From contig OY970368.1 of assembly GCA_963718615.1 (NCBI GenBank), positions 4,096,001-4,160,000 of the forward strand: a DNA stretch of 64,000 bases. The letters run 5' to 3'. The translations under genes and the position numbers were made by a program. The notes under the pieces were generated by a model that was not told where the DNA came from, did no database searches, and was given only the letters and a program-made list of their open reading frames with translations. The stretch comes from an uncultured cyanobacterium. GTDB lineage: Bacteria; Cyanobacteriota; Cyanobacteriia; PCC-9006; JAAUQQ01. Positions 1-64,000 of this stretch are shown here, piece by piece (positions within the stretch are counted from its first letter, which is position 1; the number at the start of each line of letters is the position of its first letter).

Positions 1-116
1 TCCCCAACACCTGAGTTAACCCCATGTTGAGCTTGCTCTTAGATTGCCCTGGGCGATCGCCCAAATCCCCTTCTCGGCCTGTTTTCATTTCATTTTCTCG
101 GAGTTAAATCAAACTC

Positions 117-773
117 ATGCCCCCTACCAATCCAACCTCCAATCCCAGCCTAGATTCCAGCCTCAATTCTAGCGCCGTCACCCACCACCAAGGCCGCGCC
201 GTGCCCCTGGTCGGCAACGACATCGACACCGATCGCATCATCCCCGCCCGCTATCTGCGCTGTGTCACATTTGATGGCCTAGGCGAGCATGTCTTTGCGG
301 ACGATCGCACCCAAACCCAAGGCCAACATCCCTTTGACCAACCCCAGTACCAAGGGGCAACCCTTTTGCTGGTGAATCGCAACTTTGGCTGTGGGTCTAG
401 CCGGGAACATGCGCCCCAGGCGATCGCCCGCTGGGGCATCAATGCCATCATCGGCGAAAGCTTTGCAGAAATCTTCTTTGGCAACTGTCTGGCCATGGGC
501 GTTCCCTGTCTGGTCGGCTCACCCGAAACCCTAGCGGAGCTTCAGCGGCGAGTAACCGCCGATCCGACCGTAGAGCTCCAGATCGATGTGGTCAATCCCC
601 AGGTTCGCTGCGGCGATTTTTCGGCCCCCCTGAGTCTGCCTGAGGGTCCCCAGCAAATGCTCGTGAGCGGCACCTGGGATGCCTGTGGTCAACTGGTCGC
701 CCAGGCTGAGCAAATTCGCTCAACGGCGCAGCGTCTCCCCTATTTGACTTGGGATCCGGGAACTGCGGCTTAG
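117..773 (+). CDS. leuD: 3-isopropylmalate dehydratase small subunit
   Basis: [13 protein letters not shown] and [14 protein letters not shown] motifs; [11 protein letters not shown]. Confidence 0.97.
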
Positions 774-1051
774 GGATCTGGCCGGCTCAAAAGTGATGAG
801 TGCTGAAAGCTTTATCAGCTCAAGGCACTCAACCCTGTAAATTCGTTGATCAGGCCTTCAGAAGACAGTGTTTTGGGTGGCTGAGTTTGGATGGAAACCG
901 AGGATGAAGCCTCTAGATTCCTTGACTCGATGGTGAAGATTTTGTAATTTTCTACGCTGACTCAAAGAAAGTTATTATACTGAGACATGTCTAATAATAC
1001 TTACTCAAGGATGTTATCCGGCGGCTATGCCGGGATAATGCCTTGAAATGG

Positions 1052-1173
1052 GTTGTTATCATGCAATATTGCCTGGATAAGTGGCTGAGACCAGGGAGTA
1101 TACGGCGTTGGTGCTTGAGAATACCTGGAAGAGGGAGTTATCAGGCATTGTGCATAAGAATAACTTGTTAGGT
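1052..1173 (+). other. attC/attI-like recombination site opening cassette 1
   Basis: Imperfect inverted repeat (atgcaatattgcctggataa ~1061-1080 vs ttatcaggcattgtgcat ~1138-1155) ending in core site GTTAGGT at 1167-1173, 44 nt before the next ATG. Confidence 0.5.
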
Positions 1174-1217
1174 AGCTTAAATTTTTAGTGATGTCATTTT
1201 CATAGGCTCGTGTATTT

Positions 1218-2375
1218 ATGTCATGGGATTCTCCTGTCTTTAGTGTCTGTGTATCAGGTGGTTCTTGGATATGGGCTGCGTGGAACAGTACTAAGGATGC
1301 TTATGCCTTTCTGGAGAAACCTGAAAAAAATTTATCGCTTGATTGCTTGTTCTACGCTGAAGCACCCTCTAAAGAAACTGCAATCAAAACAGCCCGTAAG
1401 ATGTTGGGTACTCACATTAAACAAATAGGTAATGAGTGGGCAGAAGAAGTTTGCAAGGTAATCAATAAAAAGCCTCAAGTCACTTCTGAGGTAATTGGAA
1501 AGAAACCTTATCTTGATGCTGATGACCGTGACGTAATCACTGATGAACTTCAGAAATCTTTAGGCCAACTTCATTTGCTGACTGGATTGAGTGCCGTTAA
1601 ATCTACCGTTCAGGAGTTGGTCAATATTACAAAAGTAGCTCAGATGCAGGTTAAGGCAGGCATTAAAGCTCCTTCAATCACCAGGCATCTTGTATTCACA
1701 GGTAATCCTGGAACAGGTAAAACTACAGTGGCTAGGATTCTTGGCGAAATTTATAAAAATCTTGGTGTTTTATCAAAAGGACATTTTATTGAAGTAGACC
1801 GAAGCAATTTAGTTGCAGAATACTTAGGACAAACAGCACCCAAAACAGTAAAAGTGGTTGAAGCTGCGTTAGGAGGTGTACTTTTTATTGATGAGGCTTA
1901 CTCGCTGGTGCCAGATGGTCGCGGAGATGTATTTGGACAAGAGGCGGTCAATACACTCTTGAAAATGATGGAAGATCACAGAGAAGATTTAGTGATAGTG
2001 GTTGCAGGATACAAGGGGGAGATGTCTCGATTCATTGACTCTAATCCTGGTCTAAAGTCCAGATTTTCAAGATCAGTTCATTTTGAAGACTATTCTCCTT
2101 CCGAGTTAGCCGAGATTTTCAAAGTCAGATGTGAACAGCATGGCTATCTATTCTCAGATAAGACGCTAGAATCTGTGCGTCATTTAGTCAATCAATTTGA
2201 ACATCAAGTTGGAGAGCTTGGAAATGGTAGATTTGTGAGAAACATTTTTGATCGCTGTGTTGCTATTCAGTGTAACCGTTTAGCAGCATTAGCCAAGCCA
2301 ACAAGAGAAGACTTGAAAACCTTCCTTCCTACTGATATTCCTACTTATGAGCAACTAGCTCAGTCTCTTCTTTGA
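1218..2375 (+). CDS. AAA+ ATPase, SpoVK/CbbX family, with unknown ~90-aa N-terminal domain
   Basis: HLVFTGNPGTGKTTVAR Walker A, LFIDEAY Walker B, NPGLKSRF, LGNGRFVRN. Confidence 0.88.
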   Translation: MSWDSPVFSVCVSGGSWIWAAWNSTKDAYAFLEKPEKNLSLDCLFYAEAPSKETAIKTARKMLGTHIKQIGNEWAEEVCKVINKKPQVTSEVIGKKPYLDADDRDVITDELQKSLGQLHLLTGLSAVKSTVQELVNITKVAQMQVKAGIKAPSITRHLVFTGNPGTGKTTVARILGEIYKNLGVLSKGHFIEVDRSNLVAEYLGQTAPKTVKVVEAALGGVLFIDEAYSLVPDGRGDVFGQEAVNTLLKMMEDHREDLVIVVAGYKGEMSRFIDSNPGLKSRFSRSVHFEDYSPSELAEIFKVRCEQHGYLFSDKTLESVRHLVNQFEHQVGELGNGRFVRNIFDRCVAIQCNRLAALAKPTREDLKTFLPTDIPTYEQLAQSLL

Positions 2376-2397
2376 AATTATCAGTGTGTATAGCGCT

Positions 2398-2484
2398 ACC
2401 TAAACCAGGGCTTGTAGCGGATGGCCTTAACACTCTGGCAATCCTCGAAGACCCTTGTCACCGCTAAAGCCTCAGTCGTTAGAT
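2398..2484 (+). other. attC-like site (end of cassette 1)
   Basis: R'' ACCTAAAC at 2398; L'' ggcttGtagcgg pairs with ccgctaaagcc with one extra G; R' GTTAGAT at 2478-2484. Confidence 0.75.
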
Positions 2485-2665
2485 GCACTGAGCTCTTGAA
2501 GTGGACAGGTTACAAGATTGCATCAATAGTAAGCACCTGGTTATGGCATTCTATTAGAAGCACTTGCATCGTAGAATAGAAATCACTCACAAGCTTTCCT
2601 CCAATCCCTATCAAAAGTGTATAATTAAAGCTAATACTCCTACTGGCCAAGTGGGCAGTCATTCA

Positions 2666-3748
2666 ATGCATCCCAAAAACCCACTTTTTCAAAAATGTAT
2701 TTCTTATCTTGAACAACTACCTAGTATTAAGGCAGTTGTTCAAGGAGAACCCTATTTTTCTAGTGAAGTTTTAGCTGATGGTAAACTGGTAATTAATGCT
2801 TCAAACAAGAGCATTAACTATGTCTGTGAGATCAAAACTGGGCTTACAAATGATGTAGTAGAACAAGTAACTAAATATTTTTCCAGTTTAGGAAAAAGAC
2901 TACAGAACGATGAAAGGCCCTTACTAGTTACACGGGGTTTATCTAATCTGGTTATAGAGCAACTCTTAAAAAGAAATATAGAGTTTATAGATGTTGATGG
3001 CAATATTTATCTTAATGGCCCAGAGCTTTATGTACTGGTTCGCAAGCAAGTTTCTAAGGAAAGTGCAAGTAAATCTTTAGAAATTACTGCTGCTTCACTA
3101 CAAGTCATACATACCTTACTCAGTCAACCAAATTTTTTGGGCAGGGGGTATGATTTTGACGAAGAGGTTGCTTCTATTTCCGGTGTCACTCCGAAAACTG
3201 TGAAGAATACTCTTAAAAAACTTCAAGATTTAGATTATATCACGTACAGGCATGGAAAGTATGAAATCGTTGATTATGTCAAACTTCTTGAGCGCTGGGA
3301 GTTAGGATATTCTGAGAGATTACGTGCAAAATTAATTCTTGGAACTTTCACTCCCATCGGAAAGATTAGTTTTTCAGAAGTTGCAAATAAAATCAAAGAA
3401 GGTGCAAGGAATTACGGTTATCTAATAGGTGGCGAGCTTGCCGCTTCAATAATGACTGATTATCTTCGACCTATTAGTGCAACTTTACATCTCAGTAATG
3501 ATTTTGATAGTCGTGAATTAGCAGTCAATTTGAAGCTAAAGCCTGATCCTGATGGTGTTATCACATTTCTTCAAACTTTTGGCAAGTTTAACTATCACCA
3601 AAATGAAATTGGGGAATTTCAACAGACTCTAATTAATCCATTGTTTATTCATGCAGAACTAGTGCGAACTGGAAACAGCCGATTAAAAGAAACAGCCGAA
3701 CTTATCTACGATAGATATATTGAGGAATTGGCACAAAGGCATGATTAG
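2666..3748 (+). CDS. type IV toxin-antitoxin AbiEi-family antitoxin (wHTH-containing)
   Basis: FIDVDGNIYL, central HTH (SGVTPKTVKNTLKKL), LIGGELAA, INPLFIHAEL..G..R..ETA typical of AbiEi_2/DUF2186; overlaps the downstream nucleotidyltransferase. ATG 2666 preferred over the TTG at 2564. Confidence 0.8.
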   Translation: MHPKNPLFQKCISYLEQLPSIKAVVQGEPYFSSEVLADGKLVINASNKSINYVCEIKTGLTNDVVEQVTKYFSSLGKRLQNDERPLLVTRGLSNLVIEQLLKRNIEFIDVDGNIYLNGPELYVLVRKQVSKESASKSLEITAASLQVIHTLLSQPNFLGRGYDFDEEVASISGVTPKTVKNTLKKLQDLDYITYRHGKYEIVDYVKLLERWELGYSERLRAKLILGTFTPIGKISFSEVANKIKEGARNYGYLIGGELAASIMTDYLRPISATLHLSNDFDSRELAVNLKLKPDPDGVITFLQTFGKFNYHQNEIGEFQQTLINPLFIHAELVRTGNSRLKETAELIYDRYIEELAQRHD

Positions 3749-4520
3749 CTCTAATGAAAAGCAAGTTTTAGCTGATCTAATCTATATTGTTAGCTCATTA
3801 GACTTGCCAATGATGTTAGTTGGCGCAGGAGCTAGGCTTTTGATATTTGACCAGAGGTTTGGAGAAGGAAGAGGAACAAAAGACTGGGACGTGGCAATTT
3901 CCATAAATGATTGGGGAGCCTATCAAAAACTCTGTGAATTCCTAACAACTGGTGATTCGCCACGATTTAAATCAACAAAGAATTCCCACAAATTTATACA
4001 TATTAAAACTAAAATCGAGGTCGACATAGTTCCGTTTGGTGAAATTGGCGAGCCAGATCAGAAAATTGTCTGGTCTGACAGTGGTAATTCGATGAATGTT
4101 TCAGGCTTTACGGAAGCTCTCTTACATGCAAAAACTACTGTTATTGATGATTTGGAAATCCCAGTGGTTGACACGCCAGCTTTTGTTGTTCTTAAAATCT
4201 TTGCATGGGGAGATCGTGGAGAACGTACAAACAAAGATTTAGAAGATATTGAATTTATTTTATTGAGGTATGAAGATGATGAGCGTGTGTATTCTGAACT
4301 AGCAGGAGAACTTGCTGATGGAATCGTTGAATTTCTCGATGCTAATATTTACTTGCTTGGTCAAGATATTTACAAAATACTTCAAGACAAAACTCTGATC
4401 GAACTTGATTTACTATTGAATAAATTGATTGAAAGTTTAAGAACTGACAATTCTGAATCGTTGGGCTACAAGTTAAAAGTCTTTCAGGCAGGGATTCGCT
4501 CTTTATATCCGCAAGCGTGA
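3741..4520 (+). CDS. AbiEii/AbiGii-family nucleotidyltransferase toxin
   Basis: LVGAGAR...RGTKDWDVAI (G..A / DxD NTase motif), VDIVPFGEI, LKIFAWGDR...KDLEDI; translationally coupled to the antitoxin. Confidence 0.82.
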   Translation: MISSNEKQVLADLIYIVSSLDLPMMLVGAGARLLIFDQRFGEGRGTKDWDVAISINDWGAYQKLCEFLTTGDSPRFKSTKNSHKFIHIKTKIEVDIVPFGEIGEPDQKIVWSDSGNSMNVSGFTEALLHAKTTVIDDLEIPVVDTPAFVVLKIFAWGDRGERTNKDLEDIEFILLRYEDDERVYSELAGELADGIVEFLDANIYLLGQDIYKILQDKTLIELDLLLNKLIESLRTDNSESLGYKLKVFQAGIRSLYPQA

Positions 4521-4606
4521 TCTAAAATGCCCATGCATCCGATCGCCCAAAAGCTACCTGTACAGATCTTGAGGTTATCTGCGGCGGGTGATGGGTAACG
4601 TTATTT
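4520..4606 (+). other. attC-like site (end of cassette 2)
   Basis: R'' ATCTAAA directly at the toxin stop; tgcccatGcatccg pairs with cgggtgatgggta with one extra G; R' GTTATTT at 4600-4606. Confidence 0.75.
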
Positions 4607-4621
4607 ACTTTTTCTAGAATC

Positions 4622-4987
4622 GTGAAATACAAGAATATTCGAGCTGCCATTCACAATTTTGGGCACTCTTTCATGAGTGACATGAACTATATTGCCGAAG
4701 ACTTCGTTCGTAATGATTTAAAGAAAATACATCGCAAAGGCGAGAATATTGTAATCGATTGGCTGACTGGAACTTTTAATCCTTCCAATCATGTAAACGA
4801 TCGAATCATCCAGTCCATTCATCTCTGGAGAGATCGATTGCCTAAGGATCTTGAATCGCTTCAGGTAGATGCTTCAAAACTTCAGCGTCTAGTCATGAGT
4901 TGGCCAGCTAATAGTCCTTCTCAGATCATGCAAGCCACCGACGATCGGGGCAAAGACTACAGCATTGAAATCACGAAAACGCTTTAG
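4622..4987 (+). CDS. hypothetical protein (cassette-borne)
   Basis: 121-aa ORF with GTG start 15 nt after the attC R' site; natural composition; no motif recognised. Confidence 0.65.
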   Translation: MKYKNIRAAIHNFGHSFMSDMNYIAEDFVRNDLKKIHRKGENIVIDWLTGTFNPSNHVNDRIIQSIHLWRDRLPKDLESLQVDASKLQRLVMSWPANSPSQIMQATDDRGKDYSIEITKTL

Positions 4988-5073
4988 GGGTATCATAACA
5001 AGATGGATCGGGATGGTCGGCCTTGTGTAGTAATGAAGCCAATCAGGATTGTCCTTTCGGGATGAGTAATGAC

Positions 5074-5373
5074 TCAAAAAGGCTTAGGGAAGCTTCCAAT
5101 CACAAGATTTGTGCCTGTTTTCCAAGCAACCTTTGCAACATTATCGATAAAGTCAAATTCTGGCTTAGAAGCATGGAAGGGGCGAAGGCCAAGATCTTGA
5201 ACCTTATATTTGATTTTTAGTTTTAGATTTTCAGGCAACTGAGTAATGCCCAACTCTGATGCCTTCACATTTTTGATCCAGAACTCATTACAGAAAAAAG
5301 GTGGCTTGTCAAAAAGAGCTGCCTGTAGGGTGCCGTTTTTCTCAAAGAACTTGATTTCATGAACGTATGCCAT
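5074..5373 (-). CDS. hypothetical protein
   Basis: 99-aa ORF with ATG preceded by GAGG (minus strand) and a GTTGGAC core-like site. Confidence 0.6.
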   Translation of the reverse strand: MAYVHEIKFFEKNGTLQAALFDKPPFFCNEFWIKNVKASELGITQLPENLKLKIKYKVQDLGLRPFHASKPEFDFIDNVAKVAWKTGTNLVIGSFPKPF

Positions 5374-5474
5374 GTGACCTCGCTGAAGTCCAACAATATG
5401 ACTGCAATTCCTTATACTACGAGAATCGTAATAACTCCGGACTTTAAAAATAAAATTTATTCGGGAAGTCTAAA

Positions 5475-7304
5475 CCCGGATATCTCACCAGTGCCGAGGG
5501 ATCGGGGTCACCAACCAGCGAGAATGTAATAACCACAAGACATTCAGCGGTTTGCAAAGATGGCCCCGACCCAAACAGAGTGTAACTTGCCAAGCTACGA
5601 GTTTGGACGCCTGAATCAACGCAAGATAGTAGCGAACTTTAGCGGTGGTGAGCTCAGCAGTGATGGAGGGCTGCTGCTAATTCGAGAAATCGACCAGCTA
5701 TATCGAATCAGTGAGCGGCTGTCCGAGTGCTTTACGGATCACCGCGATGGCAGCCGGGTGCAACATGAATTGAAAACGCTGCTCGGGCAACGGCTTTATG
5801 GATTGGTGCAAGGCTACGAGGACGTGAATGACCATGACGACCTTCGGCATGAGCGATTATTTGGGGTAGTTCTGGGTCAGTTAGAAAGCCAGCATCCGCG
5901 CTGTGCACCGTTAGCGGGCAAGAGCACCCTCAACCGATTGGAGCAAGCGATGCATGTCCCCCGCGACTTGTCAGATTCGCGCTACGTGAAACTGAGCCTG
6001 GACCCGGCTGCCATCGAGGCGCTCTTGGTGGAGCTATTCATCGAACAACTCGAAGGTGAACCGAAACAAATCATCCTGGACATGGATGTCACCGATGACC
6101 CCACCCATGGCACCCAGGAAGGTTCAGCGTTCAATGGGTATTACCGCCATGACTGCTACACCCCGTTGCTCATCTTCAGTGGTCGCCATTTGTTGAGTGC
6201 AAAACTGCGACCGGCCAATGTGGACCCCGCAGCGGGAGCGTTAGAAGAACTCCAACGCATCGTGGCTCAGATTCGAGGTCATTGGCCGAAGGTGAAGATT
6301 CTGGTGCGCGGCGATAGTGCTTACAGCCGAGATGACATCATGCTGTGGTGTGAAGGTGAAGCCCAGGTGGACTTTGTTTTTGCCCACAGCAGCAATGAGC
6401 GCTTGCGCCAATTGACTTGGGGGTTAGAACAGCGAGCCAAAGCCGTTTATGAGGCCCAGCGCCAAACGGTTGCTGCCACCTTAGAACCTCTGTTAGAGCA
6501 GAGTGCAAGTGAACTAGAGGCTGAACTCAACCGCTTGGTTCCGCCCCAGGTTTGGCATCAGTCCTTGAGCTATGCCACGCTTAAATCCTGGAGCTGTGAG
6601 CGTCGCGTCATTTGCAAGCTCACCTACGATGGCAATGGCCCACGTCGCCATTTCGTTGTCACCTCTTTGACAGCACAGCAGGCCCATCCCGCTCACCTTC
6701 ACCGCGATTATTACTGTCCGCGAGGAGAGATGGAAAATCGCATCAAGGAGCATCAGCTTGACCTCTTCAGCGACCGCACCTCCACCCATGACTTTGAAAG
6801 CAATCAGCTCAGACTCTGGTTTTCATCCTTCGCCTATGTCTTGATGCAGGCCCTGCGCCTCAAGGCACTCGCCAAAACTGAACTCGCTGATGCGACTCTG
6901 GGCACCATTCGACGCAAGCTGCTCAAGCTTGGCGCACAGGTTCGCATCTCTGTCAGGCGCATTCTCGTCGCATTCACTTTCGCTTCGCCCATACAAACCC
7001 TCTTTGAAGCGGCAGCACAACAGTTGCGCAGACGACTCCCTAGGCCAGGATAGACCGATGAGTAGAACTCTAGCCTTTCGCTCCGACTTTAATTCAACGA
7101 CTCTCCAAGGGTGAGATTACACACCCTTGCTTTGACCTGCTCAAAATCTGCCTGAAGCCCCATATCTAGAGCACAATGACTACCTTTACAGCATAGACAG
7201 CCTGAAAGATGCCTCAGGCATCCTCTATTGCTCGAGTCAACAGACTGCTCATCTCATTTCGGGCAAGCCTGATACTCTCTATCCGCCCTGGTGAGAAATC
7301 CGGG
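5475..7304 (+). mobile_element. IS1380-family insertion sequence
   Basis: 17-bp TIRs CCCGGATATCTCACCAG (5475-5491) and CTGGTGAGAAATCCGGG (7288-7304), 16/17 match; CTAAA direct repeat at 5470-5474 and 7305-7309. Confidence 0.93.
5560..7053 (+). CDS. IS1380-family DDE transposase
   Basis: SSDGGLLLIRE, AGKSTLNRLE, ILDMDVTDD, VRGDSAY, YCPRGEMENRIKE, NQLRLWFSSFAY. Confidence 0.95.
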   Translation: MAPTQTECNLPSYEFGRLNQRKIVANFSGGELSSDGGLLLIREIDQLYRISERLSECFTDHRDGSRVQHELKTLLGQRLYGLVQGYEDVNDHDDLRHERLFGVVLGQLESQHPRCAPLAGKSTLNRLEQAMHVPRDLSDSRYVKLSLDPAAIEALLVELFIEQLEGEPKQIILDMDVTDDPTHGTQEGSAFNGYYRHDCYTPLLIFSGRHLLSAKLRPANVDPAAGALEELQRIVAQIRGHWPKVKILVRGDSAYSRDDIMLWCEGEAQVDFVFAHSSNERLRQLTWGLEQRAKAVYEAQRQTVAATLEPLLEQSASELEAELNRLVPPQVWHQSLSYATLKSWSCERRVICKLTYDGNGPRRHFVVTSLTAQQAHPAHLHRDYYCPRGEMENRIKEHQLDLFSDRTSTHDFESNQLRLWFSSFAYVLMQALRLKALAKTELADATLGTIRRKLLKLGAQVRISVRRILVAFTFASPIQTLFEAAAQQLRRRLPRPG

Positions 7305-7356
7305 CTAAACAGTCTGGCTCTCCTGAATTCACAATTTCGTGCAAGAAGTCTATTAT

Positions 7357-9777
7357 TCAGGGTTGGTTTAGTAACTGGAAAACTTGCTGAACCAACAACT
7401 CTGCATCAACCGGCTTAGACAAATGATACTGAAATCCAGCAGCTTTCGCCTGTTGCCCATTTAGCTCCCCGGCGTAGGCCGTGAGGGCGATCGCCCGAAT
7501 CCCCCCCCCCTGCGCCTCGGGCAACGCGCGAATCTGACGCAAGAGACCATAGCCATCCATATCCGGCATCCCAATATCACTCACCATACCGTCAAAATTA
7601 CCATTTTCCAGCGCTTGGAGCGCCGCCGCCGCCGAACTGACCGCCACCACCTCAGCTCCAACAGCCTCCAGCACAAAGGTCACAAAGATCAAGGCATCGG
7701 GCTCATCATCCACGATCAACAACCTATAGCCCGTCAAAGTTGTAGGCACAGCCGAGAGCACACCAGCAGACAAACTCCCTTGATCCACCCGTGACGGCTT
7801 CGGTCGCGCCATCGGCAATAGCACCGTAAACGTCGTACCACAGCCCTCCCCAGGGCTTTCGGCCTGCACCGTTCCCCCATGTAGCTCCACAATTTGCCGC
7901 ACGATCGCCAATCCCAGCCCTAGCCCACCAAATTGCCGCGTCGTTGCACTGTCGGCCTGACGAAAATAGTCAAAGACATAGGGCAAAAAACCCGGCGTAA
8001 TGCCCTTGCCGGTATCGCAGACTTGCAGTTGAGCCTGATGATTGATCTGGATCAAGCTCACCGTTACCTGTCCCTCCGCCGGGGTAAACTTCACCGCATT
8101 CGAGAGCAAATTCCACACCACCTGTTGCAATCGCCCCTCATCTCCCATGACCGGATTTACCCCTGAAGACAGTTCTAGCCTCACCTGAATGGCTTTCGCT
8201 TCTGCCGCTAGTCGCACCGTTTCATTCGCCGCTCGAATGGTCGTCGCCAAATCAACCCGCTCAACCTTCAGCTCCAGCTTGCCCCGCAAAATCCGCGACA
8301 CATCGAGCAAATCATCAATCAGCTGCACCTGCAACCGAGCATTACGCTCGATAGTTGCCAAAGCCTGCTCCGTTTTTTCCACCGGCAAGCGTCCGCTGCG
8401 CAAGAGCTGAGTCCAGCCAATGATCGGATTAAGCGGCGTGCGCAGTTCGTGGGACAACACAGCTAAAAACTCATCCTTAATACGATTAGCCCGTTCCGCC
8501 TCTTCCCGAGCTGTTTGTTCGTGACGCAACAAACGCGATCGCTGCGCCTCAATTTGTTTTTGGTCTTCAATATCCGTTGCCGTTCCAAACCATTTGAGCA
8601 CTTGCCCCGCTTCATCCTTGAGTGGCACCGCCTGGTGTAAATGCCAGCGATATTCTGCTTGGCCCTGGGTGACTCGCCGCAGTCGTCCTTCCGCCTGATA
8701 GCGTTGACCGGTGGTTTGGGCCATCGCCCAGTTCGCTTCCAAGGCCGGCAAATCCTCAGGATGCACAATATTATGCCAACCCGCCGTTCGAGCCTGCTCC
8801 GCACCCAACCCCGTATAGTCCAACCAGCGCTGATTAACATCCAGCAAGTCCCCCTCGGCACTGGCAGTCCAGACCAACTGGGGAATCGATTCGGTGAGAT
8901 AACGATAGCGTTCCTCGCTCTGCCGCAGCTGGTCCTCAGCGCGTTTGCGCTCAGTAATTTCTTGGCAAACAATGCTAATTCCCGTCACTTGTCCTTGGGC
9001 ATCCTGAAGGGGATACCAGTTTTCTAGCCAAATACGATGGATACCGGGCTGGGCTGGCGTTTCTCCTGCAATTTCTAGGTTTAGAAGCGGTTTTCCACTG
9101 TCCAAGACCTGTCGCAGCAGAGGTTCCGCCTCATCCGCCAGCTTGGGCAACACCTCGCGGATGCTCCGCCCTAGGTGTTCTGGCACCGACAGACCGTTGA
9201 TGTCCGCCAGCTCTTGATTAATCCGTTGAAACCGCAGATCCCGATCCAACACCCCTAGACCAATGGGCGCACTTTGGTAGATCGACTCGATTTCCGTCAG
9301 TTGAGCCCGAACGATTGCTTCACTGCGGCGGAGGGACTGTTCGGCCTGTTTGCGATCGCTAATATCAATCCCCGAGGGAATCAGATGGGTCACCTGACCG
9401 ACTTCGTTGAAAATGGGGACCAGGGAAAAGTCGATGATCAAAAAGCGATCGCTCGCCAACCGCACCTGCACATCGTAGCGAACCATCTCGCCCTGGGCCG
9501 CCCGCTCAATGGCCTGCCGTAGCTGGGCCTGAATGTCGCTATCGTAGGCCCACCAATAGGTTTGATCAAAGGGTTTTCCCAACACATCCTCAGGCTGAAG
9601 CGACGCGGCTTCTAGGGCGGTGCGGTTGGCCTCGATCAAAATGCCGTCGGGCGTCATAATGCCGACAAAGCTCAGCAGACTATCGAGAATCAGGCGCAGT
9701 CGCTGTTCGGTTTCCAGGGATTTGGGGAGGAGGGATTCGGATGAAGCTGAGGCAGACAAAAAGGACGGATCAGACAT
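7357..9777 (-). CDS. hybrid sensor histidine kinase (3 PAS/PAC, HisKA, HATPase, receiver)
   Basis: FLAVLSHELRTPL H-box, NLLSNAVKFT, DTGKGI, GGLGLGL, C-terminal VDD...SDIGMP...K receiver; start may extend to 9885. Confidence 0.95.
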   Translation of the reverse strand: MSDPSFLSASASSESLLPKSLETEQRLRLILDSLLSFVGIMTPDGILIEANRTALEAASLQPEDVLGKPFDQTYWWAYDSDIQAQLRQAIERAAQGEMVRYDVQVRLASDRFLIIDFSLVPIFNEVGQVTHLIPSGIDISDRKQAEQSLRRSEAIVRAQLTEIESIYQSAPIGLGVLDRDLRFQRINQELADINGLSVPEHLGRSIREVLPKLADEAEPLLRQVLDSGKPLLNLEIAGETPAQPGIHRIWLENWYPLQDAQGQVTGISIVCQEITERKRAEDQLRQSEERYRYLTESIPQLVWTASAEGDLLDVNQRWLDYTGLGAEQARTAGWHNIVHPEDLPALEANWAMAQTTGQRYQAEGRLRRVTQGQAEYRWHLHQAVPLKDEAGQVLKWFGTATDIEDQKQIEAQRSRLLRHEQTAREEAERANRIKDEFLAVLSHELRTPLNPIIGWTQLLRSGRLPVEKTEQALATIERNARLQVQLIDDLLDVSRILRGKLELKVERVDLATTIRAANETVRLAAEAKAIQVRLELSSGVNPVMGDEGRLQQVVWNLLSNAVKFTPAEGQVTVSLIQINHQAQLQVCDTGKGITPGFLPYVFDYFRQADSATTRQFGGLGLGLAIVRQIVELHGGTVQAESPGEGCGTTFTVLLPMARPKPSRVDQGSLSAGVLSAVPTTLTGYRLLIVDDEPDALIFVTFVLEAVGAEVVAVSSAAAALQALENGNFDGMVSDIGMPDMDGYGLLRQIRALPEAQGGGIRAIALTAYAGELNGQQAKAAGFQYHLSKPVDAELLVQQVFQLLNQP

Positions 9778-10114
9778 ACGGAGCATACATAAAGCGCTAA
9801 AAAACTCCCTATGATGGAAGTCATACCCCAAGGCGCAGCGAAATTCTCGATCGAGAGAAATTTTGTCCTCTGTAGGGGTGTGCATTCCACGCCCAATGCA
9901 GGAATCTGGGATGCACCTCCATCGGCCTGAGGGTCGGGAATACCGCCCCCTACAGAGTTTTTATTCAAGCCTCGTTCCTAATAAGCCATTTTTCTATCCT
10001 ATAGCGGTAACAATCTGCAAGATATCTCTCCTGGGGAAGATGTTCAAAATCAAAATTTCAAAATTGCCTTGGGCAATCTAAAAGCAGTATTGCCCCTTTG
10101 CTCCCCTGCTGACT

Positions 10115-10900
10115 GTGTTTTCTTCTCTACTACGGGTTTTTCTTACTAGCTCTTGCCCCCTGTGCGATCGCACCAGCTCGACGCTGCTCTGCCGCGATTG
10201 CCAGCAACAGCTCCTAGATTGCCGACGGTTAGAGCCAGCTCTACCTTGCCCCGAGGGAATGATCCTGGGCTGGGGACAATATACCGGAACGCTGAAGCGG
10301 GCGATCGCCCAGTTCAAATATCACCACCAAACGACCTTAGCAGAGCCCCTCGGTCTGGGGTTGGGGGAGGCTTGGTTGGCCTATCAGCAGACCTTGCCCC
10401 AAACGGCGCGATCGCGCCCAACGGTCATTCCCATCCCCATGCATGCCGAAAAAGAACGGGAGCGGGGGTTTAATCAGGCGGTTTTGTTGGCGGAACAGTT
10501 TTGTCGACGAACTCGATTGCCGTTGTTGCGGGACGGATTGGTGCGATCGCGGGCGACGCTGCCCCAATTTTCCCTTTCCGCCCAGGCCCGCCAGCAAAAC
10601 CTTGCCGCCGCCTTCGAGCTTGGACCGGAACTAGAGCGCAGGAGAATCCCCAGAGAGGGCTCCAAGCCCCTAAGCGTTTTACTGCTGGATGATATCTATA
10701 CGACCGGTGCAACGATTCGGGCCGCAGCCCAGCCCCTCAGGGAATGGGGCATTGCAATCGCAGGCGTCGTCGCTGTCGCGCTACCCATTACCTTGCGAAA
10801 CCCCCAGCGAAACCAGCACACCCTCAGCACGGCTCCACCACAGGATGAGGGGGAGGCACTTCGGCAGAGCCAAACACAGGCTCCGGGTCCAGTCCGGTAA
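10115..10900 (+). CDS. comF: ComF family phosphoribosyltransferase-like competence protein
   Basis: N-terminal CPLC...LCRDC zinc ribbon, RGFNQA, LLLDDIYTTGAT. Confidence 0.9.
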   Translation: MFSSLLRVFLTSSCPLCDRTSSTLLCRDCQQQLLDCRRLEPALPCPEGMILGWGQYTGTLKRAIAQFKYHHQTTLAEPLGLGLGEAWLAYQQTLPQTARSRPTVIPIPMHAEKERERGFNQAVLLAEQFCRRTRLPLLRDGLVRSRATLPQFSLSAQARQQNLAAAFELGPELERRRIPREGSKPLSVLLLDDIYTTGATIRAAAQPLREWGIAIAGVVAVALPITLRNPQRNQHTLSTAPPQDEGEALRQSQTQAPGPVR

Positions 10901-11222
10901 TTTGCTGAAACTGTTCGGGGGTGAAGCCAATCGAGACGGTGGTGGCTTTCCAGGCTTGCAGACGCGATCGCACCTGGTCCATCAACGCCATGCCTCGGAT
11001 GATCGGTAACTGCGTCCAGCTTTCAATCAATTGTTCTACCAGAGCTAGCTCGATCGCCGGGGCAGAATAGGATTGCAGCAGCTCCTCTAGGGCCGCCCAA
11101 AAAGCCTCTGCCTCTTGGCCTGCATCCGTACCTGCATCCCTGCCCGATTCTATGCCCGCCAGCCCATAGCTCGTGACAATGTGTTTGACCCGCTGCCGAT
11201 TAATTTGCGACCGGAGTTCCAT
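10824..11222 (-). CDS. conserved cyanobacterial hypothetical protein
   Basis: HIVTSYGL...IELALVE...W..LP..RG...TPEQFQQITGLDP pattern; good coding composition. Confidence 0.7.
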   Translation of the reverse strand: MELRSQINRQRVKHIVTSYGLAGIESGRDAGTDAGQEAEAFWAALEELLQSYSAPAIELALVEQLIESWTQLPIIRGMALMDQVRSRLQAWKATTVSIGFTPEQFQQITGLDPEPVFGSAEVPPPHPVVEPC

Positions 11223-11334
11223 GCTTCACCTTCTGCCTCTCAAAACGCCCAGAGATGGCTGTGATCAGGCCCAAATCCAATTCACACAGGCCATTATAGA
11301 ACTGCCCTGTTGGAAAACAATGTAACGCAACGCT

Positions 11335-11811
11335 ATGAAGTTTCTCCGTGCCTGGTTTCTCCTGTCCCTCGGGTGTCTGGGTTGGCTCAGTACCGAACTC
11401 CGCTATCCCCAGGCCCTTTGGGCGGCTGAGACGCCGCCGAGTCTGGCTCCAGCGGGGAATGTGTACCATCCTATTCCCTTGCCCAGCAGCCTAGCCATTG
11501 AAGATACGCTGACGGAACGGGATATTCCAACGGGCAAGGGGGGATTTGCGCGGGACTATACGGTGGAGCTGAAGGAGGGCGACCAGATCGCGATCGACTT
11601 GGTCTCAGATAGCTTTGATACGTTGGTGACGCTGATGGCTCCCAATGGGACGACGCTGGGTGAAAATGACGACGGCCCGGATGGGGGAACGAATTCGCTG
11701 CTGTTTATGCGGATTTCCCAAACGGGCAGCTATATTGTCCGGGTGCAGGCCTTTGGTCGGGCCAAGGGGGGACCGTTTATGCTGAAGCTAACGCGGTTAA
11801 AGCCGTCCTAG
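11335..11811 (+). CDS. secreted PPC (pre-peptidase C-terminal) domain protein
   Basis: Signal peptide; IDLVSDSFDTLVTL...ENDDG...NSLL...GSYIVRV. Confidence 0.85.
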   Translation: MKFLRAWFLLSLGCLGWLSTELRYPQALWAAETPPSLAPAGNVYHPIPLPSSLAIEDTLTERDIPTGKGGFARDYTVELKEGDQIAIDLVSDSFDTLVTLMAPNGTTLGENDDGPDGGTNSLLFMRISQTGSYIVRVQAFGRAKGGPFMLKLTRLKPS

Positions 11812-11923
11812 GGGGAAGGGGGTTTGGCGTTGCGAAAAATAAGATTGCCAAAAACAAGAAAAAATTTGGGCGATCGCATTGCACAAGCGTAACGGTTTTG
11901 TTACTCTAGTTAAGCAGTCGCAA

Positions 11924-11996
11924 GCCGGGATAGCTCAGCTGGTAGAGCAGAGGACTGAAAATCCTCGTGTCGGCGGTTCAAGCCCGCCTCCTGGCA
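11924..11996 (+). tRNA. tRNA-Phe (GAA)
   Basis: GCCGGGATAGCTCAGCTGGTAGAGCAGAGGACTGAAAATCCTCGTGTCGGCGGTTCAAGCCCGCCTCCTGGCA; cloverleaf with GAA anticodon; CCA not encoded. Confidence 0.97.
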
Positions 11997-12024
11997 TTAC
12001 TTAAAAGATCTCTTAAAGATTAGG

Positions 12025-12468
12025 TCAACGCTTCTTCAGCCATTGCAGATGCTCTGTATTGTTGGCAATGGTGGACGAGCAAGTTCTCCAATGGGGCGTG
12101 ACACGGTAGGACCCAGGGGAATAGACCCTGAGGGCTCCGCCTTGTTTGTTCAATTTCACTCGCACAAAAACCGCATTATTTTTGCCGTTCACGCCCATCA
12201 CTTTGCGAGCGGCATATTCTCCATCCCATTCCAAAATAACCGGGTTTTCTCCCTTCCAGGTGCCGAGTTCTAGGCAGAGGGCTTTCGCACCTCCACCCGG
12301 CGGAACCGCAATGGATGTCAACCATCCCCGGTTGGGGGAGACGCAGAGATCAGAATAGGCGGGATGACAGTCCTCGGCAGCGCTCGGTTGTGGAACGCTA
12401 AGCATACCTAAGTTCATGAAACTAGCAGCCACACTAGCGGTTGCTAGGGAGAGAGAGGGGAAATTCAT
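12025..12468 (-). CDS. secreted hypothetical protein with Cys motif
   Basis: Signal-like N-terminus ending PSAA; DCHPAYSDLCVSP. Confidence 0.6.
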   Translation of the reverse strand: MNFPSLSLATASVAASFMNLGMLSVPQPSAAEDCHPAYSDLCVSPNRGWLTSIAVPPGGGAKALCLELGTWKGENPVILEWDGEYAARKVMGVNGKNNAVFVRVKLNKQGGALRVYSPGSYRVTPHWRTCSSTIANNTEHLQWLKKR

Positions 12469-12588
12469 GGCGCAAGTCGGCGATAAAAGACAGACTCAAG
12501 ATTCCCAGCTGTTCTCTTCTGCAACCTATTGGTTCCAAAATTGGAAAATGTCAAGATATTGCTTGGAAAAAAATTCAGGCACAACTCT

Positions 12589-13572
12589 ATGCTCAACAGT
12601 CCTACGCTCAACGGTAAAGTCGCACTGGTCACGGGCGCAACCCGAGGACTCGGCAAAGGCATTGCAGTTGGACTCGGGGAAGCAGGGGCAACGGTTTATA
12701 TCACCGGGCGATCGCGCCACGCCTCCGACAACAATTTAGGAAACCTGACCGAGACCCAAGCCGCAGTGGAAGCTGCGGGCGGACAATGCATCCCCATTCA
12801 AGTCGACCACAGCGACGATGGACAGATTCAGGCCCTCTTCGATCGCATCCAAACCGAACAAAACGGTCAGCTTGATCTGCTCGTCAACAACGTCTACGGC
12901 GGCGTGCAAGCCCTCGGTCAAGCCCAAGAACAACCCTTTTGGCAGCTTGCGCCGGATTTTTGGGATGCCTGCAATCAGGTCGGTCTGCGCAGTCACTACC
13001 TCGCCAGCGTTTTTGCCGCCCGCCTGATGAGTGCGCGTCAACAGGGATTAATTTGCACCATTTCCTCCTGGGGTGGGCTTGCGCCCCTGTTTGGCGTCGC
13101 CTATGGAACCGGAAAAGCCGCTTGCGATCGCCTCGCCGCCGATATGGCCCTTGAACTCAAACCCCAAGGCATTAGTTCCATCGCCCTCTGGCCCGGTATT
13201 GTGGGCACCGAGCTCATCACCCAAATGGTCGACGCCGGGAAAGCGGAGGCCCTGGGGGTAAATCCTCGGCTGCGCTTGATCCAAGACCGCTTTAATTGGG
13301 AAACGCCCCTGCTGACGGGACGGGTGATCGCGGCGATCGCCCAGGATCCCCAAGTCCTCCAACGCACCGGACGGGTTCACATCGTCGCAGAATGGGCCAA
13401 ACGCTATGGTGTCGTCGATCGCGAGGGTAACTTACCGGTTTCGTTGCGATCGCTCAAATTTCTCTTACCCACCGCCATGCCCAGCCTCCGGCACCAGCAA
13501 GCCTGGATTCCCGATGTCTATATGCCTTGGCTGCTGCTGCTGTGGACATCCTTGGCCTCGCCCCGCGTTTAG
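12589..13572 (+). CDS. short-chain dehydrogenase/reductase (DHRS1-like)
   Basis: VTGATRGLGKG, LLVNN, YGTGK catalytic YxxxK, LWPG. Confidence 0.9.
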   Translation: MLNSPTLNGKVALVTGATRGLGKGIAVGLGEAGATVYITGRSRHASDNNLGNLTETQAAVEAAGGQCIPIQVDHSDDGQIQALFDRIQTEQNGQLDLLVNNVYGGVQALGQAQEQPFWQLAPDFWDACNQVGLRSHYLASVFAARLMSARQQGLICTISSWGGLAPLFGVAYGTGKAACDRLAADMALELKPQGISSIALWPGIVGTELITQMVDAGKAEALGVNPRLRLIQDRFNWETPLLTGRVIAAIAQDPQVLQRTGRVHIVAEWAKRYGVVDREGNLPVSLRSLKFLLPTAMPSLRHQQAWIPDVYMPWLLLLWTSLASPRV

Positions 13573-13600
13573 GCAGTTTGCTATGACGGCTTTAGCGGCT

Positions 13601-14605
13601 TTAGGCGGTTTCCGGCCCCTGCTGAACAATCCAGTAGCTGACCTGGAACAGATCGCTGGCATCGCTCCAAGCCTCTTGGACGGTAAATCCGGCTTGCTGG
13701 GCCAAGGCTTCTAGCTCTGCTGGGCTGTACTTATAGGAATGCTCTGTCCGCAGATGCTCTCCGGCGGCAAAGCGAATTGTCTGATCCAGAATCTCAACGG
13801 TCTGGTTGGCAAGGCTGACCAAATACATTTCAATCCGGCCCAGGGACTCGTTATACACCGCCTCATAGCGAAACCGCTTGAGGTCAAAATTAGCCCCCAG
13901 CTCTCGATTGATTCGCTCCAATAGATTCAGCGCAAAGGCAGCGGAAACCCCAGCGGCATCATTGTAGGCCGGTTCCAGTATGGCCTTAGATTTCTTCAGA
14001 TCCACACCCAAGAGCAAACCGCCCCCCTCACCGACCAACCGCGCCACATTTTTTAGAAAATGCACTGCCTCCTGAGGTTCCAGATTTCCCAGGGTAGAGC
14101 CGGGGAAAAAAGCCGTTTTGCGTCGGTTTTGTAGGATCGGCAGGTCGGGAAGCGTGAGGGGTTGGGTGTAGTCGGCGCAGAGGGCGATCGCCTCGATCTC
14201 GGGATAATCCTGGGCCAACTGCTCGCAGGACTCCTGCAAATGCTGCTTAGAAATATCCAACGCCATATACACCGGCAGTTTTGCACCGGTTTTCTGGAGC
14301 GCATCCAATAAAATTCTGACCTTCTGGCTACTGCCGCTGCCAAACTCGATCAGAATGCCATCGGTGAGGCGATCGCCAATCTCACGGGCTGCATGGGCAC
14401 GCAACAGCTCGATTTCGGTACGGGTCAAATAGTATTCCGGCTGCCGAGTAATCTCAACAAACAGCTCTGCCCCCGCTTTGTCGTAGAGCCAAGTCGGAGG
14501 AATATGCTTAGCCGCCAGACCCAGCCCCTTTAGCACCACAGAGCGAAAATCTTCAAGCACGGGATGGAAATCGAACAGTTGAATCGAGGCGGTCACAGAG
14601 ATCAC
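13601..14605 (-). CDS. egtD: L-histidine N-alpha-methyltransferase (ergothioneine biosynthesis)
   Basis: PEYYLTRTE, EFGSGSSQK, FFPGSTLGN, AYNDAAGVSAAF, TEHSYKY; adjacent to egtB. Confidence 0.94.
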   Translation of the reverse strand: MISVTASIQLFDFHPVLEDFRSVVLKGLGLAAKHIPPTWLYDKAGAELFVEITRQPEYYLTRTEIELLRAHAAREIGDRLTDGILIEFGSGSSQKVRILLDALQKTGAKLPVYMALDISKQHLQESCEQLAQDYPEIEAIALCADYTQPLTLPDLPILQNRRKTAFFPGSTLGNLEPQEAVHFLKNVARLVGEGGGLLLGVDLKKSKAILEPAYNDAAGVSAAFALNLLERINRELGANFDLKRFRYEAVYNESLGRIEMYLVSLANQTVEILDQTIRFAAGEHLRTEHSYKYSPAELEALAQQAGFTVQEAWSDASDLFQVSYWIVQQGPETA

Positions 14606-14774
14606 AGTTGACTGTTGTCAATTATACGGTTTTGCTCCCCTTGGAGGCAGGCTGAGGATAAAATTCATCCGCCATTTCGCGTAGGGGCCTTGAGTCTTCA
14701 GGGCTGCGGGCCTTGCTTCCCCAAGCCCCCTGAGGTATTGGTAGGTATTGGGCCAGGAATTATTGGGCTAAGAA

Positions 14775-16094
14775 TTATTGGGCCAAGCGAATGCCCATAA
14801 ATTGCCAGCGACTGGCCGGTGGAAAGAAATTGCGATAAGTGACGCGAATGTGGTTCCGGGGAGTGGCGCAGGATCCGCCCCGTAACACCCGTTGGTTGCA
14901 CATAAACTTGCCGTTGTATTCGCCGATCGCCCCAGGGGCAGGTTTAAAACCGGGATAGGGCAAATAGGCACTTTGGGTCCATTCCCATACATCACCGAAG
15001 AACTGCTGCAGCCCAAAAACACTTTCGGTCAGGGGTTGCGCCTGGGGATGAAAGGTTTGGCTTTCGGCAAAGTTTCCAGTCATGTTCCCAGCCAAGGTCC
15101 CGGCGAGAGGGTTGGCGATCGCCCCAGTCTGCGCCGCCACTTCCCATTCCACTTCCGTCGGCAACCGTTTCCCCGCCCAGCTCGCATAGGCATCGGCTTC
15201 AAACAGGCTGACGTGGCAAACGGGTTCCTGCAAATTGAGCGGACGCATGCCTCCCAGCGTCATCACCTGCCACTGGCCCTCGATTTTTTCCCAATAGAGC
15301 GGAGCCTCCCAGCCTTCCCGCAGCAGGGTGTGCCAGCCTTCCGAGAGCCAATGCTGGGGCTGTTGATATCCCCCCGCTTCGATAAATTCGAGATATTCGC
15401 CGTTGGTGACGGGGCGGTTGGCGATCGCAAAGTCCTGCACATAGGTCCGATGGCGAGGTCCTTCATTGTCAAAGGCAAAGTTGTCAAAGGCAAACTTATC
15501 AAACGTAGACCCCGAACCCGCCCAGCCAATGTCTACGAGCCCCCCGGCAAACGCCTCAAACCGCAAGGGTAGCGCTGAATCCACCCGATTTTCCCGCAAA
15601 TCCTGTCGATAGGCCGGTCGCAGCGGATTGATCGCCAAAATATGCTTAATATCCGTGACCAACAATTCCTGATGCTGTTGCTCGTGGTGCAGTCCCAGTT
15701 CCAGTAACGCCGCAATCTGCGGTTCTTCCCCTCGCTGCTTCAGCAGGGCTTTCATGGCCTCATCCACATAGGCCCGATAGCCATAGACCTCCTCCACTGT
15801 CGGGCGAGACAGCAGGCCACGCTGGGGGCGAGGATGCCGGTCTCCCACAGCCTCGTAGTAGGAGTTAAACAAATAGCCAAACCGAGGATGGAAGCACTGA
15901 TACCCCGGCAAAAACGGCACCAGCAAAAAGGTCTCGAAAAACCAGGTCACATGGGCCAAATGCCACTTCGGCGGGCTAACATCCGGCATGCTTTGGACGA
16001 TATAATCCTCGATCGCCAGGGGCCGACAGAGCGCTTCACTCCAGGCCCGGACTTGCAGATAGCGATCGCACACCCCATAGATCAACGTAGACAT
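14775..16094 (-). CDS. egtB: ergothioneine biosynthesis sulfoxide synthase
   Basis: QSMPDVSPPKWHLAH, HHEQQHQEL iron ligands, FGE-sulfatase C-terminal domain (GDVWEWT, YNGKFM, YRNFF); start may be 16115 or 16160. Confidence 0.93.
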   Translation of the reverse strand: MSTLIYGVCDRYLQVRAWSEALCRPLAIEDYIVQSMPDVSPPKWHLAHVTWFFETFLLVPFLPGYQCFHPRFGYLFNSYYEAVGDRHPRPQRGLLSRPTVEEVYGYRAYVDEAMKALLKQRGEEPQIAALLELGLHHEQQHQELLVTDIKHILAINPLRPAYRQDLRENRVDSALPLRFEAFAGGLVDIGWAGSGSTFDKFAFDNFAFDNEGPRHRTYVQDFAIANRPVTNGEYLEFIEAGGYQQPQHWLSEGWHTLLREGWEAPLYWEKIEGQWQVMTLGGMRPLNLQEPVCHVSLFEADAYASWAGKRLPTEVEWEVAAQTGAIANPLAGTLAGNMTGNFAESQTFHPQAQPLTESVFGLQQFFGDVWEWTQSAYLPYPGFKPAPGAIGEYNGKFMCNQRVLRGGSCATPRNHIRVTYRNFFPPASRWQFMGIRLAQ

Positions 16095-16310
16095 ACCCAA
16101 CGACTCAATAAACATCAACGCAATATCGATCGAAAGATTCAGAGATTCGCAATCAAACAATCAAATTTAATTTTGACCGATGGGCTCGATCTACTGGTCC
16201 TAATGGCGGGCCTAATGGCCTAATCTAGACAAAGCGCTTGCCCAAGCTCCAGCCCCAACGCTAGACTGATGAACTGTGACTTTTAGCAACCTGAGCTGGA
16301 GAAAGCTCCC

Positions 16311-16448
16311 ATGACGAAGCGAACCCTTGGCGGTACCAACCGCAAACAGAAGCGAACCTCTGGTTTCCGTGCCCGGATGCGCACCCGCACGGGCCAAAAC
16401 GTAATCAAAGCCCGCCGTCGTAGAGGTCGGGCACGGCTGTCCGTCTAG
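16311..16448 (+). CDS. rpmH: 50S ribosomal protein L34 (absent from ORF track)
   Basis: Translates to [45 protein letters not shown]; upstream of rnpA. Confidence 0.97.
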
Positions 16449-16504
16449 GGAACATTCCCCAGCGGCTTCCCTTGCCAGTCCCCTGATCTGGATGAAATCT
16501 CAGC

Positions 16505-16924
16505 GTGGCGCTTCCTAAAGTTCACCGCCTCAAGCGACGACAAGAATTCGATTGGGTTTATCGGAGAGGTAAGCGTTACAGCGCCTCTCATTTGTTGTTG
16601 AGGGCATTTTTGCCCAGCGGAATTCTAGGGCCAGCACCGGCAACAGCAGCGGCGCTGGCCCCTCTCCCCCTTGAGGCAAGTTCCCTAGAAGCCCTTCGGG
16701 TTGCGGTGGTCGTTAGTCAAAAGGTCAGCAAACGAGCGGTTATCCGTAACCGCATTCGGCGACGCATTCAGGCGGGTCTCCAAACCCTGCTTCCCCGACT
16801 GAAGGCTGGCTGGTTATTAGTGATTACCGTAAAACCAAACGCTTTGGAGTGCGATTATCACAAATTTTTGCAAGAATTAGAGCAGTTGTTGGCAAATGCC
16901 GAGGTGCTCGATGGCCATTCGTGA
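16505..16924 (+). CDS. rnpA: ribonuclease P protein component
   Basis: RLKRRQEF, VSQKVSKRAVIRNRIRRR; synteny. Confidence 0.95.
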   Translation: MALPKVHRLKRRQEFDWVYRRGKRYSASHLLLRAFLPSGILGPAPATAAALAPLPLEASSLEALRVAVVVSQKVSKRAVIRNRIRRRIQAGLQTLLPRLKAGWLLVITVKPNALECDYHKFLQELEQLLANAEVLDGHS

Positions 16925-17291
16925 AGAGGTTTTCTACGAGGGAGGTCCCCATATTGGCGATCTCATCCTCAATATTTTAGTCGGATTTACGGTTCTAGGA
17001 CTGCCTTTGACCGTAGGTGCGATCGTCCGTGCGCTCTGGCTGCGGTTTAGAATTACTAACCGTCGAATTTCAGTCACTGGGGGCTGGATGGGTCGCGATC
17101 GCTGGGATGTGATTTACCGAGAGGTGACCCATGTGATTGCAATTCCCCGAGGCATTGGCCTGTGGGGGGACATGGCGATCACCCTCAAAGATGGCACTCG
17201 TTTGGAACTGCGGGCGGTTCCGCGCTTTCGGGAAATCGAGCAGTACATTAAAGAACGCGCCAAAATTGCACCGGCCCAGGCGGCGGCCTAG
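16911..17291 (+). CDS. bacterial PH-domain membrane protein
   Basis: MAIREEVFYEGGPHIGDL...RFRITNRRISVTGG; conserved cyanobacterial gene between rnpA and yidC. Confidence 0.88.
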   Translation: MAIREEVFYEGGPHIGDLILNILVGFTVLGLPLTVGAIVRALWLRFRITNRRISVTGGWMGRDRWDVIYREVTHVIAIPRGIGLWGDMAITLKDGTRLELRAVPRFREIEQYIKERAKIAPAQAAA

Positions 17292-17359
17292 TCGCTGTTC
17301 ATCGGGTCTACGGCCTCTACCGTTTCGGTTTCATCGTTCACCTCACCTCCTAAACACGA

Positions 17360-18700
17360 ATGGATTTCGGTATCGGTTTTCTTTCCAACAACGTCATGCT
17401 CCCCATCCTAGATTTTTTCTATGGATTGGTACCAAGCTATGGCCTCGCCATCGTCGCGTTGACGTTGGTGGTGCGGTTTGCAGTCTTCCCGCTGAGTGCA
17501 GGGTCGATTCGCAATATGCGCAAGACCAAGGTGGTGCAGCCGATCATGCAGCAGCGCCAGCAGGAGATTCGCGATCGCTACAAGGATGACCCTGCCAAGC
17601 AGCAGGAGGAGATGGGCAAGCTCCTGAAGGAGTTTGGCAATCCCCTAGCGGGCTGCTTACCCGTGCTCTTTCAAATGCCGATTCTGTTCGCCCTGTTTGC
17701 CACGCTCCGGGGCTCGCCCTTTGCCAACACCAACTACACCGCCAATATCCAGGTGTTGCCCCAGGAAAAAATTGAACAGGTCACACCCCAAGCCTTTGCG
17801 ACCAAGCCACAAAATATTTACATCGATGAAGGGCTCCACGCTAAGGTAGCCGCGCTTCTGCCAAGCGGGACCCGCCTCGGGGTTGGGGAACGGAGCCACA
17901 TTGAATTTCAAACCGTTGAGGGGGAATCCTTTGACACCCTAGAGGCGCAGCACCCCAACGCTAGCCTCAAACCCCAGTGGACGGTGACCAAAGGGGCAGA
18001 CAAGATTCAGATCACGGAAGATGGCTCGATCGTCGCCCTCGCCCCCGGTGATGCCACGATTCAGGGCACAATTCCTGGGTTGGCAGCGGATCGCGGTTTC
18101 CTCTTTATTCAAGCGCTAGGACGCGTGGGCGCGCGCAATCCCGATAACAGCATCAACTGGGATATCGTCGGCATGGTCTTGGCCTTTGGTCTGAGTCTCT
18201 ATGTCAGCCAAACCCTCACGGGCCAAGGCGGTGGCTCCAGCAATCCTCAGCAGGAAAGTATTAATAAAATCACGCCGGTGTTGTTCTCGGGCATGTTCCT
18301 CTTCTTCCCGCTGCCGGCTGGGGTGTTGATGTACATGGTGATTGCGAATATTTTCCAGACTGCACAAACCTTTTTCTTGATGCGGGAGCCGTTGCCGGAG
18401 AATGTGCAGCAAATTCTGGATGCCCAGAAGAAACAGGAAGATGCTGCCAATAATCGCTTAGCCTTTGAACCCAAAGGGGCGAAGCAAAAGGCCAAAGAAG
18501 TTGAAACCTCGGCGAAGCCCACTAGTCCTGCGGCTAAAACAGTAAAAGCTTCTCCGAATAAGGGCTCTAGCGCAAAAGGAGCTAGCAATAAAGGCACAGC
18601 CGCTAAGGGCTCCACCGCAAAAGGAACGACGAACAAAACCGGGTCGGACAAAAATTCGACGGATAAGCGCTCCACCAACAAAAGTTCGAAGAAGGGCTAA
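17360..18700 (+). CDS. yidC: membrane protein insertase YidC (Alb3/Oxa1 family)
   Basis: [45 protein letters not shown]. Confidence 0.96.
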
Positions 18701-18703
18701 GCC

Positions 18704-19228
18704 ATGAGTGATGCAACCCAGCGCCAGCTAGAACGGGGTAGTCAGTGGCTCGAAAAGCTGCTAACCCTAGCGGGCTTTCCGGCGGAGGTCGAGGCTGATT
18801 TGTCGGAGCCCCTGGCCCATAGTCCGGCCTCGGAGGAAGATCATGATGAGGTGGTCTGGCTGACAATTGGGTCAGGGGCGCTCAGTGCGGAGCAGGTGCA
18901 AATCCTGACCGGGAAAGGGGGAGCGGTGCTAGATGCCATTCAGTATATGGCGAGCCTGGAGCTCAATTTTCAGGTGGAGAAGGAAGGACAGTTGCCGTTT
19001 GTCATCGATATTGATGGCTATCGAGAAACGCGCTTGGAAGAGCTGGTCGCGATCGCCACCACCGCCGCCAACCAAGTTCAAACCACCGGCCAAGAGTATG
19101 AATTACAGGGCCTCTCCTCGGCGGAACGCCGCCAAGTTCACACCATCTTCAAGGCAAACTTCCCGGATCTAGAGACCTTTAGCCGGGGAAAAGAGCCAGA
19201 GCGCTACTTGGTGGTGCATCCCCGTTAG
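18704..19228 (+). CDS. jag: Jag/KhpB-like R3H RNA-binding protein
   Basis: KH-like G..GAVLDAIQY, LSSAERRQVH R3H motif, SRGKEPERYLVV. Confidence 0.88.
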   Translation: MSDATQRQLERGSQWLEKLLTLAGFPAEVEADLSEPLAHSPASEEDHDEVVWLTIGSGALSAEQVQILTGKGGAVLDAIQYMASLELNFQVEKEGQLPFVIDIDGYRETRLEELVAIATTAANQVQTTGQEYELQGLSSAERRQVHTIFKANFPDLETFSRGKEPERYLVVHPR

Positions 19229-19273
19229 GCGACCTGTTCAGTGAGGCGGCTAGTTCACTCAGGAAGGTTATCT

Positions 19274-19807
19274 ATGATGGAGAAAAAACGCTCAAACACA
19301 GCGCTGCAACCCATTCAAATCCCGCAGCTGCTGCAAATTCCGGAACGGCGTGTGACGTTGCCGGTACAGGACTATTTTCCAGATCTAGAAACCCTTACGC
19401 CGATCCAAGGTCTGGTAGAGGTGGCCCACAAGGGTAATTATTTAGATGTGAGCACTCAGGCCAAAGCCATTGTGACGCTGAGTTGCGATCGCTGTCTTTG
19501 TCAGTACAATCATCGCATTGAGCTAGAAACCCAAGAAATCATCTGGCTGGATGCTCAAGTGGATGAAGCCCCAGAGGCGCTAGAGCAGGAAGTGGAGATG
19601 GATGACCTAATTGAGTCCCTTCACCCCCAGGGCACCTTTGACCCGGCCCAGTGGCTCTACGAGCAGCTTTGCTTGGCTATTCCTCTCCAGAAGCGTTGCG
19701 ATCCAAACTGCGAAGGCATTGCCCTTGATGACGCCCAGTCCGGCCATGCCTTGGACAGCCGCTGGTCGATCTTGGCCCAGCTTAAGACCCAAATCAACGA
19801 AGCTTAG
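19274..19807 (+). CDS. YceD/DUF177 family protein
   Basis: LSCDRCL, WLYEQLCLAIP..RCDPNCEG, DSRWSILAQLK. Confidence 0.9.
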   Translation: MMEKKRSNTALQPIQIPQLLQIPERRVTLPVQDYFPDLETLTPIQGLVEVAHKGNYLDVSTQAKAIVTLSCDRCLCQYNHRIELETQEIIWLDAQVDEAPEALEQEVEMDDLIESLHPQGTFDPAQWLYEQLCLAIPLQKRCDPNCEGIALDDAQSGHALDSRWSILAQLKTQINEA

Positions 19808-19847
19808 GGAAACGTAGGAGAAACTTAGGGAAACCTTCGGGAATGTC

Positions 19848-21362
19848 ATGGCCTTCAAAACCGAGTTTGAGCTTTTGTTGCGATCGCGCTATCCCCTGCT
19901 CTATATTCCCACCACCGAAGAAGAGCGCCTGGAAACCGCAATTCAGCAATGCGCCGAGGCCCTCGGCAGCCGTCCCGTCTACACCTGGGATTTTGTCGAG
20001 GGCTATCAGGGCAATCCCAACGACAGTGGCCTCGCCAAACGCAACCCACTTCAGGCCCTGGAGTTTCTGGAAAAGCTCAATCCTAATGCTTCGGCAATCA
20101 TTGTCCTGCGGGATTTTCATCGTTTCTTGAATGACATCGCCATTTCTCGAAAGCTGCGCAACCTCGGTCGACAGCTCAAATCCCAACCGAAGAATATTGT
20201 GATCACCGCTGCGGAGTTAGAAATCCCAACGGAGCTGAGCGAACTGATTACCGTCGTCGAATTTCCCCTGCCCGATGGAGCAACCATTCGCCAGGAGTTG
20301 GAGCGGCTGGTGGTGGCGACGGGGCAACGGCTAGAGGCCAAAAACCTCGATGAGCTGGTGCGAACCTGCCAGGGACTCACCCTAGAGCGGATTCGGCGAG
20401 TCTTGGCACGGGCGATCGCCACCCACGGCAAACTCGACACCGACGACCTCGATCTGGTCCTGGAAGAAAAGCGCCAAACCATTCGCCAGACCCAAATTCT
20501 CGATTTTTACCCAGCCACCGAGCAAATTTCTGAGATTGGTGGTCTCGATAATCTCAAAGATTGGCTGCTACGGCGAGGCGGGGCCTTTTCCGAAAAAGCG
20601 CGGCAGTATGGTTTGCCCCATCCTCGGGGACTCCTGCTCGTGGGGGTCCAGGGCACCGGGAAATCCTTGACGGCGAAGGCGATCGCCCACCACTGGCACC
20701 TCCCCCTCCTGCGTCTAGATGTGGGCCGATTATTTGCCGGACTGGTGGGAGAATCAGAATCCCGCACCCGCCAAATGATCCAACTCGCAGAGGCCCTCTC
20801 TCCTTGCATTCTCTGGATTGACGAAATTGACAAAGCCTTTGCAGGGCTCGATGGCCGTGGCGATTCCGGGACAACAAACCGGGTATTTGGTACCTTTATC
20901 ACCTGGCTTGCCGAAAAGAAAACCCCAGTCTTTGTCGTAGCAACAGCCAATAATATCCAGTCGCTGCCCGCTGAGTTATTACGCAAAGGTCGGTTTGACG
21001 AAATTTTCTTTGTAGGGCTCCCCAATCAGGATGAGCGCAAGGCCATTTTTGAAGTTCATCTCTCGCGGCTTCGGCCCCACAATCTCAAATCCTACGATAT
21101 GGCTCGCCTTGCCTACGAAACCCCCGATTTCTCCGGGGCCGAAATCGAACAGACCCTCGTCGAAGCCATGCACATTGGCTTTAGCCAAAACCGCGACTTC
21201 ACCACCGACGATGTCCTCGAAGCCGCCAGCCAAATCGTTCCCCTAGCCCGCACCGCCCAGGACCAAATTGAAGCGCTCCAAGCCTGGGCCGCCGGAGGCC
21301 GCGCCCGCCCAGCGTCGCGCTATAGCAGCCTCAGCAGCCGGATTCAGGGCATGGGACCCTAG
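19848..21362 (+). CDS. ycf46: Ycf46-like AAA ATPase
   Basis: LLLRSRYPLLYI, GVQGTGKS, WIDEIDK, LLRKGRFDEIFF. Confidence 0.9.
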   Translation: MAFKTEFELLLRSRYPLLYIPTTEEERLETAIQQCAEALGSRPVYTWDFVEGYQGNPNDSGLAKRNPLQALEFLEKLNPNASAIIVLRDFHRFLNDIAISRKLRNLGRQLKSQPKNIVITAAELEIPTELSELITVVEFPLPDGATIRQELERLVVATGQRLEAKNLDELVRTCQGLTLERIRRVLARAIATHGKLDTDDLDLVLEEKRQTIRQTQILDFYPATEQISEIGGLDNLKDWLLRRGGAFSEKARQYGLPHPRGLLLVGVQGTGKSLTAKAIAHHWHLPLLRLDVGRLFAGLVGESESRTRQMIQLAEALSPCILWIDEIDKAFAGLDGRGDSGTTNRVFGTFITWLAEKKTPVFVVATANNIQSLPAELLRKGRFDEIFFVGLPNQDERKAIFEVHLSRLRPHNLKSYDMARLAYETPDFSGAEIEQTLVEAMHIGFSQNRDFTTDDVLEAASQIVPLARTAQDQIEALQAWAAGGRARPASRYSSLSSRIQGMGP

Positions 21363-21506
21363 GAGAGTTCTAGGCGTTTCTAGGGATGTTTCTCGGCAAT
21401 CCAATCAGCCACTTGCCGGATTCCCAAGCAGAAATGCGCCATTCTTAGCGGCTTGCTGTAGCATAGGCAGACGTTACACCCCTTCCCCTTTTAGCGGTGA
21501 CAATCC

Positions 21507-21980
21507 ATGCGTCTGTCTGGCTGTTTCCGAGTGATGCTCGGCATTTTTATTGCGATCGCCCTCATCGGTGCAGGTCTCTACGCCGTCGCCCGCTACTACC
21601 AAGATAAATACGGTATTGCCCCAGAAAAACCCCTGTTTGCCGAGGAGCAAGGCAAAGCCTTTGAGCCCCTCCAGACCCGAGCACCTGAGCCGCCACCAGA
21701 AGCCAAACCCGCTAGCGCGGCTAAGCCCACTGCAACCCCTACGCCCAAACCCAGCCCCACCCCAGTCCCCAAGGGAGATAAGGCCGTCGTGGTTTGGCCC
21801 GAAGGTTTGATTGTGCGATCGAGCGCCGCCGTCGAGGGGGAGCAAATCGGCGGCATCGAGTACAACCGCGAGGTTTACATCTTAGAAAGCACCGAGGGTT
21901 GGCAAAAAATCAAAGTGGCCAACGGCGATCTTGAAGGCTGGGTCAGGGCAGGTAACCTGGAGGTTGTTAAGGGGCAGTAA
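21507..21980 (+). CDS. membrane-anchored SH3-domain protein
   Basis: N-terminal TM helix, Pro/Thr linker, VVWPEGLIVRS...WQKI...EGWVRAGNL. Confidence 0.8.
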   Translation: MRLSGCFRVMLGIFIAIALIGAGLYAVARYYQDKYGIAPEKPLFAEEQGKAFEPLQTRAPEPPPEAKPASAAKPTATPTPKPSPTPVPKGDKAVVVWPEGLIVRSSAAVEGEQIGGIEYNREVYILESTEGWQKIKVANGDLEGWVRAGNLEVVKGQ

Positions 21981-22149
21981 TAGTTTGCGAGAGATTATTA
22001 AGAACCTTGGAGGAATATCAACCTTAATATCGGTCTCGGGGGGTCATGGGTTGAGCGCTGAGGCAGAGATGATAGCGTTACAAGCAATACGCTTTTCATC
22101 ACACTGCTTTTAGTCACATCCCCATTTACAACCCTCCCCATTGACCACC

Positions 22150-22320
22150 ATGTATAACAAAGACTCGGGCCACGATTGGGTTAGCGAAGTCATTATTGCC
22201 GCTGCGGGTGCCGGAGTCGCCACCACATTTGCTGTGGCACGGGGACAAAATCCCCTCCTAGCCTTGGGCATTACGTTATTTGCTGCGGGGATGGCGATCG
22301 CCATCAACCGGCTGCTCTAA
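22150..22320 (+). CDS. small (56 aa) hydrophobic membrane protein (absent from ORF track)
   Basis: MYNKDSGHDWVSEVIIAAAGAGVATTFAVARGQNPLLALGITLFAAGMAIAINRLL; two hydrophobic helices around a GQNP turn. Confidence 0.65.
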   Translation: MYNKDSGHDWVSEVIIAAAGAGVATTFAVARGQNPLLALGITLFAAGMAIAINRLL

Positions 22321-22462
22321 ATTAATCCGCGAGCTTGCATTTACGTCTTGCATTGGTGTAAAAGCATTGCTCCGATTTCATCCTCTCTATAAAGCCTGGG
22401 TTAAAAACCTGGGCTTTTTATTGGATTCTCGCCACAATCAACGGGCTGAAACGCAAAGCATC

Positions 22463-22502
22463 AAAAAGGCCCTGCACCTTTGGCAGAGGTACAGGGCGCT
22501 TT
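22463..22502 (-). terminator. intrinsic terminator downstream of glgB (probably bidirectional)
   Basis: aaaaa-ggccctgcacct-ttggc-agaggtacagggc-gcttt hairpin with A/T tails. Confidence 0.65.
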
Positions 22503-22518
22503 CCACAAAATTACTCGA

Positions 22519-24819
22519 TTAATTGGAAGACCCTTCTAGGGCAGCAGCAGTCTTCTCGCGATCAAGCTTAAACACCAGCGTTGCCAAGGGGGGCAAGCAC
22601 AGATCTAAGGAATAGGGACGACCATGGAAGGACCATTCCTCCGCCCATTTACCCCCCAGATTACCCATGTTACTGCCGCCAAATTCTTTGGAATCGCTAT
22701 TGAATCGCTCTTCGTAGAACCCTAACTCCGGCACGCCAATACGGTAATGGGCATGAGGTTGGGGCGTAAAGTTACACACTACAATCATCCGGTTGTTGGT
22801 ACCTTTTTCCTTACGACTAAAGGCAATCACGCTGTGGCGATTGTCGCTACAGTCAATCCACTCGAAGCCTTCGTTGGAGAAGTCATCGGTAAACAAACAG
22901 GGCTCACTGCGGTAGAGCTGGTTCAAGGCTGAGACAAAGTGCTTGAGCTGTTCGTGGGGTTTGTGCTGAAGCAAATCCCAATCCAGATCATTCCAGACAT
23001 TCCACTCGTTCCACTGACCATACTCCATGCTCATGAAGAGGGTCTTTTTGCCGGGGTGAGTGAACATATAGGTGTAGAGACACCGAATATTAGAAAACTT
23101 CTGCCATTCGTCACCAGGCATCTTGCCCAGCATGTTGCGCTTGCCGTGGACGACTTCGTCGTGGGACAGCGCGAGCATAAAGTTTTCGCTGAAGGCGTAC
23201 CAAATACTGAACGTGACATTGTTTTGATGGAACTGCCGGAACCAGGGGTCCATGGCAAAGTAATCCAACATGTCATGCATCCAGCCCATGTTCCACTTGA
23301 GGTTGAAGCCCAAGCCCCCCACATAGGTTGGCCAGGACACCATGGGCCAGGAAGTGGACTCCTCAGCGATCGACAGAATCCCAGGAAAATAGCTAAACAG
23401 CAAATGGTTCGTCTGGCGTAGGAAATCTGCCGCTGCAATATTTTCACAACCGCCATAGTCATTGGCGACCCACTCGCCATCCTTGCGGTTGTAGTTGAGG
23501 TAGAGCATAGACGCCACCGCATCCACCCGCATCCCATCAATGTGATATTTGTCAAACCAGAAGAGCGCGTTGGCCACCAGGAAGTTGCGCACTTCATTGC
23601 GGTTGTAATTGAAAACTAGGGTGCCCCACTCCTTATGTTCGCCCTTGCGGGGGTCCGCATGTTCATAGAGGTGAGTGCCATCAAAGAATGCCAGACCATG
23701 GCCATCCTTAGGGAAGTGACCGGGAACCCAGTCCACAATCACGCCGATGTCATTTTGGTGGCACTGGTCCACGAAGTACATGAAATCCTGCGGGGTTCCA
23801 AATCGAGAGGTAGCGGCGTAGTAGCCAGTCACCTGATAGCCCCAGGAACCATCAAAGGGGTGCTCCGCCACGGGAAGCACTTCGATGTGGGTAAAGCCTA
23901 ATTCTTTAACGTAGGGAATGAGGCGATCGGCCATTTCCCGATAGGTCAAGAACCGAGCCCCCGGCTTATATTCCGCCACATCCACAGGGGGCTGCAAGCT
24001 GCCATCCGGAAGCTTGGCGGGTTCATCGCTGGAACCATGCATCCAAGAGCCTAGATGGACTTCATAAACCGAAATAGGCCGAGTTAGAGGTTCCTGACTG
24101 CGGCGCTGCTCTAGCCAGTCTTGGTCTTGCCAAGTATAGCTTTCTAAGTCCGCGACGATGGAAGCGGTCTTGGGACGAACTTCCTGCTGAAACCCATAGG
24201 GGTCCGATTTTTCGTAAATGTGCCCCTCGGCGTTCTTGATTTCGTATTTGTAGGCCGCTCCAATGCCGACCTCTGGAATAAAAATCTCCCAAATACCGCC
24301 GTCCCGCCTCCGCATTTGGTGCTTGCGCCCGTCCCAATCGTTAAAGTCCCCCAGGACCGAAACATTGCGAGCGTTGGGAGCCCAAACAGAAAAGTAGGTT
24401 CCGGCAACGCCCTCGACGGTAACAAGGTGTGCCCCTAGCTTTTCGTAGATGCGATGATGGTTTCCCTCTGCAAAAAGGTGAATATCAAAGTCTGTCAGCA
24501 GCGGTGACTTGAAAGCGTAGGTATCATAAAAGACACGTTCATGCTCGCCCTCATGGACTTTGAGCTGATAGTTCCCCAGGTCCTGGGTCTCAATAATGCA
24601 TTCAAAAAAGTGGGGATGGTGAACCGACGACATCGGCAGCTCTTGGCGCTGCTCAGGACGAATGACCCAAGCGGCTGTTGCTGTCGGTAGATAGGCACGG
24701 ACCACCCAGGCACTTTTGCCATCCTGCTCAATGGGATGGGGTCCTAATACCTCAAAGGGATCGTGATGATAGTTATGCACCACGCGGTCAATCTGATCGG
24801 GACTGATAGTCGCTACCAT
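22519..24819 (-). CDS. glgB: 1,4-alpha-glucan branching enzyme
   Basis: [50 protein letters not shown]. Confidence 0.97.
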
Positions 24820-25424
24820 TGCAGAGGTTTAGGCTATAAATAAAAAGGACAAAGAATCGACGCTGTTGATACTGTAACAGCGGGATCTTCAAAACCGTTA
24901 TGTCTCTTCTGAAAGAAATAAACATACCTCACCGCTATCACAAGCCATTCGCGACATGAAGGGGACAGTCCTATCTTTTTGATCTGTATTGCTCTGTACA
25001 GGTGAAGCCAAAACGACACATCTGAGATCTTTATACCACGGTTACGTATTAGACAAGATCATGGTATGTGTCGAAAAGTGGGCAGGTGGTTAAGTACTAA
25101 GGCTTCCTGGAAAATCATAATAGGAGTAGGGAGGGAAGGAAAAATCCCTGTCAGACTCCCTGTCAAAACAGTGCACAAGTGAAGTTGAAGATAACCTTAG
25201 CAGCCGTTCAAGGGATCAAGAACATGACCCACAATCTTGCCAGCAAGGAGCCCCCCCCTGTATCTAAACATGAATTACCCAACGGAAGGGGTCATCGCTG
25301 AACAAGCAAGCCTGGTATTTGGAGTTGCATCGGCTTCGCTCAAAGCCAAGGGGGGAGAGACTCATTGACTGCTCCCCATTCTAGAAGGGTTGAAAGCAAT
25401 GCCTCATAAAGAGTCTATAGATTT

Positions 25425-25525
25425 AGGTCCTCTCTGGGGAGGCGAAACGAGAATTGCTCCCTTACGGTCGCGTTCCTATCCCTCCCCATGCCTGGAGGCA
25501 GGGGACTCTCGGAGAAATTAGATGA
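25425..25525 (+). mobile_element. IS200/IS605-family terminal remnant (no transposase)
   Basis: ...tgctcccttacggtcgcgttcctatccctccccatgcctggaggcaggggactctcggagaaattagatga with hairpin cccc-tgcct/aggca-gggg; resembles cyanobacterial IS200/IS605 ends from recall. Confidence 0.45.
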
Positions 25526-25582
25526 GGCAACCTCCGCAAAGTCAGGACGTTGTGACATGAATAATTGAGCAAAGCTATGAAC

Positions 25583-27367
25583 TTAGAGTTTTGCAGACTG
25601 CCAAGCGGGCTGGTACTGATATTGAGCAAATTCCATGCGCATTTCCTGCATGTCTGTGTTCTTTGGCAGATGCTTAGTTTTTGACAGATAGATTTTTTCA
25701 CCTATGACCGATTGACCTGACAAAACAAGTAAGCGGAAAAAGTGATACATGTGGCGAGGATTCAACAAGCCTCGAACGCCAAACCCCTTCCATTGAAATT
25801 TCAAGTACCAAATTGCAATAAACAGGTAGGCATGCTTCATTCCCGCAAATACATTGCACCGCAGTGGTTCAAACTTGGCGTTTTCAAGGAAGTGATCAAA
25901 ATGATTCAGAGGACTATAGTCTCCAATCAATTGATCTGCTCGATAAGCATCCATTAAGCCAATATTTTTTCCACTTTCAACCAGTTGATTAAATTGCTCG
26001 TACACATCAACAAACAAGCCTTTCATATTGGCAGGAAGCAACTTCAAAAACTTATTGACAAAGGTAAGATTGAGATGCCATTTACCGACATACATGGGAA
26101 CATGAACACCAAACCACCACATGTACTCAAAATAGACACGCCAACTCATGACACTAGCATTACCTAACTGCTTGTCATGGAAACGAATCAGATGATTGAC
26201 ATTCTCTGCATAGGCTAGATTAAAGCGATTATAGGCTGAACGCTTTGTTTCGGCATCTGCTTCGCCCATCAATTTAGCGCGAATAATTTCAGTAATCCCC
26301 TCAACGGCAAATGCAATAGTTGTCGTTCCATAGGAATAGAAAGCATCGAAAATGAAGGCAGAATCTCCAAGAACATACCAGTTATTAGGGGAGAACATCT
26401 CCTTACTCTTGTAGGCCACTTTAGGTCGATAGTGGAAATCAATATCGTCGCCTGATTTCACTAAATTGTAGAGGATCTTATGGTTAGCCTCTAGGAAAGC
26501 GTAGAACTTATCCTTGGTGTTAATCGACTGCGCAGGAATCACATCATGGTGATGGATAATACCAATAGATAACTCCATTGATTCACGGTCTGTGGGAATC
26601 ATCCATAGCCAGTGACCCTGACCAAAAAAATGATTGGTTGCATAATAGCTACTGGTAGTTGCACGATTGGGATCATAGCCTTTGTCAAATAATGTCCGAT
26701 CAACATTTTTAACGCGAACCCAAGTGGAACCAGTATTCAGACCGTACAGTTTTTCGCGATCGGTAATCACATTGTCGGTTTTGTTGCCAATGATAAAGTT
26801 GCGTCCAGCAGCATCAACCACGTGCTTCGCAGAAAGCTCAAGTAATTCGTCACCCAGTTTCACCTTGACCGTCTTAATTGCATCGCCTTCCGTTAGGTCC
26901 ACATCCACAACGCGGCCATTATAGAATATAACTCCCATCTCCTTATTCATCGCAAGTACATCGCGCTCAAATTTGGCCCGATTCATGTGAAAAGAGGCGA
27001 TCGCAGTCTGACGATTTGACCAAACATGGTAATAGTCATCAAGCTGCTCAGTACTACCAACCTGTTTAGGCCAGTGAAAATTAAGACCAGCTTTGGGTGT
27101 ATGATTTTCAATCATATATTCATGTAATCCCAGCTCCTTACACACAAATAAAGCTGCAACCTCGACCATTGATTCACCAATCTTCATATCCTTCACCTCT
27201 CGCTCCTCTGGTCGAAAATCAATCAGAGCAACTCTAATATTCGGGATATTGAGCATTAGGTGTCTTGCCTGACAAACGCCAGCAAAACCAGCTCCCATGA
27301 TCACCACATCATAATCATGCGAAACAGCAGAGTTGAAAGATTTCTCAAGTACTTGTATCGTATTCAT
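25583..27367 (-). CDS. flavin-dependent halogenase-like oxidoreductase (paralog C)
   Basis: GAGFAG, KIGES, PKAGLNFHW (catalytic Lys position), WLWMIP, GDSAFIFDAFYSYG. Confidence 0.8.
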   Translation of the reverse strand: MNTIQVLEKSFNSAVSHDYDVVIMGAGFAGVCQARHLMLNIPNIRVALIDFRPEEREVKDMKIGESMVEVAALFVCKELGLHEYMIENHTPKAGLNFHWPKQVGSTEQLDDYYHVWSNRQTAIASFHMNRAKFERDVLAMNKEMGVIFYNGRVVDVDLTEGDAIKTVKVKLGDELLELSAKHVVDAAGRNFIIGNKTDNVITDREKLYGLNTGSTWVRVKNVDRTLFDKGYDPNRATTSSYYATNHFFGQGHWLWMIPTDRESMELSIGIIHHHDVIPAQSINTKDKFYAFLEANHKILYNLVKSGDDIDFHYRPKVAYKSKEMFSPNNWYVLGDSAFIFDAFYSYGTTTIAFAVEGITEIIRAKLMGEADAETKRSAYNRFNLAYAENVNHLIRFHDKQLGNASVMSWRVYFEYMWWFGVHVPMYVGKWHLNLTFVNKFLKLLPANMKGLFVDVYEQFNQLVESGKNIGLMDAYRADQLIGDYSPLNHFDHFLENAKFEPLRCNVFAGMKHAYLFIAIWYLKFQWKGFGVRGLLNPRHMYHFFRLLVLSGQSVIGEKIYLSKTKHLPKNTDMQEMRMEFAQYQYQPAWQSAKL

Positions 27368-27562
27368 GTTCTCTCCTCTCCAAAGGAAATAAGATGTAAG
27401 TTTGCGTTAGAGGTGTGAGGTTCGATCGCAGGAGGGTAAATTACCGCTTCAGCCTAAGTTACTTAGCTCAGGCTGAATATCCTAAGGTCATCAATCACAG
27501 TAGATTTGGCTGGGGCATAGCATAACTAGGAAATAGCATGACTAATCCGCCTTCAAAGAACC

Positions 27563-29407
27563 TTATTTGAAGGCATACTCCTTAATAGATTCATCTTCTG
27601 TCATTGATGGATTCTGGGTAGTAAACTCTGTCATCCAAGATTGTAGTTCAGGCTTATATTGATAAGACTTGAACTCCTGACGCATTTCATCGATGTAGCT
27701 ATTGTTCGAGAGATTTCTTGTCTTGAACTTGTACACCATCTCTCCAATCGCAGATTGCACAGTAAAGCCAATTAGCACCAACAGGTAGTAAAGATTAGCA
27801 AAATTTAGGAAACCCTTGACTCCAAACCCTTTCCAAAGGAATTTCACGTACCAAACTGCAACGAAGAAACAAGTATTCTTAATACAGGCAAAGACATTGC
27901 AGTGAAGAGGCTCAAGTTTGGTATTTGCCAAGTAGTTATCGAACTGTTTAGGAGTATAGTATCCCCAAAGCAATTGATCAGCCCGATAACAGTCCATGAG
28001 CCCAAGATTGGCATCTCGCTCAACTAACTGATTGAATTGTTTATTCACATGGGAAAACATACCATCAATTTTCTTGTTGATGCCCAAGAAAATTGAAATA
28101 AAGGTTTGATCGATATGCCACTTACCAACATACATGGGAACCATCATTCCAAACCACCACATGTACTCCCAATAAATACGCCAACTCATAACACTCGCAT
28201 GACCTAGCTGCTTGCCATGATCGCGATAGAGGTAATTAACCGTCAAAGCAAAAATCAAATTGAAACGGTTAAATGCTTCTCGTTTTTCTTCGGTATCAGA
28301 CTCACCCACGAACTTTGAGCGAATGATTTCAGTGACGCTCTCGATCGCGAGAGTCACAGTAGAGGTACCATAAGAGTAGAAAGCATCAAAGATGTAAGCA
28401 GCATCTCCAATGACATACCAGTTGTCTGGTGAAAACATGCGCTTACTCTTATGGGCAACCTTAGGCCAATAGTGGTAATCAATCTTCTCACCACTTTCAA
28501 TCAAGTTATACAGCAACTGGTGGTTACGTTTCAAAAAGTCGAGGAACTTCTCCTCAGTATTGACTTCTTCGGAGGGTAGTTGGTCATGATGATGCATCAT
28601 GCCAATCGAAACTTCCATGGTTTTTGTATCGATCGGAATCATCCACAGCCAATGGCCATGCCCAAAGTAATGATTGGTAGCATAATAATGACTGGTCGAT
28701 GAGTTCTTGGGATCATAGCCACTATGGAAAAGACTACGATCAACACCACGCACTCGCATCCAGGTGGAAGCATTATTTAATCCGAGCAGATTCTCGGGAC
28801 CCGAAAGGACATTGTCTTTCTTCCGCCCAATGATGAATCGGCGTCCTGCTGCATCAATCACATGCTTACAGGTTAGGTAAATCACCTCTCCCTTAAGATT
28901 AATTTTGACCTTCTTAGCTTCATCACCTGGGGTCAAGTCAACATCATCAACTCGACCATTGTAAAACGCAACTCCCATTTCTTGGTCCATCTTGAGTAAA
29001 TCGCGCTCTAGCTTAGCTCGATTCATTTGGAATGCAGGGATCGAAACCTGGCGATTAGACCAAATATGATAGTAATCATCCAAATTTTCTGTCTGATTTG
29101 CAGTTTTAGGCCAATGAAAATTTAGGCCAATTTTAGGAACATGATTTTCAATCAGGTATTCATGAAGACCTAACTCTTTACTTAAAAACAAGGCAGCAAT
29201 TTCAATGGTTGATTCTCCGATTTTAAGATCCTTGTCACCCCGATCAACTGGACGCGGATCAACTAGTGCAACCGTTATACCAGGAATCTTCAGCATCAAA
29301 TGACGAGCTTGGCAAAGTCCTGCAAAACCCGCACCCATAATGACCACATCATAATCATGAGATGAAGTATCTTGGGTCAAGACATCGTGAGTCAGAGTGC
29401 TAATCAT
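27563..29407 (-). CDS. flavin-dependent halogenase-like oxidoreductase (paralog B)
   Basis: GAGFAG, KIGEST, PKIGLNFHW, WLWMIP, GDAAYIFDAFYSYG. Confidence 0.8.
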   Translation of the reverse strand: MISTLTHDVLTQDTSSHDYDVVIMGAGFAGLCQARHLMLKIPGITVALVDPRPVDRGDKDLKIGESTIEIAALFLSKELGLHEYLIENHVPKIGLNFHWPKTANQTENLDDYYHIWSNRQVSIPAFQMNRAKLERDLLKMDQEMGVAFYNGRVDDVDLTPGDEAKKVKINLKGEVIYLTCKHVIDAAGRRFIIGRKKDNVLSGPENLLGLNNASTWMRVRGVDRSLFHSGYDPKNSSTSHYYATNHYFGHGHWLWMIPIDTKTMEVSIGMMHHHDQLPSEEVNTEEKFLDFLKRNHQLLYNLIESGEKIDYHYWPKVAHKSKRMFSPDNWYVIGDAAYIFDAFYSYGTSTVTLAIESVTEIIRSKFVGESDTEEKREAFNRFNLIFALTVNYLYRDHGKQLGHASVMSWRIYWEYMWWFGMMVPMYVGKWHIDQTFISIFLGINKKIDGMFSHVNKQFNQLVERDANLGLMDCYRADQLLWGYYTPKQFDNYLANTKLEPLHCNVFACIKNTCFFVAVWYVKFLWKGFGVKGFLNFANLYYLLVLIGFTVQSAIGEMVYKFKTRNLSNNSYIDEMRQEFKSYQYKPELQSWMTEFTTQNPSMTEDESIKEYAFK

Positions 29408-29806
29408 GAGTTAAAATCTCCCTAAATTGAAAGTGAAATACTTAATCCTTAAGCTTCTCTAAGGGCCAGTCTAGAACACTTTAAAACCTCCACATATCTA
29501 TGGTATGGGCAGGCATCTAAATAGCAAGCTAGAGACTCGAAAGGATAGAATTCTAGCAAGCAGATCGACTTTAGCCCTGCGAAATAGCTAAAGGATTGAA
29601 TTAATTGTTCTACCTGACCAACATTAAATTCATTGAGATTCAGTGAGATTCATATTCAACTAGAATCATAAAACGAAATTTTGCAAGCGCTAACTAGAGT
29701 CATTTAAAAAACCGAAAACCTGATTTGAACAGATATTTTTGATCATTCTTGTATCTTTCTATGGATCAAACCTCATCGCCTATCCCAAAAAGAAGCTTGG
29801 ATTTGA

Positions 29807-31669
29807 TCAGACTTTAACAATCTCAGGCAAGAGAAATTCTTCAGAATCAGACAGCAGCGTATCAGAGCACTTTTGGCTCTTTAAATCTTGTAGAGGTAAA
29901 GATTGCAGTTCTGGAATAAACTGATATGTCTTAAACTCCTCACGCATCTGAGCAATTTCACTGTTATCAGGAACATCTCTGGTTTGAATCCGAAAGATAA
30001 TCTCTCCAAGCGTGGCAAAGAGCATAACGGATGCAACCCAGCTAATATTGCCTATGGTTCGAGTACTCATCAAGCCTCGCCAGCCAAATCCTTGAAGTCG
30101 AAACTTGATAAGCCAGACAATCGCATAAAAACAAGCATTTCTCAAGCTTGCGAACACATTGACTCGCAATGGCTCATACTTAGCATTCTGAGTAAAGTCA
30201 TCAAAATGCTTGGCTGTGGTGTAACCCCAAATTAGCTGATCTGCACGATAGCAATCTAACAATCCTAAATTAGCCTTTTGCTGAATCAACTGATTAAACT
30301 GATCATACACGTCCAACCACAGCGTAGATAATCCCTTGAAAATCTTGACCGTTCGTTCACAAAAACCAATGTCCAAATGCCACTTTCCAATGTATAGTGG
30401 CACAATTACACCAAACCACCAAATATATTCAAAGTAAATGCGCCAACTCATGATGCTGGCATTGCCTAGCTGTTTTGCATGGTCGTAATACAACGTATTC
30501 ACAATATCGTTATAGCCAACGGTAAAATCGTTGTAAGCTTTCCGTTTTTTCTCTGCATTAGTCTCTTGGGCCAGCTTAGCACGTATAATCTCTGTCGTAC
30601 TTTCGATCGCAAATGTAGTTAAAGTTGATCCCTGGGAGTAAAATGCATCAAAAATACAAGCAGCATCTCCAATCACATACCAATTATCTTCGGAGAACAT
30701 CGTCTTAGATTTATGAGCAACTTTAGGCCAATGGTGAAAATCAACTACTTCTCCACTTTGAATTAAGTTAAAAAGAACAGTGTGATTGGCCTTGAGAAAG
30801 TCCAAAAATTTTTCCTGAGTACTCATCTGCTTGCTGGGCAAGACATCATGATGATACATCATACCAATTGAGAGTTGATTATTCTCTATATCAATGGGGA
30901 TCATCCAAAGCCAATGTCCATGCCCAAAATAGTGATTGGTTGCATAGTAATGACTGACAGATGAATTATCAGGATCATAACTATTGTGAAATAGACTGCG
31001 ATCAACATTCTTTACTCTCACCCAGGATGCTCCATTATTTAAACCGTAAAGGTTCTCGGGACCAAATAGCAAATTATCGGTTTTGCGACCAATAATAAAT
31101 CGACGCCCCGCAGCATCAACCACATGTCTGGCTTTTAATTCTTGGATTCCCCCCCTAACTCGAACTTTGACTGTATTGATTGCATCTCCTTGGGTTAAAT
31201 CAACGTCAACGACTTGGCCCTGAATAAAATGAGCTCCTTGAGTGAGATTCATTTGCAATAAATCTTGCTCAAATTCAGAGCGATCGATCTGAAACGAAGC
31301 AATTTCTGGCTGCCGATTTGTCCAAATATGGAAATAATCGTTGATACTTTGGGTGTTACTAAAATGCTTAGGCCAGTGGAAGTTTAGACCAAATTTAGGG
31401 ACCTGTTTCTCCACCAAATAATCATACAAGCCAAGCTCTTTAGAAAGAAACAGAGCAGCAACTTCAACCGTTGATTCTCCAATTTTCAAATCCTTCTTTG
31501 GATCTCTTTGTTGAGAGCGTGGATCAATCAGAGCGACCTTAATATTAGGAACCTTGAGCATTAAATGCCTAGTCTGACAAAGACCTGCAAAGCCTGCGCC
31601 CATAATCACGACATCATAGACTTCCGAAGATTGAACCGTAGTCGAGTCAGAACATTGAGTATTATTCAT
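29807..31669 (-). CDS. flavin-dependent halogenase-like oxidoreductase (paralog A)
   Basis: GAGFAG, KIGEST, PKFGLNFHW, WLWMIP, GDAACIFDAFYSQG; ATG 31669 preferred to 31720. Confidence 0.8.
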   Translation of the reverse strand: MNNTQCSDSTTVQSSEVYDVVIMGAGFAGLCQTRHLMLKVPNIKVALIDPRSQQRDPKKDLKIGESTVEVAALFLSKELGLYDYLVEKQVPKFGLNFHWPKHFSNTQSINDYFHIWTNRQPEIASFQIDRSEFEQDLLQMNLTQGAHFIQGQVVDVDLTQGDAINTVKVRVRGGIQELKARHVVDAAGRRFIIGRKTDNLLFGPENLYGLNNGASWVRVKNVDRSLFHNSYDPDNSSVSHYYATNHYFGHGHWLWMIPIDIENNQLSIGMMYHHDVLPSKQMSTQEKFLDFLKANHTVLFNLIQSGEVVDFHHWPKVAHKSKTMFSEDNWYVIGDAACIFDAFYSQGSTLTTFAIESTTEIIRAKLAQETNAEKKRKAYNDFTVGYNDIVNTLYYDHAKQLGNASIMSWRIYFEYIWWFGVIVPLYIGKWHLDIGFCERTVKIFKGLSTLWLDVYDQFNQLIQQKANLGLLDCYRADQLIWGYTTAKHFDDFTQNAKYEPLRVNVFASLRNACFYAIVWLIKFRLQGFGWRGLMSTRTIGNISWVASVMLFATLGEIIFRIQTRDVPDNSEIAQMREEFKTYQFIPELQSLPLQDLKSQKCSDTLLSDSEEFLLPEIVKV

Positions 31670-31760
31670 TTTAGTTTTGTTCGCTAATTCTGTTGAAGTT
31701 AAAAGGCTTGAAGAAGTCAAGATCTGGGAAGATCATGTTCAAATGTTTCGCTCGGAAAAT

Positions 31761-31994
31761 TCATATCTTTTCCCGAAATATTTTAGGTTGATTTTTGAAC
31801 CAACGGCTAATGCGTGCCCCCTGCCACATCCAAAATCCAGACAGGGTAAGCAGTGGAAATATAGCACACCCCATGATAGTTAACAGGCTTGGATGAGTTC
31901 GCCAGGGAGAGTAAAGAAATATGCCCAAGACCACAGAAGCCAAGATATGGAGAATCCGTAATTGAGCCCGAAGACCGCCTTTCGTTTGGTTCAT
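31761..31994 (-). CDS. small two-helix membrane protein within the PKS-halogenase operon
   Basis: 77 aa; R..LRILHIL..VVLGIFLYSPW...IFPLLTLSGFWMWQG; co-oriented with neighbours. Confidence 0.65.
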   Translation of the reverse strand: MNQTKGGLRAQLRILHILASVVLGIFLYSPWRTHPSLLTIMGCAIFPLLTLSGFWMWQGARISRWFKNQPKIFREKI

Positions 31995-32136
31995 GGTACT
32001 GATTGTGAAAGAAACAGAGGGTGCGAGGAGAATAAAGCTTATGCATGAATTTCTTTTCAGAGTTCATAAAGCCCCTGCTGTGAGTGAAAGCACTCATGGA
32101 CTTTGAAGGAATGAGTTTCTAGGAGGCTCCAGACCT

Positions 32137-35100
32137 CTACCCAGAAATAGCGTATGACAGTGGAGTAGAGAGTTGTTGCTTTAACATTGCAGTACGGATC
32201 GCCTCAGGCCATGGAGCAGGTATAGGCGTTCCATTGGCTTGACGATTTGCCCAAATCACCTCTTGCGCTCCAGTGTGTAGCTTTTCTAGCTCTTGGTTGG
32301 GCAGTTCTCGGAAAAACTCAAAGTTGAATACAGCACCACATTCAGTCATCTGCTGAAGATAGAGATGAACACGAACTTTATCAAAGGGCATTGCCTCTCG
32401 CATATAGTTCATGTGGCTATAGAGTGGTATTACCTCCCCTTGTGCAGTTGAGACTCGAAAATATTGAGGTGCCAACGAGTACAGAAAAAGATCAATGGCC
32501 CGACCTTGCCAAATGAAATAATTACCGTAGTAAACGTTTCCAACTAGGTTAGCCTCTTCCAATGTAGTTTGGAAAACTTCAGTAAAGATCAAATCCCCAT
32601 AGGGTACTTGTGGAGATTGGTAATGGATAGGACCTAAGTCAATTTCAGTCAAACTAGAGGGCAAAGCCTGTAATGTATCCGTTGGTGATTCTTTCAAATC
32701 AATCGCTGCGGGAGATTTCGCTGCGAACTGAGCCATGTAGTCTTGCAAGTAATCTGGCATCGCTTCTGGTGAAGGAATACCATAGCTGAGTAACCGAACC
32801 CATGTGGCATTCACTTCTGCCATGGCAATCCGCTCTAAGCTTTGATCGGATAATACTTTACAAAATTCGATGTAGGTTGCGAACGAAGAGTTAACAAGGT
32901 TACCCAGCCAACACCGGGCTTGGATCGTGTCGTAGGTGGTGGCTTCTCCTAAGACCCGTAAGCTCACACTGTTGGTTACCATACCGAATTGACCACTAAG
33001 GAAGTCGGGAATCAGTTTTTCTGCCATGCTTCGCATGGGTAATTCCCGAATTTTTCCAACCCAACTGATGTACTGGGATACAGTTACTTTGCGACTGATG
33101 CTACATCCTTCTTTGAAAGTGACTGGAAAACGCTTCTCGTAGACGGGTTGGTTTTGGGGACCATCTTCCGTAATTCGAGTTCGATGTTCCCCTGGACGAA
33201 TGATTCCATAGGGATCGATGTAGTTCTCTTCTCCTTGGGTTAACGGATTGACCTGCACGAGTCCACGCTCAGATTGCTCCACGACCACTGCCAGCATTCG
33301 CTTAGGATGACGGGTGAGTTGCAAGGGGAGAGTTAAGACGTAGTAATTCGCTTGGGGGGTCTGAGCTTTCAGAAGGACTACACTGCCCTCACGCTGTTCG
33401 ATCTGGAGGGTAACTTCAAGGCCATTGAAAGCCTTATGAGTTGCCTCCAGAGCTGACCACACCCTAGTGCCCGCCACATCACAATCGTCACCGGATGCAA
33501 TGAGCTGATTAACGATTGTGGATCGAGCCTGACTCAACAACGCGACCCAATCCGCTTGGGAACGATGCTCAATGGACTCGATATCACAGCCTTGAGGGGT
33601 TGCTGCAACGCTACAGATACAGTAGTGATCATCGTGGGACAGCGAGAGTGAGGGCGGTAACTTTAGATCTTGAAACACCTTTCCCGTCAAATAGGGTTGA
33701 CCAGAACGATGGGTTCTAATGGCAAAGTCAAGGTCAGCCTTATCTGAGTCAAGGGCAAGAGTCTTTTGGATGGCCCGTTCAACAATACTTTTTTCAACCT
33801 GTCGGCGCTTTTTTTTGCTCTGTGCGCCTAGGGCGGGAGCATAGCCCAAGGCCATGATAGGGGAAATAAGGCCCATTTGATTGCAGGATATGCTGAGAGC
33901 TTGTTGCAAATTCATCTGATCTCGCTGCTCTGGCATAGCCAATTCCGCTGCGGTCGGATTCTCGGGATGCTCTTCCAAGATTCTCAGTCGATATCCCTGC
34001 AAATGCTCGACGATCGCCCCAAGTTCATTAGTAGCGATGACTTCACAAATATATTCCTTGTCGATTTTTTCCTTGAGAATAGCGGTGATGAGCCGTCGGC
34101 CTTCTCCTGTAGCAGGATTTTGGCAGAAATCGATCCGTTTGATTTCAACAGGGAGACAAATATCTTGAGGAATATTGAGCTGCATGCACTGAAGCAGAAC
34201 ATCCCGAAAATAGGGGTCACCTAGGAGAAAAGCACTGCCATGACCGATGGGAAATCCAGTTTCTTGTAGGTCCGTTGAAGTCTGAGCATGGGATTCCAGT
34301 AGACTCTGTTCTCGACTGAGGGAGAAGATCTGATCCATTTGCTGAAACAAGTTACCCTGGAACAGCAAACTTCCATAGAGATCTCGTTTGGGTTCAATGG
34401 CTAATGCTTGACCCAGTTCGTGTTTTAGGGGTTGACTGGATTGCCGTTTTCCGAGGACCAAGGTTGCAGAAAAATGATCGGCTTGAAATCCAGTTTGTTC
34501 AGTTCGAATCCCAACTTTAATGGCGCGTTCTCCCTCGGCATTCAGTTCAGCCACTTCTGCGTGGATTTCGATGACTACGCCGGAGTTCGGATCCACGACC
34601 ACAGGGCGGCGCAGGGAAATGTTTTCAAAACGAGCGATCGCAGGCTCGGTCTCACCAACCACTACTGCCGCCGCTTGAGCCATAGCTTCTAGGCCAAACA
34701 CGGTGGGAAAAAGATAGGAACCTCGCCAGATATGGTCCTTGATGTATAGATCTCGTTCCAAATTCAGATGGGTCCGAACGGTCAATTCTACCCCAGGCTC
34801 CAGATACCGAATCTGTTCAATAAACCGAAGGTTATCCGTTGCAATCTGAGGTAAGGGTGACCAGGTGTCTAACCCCCCCAGGGGCGCTGCAATGACAACT
34901 TGTTGGACGCCGGGGTTACGGTGGAAGAGTTTGACACAGCGTTCAATCCCTTCCTGAGGAGAGATGGCACCAATTCCCATGCGTTCCAGATTTTTGACGC
35001 TGCCCATGCGGGCCCCCATGCCCACTTCATCCCAAACACTATAAGCCAAGGAGATGATTTGGGTCTCTGGATGTAAATGGGCAAAGCGTTGTAGGAGTAA

Positions 35101-37323
35101 GTTTAAGGTTTCATTGGCAAAGCCATACCAACTGTTTCCAGGCATTCCGGTGACACCAATAATGGAGGTGAAGGCCAGAAAGAGTTTAGGAGGGCAATCC
35201 GCCATTGTCTGCAATAGATTCTGAGCTCCGATCAGTTTCGGGCTCACTTCTGCCTGAGCGGATTCTAGGCTAACTTGCTCAACGCGACGGGGCGTGTTCA
35301 AACCAGCGCCATGGATCACACCGGTCACGGGACCCAGGTCTGTCTTGATAGTCTGGAGCAGGGCTTCAACGGATGCGAGGTTGGTAATATCACAGCAATA
35401 GTATTGAGCGGACAGATCCCGTTGACGATATCGATCGAGAGTTTTGATAATTTCGCTTTTACCGGTTTCTAGGTCTGGTGTAGGTAGAGGGGAACGACCA
35501 ACGAGGGCCATTTTTGCACCAGTGGATTCGGCGATCGCCAGGGCACATTCAGCCGTGATCCCCTTGGCACCTCCCGTTACAAGAATGACATCATCGCTAG
35601 TCCAAGACTGTTCTCTTGGTGTATAGTCAACGGGCTGTTGTAGCTGTGATTGAGGGACTCGACGGACCTGCTGGACATCGTAGCCTGCGGTGACGATGGG
35701 GTCTGCTCCGGACAGCTCCGTCATCACGAGCTCAGCTCCTACCGTGGGAGAGAGCGTAGCACACAGGTCGATAACCCTCACTCGCAAAGACAGGCGTTCT
35801 AGGTGCAAGCTACGCGCAAAAGCCGCAGCACAACAGGATTCTGGAGAAGGAGCGATCGCCTCATCGCTCCATTGAGTACCAAAATAACCTCCCCCAAATT
35901 GAACATAGGCCAAACAAAACTCTGGGCTATTATTGACCAGTATTGCCACACTTTTAAGCCTTGCAATCATCGACTCCAAGGGCAAAGGCGATAACTCTGC
36001 ATTGGAGTCAACAGGCTGCGGAAGAACAGCCACAATATGGGTATCGTTAGCCTGCTGCACCACATCTTGAGTAGACAACAGTTCCGCGAAGGTCAGGGTA
36101 GAAACCTCACCGCCTAGAGACCGAATCTGAAAGCCTAGGGCAGCGACAAACGGATCATCAGCAGTATCTGCAATCAAGCGAACTTGGGCCTGAGACCAAT
36201 TTTCGACGGATCGAGTTGGCACCGCTGCCTCTACATATTCAACTGCAAAGTTCCTCACCCATTGGCCCAATGTCGGACGATTCAATGGGGCAGATTGAAG
36301 ATTACTTTTGGCCTTTGAAGTCGCAACAAGCACCGCCTGAGTCAGAGCCGAAGCATCCTCCAAGGCGATTACCACATCTGCTAAAGTGGCATTCGCCAAG
36401 CTGGATGGATCTAGCTGACCATCAATCCCGAGCTGCTTTGCAGCCCTAGCAACGAGATCCGCTGCTTTGATCGAATCAAGGTTCAAATCATCAAGCAATC
36501 GCATCTCCATCGTTAGGGATGATTGGGGAAAGCCAGTACTCGCCTCCACCAAGTTCAACAGCATTTGCGATATGTTTTTCCCAGGGGGAACATTCGCGAG
36601 GGGAAGGGCGTCAATTCCCCTATCAGCTCCCCCATCAACCTTTGGGAGGGTGTCACAAATGGCTTTTGCCACCTCAGCCAACGTAGCATTTGCTAGGGCA
36701 GCGGGCTCCAAGTCTCCTGTGACTCCAAACTGCTTAGCCGTTAAAGCAACTACCTCCCCAGCCTTGATGGAATCAAGGTTCAAATCATCCAGTAGCCGTG
36801 AGTCTAAGCCAATGCTGTCCTTAGGATATCCAGTCTTGTCAACAATCAGGTTCACGAGAGTCGCAACAACCTGATCGTAAACAGATTGAGTCGGAACTGG
36901 AATGGGAACAGGCTGAGGAGAAACAGGTTGATGAGACAATACTGCACTGTCTACAGAAGAAGGCTTAAAGGCCGTCACAGGTTCTGCAAGAATTGAGCTC
37001 TTTAAACGGCCATTTTCATGATGGCGATCGCCATGGTTCCCATTATTATTTCCTTGATTAAAATAATGACCGTGGCCATTGAGGTTACCATTACTAACAC
37101 CATTTGTACTCCCATTAGAATCGTCACAAGGAACAGCATTGCCATTGCGATGATGATGTTCAATAGCAGTAGAACGACTATCACTATGATTACGGGAAAT
37201 CAGTTTTTGATGGGGCAATGTCCGCAAATCGGCGCGAATCACCTGAGCAAGGAATTCACCTCTAGTCGAAAAGTATTGAGAGAGTAGTTGAAGTATCTCT
37301 CGATCTAAATGATTATCCTTCAT
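32137..37323 (-). CDS. PksE-like iterative PKS, C-terminal half (ACP-ACP-KR-DH-PPTase-hotdog TE-hotdog TE)
   Basis: Two DDLNLDSIK ACPs, WVRNF, VTGGAKGIT KR with YGFANE, DHIWRGSYLFP DH, LLGDP, SLSH/GCDIE/TRVWSALE PPTase, EEANLVGNVYYGNYFIWQG E10-type TE. Confidence 0.88.
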   Translation of the reverse strand: MKDNHLDREILQLLSQYFSTRGEFLAQVIRADLRTLPHQKLISRNHSDSRSTAIEHHHRNGNAVPCDDSNGSTNGVSNGNLNGHGHYFNQGNNNGNHGDRHHENGRLKSSILAEPVTAFKPSSVDSAVLSHQPVSPQPVPIPVPTQSVYDQVVATLVNLIVDKTGYPKDSIGLDSRLLDDLNLDSIKAGEVVALTAKQFGVTGDLEPAALANATLAEVAKAICDTLPKVDGGADRGIDALPLANVPPGKNISQMLLNLVEASTGFPQSSLTMEMRLLDDLNLDSIKAADLVARAAKQLGIDGQLDPSSLANATLADVVIALEDASALTQAVLVATSKAKSNLQSAPLNRPTLGQWVRNFAVEYVEAAVPTRSVENWSQAQVRLIADTADDPFVAALGFQIRSLGGEVSTLTFAELLSTQDVVQQANDTHIVAVLPQPVDSNAELSPLPLESMIARLKSVAILVNNSPEFCLAYVQFGGGYFGTQWSDEAIAPSPESCCAAAFARSLHLERLSLRVRVIDLCATLSPTVGAELVMTELSGADPIVTAGYDVQQVRRVPQSQLQQPVDYTPREQSWTSDDVILVTGGAKGITAECALAIAESTGAKMALVGRSPLPTPDLETGKSEIIKTLDRYRQRDLSAQYYCCDITNLASVEALLQTIKTDLGPVTGVIHGAGLNTPRRVEQVSLESAQAEVSPKLIGAQNLLQTMADCPPKLFLAFTSIIGVTGMPGNSWYGFANETLNLLLQRFAHLHPETQIISLAYSVWDEVGMGARMGSVKNLERMGIGAISPQEGIERCVKLFHRNPGVQQVVIAAPLGGLDTWSPLPQIATDNLRFIEQIRYLEPGVELTVRTHLNLERDLYIKDHIWRGSYLFPTVFGLEAMAQAAAVVVGETEPAIARFENISLRRPVVVDPNSGVVIEIHAEVAELNAEGERAIKVGIRTEQTGFQADHFSATLVLGKRQSSQPLKHELGQALAIEPKRDLYGSLLFQGNLFQQMDQIFSLSREQSLLESHAQTSTDLQETGFPIGHGSAFLLGDPYFRDVLLQCMQLNIPQDICLPVEIKRIDFCQNPATGEGRRLITAILKEKIDKEYICEVIATNELGAIVEHLQGYRLRILEEHPENPTAAELAMPEQRDQMNLQQALSISCNQMGLISPIMALGYAPALGAQSKKKRRQVEKSIVERAIQKTLALDSDKADLDFAIRTHRSGQPYLTGKVFQDLKLPPSLSLSHDDHYCICSVAATPQGCDIESIEHRSQADWVALLSQARSTIVNQLIASGDDCDVAGTRVWSALEATHKAFNGLEVTLQIEQREGSVVLLKAQTPQANYYVLTLPLQLTRHPKRMLAVVVEQSERGLVQVNPLTQGEENYIDPYGIIRPGEHRTRITEDGPQNQPVYEKRFPVTFKEGCSISRKVTVSQYISWVGKIRELPMRSMAEKLIPDFLSGQFGMVTNSVSLRVLGEATTYDTIQARCWLGNLVNSSFATYIEFCKVLSDQSLERIAMAEVNATWVRLLSYGIPSPEAMPDYLQDYMAQFAAKSPAAIDLKESPTDTLQALPSSLTEIDLGPIHYQSPQVPYGDLIFTEVFQTTLEEANLVGNVYYGNYFIWQGRAIDLFLYSLAPQYFRVSTAQGEVIPLYSHMNYMREAMPFDKVRVHLYLQQMTECGAVFNFEFFRELPNQELEKLHTGAQEVIWANRQANGTPIPAPWPEAIRTAMLKQQLSTPLSYAISG

Positions 37324-37330
37324 GATGGTC

Positions 37331-40300
37331 CTATTGAGCAAAAGAAACGAAATTCATATCAGCCTGAATGATTTCAGCTAGAAAATCTCCCCGACGGGCA
37401 AAGTAGTCCGACAAGACATCAAGAAATTCATCTTCGGTGAATTGTCTATTAGACGTAGGTTGCAGCAATTTGTCTGATGTTTCTACAGGGGTAAGCCCCA
37501 CATAGGCAGAGGAGAAAAAGGGTTGGGTCTCGGGGACCTGTAAAGGGTTTTCGCAGGGATTGCCAATGAATAGAAGCTTAGAGGGAGAAACGTATGGACG
37601 AACCATGCGATTTTCAAAAACCTTATTCCATTGAATCGCACCGCCGTAGATAAAAATGTTGGCAAGGAACGTATTGAAACTTAGGTCTTCTCCGGCTCTT
37701 GATTCCACCGAAAAAGCATCAGGAGGATTGCCATTGGTATTGGCCTGTACTAGTTTCGACAATACTTGCCCTGTCCCCACTTCAACCATCAGGTCACACC
37801 TGGAACTCATGGTGTTGATGAGTGCGATAAAATTGACCTGAGAGGTGAGTTGCTGAGCGAAGTATTCATGCAGCTTAGTTCCTGCTTCGACGGGCTGCCC
37901 CGTCATGGCAGAAATAATCGGGATATCCAGGGATGGTAATTGAAGAGGGATTGGAGCATTAGCCTTGATGTGGACCGCTGCCTCTTGCACCAGTGCAGAG
38001 TGAAACCCATTGGAAACCGCGAGCTGGCGAACGTATATGCTGCGTTCTGCGGCCAATTGCATCACTTGCTCCAGGCTGTGGTGATGCCCTGAGACAACGG
38101 TCTGCTGAGGATGGTTGATATTGGCAACAACGGCATAGCCTTGAACCTGTTGCAACAGCATTTCTGCCGTTGAGCGATCGCATCCCAAACTCACCATCGT
38201 CCCCGCTTGATCCTTCGGCAACAGAGTCGCTTTGCCACGAATGGCCGCGAACTGAATCAGGGTTTTTGCATCATAGGCACCAGCCGCGTAGAAGGCTGCT
38301 AACTCGCCCAAACTATGCCCCCCCACAGCGACAGGCCTGACTCCCAGTTGTATTAAATACCGATACCACAACAGCGAAGCTAAACAAATGGCAACGGGTG
38401 CAATATCAGCACGGGCCAAGGCCTGCTTCCAAACCTCTAACTCTTCCGAACTTGCCGCGCGGTCGATGGGGCGTAGCATATAGCCACTAATGGGCTCACA
38501 GCCAATTTCCGCCAGCCAACCATCCGCTTCTTGGAGCAACGTCTGCGCCCAGGGATGACGTTCGATCAAGACCCTCGCCATGTTGAGTTGTTGCGACCCC
38601 TGACCTGGAAAGAGGAAGGCCACGCGATCGTGTCGGATAGCATTACTAAGCCAAACTGTCGGCAATGGCTCCTGTACCCCTGTGAGCACCGTTCCCGGTG
38701 GGCAGGGCCGTTTTTTGGCTAAGTCCTGCAATTGCTCCAGTCGTTGTACCAAACCCTTGGGCGAATTTGCAATGACAGCAGCCCGAATCGGCTGGTGAGG
38801 ATTCACCTGTTGAGCTAAGTGCGCCGCCAAGTCTACCATTTCCGCTAGACTGATATCTTTGGCATCAACAGCAATAGCAGCTACTCGATCAATCAAAGCA
38901 GGAATGCTATCAGCGGTTAGAACAAATAATTCAGTTTCCTGATGAGAAACCAACAGCGCGCGCTCCGGCAACCTCGGTTTCCATCGATCCCTGGGCGGAT
39001 CCCCTGAGGTAATCGTCGCATGACAGTTAATCCCCCCAAAGCCCATGGCGGAGATTCCTGCGGTTAAGACTTCACTGGGTTGTCGCACCTCTCCCTGGAG
39101 GATGGGATAAACAGACTGGGCCACCGAATTAAAGATGGGATTGGGCTCTTTACAACCACAGGTGGGCGGCAAAATACGCTGATTGACCGCCATCACAGCC
39201 TTGATGAAGCCTCCCACACCCGCCGCCGCTTTTGTATGTCCAACCAATGATTTAAAAGATGTCAATCCCACTTTGCGTGGGGCTAGCTCCCCATCCGCAG
39301 CTAAGGCTAGGGCAATGGCTTCGACTTCCGTGCGATCGCCCACGGGAGTGCCAGTCCCATGTCCCTCAATGAAATCAAGTTGATGACTGCTATATCCAGC
39401 ACGCTCGTAGGCACGTCGCAAGGCCTTCGACTGACCGATTTTAGAGGGTGCCGTGATACCTCCCTTGCCATCGGAGGAAATGGCCCAGCCATTGAGCAAA
39501 GCATAAACATAATCTCCATCTCGGCGGGCATCTTCTAAGCGCTTCAGCACCACACAGCCACAGCCTTCCCCAGGGATAAAGCCGCTCGCAACGCGATCGT
39601 AAACGGTCATGTCTTGGGCGGTTAAAGCTCCAACCTTGGCAAAACCAATCAGCTCAAAGGTATCGAGACTAATATCTACGCCCCCGGCCAAAGCAATATC
39701 TAAATCGCCGTTGACGAGAGCATTAGCTGCTGTTGCGATAGCAATGAGAGAAGAAGAACAAGCCCCATCAACGGTGTAGCCCCCCCCCTTAAAATCAAAG
39801 AAGTTACAAACGCGACCGGCGATTGTATTGGAGAGTCCACCGGCTAAAGAATCTTCAGTAATGGGTGCGAATGCAGATTTATAAACCTCCTCCATCAAAG
39901 CAACGAGTTCTTCGGTGACGAGATCCGACATGCCCTTGGCCGCAGCGGCTGCACGCAGAGCACGTCTTACAAATGGCCAACGCAACCGGACAGTGGTCGA
40001 TCGAGTTTGCTCACCGGTCAATGTATTTCCTAGGACAAAACCAGTACGTTCCGTTGGAATAGTTTCTTTTGTGTAACCAGCATCTTCCAATGCTTTCATT
40101 GCTGTTTCCAAGGCCAGCCAATGCACAACATCCGTTGATTCAAATGCTGTTTTAGGAATGCGCCGCTTTACCCAATCAAATTCAAAGCCATCAATCACCG
40201 CTGCTCGGTCCCCGTAAGTCTTATCCATCGCAGCAGGATCGGGATCATAATAGTCTGCAATGGGAAGTCGAATGTCAAGGGACCGACGAAACTGTTGTCG

Positions 40301-40444
40301 CTTGGATAAAATGTTTTCCCAAAGCGATCGCAAATCACTAGCCCCAGGATAATGGCACCCCATACCCACGACAGCTATTTTGGGACTTGAATCTTTGAAA
40401 CCCGATTGAAGATCAGGCGTTTGAACAGTGCTCGAATCATTCAT
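37331..40444 (-). CDS. PksE-like iterative PKS, N-terminal half (KS-AT)
   Basis: GNTLTGE..R....RLRWPFVRR and EDSLAGGLSNTIAGR...GGGYTVDGACSSS (PksE-type KS), HGTGT, GHTK, HQETELFVL, FPGQGSQ, GHSLGE, NGFHS. Confidence 0.9.
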   Translation of the reverse strand: MNDSSTVQTPDLQSGFKDSSPKIAVVGMGCHYPGASDLRSLWENILSKRQQFRRSLDIRLPIADYYDPDPAAMDKTYGDRAAVIDGFEFDWVKRRIPKTAFESTDVVHWLALETAMKALEDAGYTKETIPTERTGFVLGNTLTGEQTRSTTVRLRWPFVRRALRAAAAAKGMSDLVTEELVALMEEVYKSAFAPITEDSLAGGLSNTIAGRVCNFFDFKGGGYTVDGACSSSLIAIATAANALVNGDLDIALAGGVDISLDTFELIGFAKVGALTAQDMTVYDRVASGFIPGEGCGCVVLKRLEDARRDGDYVYALLNGWAISSDGKGGITAPSKIGQSKALRRAYERAGYSSHQLDFIEGHGTGTPVGDRTEVEAIALALAADGELAPRKVGLTSFKSLVGHTKAAAGVGGFIKAVMAVNQRILPPTCGCKEPNPIFNSVAQSVYPILQGEVRQPSEVLTAGISAMGFGGINCHATITSGDPPRDRWKPRLPERALLVSHQETELFVLTADSIPALIDRVAAIAVDAKDISLAEMVDLAAHLAQQVNPHQPIRAAVIANSPKGLVQRLEQLQDLAKKRPCPPGTVLTGVQEPLPTVWLSNAIRHDRVAFLFPGQGSQQLNMARVLIERHPWAQTLLQEADGWLAEIGCEPISGYMLRPIDRAASSEELEVWKQALARADIAPVAICLASLLWYRYLIQLGVRPVAVGGHSLGELAAFYAAGAYDAKTLIQFAAIRGKATLLPKDQAGTMVSLGCDRSTAEMLLQQVQGYAVVANINHPQQTVVSGHHHSLEQVMQLAAERSIYVRQLAVSNGFHSALVQEAAVHIKANAPIPLQLPSLDIPIISAMTGQPVEAGTKLHEYFAQQLTSQVNFIALINTMSSRCDLMVEVGTGQVLSKLVQANTNGNPPDAFSVESRAGEDLSFNTFLANIFIYGGAIQWNKVFENRMVRPYVSPSKLLFIGNPCENPLQVPETQPFFSSAYVGLTPVETSDKLLQPTSNRQFTEDEFLDVLSDYFARRGDFLAEIIQADMNFVSFAQ

Positions 40445-40686
40445 CTTTAAGCATCCCAAAAGACAATCAAAATCACCTAATGAGTCTCGATTAAGCAGTC
40501 AGGCTAGAATGAATGAATCTCAAGGCATAGCCTCAAGGTATAGCCACTTAATTTACGACTAGCTACTACTACGAAATCACAGCACCAAATCCGGAAGAAC
40601 TCGGACTTCAAACAACAGGTAAATTAAGGATCAAAAAGTTTTTACTCAAGACCAAGAAGGCAATAGCATCTCCACCTCAATTTGTT

Positions 40687-40734
40687 CACAAAGTCATACA
40701 AAACAGATCACAAAGAGGCACAAAGAGGCACAAA
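40687..40734. repeat. phased (C/T)ACAAA direct repeats in the divergent promoter region
   Basis: Copies at 40687, 40697, 40709, 40719, 40729 (10-12 nt spacing). Confidence 0.55.
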
Positions 40735-40906
40735 ACAGAAAAGATGCGCACCCAAGCGACCAAACAAAATCACACGAATAAACGAGCGAACGTGTTCCTC
40801 CCTGTCATGGTATGCGTAAAGTTAACTGTAATTGAGTCAGAACGTTACGATAATGATCCAACAGAATGACTATCAAACATTGAAGAGAAGATTAGGGGAC
40901 AACATC

Positions 40907-41692
40907 ATGCAGACCCAGACAATAACCACAGAGCTGGGAGAGATCTCGGTTAGTCTCACACTCAGCCTCGATCCACAGGCCAAAGGACAGCCCCTTGTGT
41001 TTATGCATGGCATTTTTCTAGACAAGACGTTGTGGTTTGACTGCTCCAGAGCCTTTTCAGACCGTCAGCACATCTATATTGATATGCCTGCCCACGGTCA
41101 GAGCTCAGATGTGGGTCGCCCTTGGAGGCTGGAAGAATGCGTAGCTATGTTGATCCGAGTCCTAGATACCCTAAAGGTCGAAACCTGTATTGCGGTTGGT
41201 CACTCTTGGGGAGGCATGACGGCTTTACGGGCGGCAGCACAGCATCCTGAACGATTCAAAGCCCTATGCTTGTTTAATACACCTTTTCAAGCAGCCACTG
41301 GGATGCGCAGAGTTGGCTTTCACTTGCAAAAGTTCGTGGCTCGTTTTCAACGCTTCTATGCCCAACAGGCTGCTAAATCGATGTATTCCCAAACTTGTCG
41401 AGAGGCTCACCCTGAACTCTCACAACAGATGCAGGGGCGGCTTGCCGTAAGGTCAGGTCAGGAAATTGCACAGGTTATCGATGCGGTGATTCTCGGCGCG
41501 GGTGACTCAACCCCTCTGCTACAGCATTTACAAATTCCTATTTTATTTGTAATAGGTCAGTCAGACTTTGTCGGGATACCTCCCAGGGAGACGCTCATCG
41601 TTCCAGGGCGGCACATCAGCCCCCATGAGGCTCCTGAAGAGATCAGGTTGGCTATGCAATATTTTCTTAGCTCACTAGAGACATCTTTTTAG
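40907..41692 (+). CDS. alpha/beta hydrolase
   Basis: FMHGIF, DMPAHG, GHSWGG nucleophile elbow, GRHISPHE. Confidence 0.88.
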   Translation: MQTQTITTELGEISVSLTLSLDPQAKGQPLVFMHGIFLDKTLWFDCSRAFSDRQHIYIDMPAHGQSSDVGRPWRLEECVAMLIRVLDTLKVETCIAVGHSWGGMTALRAAAQHPERFKALCLFNTPFQAATGMRRVGFHLQKFVARFQRFYAQQAAKSMYSQTCREAHPELSQQMQGRLAVRSGQEIAQVIDAVILGAGDSTPLLQHLQIPILFVIGQSDFVGIPPRETLIVPGRHISPHEAPEEIRLAMQYFLSSLETSF

Positions 41693-41739
41693 ATAATTGC
41701 GACCTAGGAGGTAGATCGACCTAAAAGGAGACAGAGGAT

Positions 41740-41761
41740 CTCTTGCGCGATCGCGCAAGAG
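41740..41761. repeat. perfect 22-bp palindrome centred on HIP1
   Basis: CTCTTGCGCGATCGCGCAAGAG. Confidence 0.75.
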
Positions 41762-42186
41762 GTTTAGATTCAAATGGCTTGATCCGATAGCACTTGAAAA
41801 TGTCCGTCAAGCCTGAATTCACGCCAAAATGATCTTCTGTCGTGCAACACAATGACCAACCTTTATAAAGCAAAACTTAAAAATCTCAAGCCCATTCAGA
41901 ATCTCCCTGCCTAGGCTTTAGACTTTTCTATCCAATCAAGAAAACGGCAGAACCCTCTAAAGACAGGCCTTACGAGCCTATTTCCTGACTTTTCATATTG
42001 AAGAAAAACACAGAATACTTATCTTTTAGATCACTAAAAACCACAAAAAACAACTCTACAAAATCTCTAATTGGCGAACAAAAATCCATTGGCCAGGTTG
42101 ACTTTTAAGGCGGCTTTTGCAACAATAATGCATGCGAGTCAGGTGCTGTTAGATATAGCTTGAGCGTGGCTCCGAGAGGCTAAGAA

Positions 42187-45100
42187 ATGAACGTGAAACA
42201 AAGTTTGCTGGCGATCGTTGGAATGGCCTGTCGGTTTCCAGGTGGCATTGATTCAGTTGTGGATCTAACTGATGCTCTCGAAAGTAAAATTAATGCAACC
42301 TGTGCTGTCCCTACCGATCGTTGGAATTCAAATTTTTATCATTCATCAGATTCCAAGTCGCGTGGGAAATCCTACATGCGTCGAGGGGCGTTTCTCAGGC
42401 ATGACATTTCTGAGTTTGATCCCTCATTTTTTGGTATTTCTCCCCGTGATGCTGAAAATATGGACCCTCAGCAGCGGACGCTGTTAGAAGTGGTATGGGA
42501 ATCTTTTGAAAATGCTGGCCTCTCTCTCCCGAGCTATGCGAGCAAAAGCGTTGGGGTATATGTGGGGGGATTCATGCTGGATCACATGATCAACCAAATG
42601 AGCCCTGGCAATCGTTCGATCATCAACCAGCACACCGCCACAGGCATGATGATGACGATGTTGTCCAATCGTATCTCCCACGTCTTCGATTTTCGGGGAC
42701 CCAGTCTGTCGATTGACACCGCTTGTTCCTCCTCCTTGGTGGCTTTTCACTATGCCTGTCAGGATCTATGGCGTGGCACGACCCAGATGGCAGTTGTGGG
42801 GGGGGTCAACATCATGCTGCGCCCGGAATACCCTATCGGCATGTGCAAGGGTCAGTTTTTATCCCGTGACGGTGAGTGCAAATCCTTTGATGAGCGGGCG
42901 GATGGCTACGGTCGGGGGGAGGGTGCTGGCATTGTTCTATTGAAACCTTTAGAGGCAGCCCTGGCGGATGGCGATCAAATTTTGGCCACCGTGCTGGGAA
43001 CCGGAATTAACCAAGATGGTCACACCTCGGGTATCTCCTTGCCCAATGGCGAAGCCCAGCGTGACTTAATTTATGACGTGTGGGATCGTTACCAGGTCGA
43101 TCCCACATCGGTCCGATATGTGGAATGCCACGGCACCGGAACAGCTGCAGGGGACCCCATTGAAGCAAGGGCCATTGGAGAGACCTATGGTCAGGCGCGC
43201 AAGGGGATTGCCCCTGTGGTCATTGGTTCGATCAAGAGCAATATTGGTCACACAGAGGCCGCCGCAGGAATTGCAGGCGTCATTAAGGCTGTGCTGACTT
43301 TGATGAATCGCAAGACCTATCCCCTGGCGAACCTACAGACCCCGAACTCCAAGATTCCCTTTCAAGATCTGAATCTTCAGTTATCCGACCAAATGATGGT
43401 GTTGAGTCAAGACCAAGAGCCATTCTGCGTCGCAGTCAATTCCTTTGGCTATGGCGGAACCAATGCTCATGCGATCCTCCAAACAGCACCGATCGCCACT
43501 AACGAGCAGGAGCTCGAATCAGCCCTCCAGCCGTCCCATGATCGATATCCCTGGGATCAGTCAACGAGCTCACCAGCCAAGCCGTTTCCCTTCTTTTTAC
43601 CCCTATCTGCCCGTAATCCAAAAGCCATTGGAGTACTGGCTAGCCGGTACCGGGAACTCTTAAGCAACGATCACATTTGCTTAGCGGATCTACTCTATTC
43701 GGCTTCTTTGCGGCGTACCCATCTATCCCATCGTGCCGTGGTGAAAGGGAACAGCCGGACAGAACTGCTGGCTGCCCTTGAAACCCTGAGCAACAACGAG
43801 GAAAACGACGACGTTATCCAGGGGGTTGAACCCTTTAAAGGTCACCGGAAACCGGTGTTTGTTTTTACAGGGATGGGACCTCAGCGTTGGGATATGGGGC
43901 GCGAGTTGTATCAACATAGTCCTATCTATCGCGCCGCCGTCGAAGAAGCGGATACCGTTTTTCAAGCGGTTGCCGGGTTTTCAATTCTGGCGGAAATGCT
44001 CAAGGATGAGCAGGGTTCACAAATTTCACGCACAGAAATTGCTCAACCGGCTAACTTAGTTTTACAAATTGGACTTTTGGCCGTGCTGAAAGCCGCAGGG
44101 GTTGAGCCCGGTGCTGTGGTTGGACATTCTGTGGGAGAACTGGGTTCCGCCTATGCTGCAGGTGTACTTAATCTAGAAGATGTGATGACGGTGGCCTACC
44201 ATCGAAGTCGTCTTCAGGCGACCCGAGCCGGTACGGGTGGAATGCTTGCAGTGGGGTTGGGTAAGGAGCAGGCCTTGGAAAGAATTGCCCCCTGCTCGGA
44301 TCGGGTTTCGGTGGCGGCGGTCAATAGTCCCTCCAGTGTGACATTGGCGGGTGATGCCCAGGCCCTAGAACAGTTGGCGAACGTCTTCACAGAGGAAGGA
44401 ATCTTCAATCGCCAGCTTACGGTCGAAGTCCCCTATCACAGCCCAATGATGGATCCGATCCTACAGCCTATGATTGAGGCCATGGCGCAGATCCGTCCCC
44501 AATACCCTCAGGTCGATCTGTACTCGACCGTAACGGGGGCAAGGGTGGAGGGCATTTCCTACGACGCTGAATACTGGACACTCAATACGCGTCAGTCTGT
44601 TGAATTTGCCGCTGCAATTTTCTCACTACTAGAGGACGGATACAATACGTTTCTTGAGGTTGGCCCCCACCCCGTCTTGGCCAATTCTATCCGGGACTGT
44701 ATCCGCAGTTCGGACAAAGACTGTCGAACCATTTTTACCTTAAATCGCAAGATGCCAGAGCTAGCTAGCCTGCATCGGGCGATCGCCAGCGTTTATACAT
44801 CGGGTTGTGAAATCAACTGGTCTATTCACAATGGCCAAGGACATTGGATCACGCTACCGAACTACCCCTGGCAACGGGAACGGCTCTGGGTGGAAAATGA
44901 CCGAGCCGCCCAAGATCGGTTGGCCGTCATGAGTGCCCCTATCCTAGGTTTGCAAGAAGCCCCGGCAACCCCTGCTTGGCGAAACGATTTTGAGCATGAA
45001 AGTGTCAAATATCTTAAGGATCACGTGATCACTGGCGTGCCTATTTTGCCGGCTGCGGCTTATATTGAGGCATTGTTGGAGCTGTTAATGTCGAAGGCTA

Positions 45101-48100
45101 ATAGTCAAGCCGCGCTGATCCTCCGGAATCTCAAAATCTTTTCCCCCATGCTGCTCTCTAGCGATCGGGCGCTGGATGCGGTGACAACTTATGATCCTTT
45201 TACCCAATCGGCAACGATCCGCAGTCTGACCAACGGGTCACTGGGAGAGGGGCAAATCCACATTACCGCCAACCTTGCTTGGGCTAAAACGTACATTCCC
45301 AAACAGCAAGATTTACAGGCGCTCCTCGCGGCGGCTGAGCATCAGGTTGATATTCCCGAGTTTTATCAACGTTTGGATCGACTGAATCTCAGCTACGGGC
45401 CTGCTTTTCAGAGCATTCGTGCCATGCAGGTCAATCAGACCGAGCGACGGGTCGTCGCACGCATTGAAATGGATGCAAACCTCGCTCAAGCCTTAGACGG
45501 TTATGTGATTCATCCCTCCCTACTGGATGCTTGTTTCCAAACCCAGATTGCTTTGTTGAAGGTTCTGGAAACGACCTATTTACCGACTGGTTTTCAGGAA
45601 ATGTGTGTCTATAGCACCCAACTCCCTGAGAGCATCTGGTGCTTAACCGAACTGATAGAACAAACAGAACGACAGATTCTGTGCAATATTTCGCTTCTGG
45701 ATGAGGAGGGCCGATGTTTGGCCGTCATTCGAGGCATGTGCTCCACAGCAGCGGCTAAACAGGAACGAGTCGATCGGTTTGGTGACCCGGTAAAGCGCCA
45801 AATCTTGACCTACAACTGGTCCTACGGTGAGCCCCTGACCGAGCCCAAGCGTTTGGGTTATTGGTTGGTGGTGGGTGCGGATGTTCAAATAACCCAAAAA
45901 ACCAGCAAGAATCTGGAGCAGTATGGAGCGATCCAGGCGTTTCCGGTTGTTCTTCGGGCTCAAGCACTAGGGAGCGATCCCCCGACAGAGGCAGTCGCCC
46001 TCGCTCAGGTCGAAACAACGGCAGATGCAACTCGCCTGTTGGAGCATTATTCCAGCTTGGACGGTATCGTTTTTCTTCACGGTTTGGCCGCCACACCGAA
46101 CTCTGACGATCCCACAGGGGAGCGGGCGATCGCACAACTCATCGCCTTTTCCCAAGCGCTGCTCCAGCGATCGGACAGCCACCGCCCTCGAATCTATACC
46201 GTGACTCAAGGGGCCTTTTCGGTCAAGGAGCACGATACCCTCATCCAACCCAGTCAGTCTGCCATTAATGGTTTTGTACGGGTGGCGTTCAATGAACTCG
46301 AAGGGTTTCGTTTTAGTTCCATTGACCTCCCTGGCAAGATTTCTCCAGAGATCTGGGATAGCTTAACTATGGAGTTACTCTGCGATAGCCGCCACGACGA
46401 AGTCGCCCTGCGTGGTCGCTTACGGTTGGTGAGCGAACTGACAGACAGTCCCCTTCTGACTGAAGATCGTATTCAATATGTCGGCATTGACGATACCCAT
46501 CCCATCAAGGTTCGTCCCCTCAAGGCTGATACAGAAAGTATCGGCGGGGCTCGAATCTTGTCAGCTCCTCCGGCACCGCTGGGAACCGATGACATTCAGT
46601 TACGGATCGAAGCAGTCTTGGCTCCCTATCAATTACTCACTGAAGAGCCGGCCCTCTACGAAAGTCAACCGGTTGTTGAAGTCGTAGCTGAAGTCATCGG
46701 CGTCGGGTCTGAGGTGAATGATTTGCAACCGGGTCTACGAGTCTGTGGCTATGCCCCCACCGAGATTGCCAGTCATATTTCCGGTCCTCGGGAGCAATTT
46801 GCGTTAGTTCCCATTCGCCCAGAGACCAACGCCGCTAAACTCGTGAGTACGATGGGTCTGACAACTCGGGCTCAACTGGCGATCGCCAATCAGGATCTAA
46901 GCAAAAATGATCAGGCATTGATCTATACAGACCCCCTGGGATTAGTCATCGCTGACATCCTCGATCGGCAAGGGATCAAGGTTATCCTCATCTCCGAAGC
47001 CCAAGACAAGCTCGAATTCAAGGTTCTGGAGCGCTACGTTGTTGTGTCATTTTGCCCAGAAGAGCTGCACGAGGTCTTTGAACAAACCAGAGAAAGTAAG
47101 GGTTTTGATCTGTTGGTTGCTCCCTTAGGCCGTTGGGTCCAGACCTTTGATTTCAGTAGCCTGCGGCAGGGTGGCAGCATCATTGATACGGACAGTGACG
47201 CAACCCCAATCGCCCTAGGACAGCATCAGTTAACCAGAACTGATCTGAAGATGTATTTGCAGCGCCCTGCTCGTCTTCAGCAGATGCTCACACAAGTCGT
47301 GGAACAGTTTGAGCAGCAGCAGATGGCACCACTACAAAGTCTGACCGTTTCGGTTCATGATATTGCTTGGCAAAAGCTTAGCTTGTCCAGCGATATTCGG
47401 ACTGTCGTGATGACCTTTAGTACCCATGGTCAAGAGTTGCCCGTGGTCCAGAAAGACATCGCAGTTTTTGATCCCAATGGTACCTATTTCATTACAGGTG
47501 GTTTTGGCGGCTTTGGTCAAAAAACGGCTGAGTGGCTGGTTTCCAAAGGCGTTCGCCACCTGGTGCTGACGGGGCGTACGGGAGCAAACACCCCAGCGCG
47601 CCAGGCCATCCTTCAGCATCTCAGGGAACTGGGTGCAACGGTCAAGGCAGTAGCCTGCGACACCGCTGATCTGGAAGCTCTCAGCGAACTGTTTGCCGAC
47701 ATTCAGGCAACTTGTCCGCCGCTCAAGGGCATTTTCCACTCCGGTGCGCTGATCTTAGATCAGCCGATTGAGGCCATTGACCCCAATATCTACCAAAAGG
47801 TGATGCGTAGCAAAGCCTTGGGCGCATGGAACTTGCACCAGCTCACCCTGTCCCTGTCCCTGTCCCTTGATCACTTTGTGTTGTACTCCTCCGTGGCCAA
47901 CCTGGTCGGGAACACCCGTCAAGCGGCCTACAGTGCAGCCAATGGATTCCTCAACGGCTTAGCCCATCTTCGTCGGACGCAGGGGCTGGCGGGAACTAGC
48001 GTTAACTGGGGGGCGATCGCCGATGTCGGGGTTGTTGCCCAGGATGAAACCCTGGAGCAATTCCTACGGTACACCGGTCTTAGAGGAATCAGCTCCGCAG

Positions 48101-48570
48101 AGGCCTTGGATGTCCTGGATGTTGCCCTAGCCAGAGATGTGACCCAGTTTGGCGTTTCCATGATTTCCAGTTGGGCCGACTGGTCTCGCTATGAAACGCG
48201 TGGCGCAACTTCACCTCGCTTCCAAAGCCTAATCGCCAGTGATACCCAAGACAAAGACCATTCAATGCGCACGGTCCTCAAAGAGGAATTAAGGGGTCTT
48301 AAAGAGGAAGAAAAAGTTGAGTTACTCGGCTCCTTACTGCTGGAAATTATTGCGTCTGTTCTCAAGTCTGACCCAGAAGGAATCCCCTTAGATACGGTCG
48401 TCAGCCAATTGGGTGTCGACTCATTAATGGCGACCGAACTACAGCTCCAGATTGACACCCAGTTAGGACTCAGCATTTCCATCATGGAACTTCTTGGAGA
48501 TACAACCATTCGCTCTTTTGCGCGGAGTTCACTAACCTCACTCTTCACAGAAGAAGCCAGCCTGGTCTAG
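42187..48570 (+). CDS. type I reducing PKS (KS-AT-DH-psiKR-degenerate ER-KR-ACP)
   Basis: DTACSSS, HGTGT, KSNIGHTE, GHSVGE, VPYHS, HVITGVPILP / HPSLLDACFQ DH, ITGGFGGFG and YSAAN KR, LGVDSL ACP; ER-length region lacks a GGVG motif. Confidence 0.92.
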   Translation: MNVKQSLLAIVGMACRFPGGIDSVVDLTDALESKINATCAVPTDRWNSNFYHSSDSKSRGKSYMRRGAFLRHDISEFDPSFFGISPRDAENMDPQQRTLLEVVWESFENAGLSLPSYASKSVGVYVGGFMLDHMINQMSPGNRSIINQHTATGMMMTMLSNRISHVFDFRGPSLSIDTACSSSLVAFHYACQDLWRGTTQMAVVGGVNIMLRPEYPIGMCKGQFLSRDGECKSFDERADGYGRGEGAGIVLLKPLEAALADGDQILATVLGTGINQDGHTSGISLPNGEAQRDLIYDVWDRYQVDPTSVRYVECHGTGTAAGDPIEARAIGETYGQARKGIAPVVIGSIKSNIGHTEAAAGIAGVIKAVLTLMNRKTYPLANLQTPNSKIPFQDLNLQLSDQMMVLSQDQEPFCVAVNSFGYGGTNAHAILQTAPIATNEQELESALQPSHDRYPWDQSTSSPAKPFPFFLPLSARNPKAIGVLASRYRELLSNDHICLADLLYSASLRRTHLSHRAVVKGNSRTELLAALETLSNNEENDDVIQGVEPFKGHRKPVFVFTGMGPQRWDMGRELYQHSPIYRAAVEEADTVFQAVAGFSILAEMLKDEQGSQISRTEIAQPANLVLQIGLLAVLKAAGVEPGAVVGHSVGELGSAYAAGVLNLEDVMTVAYHRSRLQATRAGTGGMLAVGLGKEQALERIAPCSDRVSVAAVNSPSSVTLAGDAQALEQLANVFTEEGIFNRQLTVEVPYHSPMMDPILQPMIEAMAQIRPQYPQVDLYSTVTGARVEGISYDAEYWTLNTRQSVEFAAAIFSLLEDGYNTFLEVGPHPVLANSIRDCIRSSDKDCRTIFTLNRKMPELASLHRAIASVYTSGCEINWSIHNGQGHWITLPNYPWQRERLWVENDRAAQDRLAVMSAPILGLQEAPATPAWRNDFEHESVKYLKDHVITGVPILPAAAYIEALLELLMSKANSQAALILRNLKIFSPMLLSSDRALDAVTTYDPFTQSATIRSLTNGSLGEGQIHITANLAWAKTYIPKQQDLQALLAAAEHQVDIPEFYQRLDRLNLSYGPAFQSIRAMQVNQTERRVVARIEMDANLAQALDGYVIHPSLLDACFQTQIALLKVLETTYLPTGFQEMCVYSTQLPESIWCLTELIEQTERQILCNISLLDEEGRCLAVIRGMCSTAAAKQERVDRFGDPVKRQILTYNWSYGEPLTEPKRLGYWLVVGADVQITQKTSKNLEQYGAIQAFPVVLRAQALGSDPPTEAVALAQVETTADATRLLEHYSSLDGIVFLHGLAATPNSDDPTGERAIAQLIAFSQALLQRSDSHRPRIYTVTQGAFSVKEHDTLIQPSQSAINGFVRVAFNELEGFRFSSIDLPGKISPEIWDSLTMELLCDSRHDEVALRGRLRLVSELTDSPLLTEDRIQYVGIDDTHPIKVRPLKADTESIGGARILSAPPAPLGTDDIQLRIEAVLAPYQLLTEEPALYESQPVVEVVAEVIGVGSEVNDLQPGLRVCGYAPTEIASHISGPREQFALVPIRPETNAAKLVSTMGLTTRAQLAIANQDLSKNDQALIYTDPLGLVIADILDRQGIKVILISEAQDKLEFKVLERYVVVSFCPEELHEVFEQTRESKGFDLLVAPLGRWVQTFDFSSLRQGGSIIDTDSDATPIALGQHQLTRTDLKMYLQRPARLQQMLTQVVEQFEQQQMAPLQSLTVSVHDIAWQKLSLSSDIRTVVMTFSTHGQELPVVQKDIAVFDPNGTYFITGGFGGFGQKTAEWLVSKGVRHLVLTGRTGANTPARQAILQHLRELGATVKAVACDTADLEALSELFADIQATCPPLKGIFHSGALILDQPIEAIDPNIYQKVMRSKALGAWNLHQLTLSLSLSLDHFVLYSSVANLVGNTRQAAYSAANGFLNGLAHLRRTQGLAGTSVNWGAIADVGVVAQDETLEQFLRYTGLRGISSAEALDVLDVALARDVTQFGVSMISSWADWSRYETRGATSPRFQSLIASDTQDKDHSMRTVLKEELRGLKEEEKVELLGSLLLEIIASVLKSDPEGIPLDTVVSQLGVDSLMATELQLQIDTQLGLSISIMELLGDTTIRSFARSSLTSLFTEEASLV

Positions 48571-48615
48571 CGATTCAGGCTGGCGATTCAGACTAGCGAT
48601 TCAGAAGCGATTCAG
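48570..48615 (+). repeat. short tandem repeat (4x GCGATTCAG)
   Basis: Copies at 48570, 48583, 48596, 48607 in the PKS-AOS spacer. Confidence 0.7.
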
Positions 48616-48667
48616 AAACCTTAAAGGCTTTGTTCGTCAACCTATCCAGAACGATTGAGTACCCCCC

Positions 48668-50002
48668 ATGACTGTACAATCCCGCTTAGAACGACTCAAG
48701 AAACAGATGAACTTGAGTGCTGAGGTTTCAACTTCAGAATCTCAAATCAAGGTATTTACCCCTAAGGAGATACAGCCTCACCATTATGATGTATCCCTGT
48801 TTCCTGAATACAAAGAATTCGCAACAATGGAGTGGTTTTATGAAAGCCAGAATTACACCAAAAATCTGTTTCAAAAGCATTTAGGCGGATCTGACGCAAC
48901 GGTTAATCTAGAAGGGCAAGAGCGGATCAATTTTTCAAGCTATAACTACTTAGCACTGGCTAATGATCCGAGGGTCAAGAAGGCAGCTCAAGATGCAGTC
49001 GAAGCCTTTGGCACTAGCACTGGATCCGGGCGTTCCATTACCGGCGAAATTGATCTCCATCAAGCATTTGAGCGGGAAATCTCAGAAGTTCTGGGCACCG
49101 AAGATGCCGTCGTTTCGGTAGGAGGATACAGTACCAATACCTTTACGATTGGTTATCTCTGTCGAGAACAGGATTTGATCATCTACGATGAATTGATTCA
49201 CAATTCTGCTTTAACGGGATGCAAGCTAGCGGGCTCAAGACGCTTTAAGTTTCCCCACAATGACTACGAAGCCCTGGAAAAAATTCTGGAACAGCAGCGC
49301 CATAAATACGAGCGTGTCTTAATCCTCGTAGAAGGAGTTTACAGCATGGATGGGGACATCCCCGATATCCCTCGTCTGATAGAAATTAAGCAGAAGTATA
49401 AGGCTCTATTGATGGTTGATGAGGCCCATTCCATGGGAGTGATTGGTCCCAATGGTTTAGGCGTGACGGATTACTTTAATGTATCGGGTCAGGACATCGA
49501 CATTCTCTATGGCTCCATGAGCAAGGCGTTCGGAACTTGCGGGGGTTACGTAGCCGGTTCTAAAGCCCTCATTGCGATTTTAAAGTATTACGCACCGGGT
49601 GTCTTGCTCTATGGCGCTGCTCCTACCCCCGCTAATACGGCTGCGGGGCTTGAATCTCTCAGAATTATGCGAGATGAACCGGAACGGGCTCGTCGGGTCC
49701 AGGAAAATGCAGCGTATTTTATTGAGAAAGCCCAGGCCGCAGGGTTAGATACCTACGTCAGCAAAGATTCAGGGGTTGTACCCATTATGATTCGAGATTC
49801 TGAGCTTGCCCTTTGGCTTTCTGTAACGCTGTTCGACCAAGGTATCTGCGCTTTTCCCATGCTTTATCCGATCGTTCCCCGAGATCAGTCGCGGTTGCGA
49901 TTCTTCATTAATACGAACCATACCCAAGCTCAACTGCATTTCACCATCGATTGCATTGTCAAAAACCTTCGTGTTGCTCCGCCTTCAACAGGTGCAATGT
50001 AA
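48668..50002 (+). CDS. PLP-dependent alpha-oxoamine synthase (AONS/SPT family)
   Basis: NFSSYNYLAL, DELIHNS, VEGVYSMDGD, DEAHS, GSMSKAFG PLP lysine, RLRFF. Confidence 0.9.
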   Translation: MTVQSRLERLKKQMNLSAEVSTSESQIKVFTPKEIQPHHYDVSLFPEYKEFATMEWFYESQNYTKNLFQKHLGGSDATVNLEGQERINFSSYNYLALANDPRVKKAAQDAVEAFGTSTGSGRSITGEIDLHQAFEREISEVLGTEDAVVSVGGYSTNTFTIGYLCREQDLIIYDELIHNSALTGCKLAGSRRFKFPHNDYEALEKILEQQRHKYERVLILVEGVYSMDGDIPDIPRLIEIKQKYKALLMVDEAHSMGVIGPNGLGVTDYFNVSGQDIDILYGSMSKAFGTCGGYVAGSKALIAILKYYAPGVLLYGAAPTPANTAAGLESLRIMRDEPERARRVQENAAYFIEKAQAAGLDTYVSKDSGVVPIMIRDSELALWLSVTLFDQGICAFPMLYPIVPRDQSRLRFFINTNHTQAQLHFTIDCIVKNLRVAPPSTGAM

Positions 50003-50040
50003 GGACTTTAATCGATACAAATATTGTCCCGGTCAAGACC

Positions 50041-51072
50041 ATGAAGCAGGTTAAATTCAATACATTTGGTCCACCCTTTGCAGTCGCCTCTTGTGTGGAT
50101 GGAGCTGATGTTGGTGATCCTTCTCCATGGGAGGTCATTGTCAATGTAGAGGTCTTTCCCATTAATGTGGCCGATTTAGCGATGCTGGCTGGAGACTATG
50201 GAACGCTCCCACAACTCCCTGCAAGCATTGGCATGGAAGCGGTTGGGACGGTCTCCCAATGCGGGGATGCCGTTCAAGCTTTAGAGGAGGGCGATCGCGT
50301 TGTCATCTTGGCCAATAATAATTGGGCCGAACGTCGTAAAGTCACGCTCAATGCCGTTCAAAAAGTTCCTAAAGACATTGATGTGGCACAGTTGTCACTC
50401 CTCAAAGTCAACCCAACCACTGCCTACATGCTACTCAATGATTTTGTAGCACTCGAACCAGGTGATTGGATTATTCAATCTGCCCCCTTATCCAGTGTGG
50501 GGCAGTCTGTGCTCCAACTTGCCCAGTCTAGGGGCATCAAAACAGTCAATGTTATCCATCGTCCAGAACTTAAGGAAAGAGTAATGGAGCGAGGGGGTGA
50601 TGTTGTGATGGAGGATGGCCCTGATTTAAGTCAGCGGGTTCAAGCACTCATTGGTCTTGCTCCCATTTCTCTGGCCCTAGATGCAGTGGCAGGACCAGGG
50701 ACCCAGCATCTAGCCGACTGCTTGTCTGATGGGGGGCGGATTATCAATTATGGGATGTTGTCGGGGGAGAGCTGCGTTTTAGCACCGGAACATATTATCT
50801 TTCGGGGTATCTCCTTAGAAGGATTTTGGCTTTCCAAAATTGTTAATCGCATGTCCCATCAAGATCGTAATGATTTATTTGGGCAACTCACCCAACTCAT
50901 TGCGAATCAAAAGCTCAACATCGAAATCGATTCCTACTATCCCATGTCAGACCTCAAGTCCGCTATTCAACGGGCTATGGAGCGGGGTCGTCAAGGAAAA
51001 GTTTTGGTTTACACCAAATTTGCCCCAGACCACATCAAAGCGCAGAAATCCAATCATCCCAAACCAATGTAG
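50041..51072 (+). CDS. MDR-family 2-enoyl thioester reductase (stand-alone ER)
   Basis: PINVADL..LAG.Y, GMEAVG, VNPTTAY, GDWIIQ, LALDAVAG, NYGMLSG, GFWL; no catalytic Zn cysteines. Confidence 0.85.
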   Translation: MKQVKFNTFGPPFAVASCVDGADVGDPSPWEVIVNVEVFPINVADLAMLAGDYGTLPQLPASIGMEAVGTVSQCGDAVQALEEGDRVVILANNNWAERRKVTLNAVQKVPKDIDVAQLSLLKVNPTTAYMLLNDFVALEPGDWIIQSAPLSSVGQSVLQLAQSRGIKTVNVIHRPELKERVMERGGDVVMEDGPDLSQRVQALIGLAPISLALDAVAGPGTQHLADCLSDGGRIINYGMLSGESCVLAPEHIIFRGISLEGFWLSKIVNRMSHQDRNDLFGQLTQLIANQKLNIEIDSYYPMSDLKSAIQRAMERGRQGKVLVYTKFAPDHIKAQKSNHPKPM

Positions 51073-51093
51073 GGGCAAATCGCTGTTCGTCGG

Positions 51094-52242
51094 ATGTCTG
51101 TCAAGCACCGTCTGAACAAAGCTTCTACATCAAGGATGGGGGTCATTGAGTTGTCATCACCCCCTCACGCTCATCGACACAACCCCATATTTATGCAAGC
51201 CCTTCAAAGCATCAAGCCTAAACCTCAGATTTTCAATTGGACTGACGCACCACCCCAGGGAGAAGCGTCAGCCATTGCTCCAGGTCTGTGGTTGCTACCT
51301 GTTCCCTTGGACTCAACCTTAGACCATGTTAATCTCTATGTGTTGGCTGATGCTGATGGCTGGACGTTGGTGGATACAGGGATTAATACCCCCCTCTGTC
51401 GTCAGGCACTGGAATCAGCCTTTAGTCGGGAACCACTGAAGCAATTTCCCATCACGCGTGTAATTTCTACTCACTTTCATCCCGATCACATTGGTCTAGC
51501 AGGCTGGTTGTGCCAGCAAGGAGCAGAACTCTGGACCAGCCGAACCTGCTGGATGCAGACTCGCCTCCTAACAGTCGATGACCGTCCAGGTCCCCTGGAA
51601 CATGAACTTCATTTTGTACGGAAAGCCGGGATGCAGGGGTTGGAGTTTGAAGCCTTTCGTCGTCGCCCCCATAACAATTACCGGCAAACCGTCTTGCCAT
51701 TGCCAGACACTTATCATCGCCTGACAGAGGGAGACCGTCTAACCATTGGCGATCGCACCTGGACTGTTCATCTAGGCTATGGCCATGCCGTTGAACATGT
51801 CACACTTTGGGCTGACGATGGCCATGTGATTACTGGGGATCAAGTGTTGCCTGGAATTTCGTCCAATATCAGCGTTCTTTCCAGTGAACCGGAAGAAGAT
51901 GTCCTCTCTGAATGGATAGAGAGCTGCAAGCGATTTGCTCAACTGGCATCGGATGAAATGCTCTGTTTACCAGGCCATAACCTTCCCTTTTATGGCATAG
52001 GTAAGCGTTGTCATCAATTAATTCATAGTCATCAACTTGCATTAGCTCGGCTTCTCCAGTATTTACAACAACCTCGCACCGTTCTCGATTGTCTAGAGGT
52101 GATTTATCGGCGAAAACTCCGCCCCGACGAACGCAGTCTTTTAATTGCAGAAGCTTTTGGCTATCTCAACCATTTACACAAGAAAAACATGGTGGAAAAA
52201 ACGATCAATTTTGAAGGTGCTTACCTATGGTTTAAGCGTTAA
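51094..52242 (+). CDS. metallo-beta-lactamase-fold hydrolase
   Basis: LDHVNLY, LVDTG, THFHPDHIG, GHA, GDQVLP, LPGH; start may be 51193. Confidence 0.88.
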   Translation: MSVKHRLNKASTSRMGVIELSSPPHAHRHNPIFMQALQSIKPKPQIFNWTDAPPQGEASAIAPGLWLLPVPLDSTLDHVNLYVLADADGWTLVDTGINTPLCRQALESAFSREPLKQFPITRVISTHFHPDHIGLAGWLCQQGAELWTSRTCWMQTRLLTVDDRPGPLEHELHFVRKAGMQGLEFEAFRRRPHNNYRQTVLPLPDTYHRLTEGDRLTIGDRTWTVHLGYGHAVEHVTLWADDGHVITGDQVLPGISSNISVLSSEPEEDVLSEWIESCKRFAQLASDEMLCLPGHNLPFYGIGKRCHQLIHSHQLALARLLQYLQQPRTVLDCLEVIYRRKLRPDERSLLIAEAFGYLNHLHKKNMVEKTINFEGAYLWFKR

Positions 52243-52286
52243 GGTCAACACTACTCATTTTCTCTAGATTTTTAGCATTAAAATTC

Positions 52287-53912
52287 ATGAACACAACCAT
52301 TTCTTCAGACCAATACGATGTCATTGTGATCGGCTCAGGCATTGGGGGATTAACGGTTGCAGCGATACTCGCTAAGCTAGGCCGAAAGAAAGTTTTAGTG
52401 CTAGAACAACATTTTATGCCTGGGGGATGTACCCATGCCTTTCAGCGCAAGGGTGGTTACCAGTGGGATGTGGGGCTGCACTATGTAGGGGAAATGAATC
52501 CAGGTAGCTTTGGAAGATCTGTTTTTAACTATATATCAGAAGGGCGACTGGATTGGCAAAAAATATCCGATCCCTTTGAAAGATTTGTGTATCCAGATTT
52601 TAGTTTTGATGTTTCTTCTGATCCTCATCAATACTTAAACGATTTAATCCAATCCTATCCCTTAGAGGAACAAGCAATTCGTCAGTACTTCAAAGACGTA
52701 AAGCGTGCTTCATTTTGGGTTGTATTACATAATATGATCGAAGTCTTACCCTCCTTTTCTCAAGCCCTAATTAGGCAACTATTTCAGAAATTTGGAACTT
52801 TGGTTCTAGAATCAACTGATCGCTATTTAGATCGAAACTTTAAGGACAAAACGCTCAAGGCACTTTTGACGTCCCAATGGGGAGACTATGGACTAACACC
52901 ATCCCAAAGTTGTTTTGGCATTCACAGTACGATTGTGAGTCATTATTTGAATGGAGCTTGGTATCCTGTGGGAGGAGGAGCAGCGATCGCCCAGTCGATC
53001 ATTCCTACCATCGAAAAAGCAGGGGGCAGAGTCCTCACCCAACAACAAGCCACAGAAATCCTGATTGAGTCCAGCATTGCCCAAGGTGTGGAAGTCCAAA
53101 AAACAGCATCTTCAAAGGGGAAAAAGACCATCTACCGGGCACCCATTATCGTCTCTGGCGCAGGGCTCTACAACACCTACGACAAACTTATTCCTAAACA
53201 CCATAAGATTCCAGAGCGAGAGCATGTACAACCATCTAATAAAGGATCATGTATTGTGACGCTTTATCTAGGCTTAAAGGAAAATCCTCAGTTGTTGGGA
53301 TTTCAAGGTGAAAACATCTGGTTATACACCTCCTACGATCATGAAATCAAAGATGCCTTTTCATTAATTAACCAGACACCAGAGGATGAACTATCTAATA
53401 TATTCTCATCCTGCTATATTACATTCCCTTCCCTCAAGGATCCACTCGCCCAAAAACATACCGCAGAGATTATCATTGGTGGAGAGTATGATGATTTTTC
53501 TTCATGGGAAGATAAGCATTGGAGAAAACGAGGCCAAGACTATGAACAATTCAAGTCCAAAATCTCCAAGGCACTCATCCAGTTTGTCGAAAAACACTTT
53601 CCCGGTTTTCAGGACATGATTGAATATCAAGAGCTCGCAACACCCTTGACTTACAAGCATTTCATTGACAACCAAAAGGGTGAAATTTATGGTCTTCCTT
53701 ACACATCGCATCGTTTTAGGAATAGACTGGCTCAGGCTAAGACCCCCATTCAGAACCTATATTTAACAGGAGGAGATGCCTTTACATCAGGCATTCTAGG
53801 GGCAGTGTTTGGCGGTGTTAAAACAACTAGTCTAGCTTATGGAATTTTAGGATTTCCTAGAATTGCGCTCGCCATTTTTTTGTCGAATGTTTACAAAGCA
53901 TCCCAAAAGTAA
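52287..53912 (+). CDS. FAD-dependent oxidoreductase, phytoene dehydrogenase / all-trans-retinol saturase-like
   Basis: IGSGIGG, EQH..PGGCTH.F, WDVGLHY, YPVGGG..IA, ATPLT, GEIYGL, NLYLTG.D. Confidence 0.85.
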   Translation: MNTTISSDQYDVIVIGSGIGGLTVAAILAKLGRKKVLVLEQHFMPGGCTHAFQRKGGYQWDVGLHYVGEMNPGSFGRSVFNYISEGRLDWQKISDPFERFVYPDFSFDVSSDPHQYLNDLIQSYPLEEQAIRQYFKDVKRASFWVVLHNMIEVLPSFSQALIRQLFQKFGTLVLESTDRYLDRNFKDKTLKALLTSQWGDYGLTPSQSCFGIHSTIVSHYLNGAWYPVGGGAAIAQSIIPTIEKAGGRVLTQQQATEILIESSIAQGVEVQKTASSKGKKTIYRAPIIVSGAGLYNTYDKLIPKHHKIPEREHVQPSNKGSCIVTLYLGLKENPQLLGFQGENIWLYTSYDHEIKDAFSLINQTPEDELSNIFSSCYITFPSLKDPLAQKHTAEIIIGGEYDDFSSWEDKHWRKRGQDYEQFKSKISKALIQFVEKHFPGFQDMIEYQELATPLTYKHFIDNQKGEIYGLPYTSHRFRNRLAQAKTPIQNLYLTGGDAFTSGILGAVFGGVKTTSLAYGILGFPRIALAIFLSNVYKASQK

Positions 53913-54229
53913 CTTAAATGAAACATACGCTGAATTTTTGTTGACAACAATAGCACCTGAATGAGCACACATTAAGCAACAGAGATATTCCCGATTTTTC
54001 AGATATTTTCTGTAGATCTTAATAAGTTGGACAGAGCAGAATATGAATAGCTAAATTGACATCAATTCAGTAGATCTCTTAATCTATTAGGCCTACTGAC
54101 TGACTTAGATCTATTGATTTCGTAGATCGAATGTCAAATCATTCTATTCAGTTCATATCAATTGTCTGAACAAGTGAAGCATTCCCGAGTGAGATATTAC
54201 CATTTTAGACATTGAACTTGAGATTAGCC

Positions 54230-54694
54230 ATGAGTAATTACTGGATGAACAAACTTGCCCTAGGGGCTAGCCAATGGTTTGCGGTGGGTGCACTAGCCCT
54301 ACTTTCTGGCTTGCCAACTGCATATGCTGCAGAAGTCAAGGTGAATGTAGCAACCGATGCCAGCGCAAAGGGGCGAGTGGGATGTGCCCTCTTTAAGGGA
54401 GATGGCGGGTTTCCGATGGACCTATCCGATGCGGTTCAGATGTGGCAGAAGCCGCTCAATGGCACGGCATCTTGTGTGTTTAGTGAACTCACTGGAGGTT
54501 CCTATGCGGTGGCGGTATTCCAGGATCTAAACAATAACAATATTGTCGATCGTAACTTTTTCGGGATTCCCCAGGAACCCTGGGCCGTATCAAACAATAT
54601 CCGTCACCGCTTTCGAGAGCCAAACTTTTCCGAAAGTCAGTTCAATTTAAGCAAGGGACAGTCAATCACGTTAAATCTGACTGTTAAAAGGTAG
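54230..54694 (+). CDS. DUF2141 family secreted protein
   Basis: Signal peptide; G.V.CALF, GSYAVAVFQDLNNN...DRNFFGIPQEPWAVSNN. Confidence 0.85.
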   Translation: MSNYWMNKLALGASQWFAVGALALLSGLPTAYAAEVKVNVATDASAKGRVGCALFKGDGGFPMDLSDAVQMWQKPLNGTASCVFSELTGGSYAVAVFQDLNNNNIVDRNFFGIPQEPWAVSNNIRHRFREPNFSESQFNLSKGQSITLNLTVKR

Positions 54695-54718
54695 AAATTA
54701 GTTTCTCCATAGTCCCTA

Positions 54719-54770
54719 TTCGTCCGGCCTAAAGAAATCCGTTTTAGGATATTTCAGAAGGCCGGACGAA
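54719..54770. terminator. long hairpin after the DUF2141 gene
   Basis: ttcgtccggcct...aggccggacgaa 12-bp outer stem plus inner gaaat/atttc pairing. Confidence 0.5.
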
Positions 54771-54890
54771 CGATCATAATCCAATAAGCTTCTCTTCGGA
54801 GCTAACCTTTAGCCTACGAATAACTCGGACTTCAGGTCCAAGCCTCCATGAGGATATATCAGAAAACTATAGAATTAGACAGACATCTTT

Positions 54891-54921
54891 AAAAAAGATG
54901 ACCTGTTAAAGGTCATCTTTT
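54891..54921. terminator. bidirectional terminator-like hairpin between convergent genes
   Basis: aaaaaagatgacct-gttaa-aggtcatctttt. Confidence 0.55.
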
Positions 54922-55015
54922 AATGGTTCATCTTTTGGGTATTGAAATAAGCCATTTTTGCACAGTTTATTTCAAACAACTAGGTCAAAGATTTTAGATT
55001 AAATGTCACAGCTAT

Positions 55016-55699
55016 CTACTGAGGTGTCTTGTCAACTTCCCAAATACAGGCAGCATCATCCATTGCTCGACAGGAAACTTGTTCAACGCTAAACTCTTTT
55101 CCTGTCAACCAGTTTAAAGACTCCTGTAAAGTACCACTCCAAAGCCAGCATATCGGATGATTGGCAGTCTTTCCGGCACAGCAAGCACAGCCTTCATCGA
55201 TATAAGCCCATTTACTACCACGATCTTCCAACCGTAATCCTGTAGAGTATCCTCCCGTGGCATAGACTTTCTCTACATCTGACTTGATTGAATCGAGGAC
55301 TGTCTTAATTTGTACTGATATCGGTAGCAGACGTATAGCTCTACGTGCCGCAAAGTTCATTAGCTTGCCTTGATTTTTAAGGGCGGGCTGAGCTGAGCTA
55401 CGTCCAATTTTAATCATCATCTCCTTTCCTTCAATGCCGTATCGACTGATCATCGAGGTAGAGAGATTCGCATAATCATTCAGATTCATGCTTTTAGAAA
55501 GCTGAAGAACTTCTTCAGGATAATGGTCAATGAGATGTTGCAATTGACTCGCAGATAAGATTTCCGCGAGTGCCTCCTGACCCAGCACCTCCTGAGCTGC
55601 ATTCAGAACCCATCGCATATAGGCGTCAGCAATGGGAATTTCACCGACCGGATCAGCATATTGTTTTACTTCTATCTTTAGCATCGTCTCATTTTTCAT
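55016..55699 (-). CDS. stand-alone V4R (4-vinyl reductase-like) domain protein
   Basis: C-terminal CACC...HPICWLWSG.L...W.TG....VEQVSCRAMDDAAC.W.V cysteine pattern. Confidence 0.78.
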   Translation of the reverse strand: MKNETMLKIEVKQYADPVGEIPIADAYMRWVLNAAQEVLGQEALAEILSASQLQHLIDHYPEEVLQLSKSMNLNDYANLSTSMISRYGIEGKEMMIKIGRSSAQPALKNQGKLMNFAARRAIRLLPISVQIKTVLDSIKSDVEKVYATGGYSTGLRLEDRGSKWAYIDEGCACCAGKTANHPICWLWSGTLQESLNWLTGKEFSVEQVSCRAMDDAACIWEVDKTPQ

Positions 55700-56270
55700 G
55701 ACACTTAAATCTCATTAACTTCTTGCAGATCGCTCCCTGCTTCATGATAGCGGATTGATTAAACGTTGACTAAATTTTTGAATTTTTAGATCTCTTCTTA
55801 TACTAAAAATTAGCTCGGGCTTAATAAGCAAGTACTCGACTGAAACTAACCTATCAAGTTCTCCAGTAAAAGTTGAAAATTAGGATTCAAAATTTTAGAG
55901 GGTACAGGCCAAACAGCTTCTAACAGGAGGGTTTAACTGATCGATCTAAAACACCACCTCCACTAAGTTTAGTTCTTTTAGGCTCAATCGAGACATAGAT
56001 TTGATAGATCAAACTGGTAGCAAGCAAACAAAAAACAACCGATCTAGATACAAAATCAAACAACAAAAACATCACTTAAGCGTGAAGCTAATAAGACGAA
56101 ATTACAATCTGGATTATCCCGTCTATAATCTAGAGATATTGACTTTCAATAACGTTGTTGAGGCCCTGCATTCAGGGAAGGTCAGGTGTTTTGAATCTGA
56201 ACTTCTGAGTCTAGCTTTCCTGGCTAAGATTTCGGAGGTTTGGGCGTGAGTTCTGCGAGGTGAAAATGTC

Positions 56271-57719
56271 ATGAATGGCCAGCAGTTTGATTGGTTTAAC
56301 TCCCATACGTCGGCGTTTAGCTCGCGAACGAAAGCAATGATGCCTTCAAAGTCGACGGCTGGAGCATCCGCTTCGTCACGACAAACTAAGGCTCTAAGTC
56401 GTAGGCAATTGAAAATGTGGGCTATTTCTCTCATCGCCATAGTAGGCTACACCGGAGGTTATCTCGTGGCTCGACCTGCTTTTACTGCTGCTAGCTCCGA
56501 AGTTCAACCCACTGAAGGGCAGACCAAAAGGATTGGTATCCGTGACCGCCCCCTGCCGGTCGAAGTGATTGAACTCATCCCAGTTAACAGCTATACGATT
56601 CAGCGAGAGTATACTGGGGAAGTGAAGGCGGCCCGAGCGAGTAATCTAGGATTTGAGCTTTCCGGCAAGCTGATTGCTTTGAGGGTCCAGACTGGGGACA
56701 CTGTGGCGGCAGGGCAAGTGATAGCACAACTCGATACCCAAAACCTGGAAGCGCAGAGGGGTTTGCTGTTAGCGCAAAGGGATCAGGCGATCGCAGTCTT
56801 ACAGGAGTTACAAAATGGACCTCGGCAAGAGGCCATTGCAGCAGCGCGCTCTAACGTGAATGACTTTGAAAATCAGCTAGTTTTACAACGGACCAAGCAA
56901 TTGCGCCGAGAGTATCTCTATGAAGAGGGCGTGATTGCCCAAGAATCTCTTGACGAAGCGGTCTTAGGTGCCGAAGCCCTTAGCGATCGCCTCGCGGCGG
57001 CTCGCAGTCAGCTCCAGGAATTGCAAACCGGTACGCGTCCGGAACAGGTAGCTGCACAGCAAGCCGTCATTTCACAAATTGATGCTCAAATCGCAGACCT
57101 AGAGATCACGATCGCCAAAGGAACGATTCGAGCCCCCTACAACGGCAGAATTGGCGATCGCCTCGTCGACGAAGGGACAGTCCTCAATCCTGGCCAAGCG
57201 GTCGTGCGCCTCGTTGAAGGAGCCAGTCCAGAAGTAGAAATTGGTATCCCTGAGGATGGAGCAATGAGTTTAATCCCCGGTAGCTCGGCAACGGTTGAAA
57301 TTGGTGGACAAACCTACCGGGCAAGGATCATGGCACTGAAACCCGAAATCGATACCGCCACAAGGACGCGTCCACTGGTGTTGCAATTGGAAGCAACGGC
57401 CTTGCAGACTGTGGCTCCACAACAAATTGCACGGCTGCGATTGGAGCAGGGAGTAGCAACTGAGGGATATTGGGTGCCCGTGACGGCGCTGGTCAAGGGG
57501 GATAGCGGTTTGTGGGCTACCTACGCAGTGGTGGGTGCAAAAAATAGTAAAGAAAGTTCAAATGTCGGCATTGTAGAGCGTCGAGATGTTGAGGTGCTTT
57601 ATACGGAGAATGAGCGGGTCTTAGTCAGAGGAACCTTAGAAGCGGGCGATCGCATCATTGAATCGGGTGTCCAGCGCATTGTTCCCGGTCAAAGCGTTCT
57701 GGTCCAGTCCGATTCCTAG
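56271..57719 (+). CDS. RND efflux periplasmic adaptor subunit
   Basis: TM anchor, LGFELSG..V..GD.V..GQVIAQLD, coiled coil, IRAPYNG, VPVTALV. Confidence 0.92.
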   Translation: MNGQQFDWFNSHTSAFSSRTKAMMPSKSTAGASASSRQTKALSRRQLKMWAISLIAIVGYTGGYLVARPAFTAASSEVQPTEGQTKRIGIRDRPLPVEVIELIPVNSYTIQREYTGEVKAARASNLGFELSGKLIALRVQTGDTVAAGQVIAQLDTQNLEAQRGLLLAQRDQAIAVLQELQNGPRQEAIAAARSNVNDFENQLVLQRTKQLRREYLYEEGVIAQESLDEAVLGAEALSDRLAAARSQLQELQTGTRPEQVAAQQAVISQIDAQIADLEITIAKGTIRAPYNGRIGDRLVDEGTVLNPGQAVVRLVEGASPEVEIGIPEDGAMSLIPGSSATVEIGGQTYRARIMALKPEIDTATRTRPLVLQLEATALQTVAPQQIARLRLEQGVATEGYWVPVTALVKGDSGLWATYAVVGAKNSKESSNVGIVERRDVEVLYTENERVLVRGTLEAGDRIIESGVQRIVPGQSVLVQSDS

Positions 57720-57839
57720 CTCGTCTTCCTAGCTCGTTGCCCGGTTGGCGACATGGGGGTAGAGGTCAGGTGTGTCCCATGCAACATCAGATTTATAGGT
57801 CACTCACTGTTTGGACACCCAGTGTCTGGAGCTTAGGCT

Positions 57840-60800
57840 ATGCTCACACTGCTCTATCGAAATTTTCGACTTCTGATTCTCTGTCTTATTCTAATTTCCC
57901 TTTGGGGCTATGCTTCGTTTCAGCAATTGCCCCGCCTAGAAGATCCAGAACTCACCCCACGCGCGGCGATTGTACAAACCTTCTTCCCTGGAGCCAGTGC
58001 CGATCGTGTTGAATCTCTGGTCACCGAAAAAATTGAAACAGAAATTGCCACGGTCAAGGAAGTCATGACCTACGAGTCCACTTCGCGATCGGGCGTATCT
58101 ACCATTATTGTTGAGTTGCAAGACGCGATTGGCCCTCAGGAGGTCGATACTATCTGGGCGAAGGTGCGGGACAAACTTCGCAATGCTGAACCCCTACTCC
58201 CCCCTGGGGCGACGGAACCAGAACTGGATGAAATTGAAGTTCGCGCCTACGCCCTCCTGGTGGGATTAACCTGGGAACAAAATGACCCACCCAATTATGC
58301 GATCCTACAAAGACGGGCACAGGTATTGGAAGATTCTCTGCGATCGCTTCCAGGCACTGAGTTCGTCGATACCTTTGGGGCACCGGATGAAGAAATCGCC
58401 GTAGAACTTGCCCCCCAGCAGCTTGCCGCCCTTGGCCTAACCACCCAGCAAATTGCCCAGCAAATTCAGCAGAGCGATTCCAAAGGATCGGCAGGGCAAT
58501 TGCGGGGTAACAGTGAATTAGTTCTGGAAGTGGCCGGAGAACTAGACTCTCTGGAGCGGATTCGACGGATTCCACTGCAATCGGGTGTTGGTAATACCAC
58601 AGGAAAATTTGCCTGGTTGGGAGATGTGGCCCAAGTTCGTAAGGGAATTGTGGAACCCCCTTCGGCCTTGGCTCAAGTCAGCGATCGCCCTGCCGTAGTT
58701 ATTGGTGTTTATGTCAAATCCGATTTTCGCTTGGATCAATGGACCATTGCCGCCCATAAAACCCTCAATCAGTTCCGGAAACAACTACCTAGCGGCATTG
58801 GCCTGACAGTTCTCCTGGAGCAAAATCGCTACGTCAGCGCTCGGCTCAACCAACTCTTCTCCGGCCTGATTCAAGGAGCAGGACTCCTTTTCCTCGTCAC
58901 CCTCGTGATGATGGGTTTTCAAGCGTCCCTCGTGATTCAATTCTCCCTGGTGCTCTGTGTGCTGGTTGTTTTTGGCCTCATGGTTCTCCTGGGTATGCCG
59001 CTGCACCAAATGTCAGTGATGGGATTGATTGTGTCCTTGGGGATGCTCATCGACAACGCAATTATCGTAGCGGACGATATTCACGGTCGCTTACACCAGG
59101 GACAACGGATCTCTATTGCCATCCGTGACACTGTCGTTTATCTGACTTCACCCCTCACCGCTGGCACCCTCACGACGGTCTTTTCCTTCATGCCCATTGC
59201 CCTGCTGAAAGGCAATATTGGCGAGTTCATGGGGTCCCTGGGCGTGAATGTGGTTTTGGCGGTGCTGACGTCCTTGGTTGTGGCCTTGGTCTTTACGCCA
59301 GTTTTAATGGGCTATTTGTATAACCATTGGCATCAAATCTGGGGAGTTAAATCCTTGGGTCGATGGGGCAACCAGGGCTTTTCTAATGAGAAATTACTAC
59401 GGTGGTACACGGGCACCTTACGTGGGTCATTGGCCCGTCCGCTGTTGAGTGTGTTTCTCTCACTGCTGCTTCCCCTATCTGGCTTTTTGGCAGTGGCCAC
59501 CTTGGATCTACAGTTTTTTCCTGCTGCCGATCGGGATCTAATGCAGATTCAAATTGAGTTGCCGACAACGGGAGCGATCGCCCAAACTCAAGCAACAGTA
59601 CGTGCCGTGCGAGCGCAGCTTCTCAAGCATCCTGAAGTTCAGGATCTTCATTGGTTCATTGGTGAAAGTAGCCCCCGCATCTACTACAACCAAATGAATA
59701 TTCGCGCAGGAGAAGCCAGCTATGCTGGCGGTATTTTGCAGCTCTCTCAAATTGTATCGAATGACTGGATTCTCGAAACTCAGCACGAATTAGACGCAGC
59801 TTTTCCCAGCTCCCGCATTCTCTTACGTGGGTTTGAGCAAGGTCCACCCTTTGATGCCCCCATTGAATTGCGCATTTATGGACCTGACTTAGATGTCTTG
59901 CAAACTCTGGGAGATGAAGCCCGCGCTTTGCTATCACAACTGCCAGAGGTGACCCATACACGCGCACTCTTAGGCGAAAGCCTACCGCAACTTTCCATAC
60001 AGGTTGATGAAGCGGCTGCTCGCAGCCGAGGACTCAGTCAAGCGGAGATTGCCCAACAGCTCAATACCACGCTGGAAGGAGTGACTGGCGGCTCTGTTCT
60101 GGAAGGCAACGAGGAACTGCCCGTGCGAGTCCGTTTATCCAATGCCGATCGCGCTAGTCTTGACCAGATCGCCAGCCTCAATTTGCTGGTAGCCGCTCCG
60201 TCTATCGGCAATCAACTCAACACGACCCCTCTCAATGCATTAGGCCGTTTAAGTTTAGAACCCAAGCGTTCAGCGATTACCCGCCGCAAGGGTATCCGAA
60301 TCAACACAGTACAAGGATTTTTACAAGCCGGAGCACTCCCGGCCTCTGCGCTGAAAGAGTTTCAGCAGTTGCTCAACCAATCCCTTGTCGTTCCTCCAGG
60401 CTACAATCTGTCCTTTGGGGGGGAAGCGGAAGAACGGGGTGCGGCAGTAGGCGGTTTGTTGGCGAGTATTGCAGTGCTAGTGGTGCTGATGGAGGCGACC
60501 TTGGTGTTGTCTCTCGGCTCGTTCCGGCTCTCTCTTGTGATTTGGGGCATCGCTGCTCTGTCCGCTGGCCTTGGCTTTCTATCCTTGTGGATCTTTGGCT
60601 TCCCCTTAGGTTTTAATCCGCTGATTGGCATTATTGGTCTGATTGGGGTATCGGTCAATGATTCGATTACGGTGTTGACCGCGCTGAAGTCAGATCCCTT
60701 AGCTAGTCAGGGCGATCATCACGCAATCCAGCAAGTGGTCATCCATTGTACACGCCATGTGCTGACAACAACTCTCACAACTGTAGTTGGATTTACACCC

Positions 60801-61034
60801 CTGATTCTTGGGGGGGGTACATTCTGGCCGCCGTTAGCGGTGGTGATTGCCGGGGGGGTATTATGGGCAACGCTACTATCACTCTACTTCATTCCCCCCG
60901 TCTATCTACTGTTGACAAGACGCAAATTCACTGGTGTAATTTTGCCCATAAAAAAGCCCAAAATCCCTAACATTACTGTTCACTATCAAGAGGAGAGAAA
61001 AGCCACTTTCATTCCTAAATCTTCTAAGCCTTAA
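57840..61034 (+). CDS. RND efflux permease (AcrB family)
   Basis: PRLEDP, PGASADRVESLVT, LGMLIDNAIIV, two periplasmic loops, FWPPLAVVIAGG. Confidence 0.93.
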   Translation: MLTLLYRNFRLLILCLILISLWGYASFQQLPRLEDPELTPRAAIVQTFFPGASADRVESLVTEKIETEIATVKEVMTYESTSRSGVSTIIVELQDAIGPQEVDTIWAKVRDKLRNAEPLLPPGATEPELDEIEVRAYALLVGLTWEQNDPPNYAILQRRAQVLEDSLRSLPGTEFVDTFGAPDEEIAVELAPQQLAALGLTTQQIAQQIQQSDSKGSAGQLRGNSELVLEVAGELDSLERIRRIPLQSGVGNTTGKFAWLGDVAQVRKGIVEPPSALAQVSDRPAVVIGVYVKSDFRLDQWTIAAHKTLNQFRKQLPSGIGLTVLLEQNRYVSARLNQLFSGLIQGAGLLFLVTLVMMGFQASLVIQFSLVLCVLVVFGLMVLLGMPLHQMSVMGLIVSLGMLIDNAIIVADDIHGRLHQGQRISIAIRDTVVYLTSPLTAGTLTTVFSFMPIALLKGNIGEFMGSLGVNVVLAVLTSLVVALVFTPVLMGYLYNHWHQIWGVKSLGRWGNQGFSNEKLLRWYTGTLRGSLARPLLSVFLSLLLPLSGFLAVATLDLQFFPAADRDLMQIQIELPTTGAIAQTQATVRAVRAQLLKHPEVQDLHWFIGESSPRIYYNQMNIRAGEASYAGGILQLSQIVSNDWILETQHELDAAFPSSRILLRGFEQGPPFDAPIELRIYGPDLDVLQTLGDEARALLSQLPEVTHTRALLGESLPQLSIQVDEAAARSRGLSQAEIAQQLNTTLEGVTGGSVLEGNEELPVRVRLSNADRASLDQIASLNLLVAAPSIGNQLNTTPLNALGRLSLEPKRSAITRRKGIRINTVQGFLQAGALPASALKEFQQLLNQSLVVPPGYNLSFGGEAEERGAAVGGLLASIAVLVVLMEATLVLSLGSFRLSLVIWGIAALSAGLGFLSLWIFGFPLGFNPLIGIIGLIGVSVNDSITVLTALKSDPLASQGDHHAIQQVVIHCTRHVLTTTLTTVVGFTPLILGGGTFWPPLAVVIAGGVLWATLLSLYFIPPVYLLLTRRKFTGVILPIKKPKIPNITVHYQEERKATFIPKSSKP

Positions 61035-61206
61035 ATTTCTTAAAAGATTGAGACAACCTTAGGTTTTCCCATAATTTTAGTCGGACAAATAGCCAAATTA
61101 AAATTTGCCAAAATGGCAGTTTTAACCGAAAACTATCATGGAATAATTTAAGACGTATAGGGTGCTTTACAGACTTCACAACCACTATTCTTTGGAGCAG
61201 AAAGCA

Positions 61207-61494
61207 ATGGGCAATAGTCATATCAAGATCTCCGATCTCGATACACTTGAAACGCTCTCGATGGATAAGCAAACTCCTCTTGCAGGGGGCTGGTCATGGA
61301 GCGGTTGGCTAAGGGTTACCAAGGTCGAACCAGAATCCCACAAACCTGCCGAAAAAGAGAAGGAGAAGCATTCTTGGACCGTTCAGTGGCGAGTTGATCC
61401 TAAGCCTAAACATGATGACTCCTGGCGAGAAGGAACGGTCACTTATACTTCTAGTGATAAGGAGGATTGTTATTCAGTCTGGTGGGGTTGGTAG
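61207..61494 (+). CDS. double-glycine-leader peptide precursor with Trp-rich core
   Basis: MGNSHIKISDLDTLETLSMDKQTPLAGG|WSWSGW...YSVWWGW; GGAG upstream; terminator downstream. Confidence 0.65.
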   Translation: MGNSHIKISDLDTLETLSMDKQTPLAGGWSWSGWLRVTKVEPESHKPAEKEKEKHSWTVQWRVDPKPKHDDSWREGTVTYTSSDKEDCYSVWWGW

Positions 61495-61518
61495 TTGATA
61501 GGGTATAGATCCGTCAAC

Positions 61519-61556
61519 AAGCAATACCCAACGGCTTAGTCGTTGGGTATTGCTTT
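61519..61556. terminator. bidirectional intrinsic terminator
   Basis: aagcaatacccaacg-gcttagt-cgttgggtattgcttt, 15-bp stem between convergent genes. Confidence 0.75.
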
Positions 61557-61615
61557 GATTACAATCCTCCTGTGGGTTAGATAACAGAACTTTTATTCTG
61601 GGCTCTCAACTACAC

Positions 61616-63952
61616 TCATTGAGAGGACAGGTTTACCGTCAACGAATTACCGTTGCTCCCTGGCACTAACTTAGCTGCAACCCACTCGTCTCCCGTCCAA
61701 AAAGCTCCATCTGGTCCAGCCGCATAAAGAGGAACAACAGCACCACTTGAATACTTGAGGTTCAACTGATCACCAGAGTAGATCGAGTCATCAAAATCAC
61801 TCTCTACAACAATCGGATCGCGGTTCCGAAGCGTACCATTGGGAGCATCCTGAATTTCTAGGAAGATCTGGTAAGACGACTGAATCCCGGCGCTTCCTAG
61901 CAAAGGATCGTCTTGGGAGAAACTTCCCCCAGCTTGTAGGATTAGGGGGGGCTGATTTTGAACAATGGAATTAAACGCTAGGTCAGGACTGCCATCACCA
62001 ATATTGACGGTAATGACATCACCAAGCGGTGTTTGTCCCGTAGAACTGGAGCGGATGATTTCGCTCTTTGACACGTCATAGCGTCCATCCAGAGTTCCTA
62101 AATTACCTAAGAGTGGGTTATTAACGATCGCATCTTCAGCTTCACCCAACAGCAACTGAGTTTCTCCACGAAGTTCTGCGCTGAAGGCAGGATCATTATT
62201 GGTGGGGTCAAAGCCAACGTTGATGATGATGGAATTAGAGAAGTTCACGATGGCACCCGCATCCATGAGCTCTAGGTTGGCCGGGGTTTGCCCCTGGGTC
62301 AATCGGCTGACGAGCGGAGGGTAAGAACCGCTTTGGAAGCCAAACTCACCGGTTTTATCATTAATAAACTCAAAGCTGGGGCTGGAAAAGCTGAGATTAG
62401 TGTTGCCGTTGAAGACGGCGATCGCATCCCGATTCTTACTAACATCATCGCTCATCCTGTAGAGCGTACTTGTATTCTGAGCCAGATTTGTTTCAATGAC
62501 ATACTGATCCGCCGAACCATGGAGAACAACCAAATCCTCACCGACGGTAAAGTCATTGACAATGGCGAAATCCCCCCATTGATTGCCAAAGTAGTAAGTT
62601 TGGTTGATGTTACCGAGGATGAAGCGATCGCCTCCAACCCCACCCGTTAAATTATCTACTTCCCACCGGCCCAAAGCGACATCATCAGTCCCGTTGAGGC
62701 TATCATCGCCCTGACCACCATAGAGATGATCGTTGCCACTACCACCGGTCAAATGGTCATCGCCATCCAATGCTTCGATTTTATCGTTGCCGCCGAGGCC
62801 GAAAATATTATCATCTTCCTTCGTACCCGTCAGTGGCCAGTTCGCTTGTTCGCTGCCCAGAATTTCAATCTTGCCACCGCTTCGCAGCTTAGCCACACCT
62901 GCATCAACTGAGCTATTGAATTCGCCAGCGGCAAGGGAAATAATCTCCGTCATTCCAGAAACTGGATCCACATCCGAATCCAAGGTTTCGTGATTGCCGA
63001 CATTAGCAGCGGTGAAGCTAAAGGCATTGGGAAGACCACTAAAGCCAACCTTATAGTTGCCCGCTGCAAGATTAGCAAATCCGTAATAGCCACTTGCGTT
63101 GACAATTTGACTGCGGCTAATATCGTCCCCTGTGCCAAAAACACCATCTTGGCCTGCACCAGTGAGTGTGACGCGAACACCACCAAAACCACCTTCACCA
63201 TCGTCATGAATACCATTTTGGTTGGCGTCGAAGAAGACACGGTTGCCGATGAAACCGGTTTTTGGGTCGCGCTGCGGAGAGACCGTTACCTGAACTTGGG
63301 CAATATCTTCACCACCCTTACCGTCGTTGACGTGGTAGGAGAAAACGTCGCTACCCACAAAGCCTGCATTGGGAACGAAACTCAGCTGGCCATTGGGTTG
63401 CAGTGTCACAGAACCGTTGGCGGTGGAAACAGCTTGGCCAGAAGCAATGGGCCAACCATTGAGGGAGGTAATCCTCAGGGCATCTCCATCGGGGTCACGG
63501 TCATTGCTCAGCACATTAAGGTTAACGGATTGACCTGCGGTGACGGAAGCAACATCATTCTGAGCCTCTGGAGCTTCCTGTAGGTTCAAAAGCTTAACGG
63601 CAAGTATCTGAGTATCGGCATAACCGGCGGCGTCTTTGACTTGGATTTTTACGTCATAGATGTTGTCGTTCGCAACAACAGATCGAGGAGTTTCAAAGTC
63701 CGGGGCTTCTTTGAAGAAGAGCTTGCCGCTAAGCTGGTCAATTTCAAAGAAATGGGCGTCAGCTCCACCAATAATGCTATATCTCAAGCGACCATTGGCC
63801 TCGGTACTAATGGCATCATAGGTTTCCACATTAGTCACGAAACGGGTATTTTCGTTGACGTTGACATGAGCACTGTCGCCACCCCCATTACTCGTAATGC
63901 GGGGCTTGTTACTAGAGAAAAGACTTCCTAAAACCATGATCGGGCTTACCAT
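61616..63952 (-). CDS. extracellular adhesin-like protein (cadherin, Big_9/tandem-95, SdrD-B, RTX Ca-binding repeats, unknown C-terminal domain)
   Basis: PDFETP...DNIYDVKIQV, VLSNDRDPDGD...FVPNAGFVGSD.FSY, IGNRVFFDANQNG...DSDVDP...VDAG, GGNDKI/GGSGNDHLYGGQGDD. Confidence 0.85.
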   Translation of the reverse strand: MVSPIMVLGSLFSSNKPRITSNGGGDSAHVNVNENTRFVTNVETYDAISTEANGRLRYSIIGGADAHFFEIDQLSGKLFFKEAPDFETPRSVVANDNIYDVKIQVKDAAGYADTQILAVKLLNLQEAPEAQNDVASVTAGQSVNLNVLSNDRDPDGDALRITSLNGWPIASGQAVSTANGSVTLQPNGQLSFVPNAGFVGSDVFSYHVNDGKGGEDIAQVQVTVSPQRDPKTGFIGNRVFFDANQNGIHDDGEGGFGGVRVTLTGAGQDGVFGTGDDISRSQIVNASGYYGFANLAAGNYKVGFSGLPNAFSFTAANVGNHETLDSDVDPVSGMTEIISLAAGEFNSSVDAGVAKLRSGGKIEILGSEQANWPLTGTKEDDNIFGLGGNDKIEALDGDDHLTGGSGNDHLYGGQGDDSLNGTDDVALGRWEVDNLTGGVGGDRFILGNINQTYYFGNQWGDFAIVNDFTVGEDLVVLHGSADQYVIETNLAQNTSTLYRMSDDVSKNRDAIAVFNGNTNLSFSSPSFEFINDKTGEFGFQSGSYPPLVSRLTQGQTPANLELMDAGAIVNFSNSIIINVGFDPTNNDPAFSAELRGETQLLLGEAEDAIVNNPLLGNLGTLDGRYDVSKSEIIRSSSTGQTPLGDVITVNIGDGSPDLAFNSIVQNQPPLILQAGGSFSQDDPLLGSAGIQSSYQIFLEIQDAPNGTLRNRDPIVVESDFDDSIYSGDQLNLKYSSGAVVPLYAAGPDGAFWTGDEWVAAKLVPGSNGNSLTVNLSSQ

Positions 63953-64000
63953 TAATTAAGAACATGGTTGATGCACTAACCTGCAATTGACGACCCAACT

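Follow-up and report, generated by a model that had tools for sequence, protein, structure and literature searches.

An integrase-less cluster of integron cassettes, apparently decayed, beside leuD in a cyanobacterial chromosome

How a short run of foreign genes, with a putative toxin–antitoxin pair among them, came to lie between leuD and a histidine-kinase gene is the question raised by this stretch of cyanobacterial DNA. The window analysed here is 64 kb long and belongs to a genome of 6.1 Mb. In a chromosome of about 55% GC, a foreign block of 4.7 kb (roughly 800–5474) has a GC content of about 39%. The leuD-like gene to its left encodes the small subunit of isopropylmalate dehydratase, and GC in this flank is about 61%. 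Near position 800 the value drops from 0.61–0.63 to 0.41, and the foreign composition extends to the leader that precedes the first gene of the block. This leader carries three direct repeats that share the core GTTATC (1009–1038, 1051–1080 and 1126–1147; repeat families D1 and D3); its stop-to-stop open reading frames reach at most 57 aa, and neither an ORF with a family nor an intI remnant was found between 800 and 1166. At the other end, the residual low-GC DNA, its 99-aa ORF included, has no Pfam, NCBIfam or PADLOC match and no usable Atlas match. It is followed by an IS1380-family element of host-like GC, with inverted repeats at 5475–5497 and 7282–7304 and a bounding 5-bp duplication, CTAAA (5470–5474, 7305–7309).

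A sequence-only reading had proposed an integrase-less array of integron cassettes (CALIN) next to leuD. The comparisons described below support it: positions 1167–4606 are a cassette cluster that was probably pre-assembled elsewhere and horizontally transferred, and that would now be a static remnant. The assignment is built on junctions compared between loci and on home-made models rather than on the IntegronFinder covariance model. The array consists of two complete cassettes, in which an attC site follows a single ORF or a pair of ORFs, and a third unit that ends in a half-site. CALINs have been defined and integrons reported from Cyanobacteria (PMC4889954), and a Cyanobacteria-specific attC model has been published (PMC8352920). 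Features of the locus are collected in table 1.

Table 1. Features of the locus, in positions of the window; the slash in G/TT marks the crossover point.
Feature	Position	Strand	Basis or remark
leuD-like gene, left host flank	117–773	+	PF00694 1.7e-18, aconitase C-terminal domain
Low-GC leader, part of foreign block	800–1166	+	GC 0.41–0.43
attI-like core AATAAC-TT-G/TTAGGT	1157–1173	+	sequence; function putative
Cassette 1	1168–2478	+	3' boundary G2478 set by cassette 2 comparisons
AAA+ ATPase, SpoVK/CbbX/EccA type	1218–2375	+	PF00004 5.5e-18; PF17866 (AAA_lid_6) 5.3e-12
attC site S1	2398–2484	+	87 nt; R'' ACCTAAA 2398–2404; R' GTTAGAT 2478–2484
Cassette 2	2479–4600	+	both boundaries confirmed against L001–L004
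Likely extended -10 box TGTATAAT	2618–2625	+	putative cassette 2 promoter
AbiEi-type antitoxin/regulator (HTH + AbiEi_2)	2666–3748	+	PF09952 9.1e-20; PF13545 7e-6
AbiEii-like nucleotidyltransferase, putative toxin	3741–4520	+	PF08843 18.1 bits, below 22.5 cut-off
attC site S2	4520–4606	+	87 nt; R'' ATCTAAA 4520–4526; R' GTTATTT 4600–4606
Unit 3	4601–5030	+	ORF + 5' half attC; no L' or R'
Unit 3 ORF, 121 aa	4622–4987	+	no family
Residual low-GC island DNA	5031–5474	.	99-aa minus-strand ORF 5074–5373 inside, gene status unsupported
IS1380-family insertion sequence, island right edge	5475–7304	+	transposase NF033539 3.7e-111
Hybrid PAS/histidine kinase/receiver protein, right host flank	7357–9885	-	domain search

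Two attC-like sites, S1 and S2, lie 2.1 kb apart on one strand behind co-oriented ORFs. The strings from which they were first recognized are all in place: GTTAGGTAGC at 1167–1176, GCTACCTAAA at 2395–2404, GTTAGAT at 2478–2484, ATCTAAA at 4520–4526, GTTATTT at 4600–4606 and ATAAC at 4995–4999. Each site has R''/R' cores and, as had been claimed, an L box with a single extra G. In S1, L'' GGCTT-G-TAGCGG (2409–2420, bulged G2414) pairs with L' CCGCTAAAGCC (2461–2471); in S2, whose R'' overlaps the stop codon of the AbiEii-like gene, L'' CCCAT-G-CATCCG (4530–4541, bulged G4535) pairs with L' CGGGTGATGGG (4585–4595). A rule-based scan for RYYYAAM, a GTTR 45–170 nt downstream and an L box with one 5'-arm bulge returned two matches from both strands of the window (128 kb), exactly S1 and S2. 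When 64 kb of sequence was simulated with a first-order Markov model, 60 times for each setting, the mean number of matches with an L box of at least 11 bp was 0.12 at window composition and 0.07 at island composition, an estimate that is optimistic because the scan rule was written after the sites had been seen. Across six sequences, 7 of the 12 L-box pairs are altered on both sides, and 84.7% of cells are paired, against 30–40% in slid controls. The minimum free energy fold of the S1 bottom strand has an R stem, an internal loop and a bulged L stem; the single strands of S1 and S2 fold no more stably than shuffled sequences (bottom strands, z = -0.36 and +0.24), and pairing in the middle of the sites is poor.

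The R cores depart from the consensus. Both R'' boxes end in AAA, as the sequence-only reading had noticed, whereas those of relatives end in AAC; S1 and S2 therefore fail the strict RYYYAAC, and the S2 R' GTTATTT fits its consensus at five of seven positions. The orthologous S2 sites in two other cyanobacterial loci, L003 and L004, have AAC and are canonical (ATCTAAC...GTTAGAT at 2983–3070 of L003; ATCTAAC...GTTAGGC in L004), their cores fitting RYYYAAC and GTTRRRY. A covariance model (R1), built from six cyanobacterial sites only and run with filters off, recovers two of the three intact textbook sites examined. Run over 4 kb of R100, it ranks the aadA1 attC first and orients it correctly (18.9 bits, E 7.7e-4); over 59 kb its sole non-training match with E <= 1 is the aacA4 attC (21.6 bits), and it misses the blaVIM-4 attC in L047. 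Over the window only S1 and S2, both training sequences, fall under E = 1. The window sites are laid out like those of aadA1 (In2/R100) and aacA4: R'', a spacer, an L'' whose 5' arm has one additional base, L', a second spacer and R'. The bulge lies 9–10 nt after the TAA, as against 9 in aadA1; the textbook R' GTTAGAT recurs in S1, where the 3' spacer and R' (TCAGTC-GTTAGAT) come close to TCAAGC-GTTAGAT of aadA1. Unlike textbook attC sites, which are 60–72 nt long, S1 and S2 measure 87 nt, and they have a poorly paired centre, a partly base-paired spacer, and AAA in place of AAC. The bulged top-strand base is G in S1 and S2 and C in aadA1 and aacA4; in blaVIM-4 it is also G.

The strongest evidence comes from cassette 2. 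Relatives of the AbiEi/AbiEii pair in L002, L003 and L004, all cyanobacterial contigs, begin exactly at G/TTAGAT, a start seen in these three of the 38 loci with an upstream region listed. To the right of the junction G identity among them is 27–33/40; to the left it is 9–13/39, and the DNA is unrelated. Among the 31 loci whose downstream ORF is intact, three (L001, L003 and L004) have an S2 orthologue immediately behind the stop codon. By blastn, homology between the window and L004 begins at 2478, that with L001 ends at 4600, and that with L003 ends at 4603. The flanks of L002, L003 and L004 are mutually unrelated: these are small integrase-less clusters beside housekeeping genes (for a GXWXG protein, glutamine synthetase and KdpA). 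L003 has an additional upstream site, GTCGAAC...GTTAGAT, and neighbouring units encoding HicA/HicB, DUF4145 and DUF6887/6888; the neighbour in L004 encodes DUF6985. Comparative support is limited to cassette 2, and the case for cassettes 1 and 3 rests on structure and on the boundaries that they have in common with it.

Cassette ends bear a further signature. The strand exchange of the integrase falls between G and TT of the folded bottom strand, and a cassette start is therefore complementary to its own R''. This complementarity had been claimed from the first and holds in cassette 1 over 9/9 positions (start TTAGGTAGC, R'' flank GCTACCTAA at 2395–2403). In cassette 2 it amounts to 6/6 for its own ends and 9/9 against the ancestral start of L002–L004: the flank GTGATCTAA (4517–4525) is complementary to TTAGATCAC, the start in those loci, to which the window adds one G (TTAGAT-G-CAC). 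The 5' boundary of cassette 1 is a G/TT point at 1167/1168. The 13-mer AATAACTTGTTAG found there has a single copy in the window and a single copy among 50 loci (L002, 919–931), and in both cases it marks the 5' edge of a first cassette. The layout of the leader, with repeat, L and R, resembles attI1 as in R100. Beyond 9–13 nt at the junction, the window leader has nothing in common with those of L002 and L004, nor these with each other. At the other end, the third site, which had been read as a partial match, is not a complete attC. No GTTR occurs on the + strand of 4980–5474, so only a 5' half-site lies behind the third ORF (R''-like TCATAAC at 4993–4999, then AAGAT-GGAT-C-GGG).

The integrase-less state of the array was likewise confirmed. 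No recombinase domain was found in the 39 of 43 non-nested window ORFs of at least 110 aa that were scanned, and tblastn with IntI1 gave no window match at E <= 10. No intI, intact or remnant, was thus found in the 64-kb window, hence the term CALIN, and none was seen in window and loci together (607 kb). As no integrase was seen in any of the four cassette-form loci (L001–L004), the link to IntI is drawn from site anatomy alone. As in the CALINs described in 2016 (PMC4889954), at least two attC-type sites lie within 4 kb on one strand, the ORFs are co-oriented with them, no intI is nearby, the array is small and an insertion sequence sits at its edge; AAA in both R'' boxes and a leader with an attI-like core set the window apart from that description.

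Each of the three cargo calls proved right: an AAA ATPase with PF00004 and AAA_lid_6, an AbiEi_2/AbiEii-like pair and a 121-aa ORF without family. Their description as defence-type holds for the AbiE pair only. The ATPase, whose N-terminal domain of about 110 aa has no family assigned, matches TIGR02881, TIGR03922 and TIGR02880 under their cut-offs; its IetA/IteA matches are sub-threshold (PADLOC IetA 1.7e-11), and no partner gene lies alongside. Its full-length relatives are 63–96% identical, many from named cyanobacteria. The familyless third ORF has relatives of about 120 aa with a patchy distribution (Pseudomonadales, Winogradskyella, Enterovibrio, Xanthomarina and Endozoicomonadaceae). 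For AbiEi 160 relatives were found, the named sources being overwhelmingly cyanobacteria. PF08843 was matched in 19/19 members of the AbiEii-like family at E <= 0.1 (best 2.6e-8), and the window protein matches PADLOC PDC-M21B at 4.5e-8. Its AF2 model (pLDDT 90.8) is closest in the PDB to the toxin MenT1 and other nucleotidyltransferases (E 1.5e-5, TM 0.46/0.60). As in the AbiE and MenAT type IV toxin–antitoxin systems, which combine AbiEi with AbiEii or a MenT nucleotidyltransferase, the antitoxin gene precedes the toxin gene, here with a 4-codon overlap; the AbiEi_2 domain and a nucleotidyltransferase fold with MenT1 as closest solved match extend the likeness. The sub-cut-off PF08843 score and the modest TM values point to a distant cyanobacterial branch. 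The likely -10 box of cassette 2 was omitted by a generic promoter scan because no -35 match was found; a TATAAT with unchanged spacing to the ATG recurs in most of the 38 loci.

Three other explanations have to be weighed. One of them, highly improbable, sees in the locus a genomic or defence island of the usual kind, its hairpins terminators or attC-like by chance. Fold energies equal to those of shuffles, off-consensus R'' cores, the missing integrase and the non-cassette contexts of AbiE relatives in all but 4–5 of 38 loci would fit such an island, but homology with three loci stops exactly at G/TT at both ends, orthologous sites are canonical, the 9-nt own-end complementarities are in place and R1 recovers the aadA1 and aacA4 sites. 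Moreover, neither hairpin is followed by a T-run or listed by a terminator scan. As read from these sequences, the junction comparisons already contradict the non-integron reading. It is also improbable that no complete integron was ever involved and that single cassettes were inserted stepwise in trans at a secondary site, the attG route of SALINs and small CALINs. Integrases do insert at genomic GWT sites, and many two-cassette CALINs without an intI pseudogene are described (10.1101/2022.09.11.507474). Like them, the window and L002–L004 carry small, integrase-less groups of cassettes off an integron platform and beside housekeeping genes. Unlike the described SALINs, however, the window has two complete cassettes and a partial third. 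Over about 370 nt leftward from the first G/TT, GC is low as in the cassettes rather than host-like; the first cassette is thus not in direct contact with host DNA, and the leader appears to have been co-transferred. The junction itself is an inverted AAC-TT-GTT core with direct repeats, not a bare GWT, and the right end, a cut-off attC followed by low-GC DNA, is better explained by a fragment than by stepwise insertion.

The array might also still be live, its cassettes moved by an intI elsewhere in the genome or on a mobile element and its leader serving as an orphan attI. About half of CALINs are reported from IntI-encoding replicons, where mobilization in trans is possible (PMC4889954); the 13-mer common to two first-cassette junctions and the attI1-like leader would suit this. 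In addition, the change to AAA is common to the window and L001, but their sequences differ from the base behind the R' G onward, which could reflect a crossover later than that change. This explanation is nevertheless unlikely, given the AAA-for-AAC mismatch beside the cleavage site, the incomplete third site, leaders alike only in their junction nucleotides, and no intI seen in the 607 kb searched. A non-complementary triplet in attC_aadA7, though at another triplet position, reduced recombination from 2.2e-3 to 6e-6 (PMC2811028).

A static, transferred cassette cluster thus remains the preferred reading. Its cassettes would have been assembled elsewhere by an integron integrase, an enzyme that makes a hairpin of the attC bottom strand and carries out strand exchange between G and TT; a pre-assembled piece with its leader would then have arrived by horizontal transfer. 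In the present genome, with no intI nearby and the last attC cut off, it would be a static remnant. Signs of decay are AAA in the two R'' boxes, the half-site of the third unit and an IS1380 element that appears to have landed at the edge of the block. Without the C of AAC, the folded strand would be mismatched next to the cleavage site, and from this and the published mismatch data it is reasonable to infer, as had been suggested, that the cassettes may be locked in place. Toxin–antitoxin and defence cassettes are known from sedentary chromosomal integrons (10.1101/2024.07.02.601686) and mobile ones (10.1101/2024.07.02.601719). The window likewise carries a toxin–antitoxin or abortive-infection module with its own putative promoter, and the L003 array, with its HicAB and DUF4145 units, adds to the likeness. 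Those studies focus on Vibrio and other Proteobacteria and on large arrays with intI, and the main text of the former does not mention AbiE; the present array, in contrast, is tiny, orphaned and cyanobacterial. With a promoter-like -10 box of its own, the AbiE pair probably still works as an addiction or abortive-infection module and helps to retain the block in the chromosome.

The array occupies a low-GC block in a host chromosome segment of about 55% GC, in which GCGATCGC motifs are frequent. A leuD-like gene precedes the block, where the sequence-only reading had placed it. As an island gained by horizontal transfer it is, for this genome, of an ordinary kind. The GC content of the complete IS1380-family element at its right border is host-like, in contrast to the adjoining island. 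A 5-bp target duplication, CTAAA, flanks this element (5470-5474 and 7305-7309), so the element came later than the block. Searches of Pfam, NCBIfam, PADLOC and the Atlas with a 99-aa minus-strand ORF in the block gave no usable match, and nothing marks this ORF as a gene.

Features of the cassette locus and its borders (window coordinates)
Feature	Positions	Strand	Remarks
leuD-like gene	117-773		left of block; PF00694
Low-GC block	about 800-5474		37-43% GC; right after leuD-like gene
Cassette 1	1168-2478		AAA+ ATPase
AAA+ ATPase	1218-2375	+	in block
attC-type site S1	2398-2484	+
Cassette 2	2479-4600		AbiEi/AbiEii
AbiEi_2-domain protein	2666-3748	+	in block
AbiEii-like protein	3741-4520	+	overlaps AbiEi gene
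attC-type site S2	4520-4606	+
Unit 3	4601-5030		121-aa ORF
121-aa ORF, no family	4622-4987	+	in block
IS1380-family element	5475-7304		borders island; 23-nt inverted repeats, 87% complementary; 497-aa transposase
Hybrid histidine-kinase gene	7357-9885	-	right of IS

Two further gene groups were seen elsewhere in the window. A polyketide synthase cluster (25583-53912) contains three flavin-dependent halogenase paralogues (25583-31720, minus strand), a KR-DH-thioesterase multidomain protein, a KS-AT protein, a 2127-aa modular polyketide synthase, an aminotransferase and others; parts of it lie at 38-45% GC, so it is probably a second acquired island. On the minus strand at 13601-16160, an EgtD-like histidine methyltransferase (PF10017, 1e-108) stands beside an EgtB-like DinB_2/FGE-sulfatase protein. 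This is an ergothioneine biosynthesis pair.

The evidence for cassettes begins with the sites themselves. An attC site was recognized by an R'' close to RYYYAAC and an R' close to GTTRRRY that lie just past an ORF, on its coding strand, and are separated by 50-150 nt. The two attC-like sites proposed from the sequence, with R''/R' cores and an L box carrying one bulged G, are present, and every string quoted for them was found in place by direct sequence check. Both are 87 nt long; S1 starts 22 nt past a stop codon and S2 at the stop codon. S1 reads ACCTAAA, a 4-nt spacer, GGCTT-G-TAGCGG, a variable centre, CCGCTAAAGCC, a 6-nt spacer and GTTAGAT. S2 reads ATCTAAA, 3 nt, CCCAT-G-CATCCG, the centre, CGGGTGATGGG, 4 nt and GTTATTT. 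R'' fits the consensus at 6/7 positions in each site, and R' at 7/7 in S1 and 5/7 in S2. Each L box consists of 5 bp, the bulged G and 6 bp, a bulge pattern that the same script also reports for the aadA1 and aacA4 sites.

S1 and S2 are the sole matches in the 64 kb, on both strands, to a rule-based scan (RYYYAAM, GTTR 45-170 nt downstream and an L box with a single 5'-arm bulge). The chance expectation at the observed L-box length has means of 0.12 and 0.07 (60 first-order Markov simulations per setting), a figure that flatters the two sites because the rule was composed after they had been seen. On 95 kb of resistance-plasmid DNA the script returned exactly two matches, the attC sites of aadA1 and aacA4; the blaVIM-4 attC, with an R'' of GCATAAC, was missed. 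A covariance model, R1, was built solely from six cyanobacterial sites and is useful with filters off. In the 4 kb around the integron of R100 it ranks the aadA1 attC first, and on the proper strand (18.9 bits, E 7.7e-4; second-best match E = 1), and in 59 kb the aacA4 attC is the sole non-training match at E <= 1 (E 0.0019). R1 thus recovers two of three intact textbook attC sites, the blaVIM-4 site again being missed. With default filters, R1 found its 6 training sites and nothing new in 607 kb; with filters off, it gave no match in the window below E = 1.2 besides S1 and S2, which are both training sites. When the six sites are aligned, both partners vary in 7 of the 12 L-box pairs, and the paired fraction of cells is 84.7%, versus 30-40% when the partner column is slid. 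The bottom strands were also folded, a check that had been suggested. The S1 fold has the R stem, internal loop and bulged L stem of an attC, yet neither site is more stable than its shuffles (z = -0.36 for S1 and +0.24 for S2, with all folding z-scores between -1.33 and +0.37), so that fold energy is uninformative either way.

What decides the matter is comparison with relatives. The 160 AbiEi relatives come, where sources are named, overwhelmingly from cyanobacteria. An alignment of 28 such relatives, used to scan representative genomes, yielded 44 loci, and the 300 nt before the start codon were compared in 38. In three of the 38, similarity to the window starts exactly at G|TTAGAT; L002 and L003 belong to a single MAG, and L004 to a MAG of the Thermosynechococcaceae. 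Right of the G, L002-L004 share 27-33 of 40 positions; left of it, these three and the window bear no relation to one another (identities at 9-13 of 39 positions). In the window copy an additional G follows TTAGAT. At the other end, an orthologue of S2 follows the AbiEii stop in L001 (Oscillatoria sp. CS-180), L003 and L004, three of the 31 loci whose downstream ORF is intact. Blastn homology breaks at matching places: in window coordinates, it starts at 2478 with L004 and ends at 4600 with L001 and at 4603 with L003. The orthologous sites of L003 (2983-3070, ATCTAAC...GTTAGAT) and L004 (2197-2286, ATCTAAC...GTTAGGC) are canonical. The 5' junction of cassette 2 is therefore common to L002-L004 and the 3' junction to L001, L003 and L004, with unrelated flanks. 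Since the AbiE pair moves as a G|TT-bounded unit between different neighbours, the AbiE unit is an integron cassette, and the cassette-precise junctions that the sequence-only reading called for are borne out for cassette 2.

The neighbours in these relatives include other units of the same kind. L003 has at least one further upstream site, GTCGAAC...GTTAGAT, after a DUF4145 ORF, and two more weak R1 matches with filters off; in L004 the unit next to AbiE encodes DUF6985. L003 positions 1-5100 form a second integrase-less cassette cluster, whose units follow one another as DUF4145, AbiE, HicA/HicB and DUF6888/DUF6887; at about 4530-4707 the HicB 3' end is partly duplicated, attC-like site included, and the cluster adjoins a glutamine synthetase gene. 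At the very start of the 195-kb contig of L004 (60-160) are three CTATCCGTCTATATGCC-like direct repeats, the last of which overlaps the G|TTAGAT crossover. One 12-mer, GTTAGATGCACT, stands at the start of cassettes in the window (2478-2489, AbiE) and in L003 (3064-3075, HicAB), and also starts the qacEdelta1 cassette of the R100 class 1 integron (minus strand, from about 13481 downwards). This sharing may reflect chance or a preferred extended R box.

Each cassette start had also been said to complement the R'' at that cassette's own downstream end. Counted by eye on the sequence, the start of cassette 1, TTAGGTAGC, is complementary to its own R'' flank GCTACCTAA at 9/9 positions and to the neighbouring R'' at 5/9. 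The R'' flank of cassette 2, GTGATCTAA, matches at 9/9 the TTAGATCAC start kept in L002-L004, and the window start of this cassette scores 6/6 with its own R'' before the inserted G, versus 4/6 with the neighbouring one. The pattern thus holds for cassettes 1 and 2; cassette 3 reaches just 4/6.

No integron integrase accompanies the array. Within the 64-kb window, 39 of the 43 non-nested ORFs of at least 110 aa were scanned (4 overlapping longer ORFs being left out) and carry no tyrosine-recombinase domain. A tblastn search with IntI1 translated from R100 gave no window match at E <= 10, and over the 44 loci just two chance-level matches (L011 and L013). The leuD stop (773) is separated from the first crossover point (1167/1168) by 394 nt, and stop-to-stop ORFs and tblastn gave no intI remnant in 774-1217. 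A complete integron, with a platform of intI, attI and Pc, was accordingly rejected, there being no intI ORF or remnant beside the first cassette. By the published definition (PMC4889954), a CALIN has two or more attC sites within 4 kb and lacks an integron integrase in the vicinity. S1 and S2 lie 2,122 nt apart, start to start, and with no integrase in the window the element fits this definition. The reading as an integrase-less array is supported by the junctions, the site anatomy and this lack of integrase in the window; the element is a small and probably immobile CALIN in a cyanobacterium. Integrons (PMC4889954) and a phylum-specific attC model (PMC8352920) have already been reported for Cyanobacteria.

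How the cassettes arrived can be approached through the leader, the stretch 5' of cassette 1 (800-1166), whose GC content is as low as theirs. It contains three GTTATC-core direct repeats (region 1009-1173) and ends AATAAC-TT-G|TTAGGT, a layout of DR2, DR1, L and R similar to that of attI1 in R100 (GATGTTATGG, GATGTTACGC, CCTAAAAC-AAA-G|TTA). Unlike attI, it has no adjacent intI, and from its sequence likeness it is a putative attI. The 13-mer AATAACTTGTTAG has a single copy in the window and a single copy among the 50 comparison loci (L002, 919-931), each at a first-cassette junction; beyond the junction, the leaders of the window, L002 and L004 show no homology. The alternative, stepwise insertion of cassettes at a secondary site, is known from work on SALINs and small CALINs (bioRxiv 10.1101/2022.09.11.507474). 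It is the poorer fit, since the DNA next to the first cassette is not host-like. We infer instead that the block arrived as one piece, an integron fragment comprising an attI end and its cassettes.

The cargo had been characterized as defence-type, a description that is warranted for the AbiE pair alone. AbiE loci were recognized by an AbiEi antitoxin gene followed by a gene for an AbiEii (DUF1814-type) nucleotidyltransferase. AbiEi matches PF09952 (9.1e-20). The AbiEii protein of the window falls below the PF08843 cut-off, and all 19 aligned relatives match that family (best 2.6e-8). Its AF2 model, a confident one (pLDDT 90.8), has MenT1 and other nucleotidyltransferases as nearest solved structures; a profile search of the PDB with the AbiEii alignment gave a chance match alone (E 0.078). 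On these profile matches and the predicted fold, the AbiE assignment is sound at the family level. A TATAAT box upstream of the pair is kept in most loci, which suggests that the pair has a promoter of its own; weak promoters have been described in the toxin-antitoxin cassettes of chromosomal integrons (bioRxiv 10.1101/2024.07.02.601686).

The ATPase is SpoVK/CbbX/EccA-like, lies below every curated cut-off and has many full-length cyanobacterial relatives. An IetAS system would show an ATPase and its partner, the IetS protease, with scores above the family thresholds. Membership of IetAS or another AAA defence family was rejected (IetA 42 bits; IteA 31 bits against a cut-off of 510; no partner gene), and labelling the ATPase as defence cargo is not justified. 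Searches of plasmids with the whole island (blastn) gave just AAA-core matches at 65-74% identity, and with the ATPase (tblastn) nothing above 60% identity. The gene of unit 3 remains, as first described, an ORF without a family (121 aa). It belongs to an unnamed family that occurs here and there in Gammaproteobacteria and Bacteroidota, as cassette genes typically do. The database form has 104 aa from ATG 4673, and alignments with relatives some 120 aa long cover 97-100% of the 121-aa reading, so the GTG start at 4622 is probably right. One relative (32% identity) lies among VCR-like repeats in a 1.69-Mb replicon of Photobacterium sp. GJ3, a context that lends weak support to cassette status; a copy in Mycetohabitans has no attC-like flank. 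The unannotated Photobacterium record holds, at 4267-11646, four VCR-like repeats starting ATAACAAAC, a chromosomal integron-type array.

Several features indicate decay. The R'' boxes of S1 and S2 both read AAA where orthologues and consensus read AAC, as had been noticed from the sequence. In an alignment of S2 orthologues, the change in S2 is common to L001, the sister of the window copy in the AbiEi tree (100/98), whose R' is further decayed to GACATAT; the change in S1 is independent. With AAA for AAC, the bottom strand, once folded, has an unpaired C beside the cleavage point. In attC_aadA7, as reported by Frumerie et al. (PMC2811028), recombination dropped from 2.2e-3 to 6e-6 when a triplet was non-complementary. 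By analogy the activity of S1 and S2 would be low, with the limit that the attC_aadA7 mismatch sat at the middle position. A third attC was found in the window neither by strict or relaxed scan nor by R1. At the end of unit 3 are TCATAAC, which resembles an R'', and a stretch resembling an L''; from there to the IS the plus strand has no GTTR, so the last attC site is truncated. The GTCTAAA at 5468, in the IS flank, was rejected as an attC core for want of a matching R'.

In a midpoint-rooted tree of 38 AbiEi proteins, a clade of six (94/84, moderate support) unites the cassette-form copies of the window and L002-L004 with L001, which is decayed, and L005, which has no site; the remaining 32 rows have non-cassette contexts. 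This suggests that the cassette form arose once, in one AbiEi subclade, and then decayed at least two times (L001, L005).

A wider scheme, which we consider improbable, is that cyanobacteria of filamentous and thermophilic type spread toxin-antitoxin and defence cassettes via many tiny integrase-less arrays, each with its own attI-like pad (AATAAC-TT-G|TTAG and upstream repeats) on which an integron integrase, itself rare or transient, would act in trans. If so, orphan attI sites, beyond orphan attC clusters, would form a dispersed cassette-capture system in Cyanobacteria, and the AAC-to-AAA change would be a recurrent route to fixing a useful cassette. Comparative junctions alone make an integron-type cassette array recognizable and verifiable in a cyanobacterial chromosome, and they reveal an AbiE-type toxin-antitoxin pair among the cargo of cassettes. 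The AbiEi subclade offers a small natural series, from canonical attC through mutated R'' to lost site, with which to ask how cassettes turn into fixed genes.

Follow-up and report, generated by a model that had tools for sequence, protein, structure and literature searches.

The segment analysed, a window of 64,000 nucleotides from an uncultured cyanobacterium, carries two biosynthetic gene clusters, A and B, which we consider with a probability of about 0.65 to be independent of each other and to stand back to back within an island of low GC3 that was acquired horizontally. Each cluster was found alone in other bacteria, and the two therefore look like neighbours rather than a single hybrid pathway. 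Both are orphan clusters and good discovery targets. The domain content, folds, motifs and conservation of both gene sets, and their separability, were established in the analysis as described below.

Layout and composition of the island

The genes of cluster A (arm 1) occupy 25583-40459 on the minus strand. Arm 2 comprises 42187-54694 plus the V4R gene and the MFP/RND pair. GC3 in the island is 0.375-0.55, in comparison with 0.60-0.65 in most of the ORFs scored at 117-24819 (11 of 13); the other two (GC3 0.26-0.31) lie in a second low-GC patch at 1218-4520. The gene content given in the original prediction held: all the genes that it listed were found in place as long ORFs with strong family matches.

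The polyketide synthase of cluster A

The features of cluster A are as follows.

25583-27367, minus strand: hal3, JamD-family flavin-dependent halogenase (594 aa); Trp_halogenase, E 7e-15
27563-29407, minus strand: hal2, paralogous JamD-family halogenase (614 aa); Trp_halogenase, E 9e-10
29807-31720, minus strand: hal1, most divergent paralogous halogenase (637 aa); Trp_halogenase, E 9e-12
31761-31994, minus strand: 77-aa protein with two predicted membrane helices; ORF with hydropathy peaks at residues 12-28 and 37-53
32137-37341, minus strand: PksE-type second subunit, ACP-ACP-KR-DH-PPTase-hotdogTE-hotdogTE (1734 aa); Pfam PP-binding, KR, PS-DH, 4HBT_2
37331-40459, minus strand: KS-AT, PksE-type first subunit (1042 aa); ketoacyl-synt, E 6e-55, Acyl_transf_1, E 1e-22

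As judged from its sequence, arm 1 is a split iterative PKS of the PksE type, in which KS-AT is followed by ACP-ACP-KR-DH-PPTase-hotdogTE-hotdogTE. The PksE-type domain set and order KS-AT-ACP-KR-DH-PPTase is present, with a split into two ORFs after the AT and a duplicated ACP. The two ACPs of the 1734-aa subunit were located at residues 161-228 (Pfam) and 258-328 (NCBIfam), their duplication is also visible as a 297-nt repeat in the DNA, and the KR and DH lie at residues 586-758 and 852-1127, respectively. An ACP match to CalE8 was found as well (E 6e-5). The thioesterase region, labelled TE2 in the original prediction, is indeed there and can now be described more precisely as a tandem pair of hotdog domains of the E10/E7 type: residues 1592-1720 match CalE7 (7e-14), SgcE10 (4e-12) and DynE7 (1e-10), and the first hotdog (about residues 1390-1530) matched SgcE10 in a profile search (4e-9).

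The AF2 model of residues 1150-1590 of the same subunit matched both enediyne thioesterases and Sfp-type PPTases. Its thioesterase part matched SgcE10 with 2e-8, the thioesterase matches having Foldseek TM-scores of 0.72-0.77 on target length, and its PPTase part (pLDDT 70-90) matched AASDHPPT (1e-7), Sfp (1e-6) and PptT (4e-6). By sequence, the PPTase region gave weak matches (Pfam ACPS, E 0.014, below the cut-off; AcpS 3hyk, E 0.23). The strings GCDIE and W..A.E...K, which we take to be PPTase motifs, are invariant in 10 of 10 aligned orthologues. The modelled fold and these motifs support a putative built-in PPTase domain of the Sfp type. The domain set, the fold and the matches to CalE7, SgcE10 and DynE7 bear out the proposal that the polyene synthase of arm 1 is of the PksE type and has an E10/E7-type thioesterase fused to it.

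Among the matches listed, at least 120 longer proteins resemble KS-AT in their N-terminal part, with 49-64% identity; at least 22 of these listed relatives carry the automatic JGI name "enediyne polyketide synthase", which is also borne by KS homologues at 52-58% identity. The best 60 of 134 matches of KS-AT to solved structures are ordinary PKSs, and NCBIfam gives partial, PfaA-like matches for the KS. Cyanobacterial KS of the enediyne type were placed beside PUFA KS (Calteau et al. 2014). In Aetokthonos and Nostoc, the KS-AT gene and the second-subunit gene are fused into one, which encodes 2565 aa and 2318 aa, respectively. The 77-aa membrane protein, which had no family match, is conserved at the same position with 49-64% identity (tblastn) in three further loci (L008, L010 and L011).

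Two protein families, PF07593 (UnbV_ASPIC) and PF08012 (DUF1702), which we take to stand for E4 and E3, had 0 matches each in the complete genome; the positive control for DUF1702 in genome G051 worked. This agrees with the original prediction, which did not recognize enediyne accessory genes. On the basis of these two families, we regard arm 1 as a polyene cluster, and its assignment as an enediyne cluster was rejected. According to one report, enediyne clusters have a conserved E3/E4/E5 cassette beside E and E10, and a PKS together with a thioesterase of the PksE/E10 type yields a heptaene (PMC4480864). Frangeul et al. (2008, PMC2442094) described an iterative PksE-like PKS accompanied by three halogenases as an orphan in Microcystis aeruginosa PCC 7806, in agreement with the original prediction. 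Arm 1 is thus a member of an orphan family already noted in 2008 in Microcystis, and no product of this family was found in the literature searched.

The three halogenases

The proteins hal1, hal2 and hal3 are mutually 55-59% identical and their genes form a tandem DNA repeat with a period of about 2040-2262 nt. Their Pfam Trp_halogenase scores exceed the cut-off, all three contain GxGxxG (GAGFAG), WxWxIP (WLWMIP) and the KIGES lysine, and the nearest solved structures include PltA and CmlS (3e-14 and 2e-7, respectively, for hal1). The genes initially called halogenase-like can on these grounds be considered genuine flavin halogenase genes. Three relatives have 1:1 orthologues of all three (SH-aLRT 100). 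The hal3 protein is 83-88% identical to its orthologues in two Phormidesmis MAGs and one Leptolyngbyaceae MAG, hal2 falls into a separate orthologue clade (SH-aLRT 100), and the hal1 clade is basal in the halogenase tree.

The protein P0094 of Moorena producens JHB is 66% identical to hal3 (55-66% for hal1-3) and nests in the tree within a 33-row cyanobacterial clade that contains hal1-3. A 98% twin of P0094 is flanked by an ACP gene on one side and a PKS gene on the other (order ACP-halogenase-KS). From the strain and the gene order, P0094 is presumed to be JamD, which two reports describe as a single-component alkynyl halogenase of M. producens JHB (PMC11725856, PMC12645471). A Pfam scan detected no flavin reductase gene in the island. 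A PksE-like PKS was found within 10 kb in 33 of the 44 cyanobacterial places with such a halogenase, the rest having only another PKS (7) or no PKS (4). Cluster A is a recurring unit in cyanobacteria.

We propose that the split PksE-type iterative PKS of cluster A would activate its own tandem ACPs by means of the built-in PPTase and would then form an ACP-bound conjugated polyene through repeated condensation, ketoreduction and dehydration. The chain would be released by the fused tandem hotdog thioesterase of the E10/E7 type; if SgcE/SgcE10 is taken as the model, a linear hydrocarbon of the heptaene type would result. The three anciently diverged halogenases, taken as single-component enzymes from their kinship with JamD, may add up to three halogens to the unsaturated chain, the probable sites being the chain ends or positions close to them, and the small two-helix membrane protein would accompany these steps. 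The chain length, the halide, the halogenation site and the product are what we infer.

Halogenation might instead be a cryptic or enabling step, with elimination or coupling leading to alkynes, enynes or rings and the final product being a polyyne or enyne, possibly end-halogenated. A diiodotetrayne intermediate, which reportedly exists in enediyne biosynthesis, would be a precedent for such a route, whereas jamaicamide is said to keep its halogen. The several conserved paralogues suggest successive site-specific steps, and JamD, whose family nests with the PksE-associated halogenases, is reported to act on alkynes. However, neither an acetylenase or desaturase gene nor E3/E4-type families are present in the island or the genome and the data contain no sign of elimination chemistry, so that this alternative appears quite unlikely.

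The reducing PKS and alpha-oxoamine synthase of cluster B

The genes between the two arms, of arm 2 and of the adjoining pump are as follows.

40832-41692, plus strand: alpha/beta hydrolase between the arms (286 aa); Abhydrolase_1, E 2e-18
42187-48570, plus strand: MAS/Pks2-like reducing PKS, KS-AT-DH-(about 570 aa)-KR-ACP (2127 aa); Pfam domains
48668-50002, plus strand: alpha-oxoamine synthase, AOS (444 aa); Aminotran_1_2, E 7e-50
49951-51072, plus strand: stand-alone MDR enoyl reductase, trans-ER candidate; ADH_zinc_N, ADH_N
51094-52242, plus strand: MBL-fold hydrolase; Lactamase_B, E 1e-17, Strvi_7410-family MBL, E 5e-21, below cut-off
52287-53912, plus strand: CrtI/CrtISO-like FAD oxidoreductase; carot_isom, E 8e-44, 150 bits (cut-off 587)
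54212-54694, plus strand: DUF2141 protein; PF09912, E 7e-27
55016-55699, minus strand: V4R-domain protein (small-molecule-binding domain); PF02830, E 2e-9
56271-57719, plus strand: MFP; HlyD_3
57840-61034, plus strand: RND; ACR_tran, E 3e-138

The reducing PKS aligns end to end with the Pks2 model NF041183 (8-2114 against 4-2079 of 2086, E 2e-278, below the cut-off), and the domain scan found neither a loading module nor a TE in it. Identity to its orthologues is 63-69% in cyanobacteria and 48% in Pirellulaceae. Residues 1190-1770 gave no Pfam match, with no detectable ADH_zinc_N; when read by eye they form an MDR-like stretch that lacks the glycine-rich nucleotide motif, and this ER-like region is probably inactive. 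The stand-alone MDR reductase resembles the ER portion of Pks2 (positions 1429-1726, E 3e-11) and follows the AOS gene in all arm-2 loci.

The AOS gene starts 97 nt downstream of the reducing PKS, which ends in an ACP without a TE. The AOS belongs to the alpha-oxoamine synthase family by an HMM match across the whole fold-type-I PLP domain: the bioF, KBL, SPT and ALAS models match it at 1e-97 to 2e-68 over residues of about 75-430, with bioF (1e-97), KBL (3e-90) and SPT (5e-88) all below their equivalog cut-offs. For SPT, the scores were 295 bits against 640 (NF047600), 245 against 500 and 190 against 670. The nearest solved chains (3a2b, 8guh; 5e-69) are named serine palmitoyltransferase. Among the relatives listed, the best 120 share at least 64% identity with the AOS, and many of them are from Pirellulales. 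A reducing PKS with an ACP end and no TE, followed by an adjoining AOS, is kept in all six orthologous loci that reach that far (G041, G042, L037, L038, L039 and L040). The predicted logic of a PKS followed by an AOS, which would give an alpha-amino-ketone lipid, is hence present in arm 2, as the PKS ends in an ACP and the AOS adjoins it.

The MBL-fold hydrolase is also kept in all arm-2 loci. The CrtI/CrtISO-like flavoprotein occurs there in 1-3 copies per locus, and its solved relatives are gamma-carotene desaturase (3e-15) and phytoene desaturase (1e-12). In the proposed pathway of cluster B (42187-55699, probably with MFP/RND), the iterative MAS-like reducing PKS would make a reduced acyl-ACP with the help of the stand-alone ER, the internal ER being probably dead. 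The AOS would off-load the acyl chain by decarboxylative condensation with an amino acid to give a long-chain alpha-amino ketone, a sphingoid-like or fumonisin-like base, which the MBL hydrolase and the CrtI-like flavoprotein might modify before export. The amino acid used and the product are again what we infer.

Accessory genes and the efflux pump

The alpha/beta hydrolase between the arms is predicted to be a lineage-specific accessory. In G041, a 59% identical orthologue sits at the distal end of the island, beside PadR/MFP/RND, and none was found within 10 kb in the loci with arm 1 only or arm 2 only. The DUF2141 protein has a hydrophobic N-terminus that resembles a signal peptide by eye, and the hydropathy scan flagged no helix in it; its gene sits between the arms in G041 and G042 and is also present in L037. 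Orthologues of the V4R protein (50-55%) adjoin arm 2 in G041, G042, L037 and L040.

In both phyla, arm 2 comes with an efflux system. In Pirellulaceae, an MFP-RND pair of 35-39% identity is embedded in arm 2, and the system there consists of RND plus OEP; in the Thermosynechococcaceae locus L040, PadR and a DevBCA-like ABC system lie by arm 2, while the flank of L037 ends before that point. Genome G043, which has arm 1 and no arm 2, carries an MFP-RND pair of 45-48% identity beside arm 1 and holds four RND paralogues of that identity. The pump could therefore serve either arm, and its assignment to cluster B is tentative. In Aetokthonos, Waterburya and Microcystis, arm 1 is followed by a hydrolase, an SDR and an ABC exporter, all of which are missing from arm 1 in the window lineage; here it may therefore depend on the adjoining arm for functions such as that of the pump.

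Alternatively, arm 2 might not be a secondary-metabolite cluster but a conserved pathway for an envelope amino-lipid, in which the pump and the DUF2141 protein carry a sphingoid-type base with a PKS-built chain to the outer membrane. The more than 100 close relatives of the AOS (at least 64% identity, most of the named ones from Pirellulales) among the matches listed, the gene order kept across two phyla, the efflux system and outer-membrane factor adjoining arm 2 and a bacterial serine palmitoyltransferase as the nearest solved relative of the AOS are all consistent with such a function. This reading is nevertheless rather doubtful: arm 2 is patchy in cyanobacteria and lies here within a low-GC3 island, the AOS scores under the SPT equivalog cut-off, and a Pfam scan of the island recognized no ceramide synthase or reductase genes.

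Separability of the two clusters

In the original prediction, arm 1 gives a halogenated polyene and arm 2 an amino-lipid, and both may then end up in one ceramide-like hybrid that is exported. N-acylation would be one way to link them, and the RND pump would be the exporter. Adjacency speaks for such a hybrid: the arms lie side by side and divergent in three genomes (the window, G041 and G042), despite rearranged accessory genes and flanks with no gene in common. This is what one would expect of a pair that is retained together for some reason. Moreover, arm 1 of this lineage has no adjoining exporter of its own and the island contains only one pump.

However, an AOS orthologue (67-80% identity) was found in only 2 of the 15 arm-1 genomes tested; the other 13, in which arm 1 is intact without arm 2, reach 36-46% at best. 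Conversely, no JamD-like halogenase was detected in four of four arm-2 genomes (Thermosynechococcaceae and Pirellulaceae), with a Microcystis genome as the positive control, and arm 2 is intact in all four, across two phyla. The order redPKS-AOS-ER-MBL-CrtISO-like is kept in two Thermosynechococcaceae and two Pirellulaceae loci, with MFP-RND inserted between the MBL and CrtISO-like genes in the latter. Among the genomes tested, the arms adjoin beyond the window only in the two Phormidesmis MAGs, which are close relatives. The Leptolyngbyaceae MAG, which is nested inside the halogenase clades of the window and is among the closest arm-1 relatives, has no arm 2, yet its five arm-1 genes are all intact. 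In addition, arm 1 has its own releasing thioesterase, and the Pfam scan revealed no N-acyltransferase, condensation domain, ligase or ceramide-synthase-like gene in the island. Because each arm occurs without the other in most genomes tested, the hybrid is not supported, and we consider it quite improbable. Two independent clusters are the preferred interpretation.

Comparison with known systems

Arm 1 shares the domain set KS-AT-ACP-KR-DH-PPTase with SgcE/SgcE10, CalE8/CalE7 and DynE8/DynE7; sequence and fold both put its hotdog thioesterase in the same family, and its ACP is nearest to that of CalE8. In contrast to these systems, the synthase is divided between two ORFs and carries a second ACP and, as fused parts, two thioesterase domains, and arm 1 occurs in a cyanobacterium together with three halogenases and without UnbV_ASPIC or DUF1702 in the genome. 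It resembles the Microcystis orphan cluster (PMC2442094) in combining an iterative PksE-like PKS with several halogenases, and 2-3 JamD-like halogenases lie beside a PksE-like PKS in the Microcystis loci L015 and L084. The Microcystis PKS, compared through the Microcystis loci and, for PCC 7806, by the published description, is 37-52% identical to that of arm 1, and the Microcystis version adds SDR, FMO-like, GDSL lipase and DevBCA-type exporter genes, all of them absent from the cluster here.

The hal1-3 proteins have the same motifs as P0094, the presumed JamD, form one cyanobacterial clade with it and are alike in size (about 590-640 aa) and in a C-terminal extension of roughly 200 aa. Whereas JamD acts in a modular PKS/NRPS pathway, after an ACP, hal1-3 are three paralogues beside an iterative polyene synthase.

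Arm 2 is similar to fumonisin Fum1/Fum8 and to SPT chemistry in that a reducing PKS with an ACP end and no TE is followed by a stand-alone AOS. It differs from the fumonisin type in being bacterial, in its conservation in cyanobacteria and Pirellulales and in the additional MBL hydrolase, CrtI-like flavoprotein, DUF2141 and V4R genes, none of which, to our knowledge, is present in fungal PKS-AOS pathways. The PKS region of ER size without an ADH_zinc_N match and the separate MDR reductase conserved beside the AOS recall LovB/LovC, although the arm-2 PKS is bacterial and MAS/Pks2-like and its ER is considered probably inactive from reading by eye.

Gene content and composition of the island

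We place at about 0.65 the probability that the island holds two separate clusters lying side by side. The ORF list and the Pfam and NCBIfam scans returned each gene of the original prediction where it had been placed, with the same families. Arm 1 consists of a split PksE-type PKS, a 77-aa ORF and the halogenases hal1, hal2 and hal3; arm 2 is built around a reducing PKS and an alpha-oxoamine synthase (AOS).

40459 to 25583, minus strand, first in the run: KS-AT protein, 1042 aa (Pfam/NCBIfam)
Within 25583-40459, minus strand: protein with two ACPs, KR and DH, 1734 aa (Pfam/NCBIfam)
Within 25583-40459, minus strand, next to the halogenases: 77-aa ORF (ORF list)
Low end of 25583-40459, minus strand: three halogenase ORFs, ~600 aa each (Trp_halogenase above the Pfam cut-off)
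40832-41692, plus strand: alpha/beta hydrolase (Pfam/NCBIfam)
After the hydrolase, plus strand: KS-AT-DH-KR-ACP synthase, 2127 aa (Pfam/NCBIfam)
After the 2127-aa PKS, plus strand: AOS, MDR reductase, MBL-fold hydrolase, CrtI/CrtISO-like flavoprotein and DUF2141 protein (Pfam/NCBIfam)
After the DUF2141 gene, minus strand: V4R protein (Pfam/NCBIfam)
After the V4R gene: MFP/RND pair (Pfam/NCBIfam)

This gene pattern is not chance. GC3 across the island (0.375-0.55) is below that of the neighbouring ORFs (0.60-0.65 in 11 of the 13 scored ORFs at 117-24819, outside a low-GC patch at 1218-4520), which points to an acquired island. An Rfam scan returned a tRNA and nothing else; the island ends carry no tRNA, and no inverted repeats of at least 25 nt were found. 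NCBIfam gave no match for the DUF2141 protein or for a 110-aa ORF at 61162-61494.

The surroundings contain some further features. The low-GC stretch at 1218-7053 (GC 0.36-0.40) encodes an AAA ATPase, an AbiEi-like antitoxin-type regulator and two ORFs without a family match, followed by a DDE transposase at 5560-7053. The island is flanked at 61616-63952 (minus strand) by the gene of a large cadherin/SdrD-B/RTX-repeat protein. A relative of this protein (41-52% identity; L099:15722-18553) is encoded directly upstream of arm 1 in a Leptolyngbyaceae MAG, where a DUF4347/RTX protein gene also follows hal3.

The arm 1 synthase

The two ACPs of the 1734-aa protein are visible as a DNA repeat, and its C-terminal third is mostly blank in Pfam. 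Among solved structures, residues 1592-1720 matched the enediyne thioesterases CalE7 (7e-14), SgcE10 (4e-12) and DynE7 (1e-10), and the first ACP matched the CalE8 ACP. A profile of ten orthologous stretches detected, upstream of these residues, another hotdog domain of this family (SgcE10, 4e-9) and a faint AcpS signal; the Pfam ACPS match to the protein (E 0.014) was below the cut-off. The AlphaFold model of residues 1150-1590 had a mean pLDDT of 65.5, with values of 70-90 over its first 208 residues. With this model Foldseek retrieved both SgcE10, EspE7, CalE7 and DynE7 (about 2e-8) and the Sfp-type transferases AASDHPPT (1e-7), Sfp (1e-6) and PptT (4e-6). Moreover, the motifs GCDIE and W..A.E...K were invariant in all ten aligned orthologues. 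The synthase is therefore read as KS-AT followed by ACP-ACP-KR-DH-PPTase-TE-TE, that is, the PksE domain set on two ORFs with a doubled thioesterase fused on. Both ORFs are fused into one in Aetokthonos and Nostoc; the split is common to the window, two Phormidesmis MAGs (G041 and G042) and the Leptolyngbyaceae MAG.

The 120 listed longer-protein relatives of the KS-AT part were 49-64% identical to it, and at least 22 of them carried the JGI automatic name 'enediyne polyketide synthase'. Two findings count against a close tie to the actinomycete enzymes: all 60 solved-structure matches shown for KS-AT were ordinary PKSs, and NCBIfam reports PfaA-like similarity. Eight of the 120 listed (P0174, P0178, P0188, P0192, P0193, P0203, P0213 and P0244) are PksE-like synthases of ~2800-3100 aa with amine-oxidase/FAD domains (PF01593 and others), i.e. 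fusions of a polyene synthase and a CrtI-like flavoprotein; one is labelled Candidatus Methanoperedens.

We take PF07593 (UnbV_ASPIC) to stand for the enediyne accessory protein E4 and PF08012 (DUF1702) for E3. Neither family had a match in the complete genome containing the window, in line with the original prediction, which had recognised no E3 or E4 beside the synthase. The PF08012 search works, since it detected two copies in Nostoc sp. NIES-4103. According to PMC4480864, all enediyne clusters have E10/E/E5/E4/E3 in common, and E with E10 alone gives a heptaene. The equation of E3 with DUF1702 does not occur in PMC9682884. Arm 1, being without both testable accessory families, is not an enediyne cluster. 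DUF1702 was present in one of the five arm-1 genomes searched: in Nostoc sp. NIES-4103 a PksE-like gene and two halogenase genes (L017:14158-21069) are followed by genes for an aldehyde dehydrogenase, an RPE65-type carotenoid oxygenase, an FAD monooxygenase and two DUF1702 proteins.

The halogenases and their genomic settings

The paralogues hal1, hal2 and hal3 are 55-59% identical, are visible as a tandem DNA repeat and all contain GxGxxG, WLWMIP and KIGES. Among solved structures, PltA, CmlS and other flavin halogenases come closest to them. At E<=1e-30 a database search retrieved 526 relatives, and the best 120 listed bore almost only cyanobacterial names. Among these is P0094 of Moorena producens JHB, 66% identical to hal3. 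JamD of this strain is described as a single-component alkynyl halogenase of jamaicamide biosynthesis (PMC11725856), which brominates terminal alkynes (PMC12645471). In Moorena sp. SIO3H5 a 98% twin of P0094 is encoded between the genes of an 84-aa ACP and of a PKS starting with a KS. From the strain, these descriptions and this gene order we infer that P0094 is JamD. The Pfam scan found no flavin reductase gene in the island, which fits a single-component enzyme.

A quick maximum-likelihood tree of 36 rows, from which a partial Aetokthonos row was excluded, grouped hal1, hal2 and hal3 each with one gene from each Phormidesmis MAG and one from the Leptolyngbyaceae MAG (SH-aLRT 100). The hal2 and hal3 genes had additional partners in Waterburya, Microcystis and Gloeothece, hal1 was basal and the Moorena protein nested within the cyanobacterial family. 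The three separate clades thus mark old paralogues, and this suggests a different site or step for each enzyme.

Two scans of species-representative genomes yielded 63 halogenase loci in 55 places. A PksE-like PKS lay within 10 kb in 33 of the 44 cyanobacterial places; seven had another PKS only, a jamaicamide-like setting, and four had no PKS. The corresponding numbers for the 11 non-cyanobacterial places were 0, 1 and 10. One of these 11, with a gene 81% identical to P0094, is labelled Gracilibacteria, and no PKS was found near the non-cyanobacterial homologues of 41-50% identity at L020, L091, L092 and L096. On three Nostocales contigs (L056/L086, L060/L083 and L058/L082), two halogenase places are 13-17 kb apart, each with a PksE-like match of different identity (58-61% and 50-56%), which suggests two PksE-like clusters side by side.

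The unit is followed in Aetokthonos, Waterburya and Microcystis by genes for a 335-aa hydrolase, an SDR, a PadR regulator and a DevBCA-type ABC exporter, all absent beside arm 1 in the window. The hydrolase at 40832-41692, between the arms, has an orthologue only in G041; as a candidate orthologue of the 335-aa hydrolase it was rejected (no tblastn match at 1e-10).

Arm 2

The arm 2 PKS starts with the KS, ends with the ACP and has neither a loading module nor a TE; its alignment to the Pks2/MAS-type model runs over the full length. For residues 1190-1770 Pfam gave no match even at E 1. Read by eye, they form an MDR-like stretch without the glycine-rich nucleotide motif. This, and the conservation of a stand-alone MDR reductase, suggest that the internal ER is dead and is served in trans. 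A gap of 97 nt separates the PKS gene from the AOS gene downstream. The AOS matches the bioF, KBL, SPT and ALAS models, each below the equivalog cut-off, and its nearest solved chains are 3a2b and 8guh, named serine palmitoyltransferase (5e-69). The CrtI/CrtISO-like flavoprotein, encoded in one to three copies per arm 2 locus, is closest to carotene and phytoene desaturases. In the most likely chemistry, the PKS would build a reduced acyl-ACP iteratively, and decarboxylative condensation with an amino acid would off-load the chain; the product, which may be a secondary metabolite or an envelope lipid, would then be modified and exported.

Of 8000 scored, 2749 were AOS relatives with E<=1e-100; the best 120 listed were all at least 64% identical, and many of them bore planctomycete names, including Stieleria, Rosistilla, Neorhodopirellula, Mariniblastus and Rubripirellula. 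The AOS scan made arm 2 readable in four loci, from two Thermosynechococcaceae MAGs and two Pirellulaceae genomes (one complete); the AOS stood alone in a fifth match (L041), on a 2.6-kb Planctomycetaceae contig. The four loci have the gene order reducing PKS, AOS, ER, MBL and CrtISO-like gene in common. V4R is added in the cyanobacterial loci, one of which (L037) also has DUF2141. In the planctomycete loci MFP-RND genes lie between the MBL and CrtISO-like genes, and in L038 an outer-membrane factor comes next. A cluster of this type (reducing PKS, AOS, ER, MBL hydrolase, embedded MFP-RND, CrtI-like flavoprotein, outer-membrane factor), observed in L038 and L039, is apparently widespread in Pirellulales, as seen from the AOS relatives P0279, P0308, P0319 and others. 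Arm 2 is thus a well-conserved PKS-plus-AOS cluster of cyanobacteria and many Pirellulales, separate from arm 1, and may make a widespread amino-lipid.

AOS-like domains (45-46% identity) also occur at L025 (G043:C4) and L027 (G045:C2), inside open frames of 2558-2674 aa that probably encode PKS-AOS fusions; in both genomes these frames are distant from arm 1. Similar frames of ~1700 aa were found in Nostoc NIES-4103 and Scytonema HK-05.

Relationship between the two arms

The original prediction had the two arms possibly joined in a hybrid product. An AOS orthologue was sought in 15 arm-1 genomes, and true orthologues (76-80% identity) were found only in the two Phormidesmis MAGs, on the same contig as the KS-AT gene and ~11 kb from it. 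AOS matches in the remaining 13 reached only 36-46%, in unrelated places. Conversely, none of the four arm-2 genomes contained a JamD-like halogenase, a Microcystis genome serving as positive control. The Leptolyngbyaceae MAG, whose intact arm 1 nests within the closest relatives of the window in the tree, has no arm 2 orthologue, and other genes flank its arm 1. The hybrid is therefore unsupported by co-occurrence, which was confined to the Phormidesmis MAGs among these 15 and four genomes.

That both arms nevertheless form one coupled pathway appears quite improbable. The pair has stayed together in the window, G041 and G042, although the DUF2141 gene, the hydrolase, the second CrtISO-like gene and the pump move, although G041 has gained an IS605-type transposase, and with outer flanks that have no genes in common. 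Against coupling, the Pfam scan found no joining enzyme in the island, and a thioesterase for chain release is built into arm 1 itself. A search of sequencing runs for 36000-45000 of the window listed four DNA runs, with shares of 0.07-0.29, and no RNA run. The evidence for separability is stronger than that for coupling, and we retain the reading as two neighbouring clusters.

The IS605 OrfB/TnpB-type gene of G041 (L032:8268-9422) lies between the V4R and CrtISO-like genes, along with unrelated genes, including one for a 1610-aa phytochrome-type histidine kinase. Both Phormidesmis MAGs carry, at the position of the alpha/beta hydrolase of the window, a 317-325-aa ORF (L033:12549-13502 and L034:4600-5577) without a Pfam or NCBIfam match.

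An efflux system accompanies arm 2 in both phyla. In G043, an arm-1 genome without arm 2, arm 1 has an equally similar MFP/RND pair next to it, and the genome has four such paralogues, so the pump can be assigned to neither arm. Assignment by orthology was rejected, the four RND paralogues of G043 (47-48%) being at the same level as the Phormidesmis pump.

Possible products and comparison with known clusters

The kinship to an alkyne halogenase, the PPTase and double enediyne-type TE of the synthase itself and the two absent accessory families allow a definite structural prediction and define a small set of five genes for heterologous expression. The PksE-type synthase and two to three JamD-like halogenases would convert a C15-type polyene to end-halogenated polyenes, enynes or polyynes, the halogen being a decoration or a handle for triple-bond formation; we regard this as a rather unlikely proposal. 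The synthase-halogenase unit itself is widespread in cyanobacteria, judging from 33 of 44 places. If true, the proposal would mean that polyenes are converted to alkynes with the help of halogens, in parallel with the iodinated tetrayne reportedly tied of late to the cores of enediynes. The polychlorinated C15 enyne lipids reportedly made by marine cyanobacteria might then come from such a pathway. The halogenated product of arm 1 might, in the Phormidesmis lineage, also meet the amino-lipid of the neighbouring cluster.

The literature searched, with subscription journals mostly outside it, gave no product for a cyanobacterial PksE-plus-halogenase cluster, and no product or paper for a cyanobacterial or planctomycete PKS-AOS cluster. 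Supplements were outside the search, and those of Calteau et al. 2014 (cluster-family files) and of a Lake Erie preprint (Table S1), for example, may list clusters of both kinds. The adjacency of two clusters in one lineage does not warrant a hybrid-pathway reading without comparative evidence, and both clusters are good expression targets. The Microcystis version of arm 1, correctly named as an orphan in the original prediction, was noted as such by Frangeul et al. 2008 (PMC2442094), and such clusters are still called uncharacterised in later papers, among them the Lake Erie preprint and a paper on a sponge symbiont (PMC6520454). The orphan family to which arm 1 belongs has thus been documented since 2008, and it is common among bloom-forming and benthic cyanobacteria. 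Both clusters, without a product in the literature searched, are of recognisable kinds and do not constitute a categorically new system.
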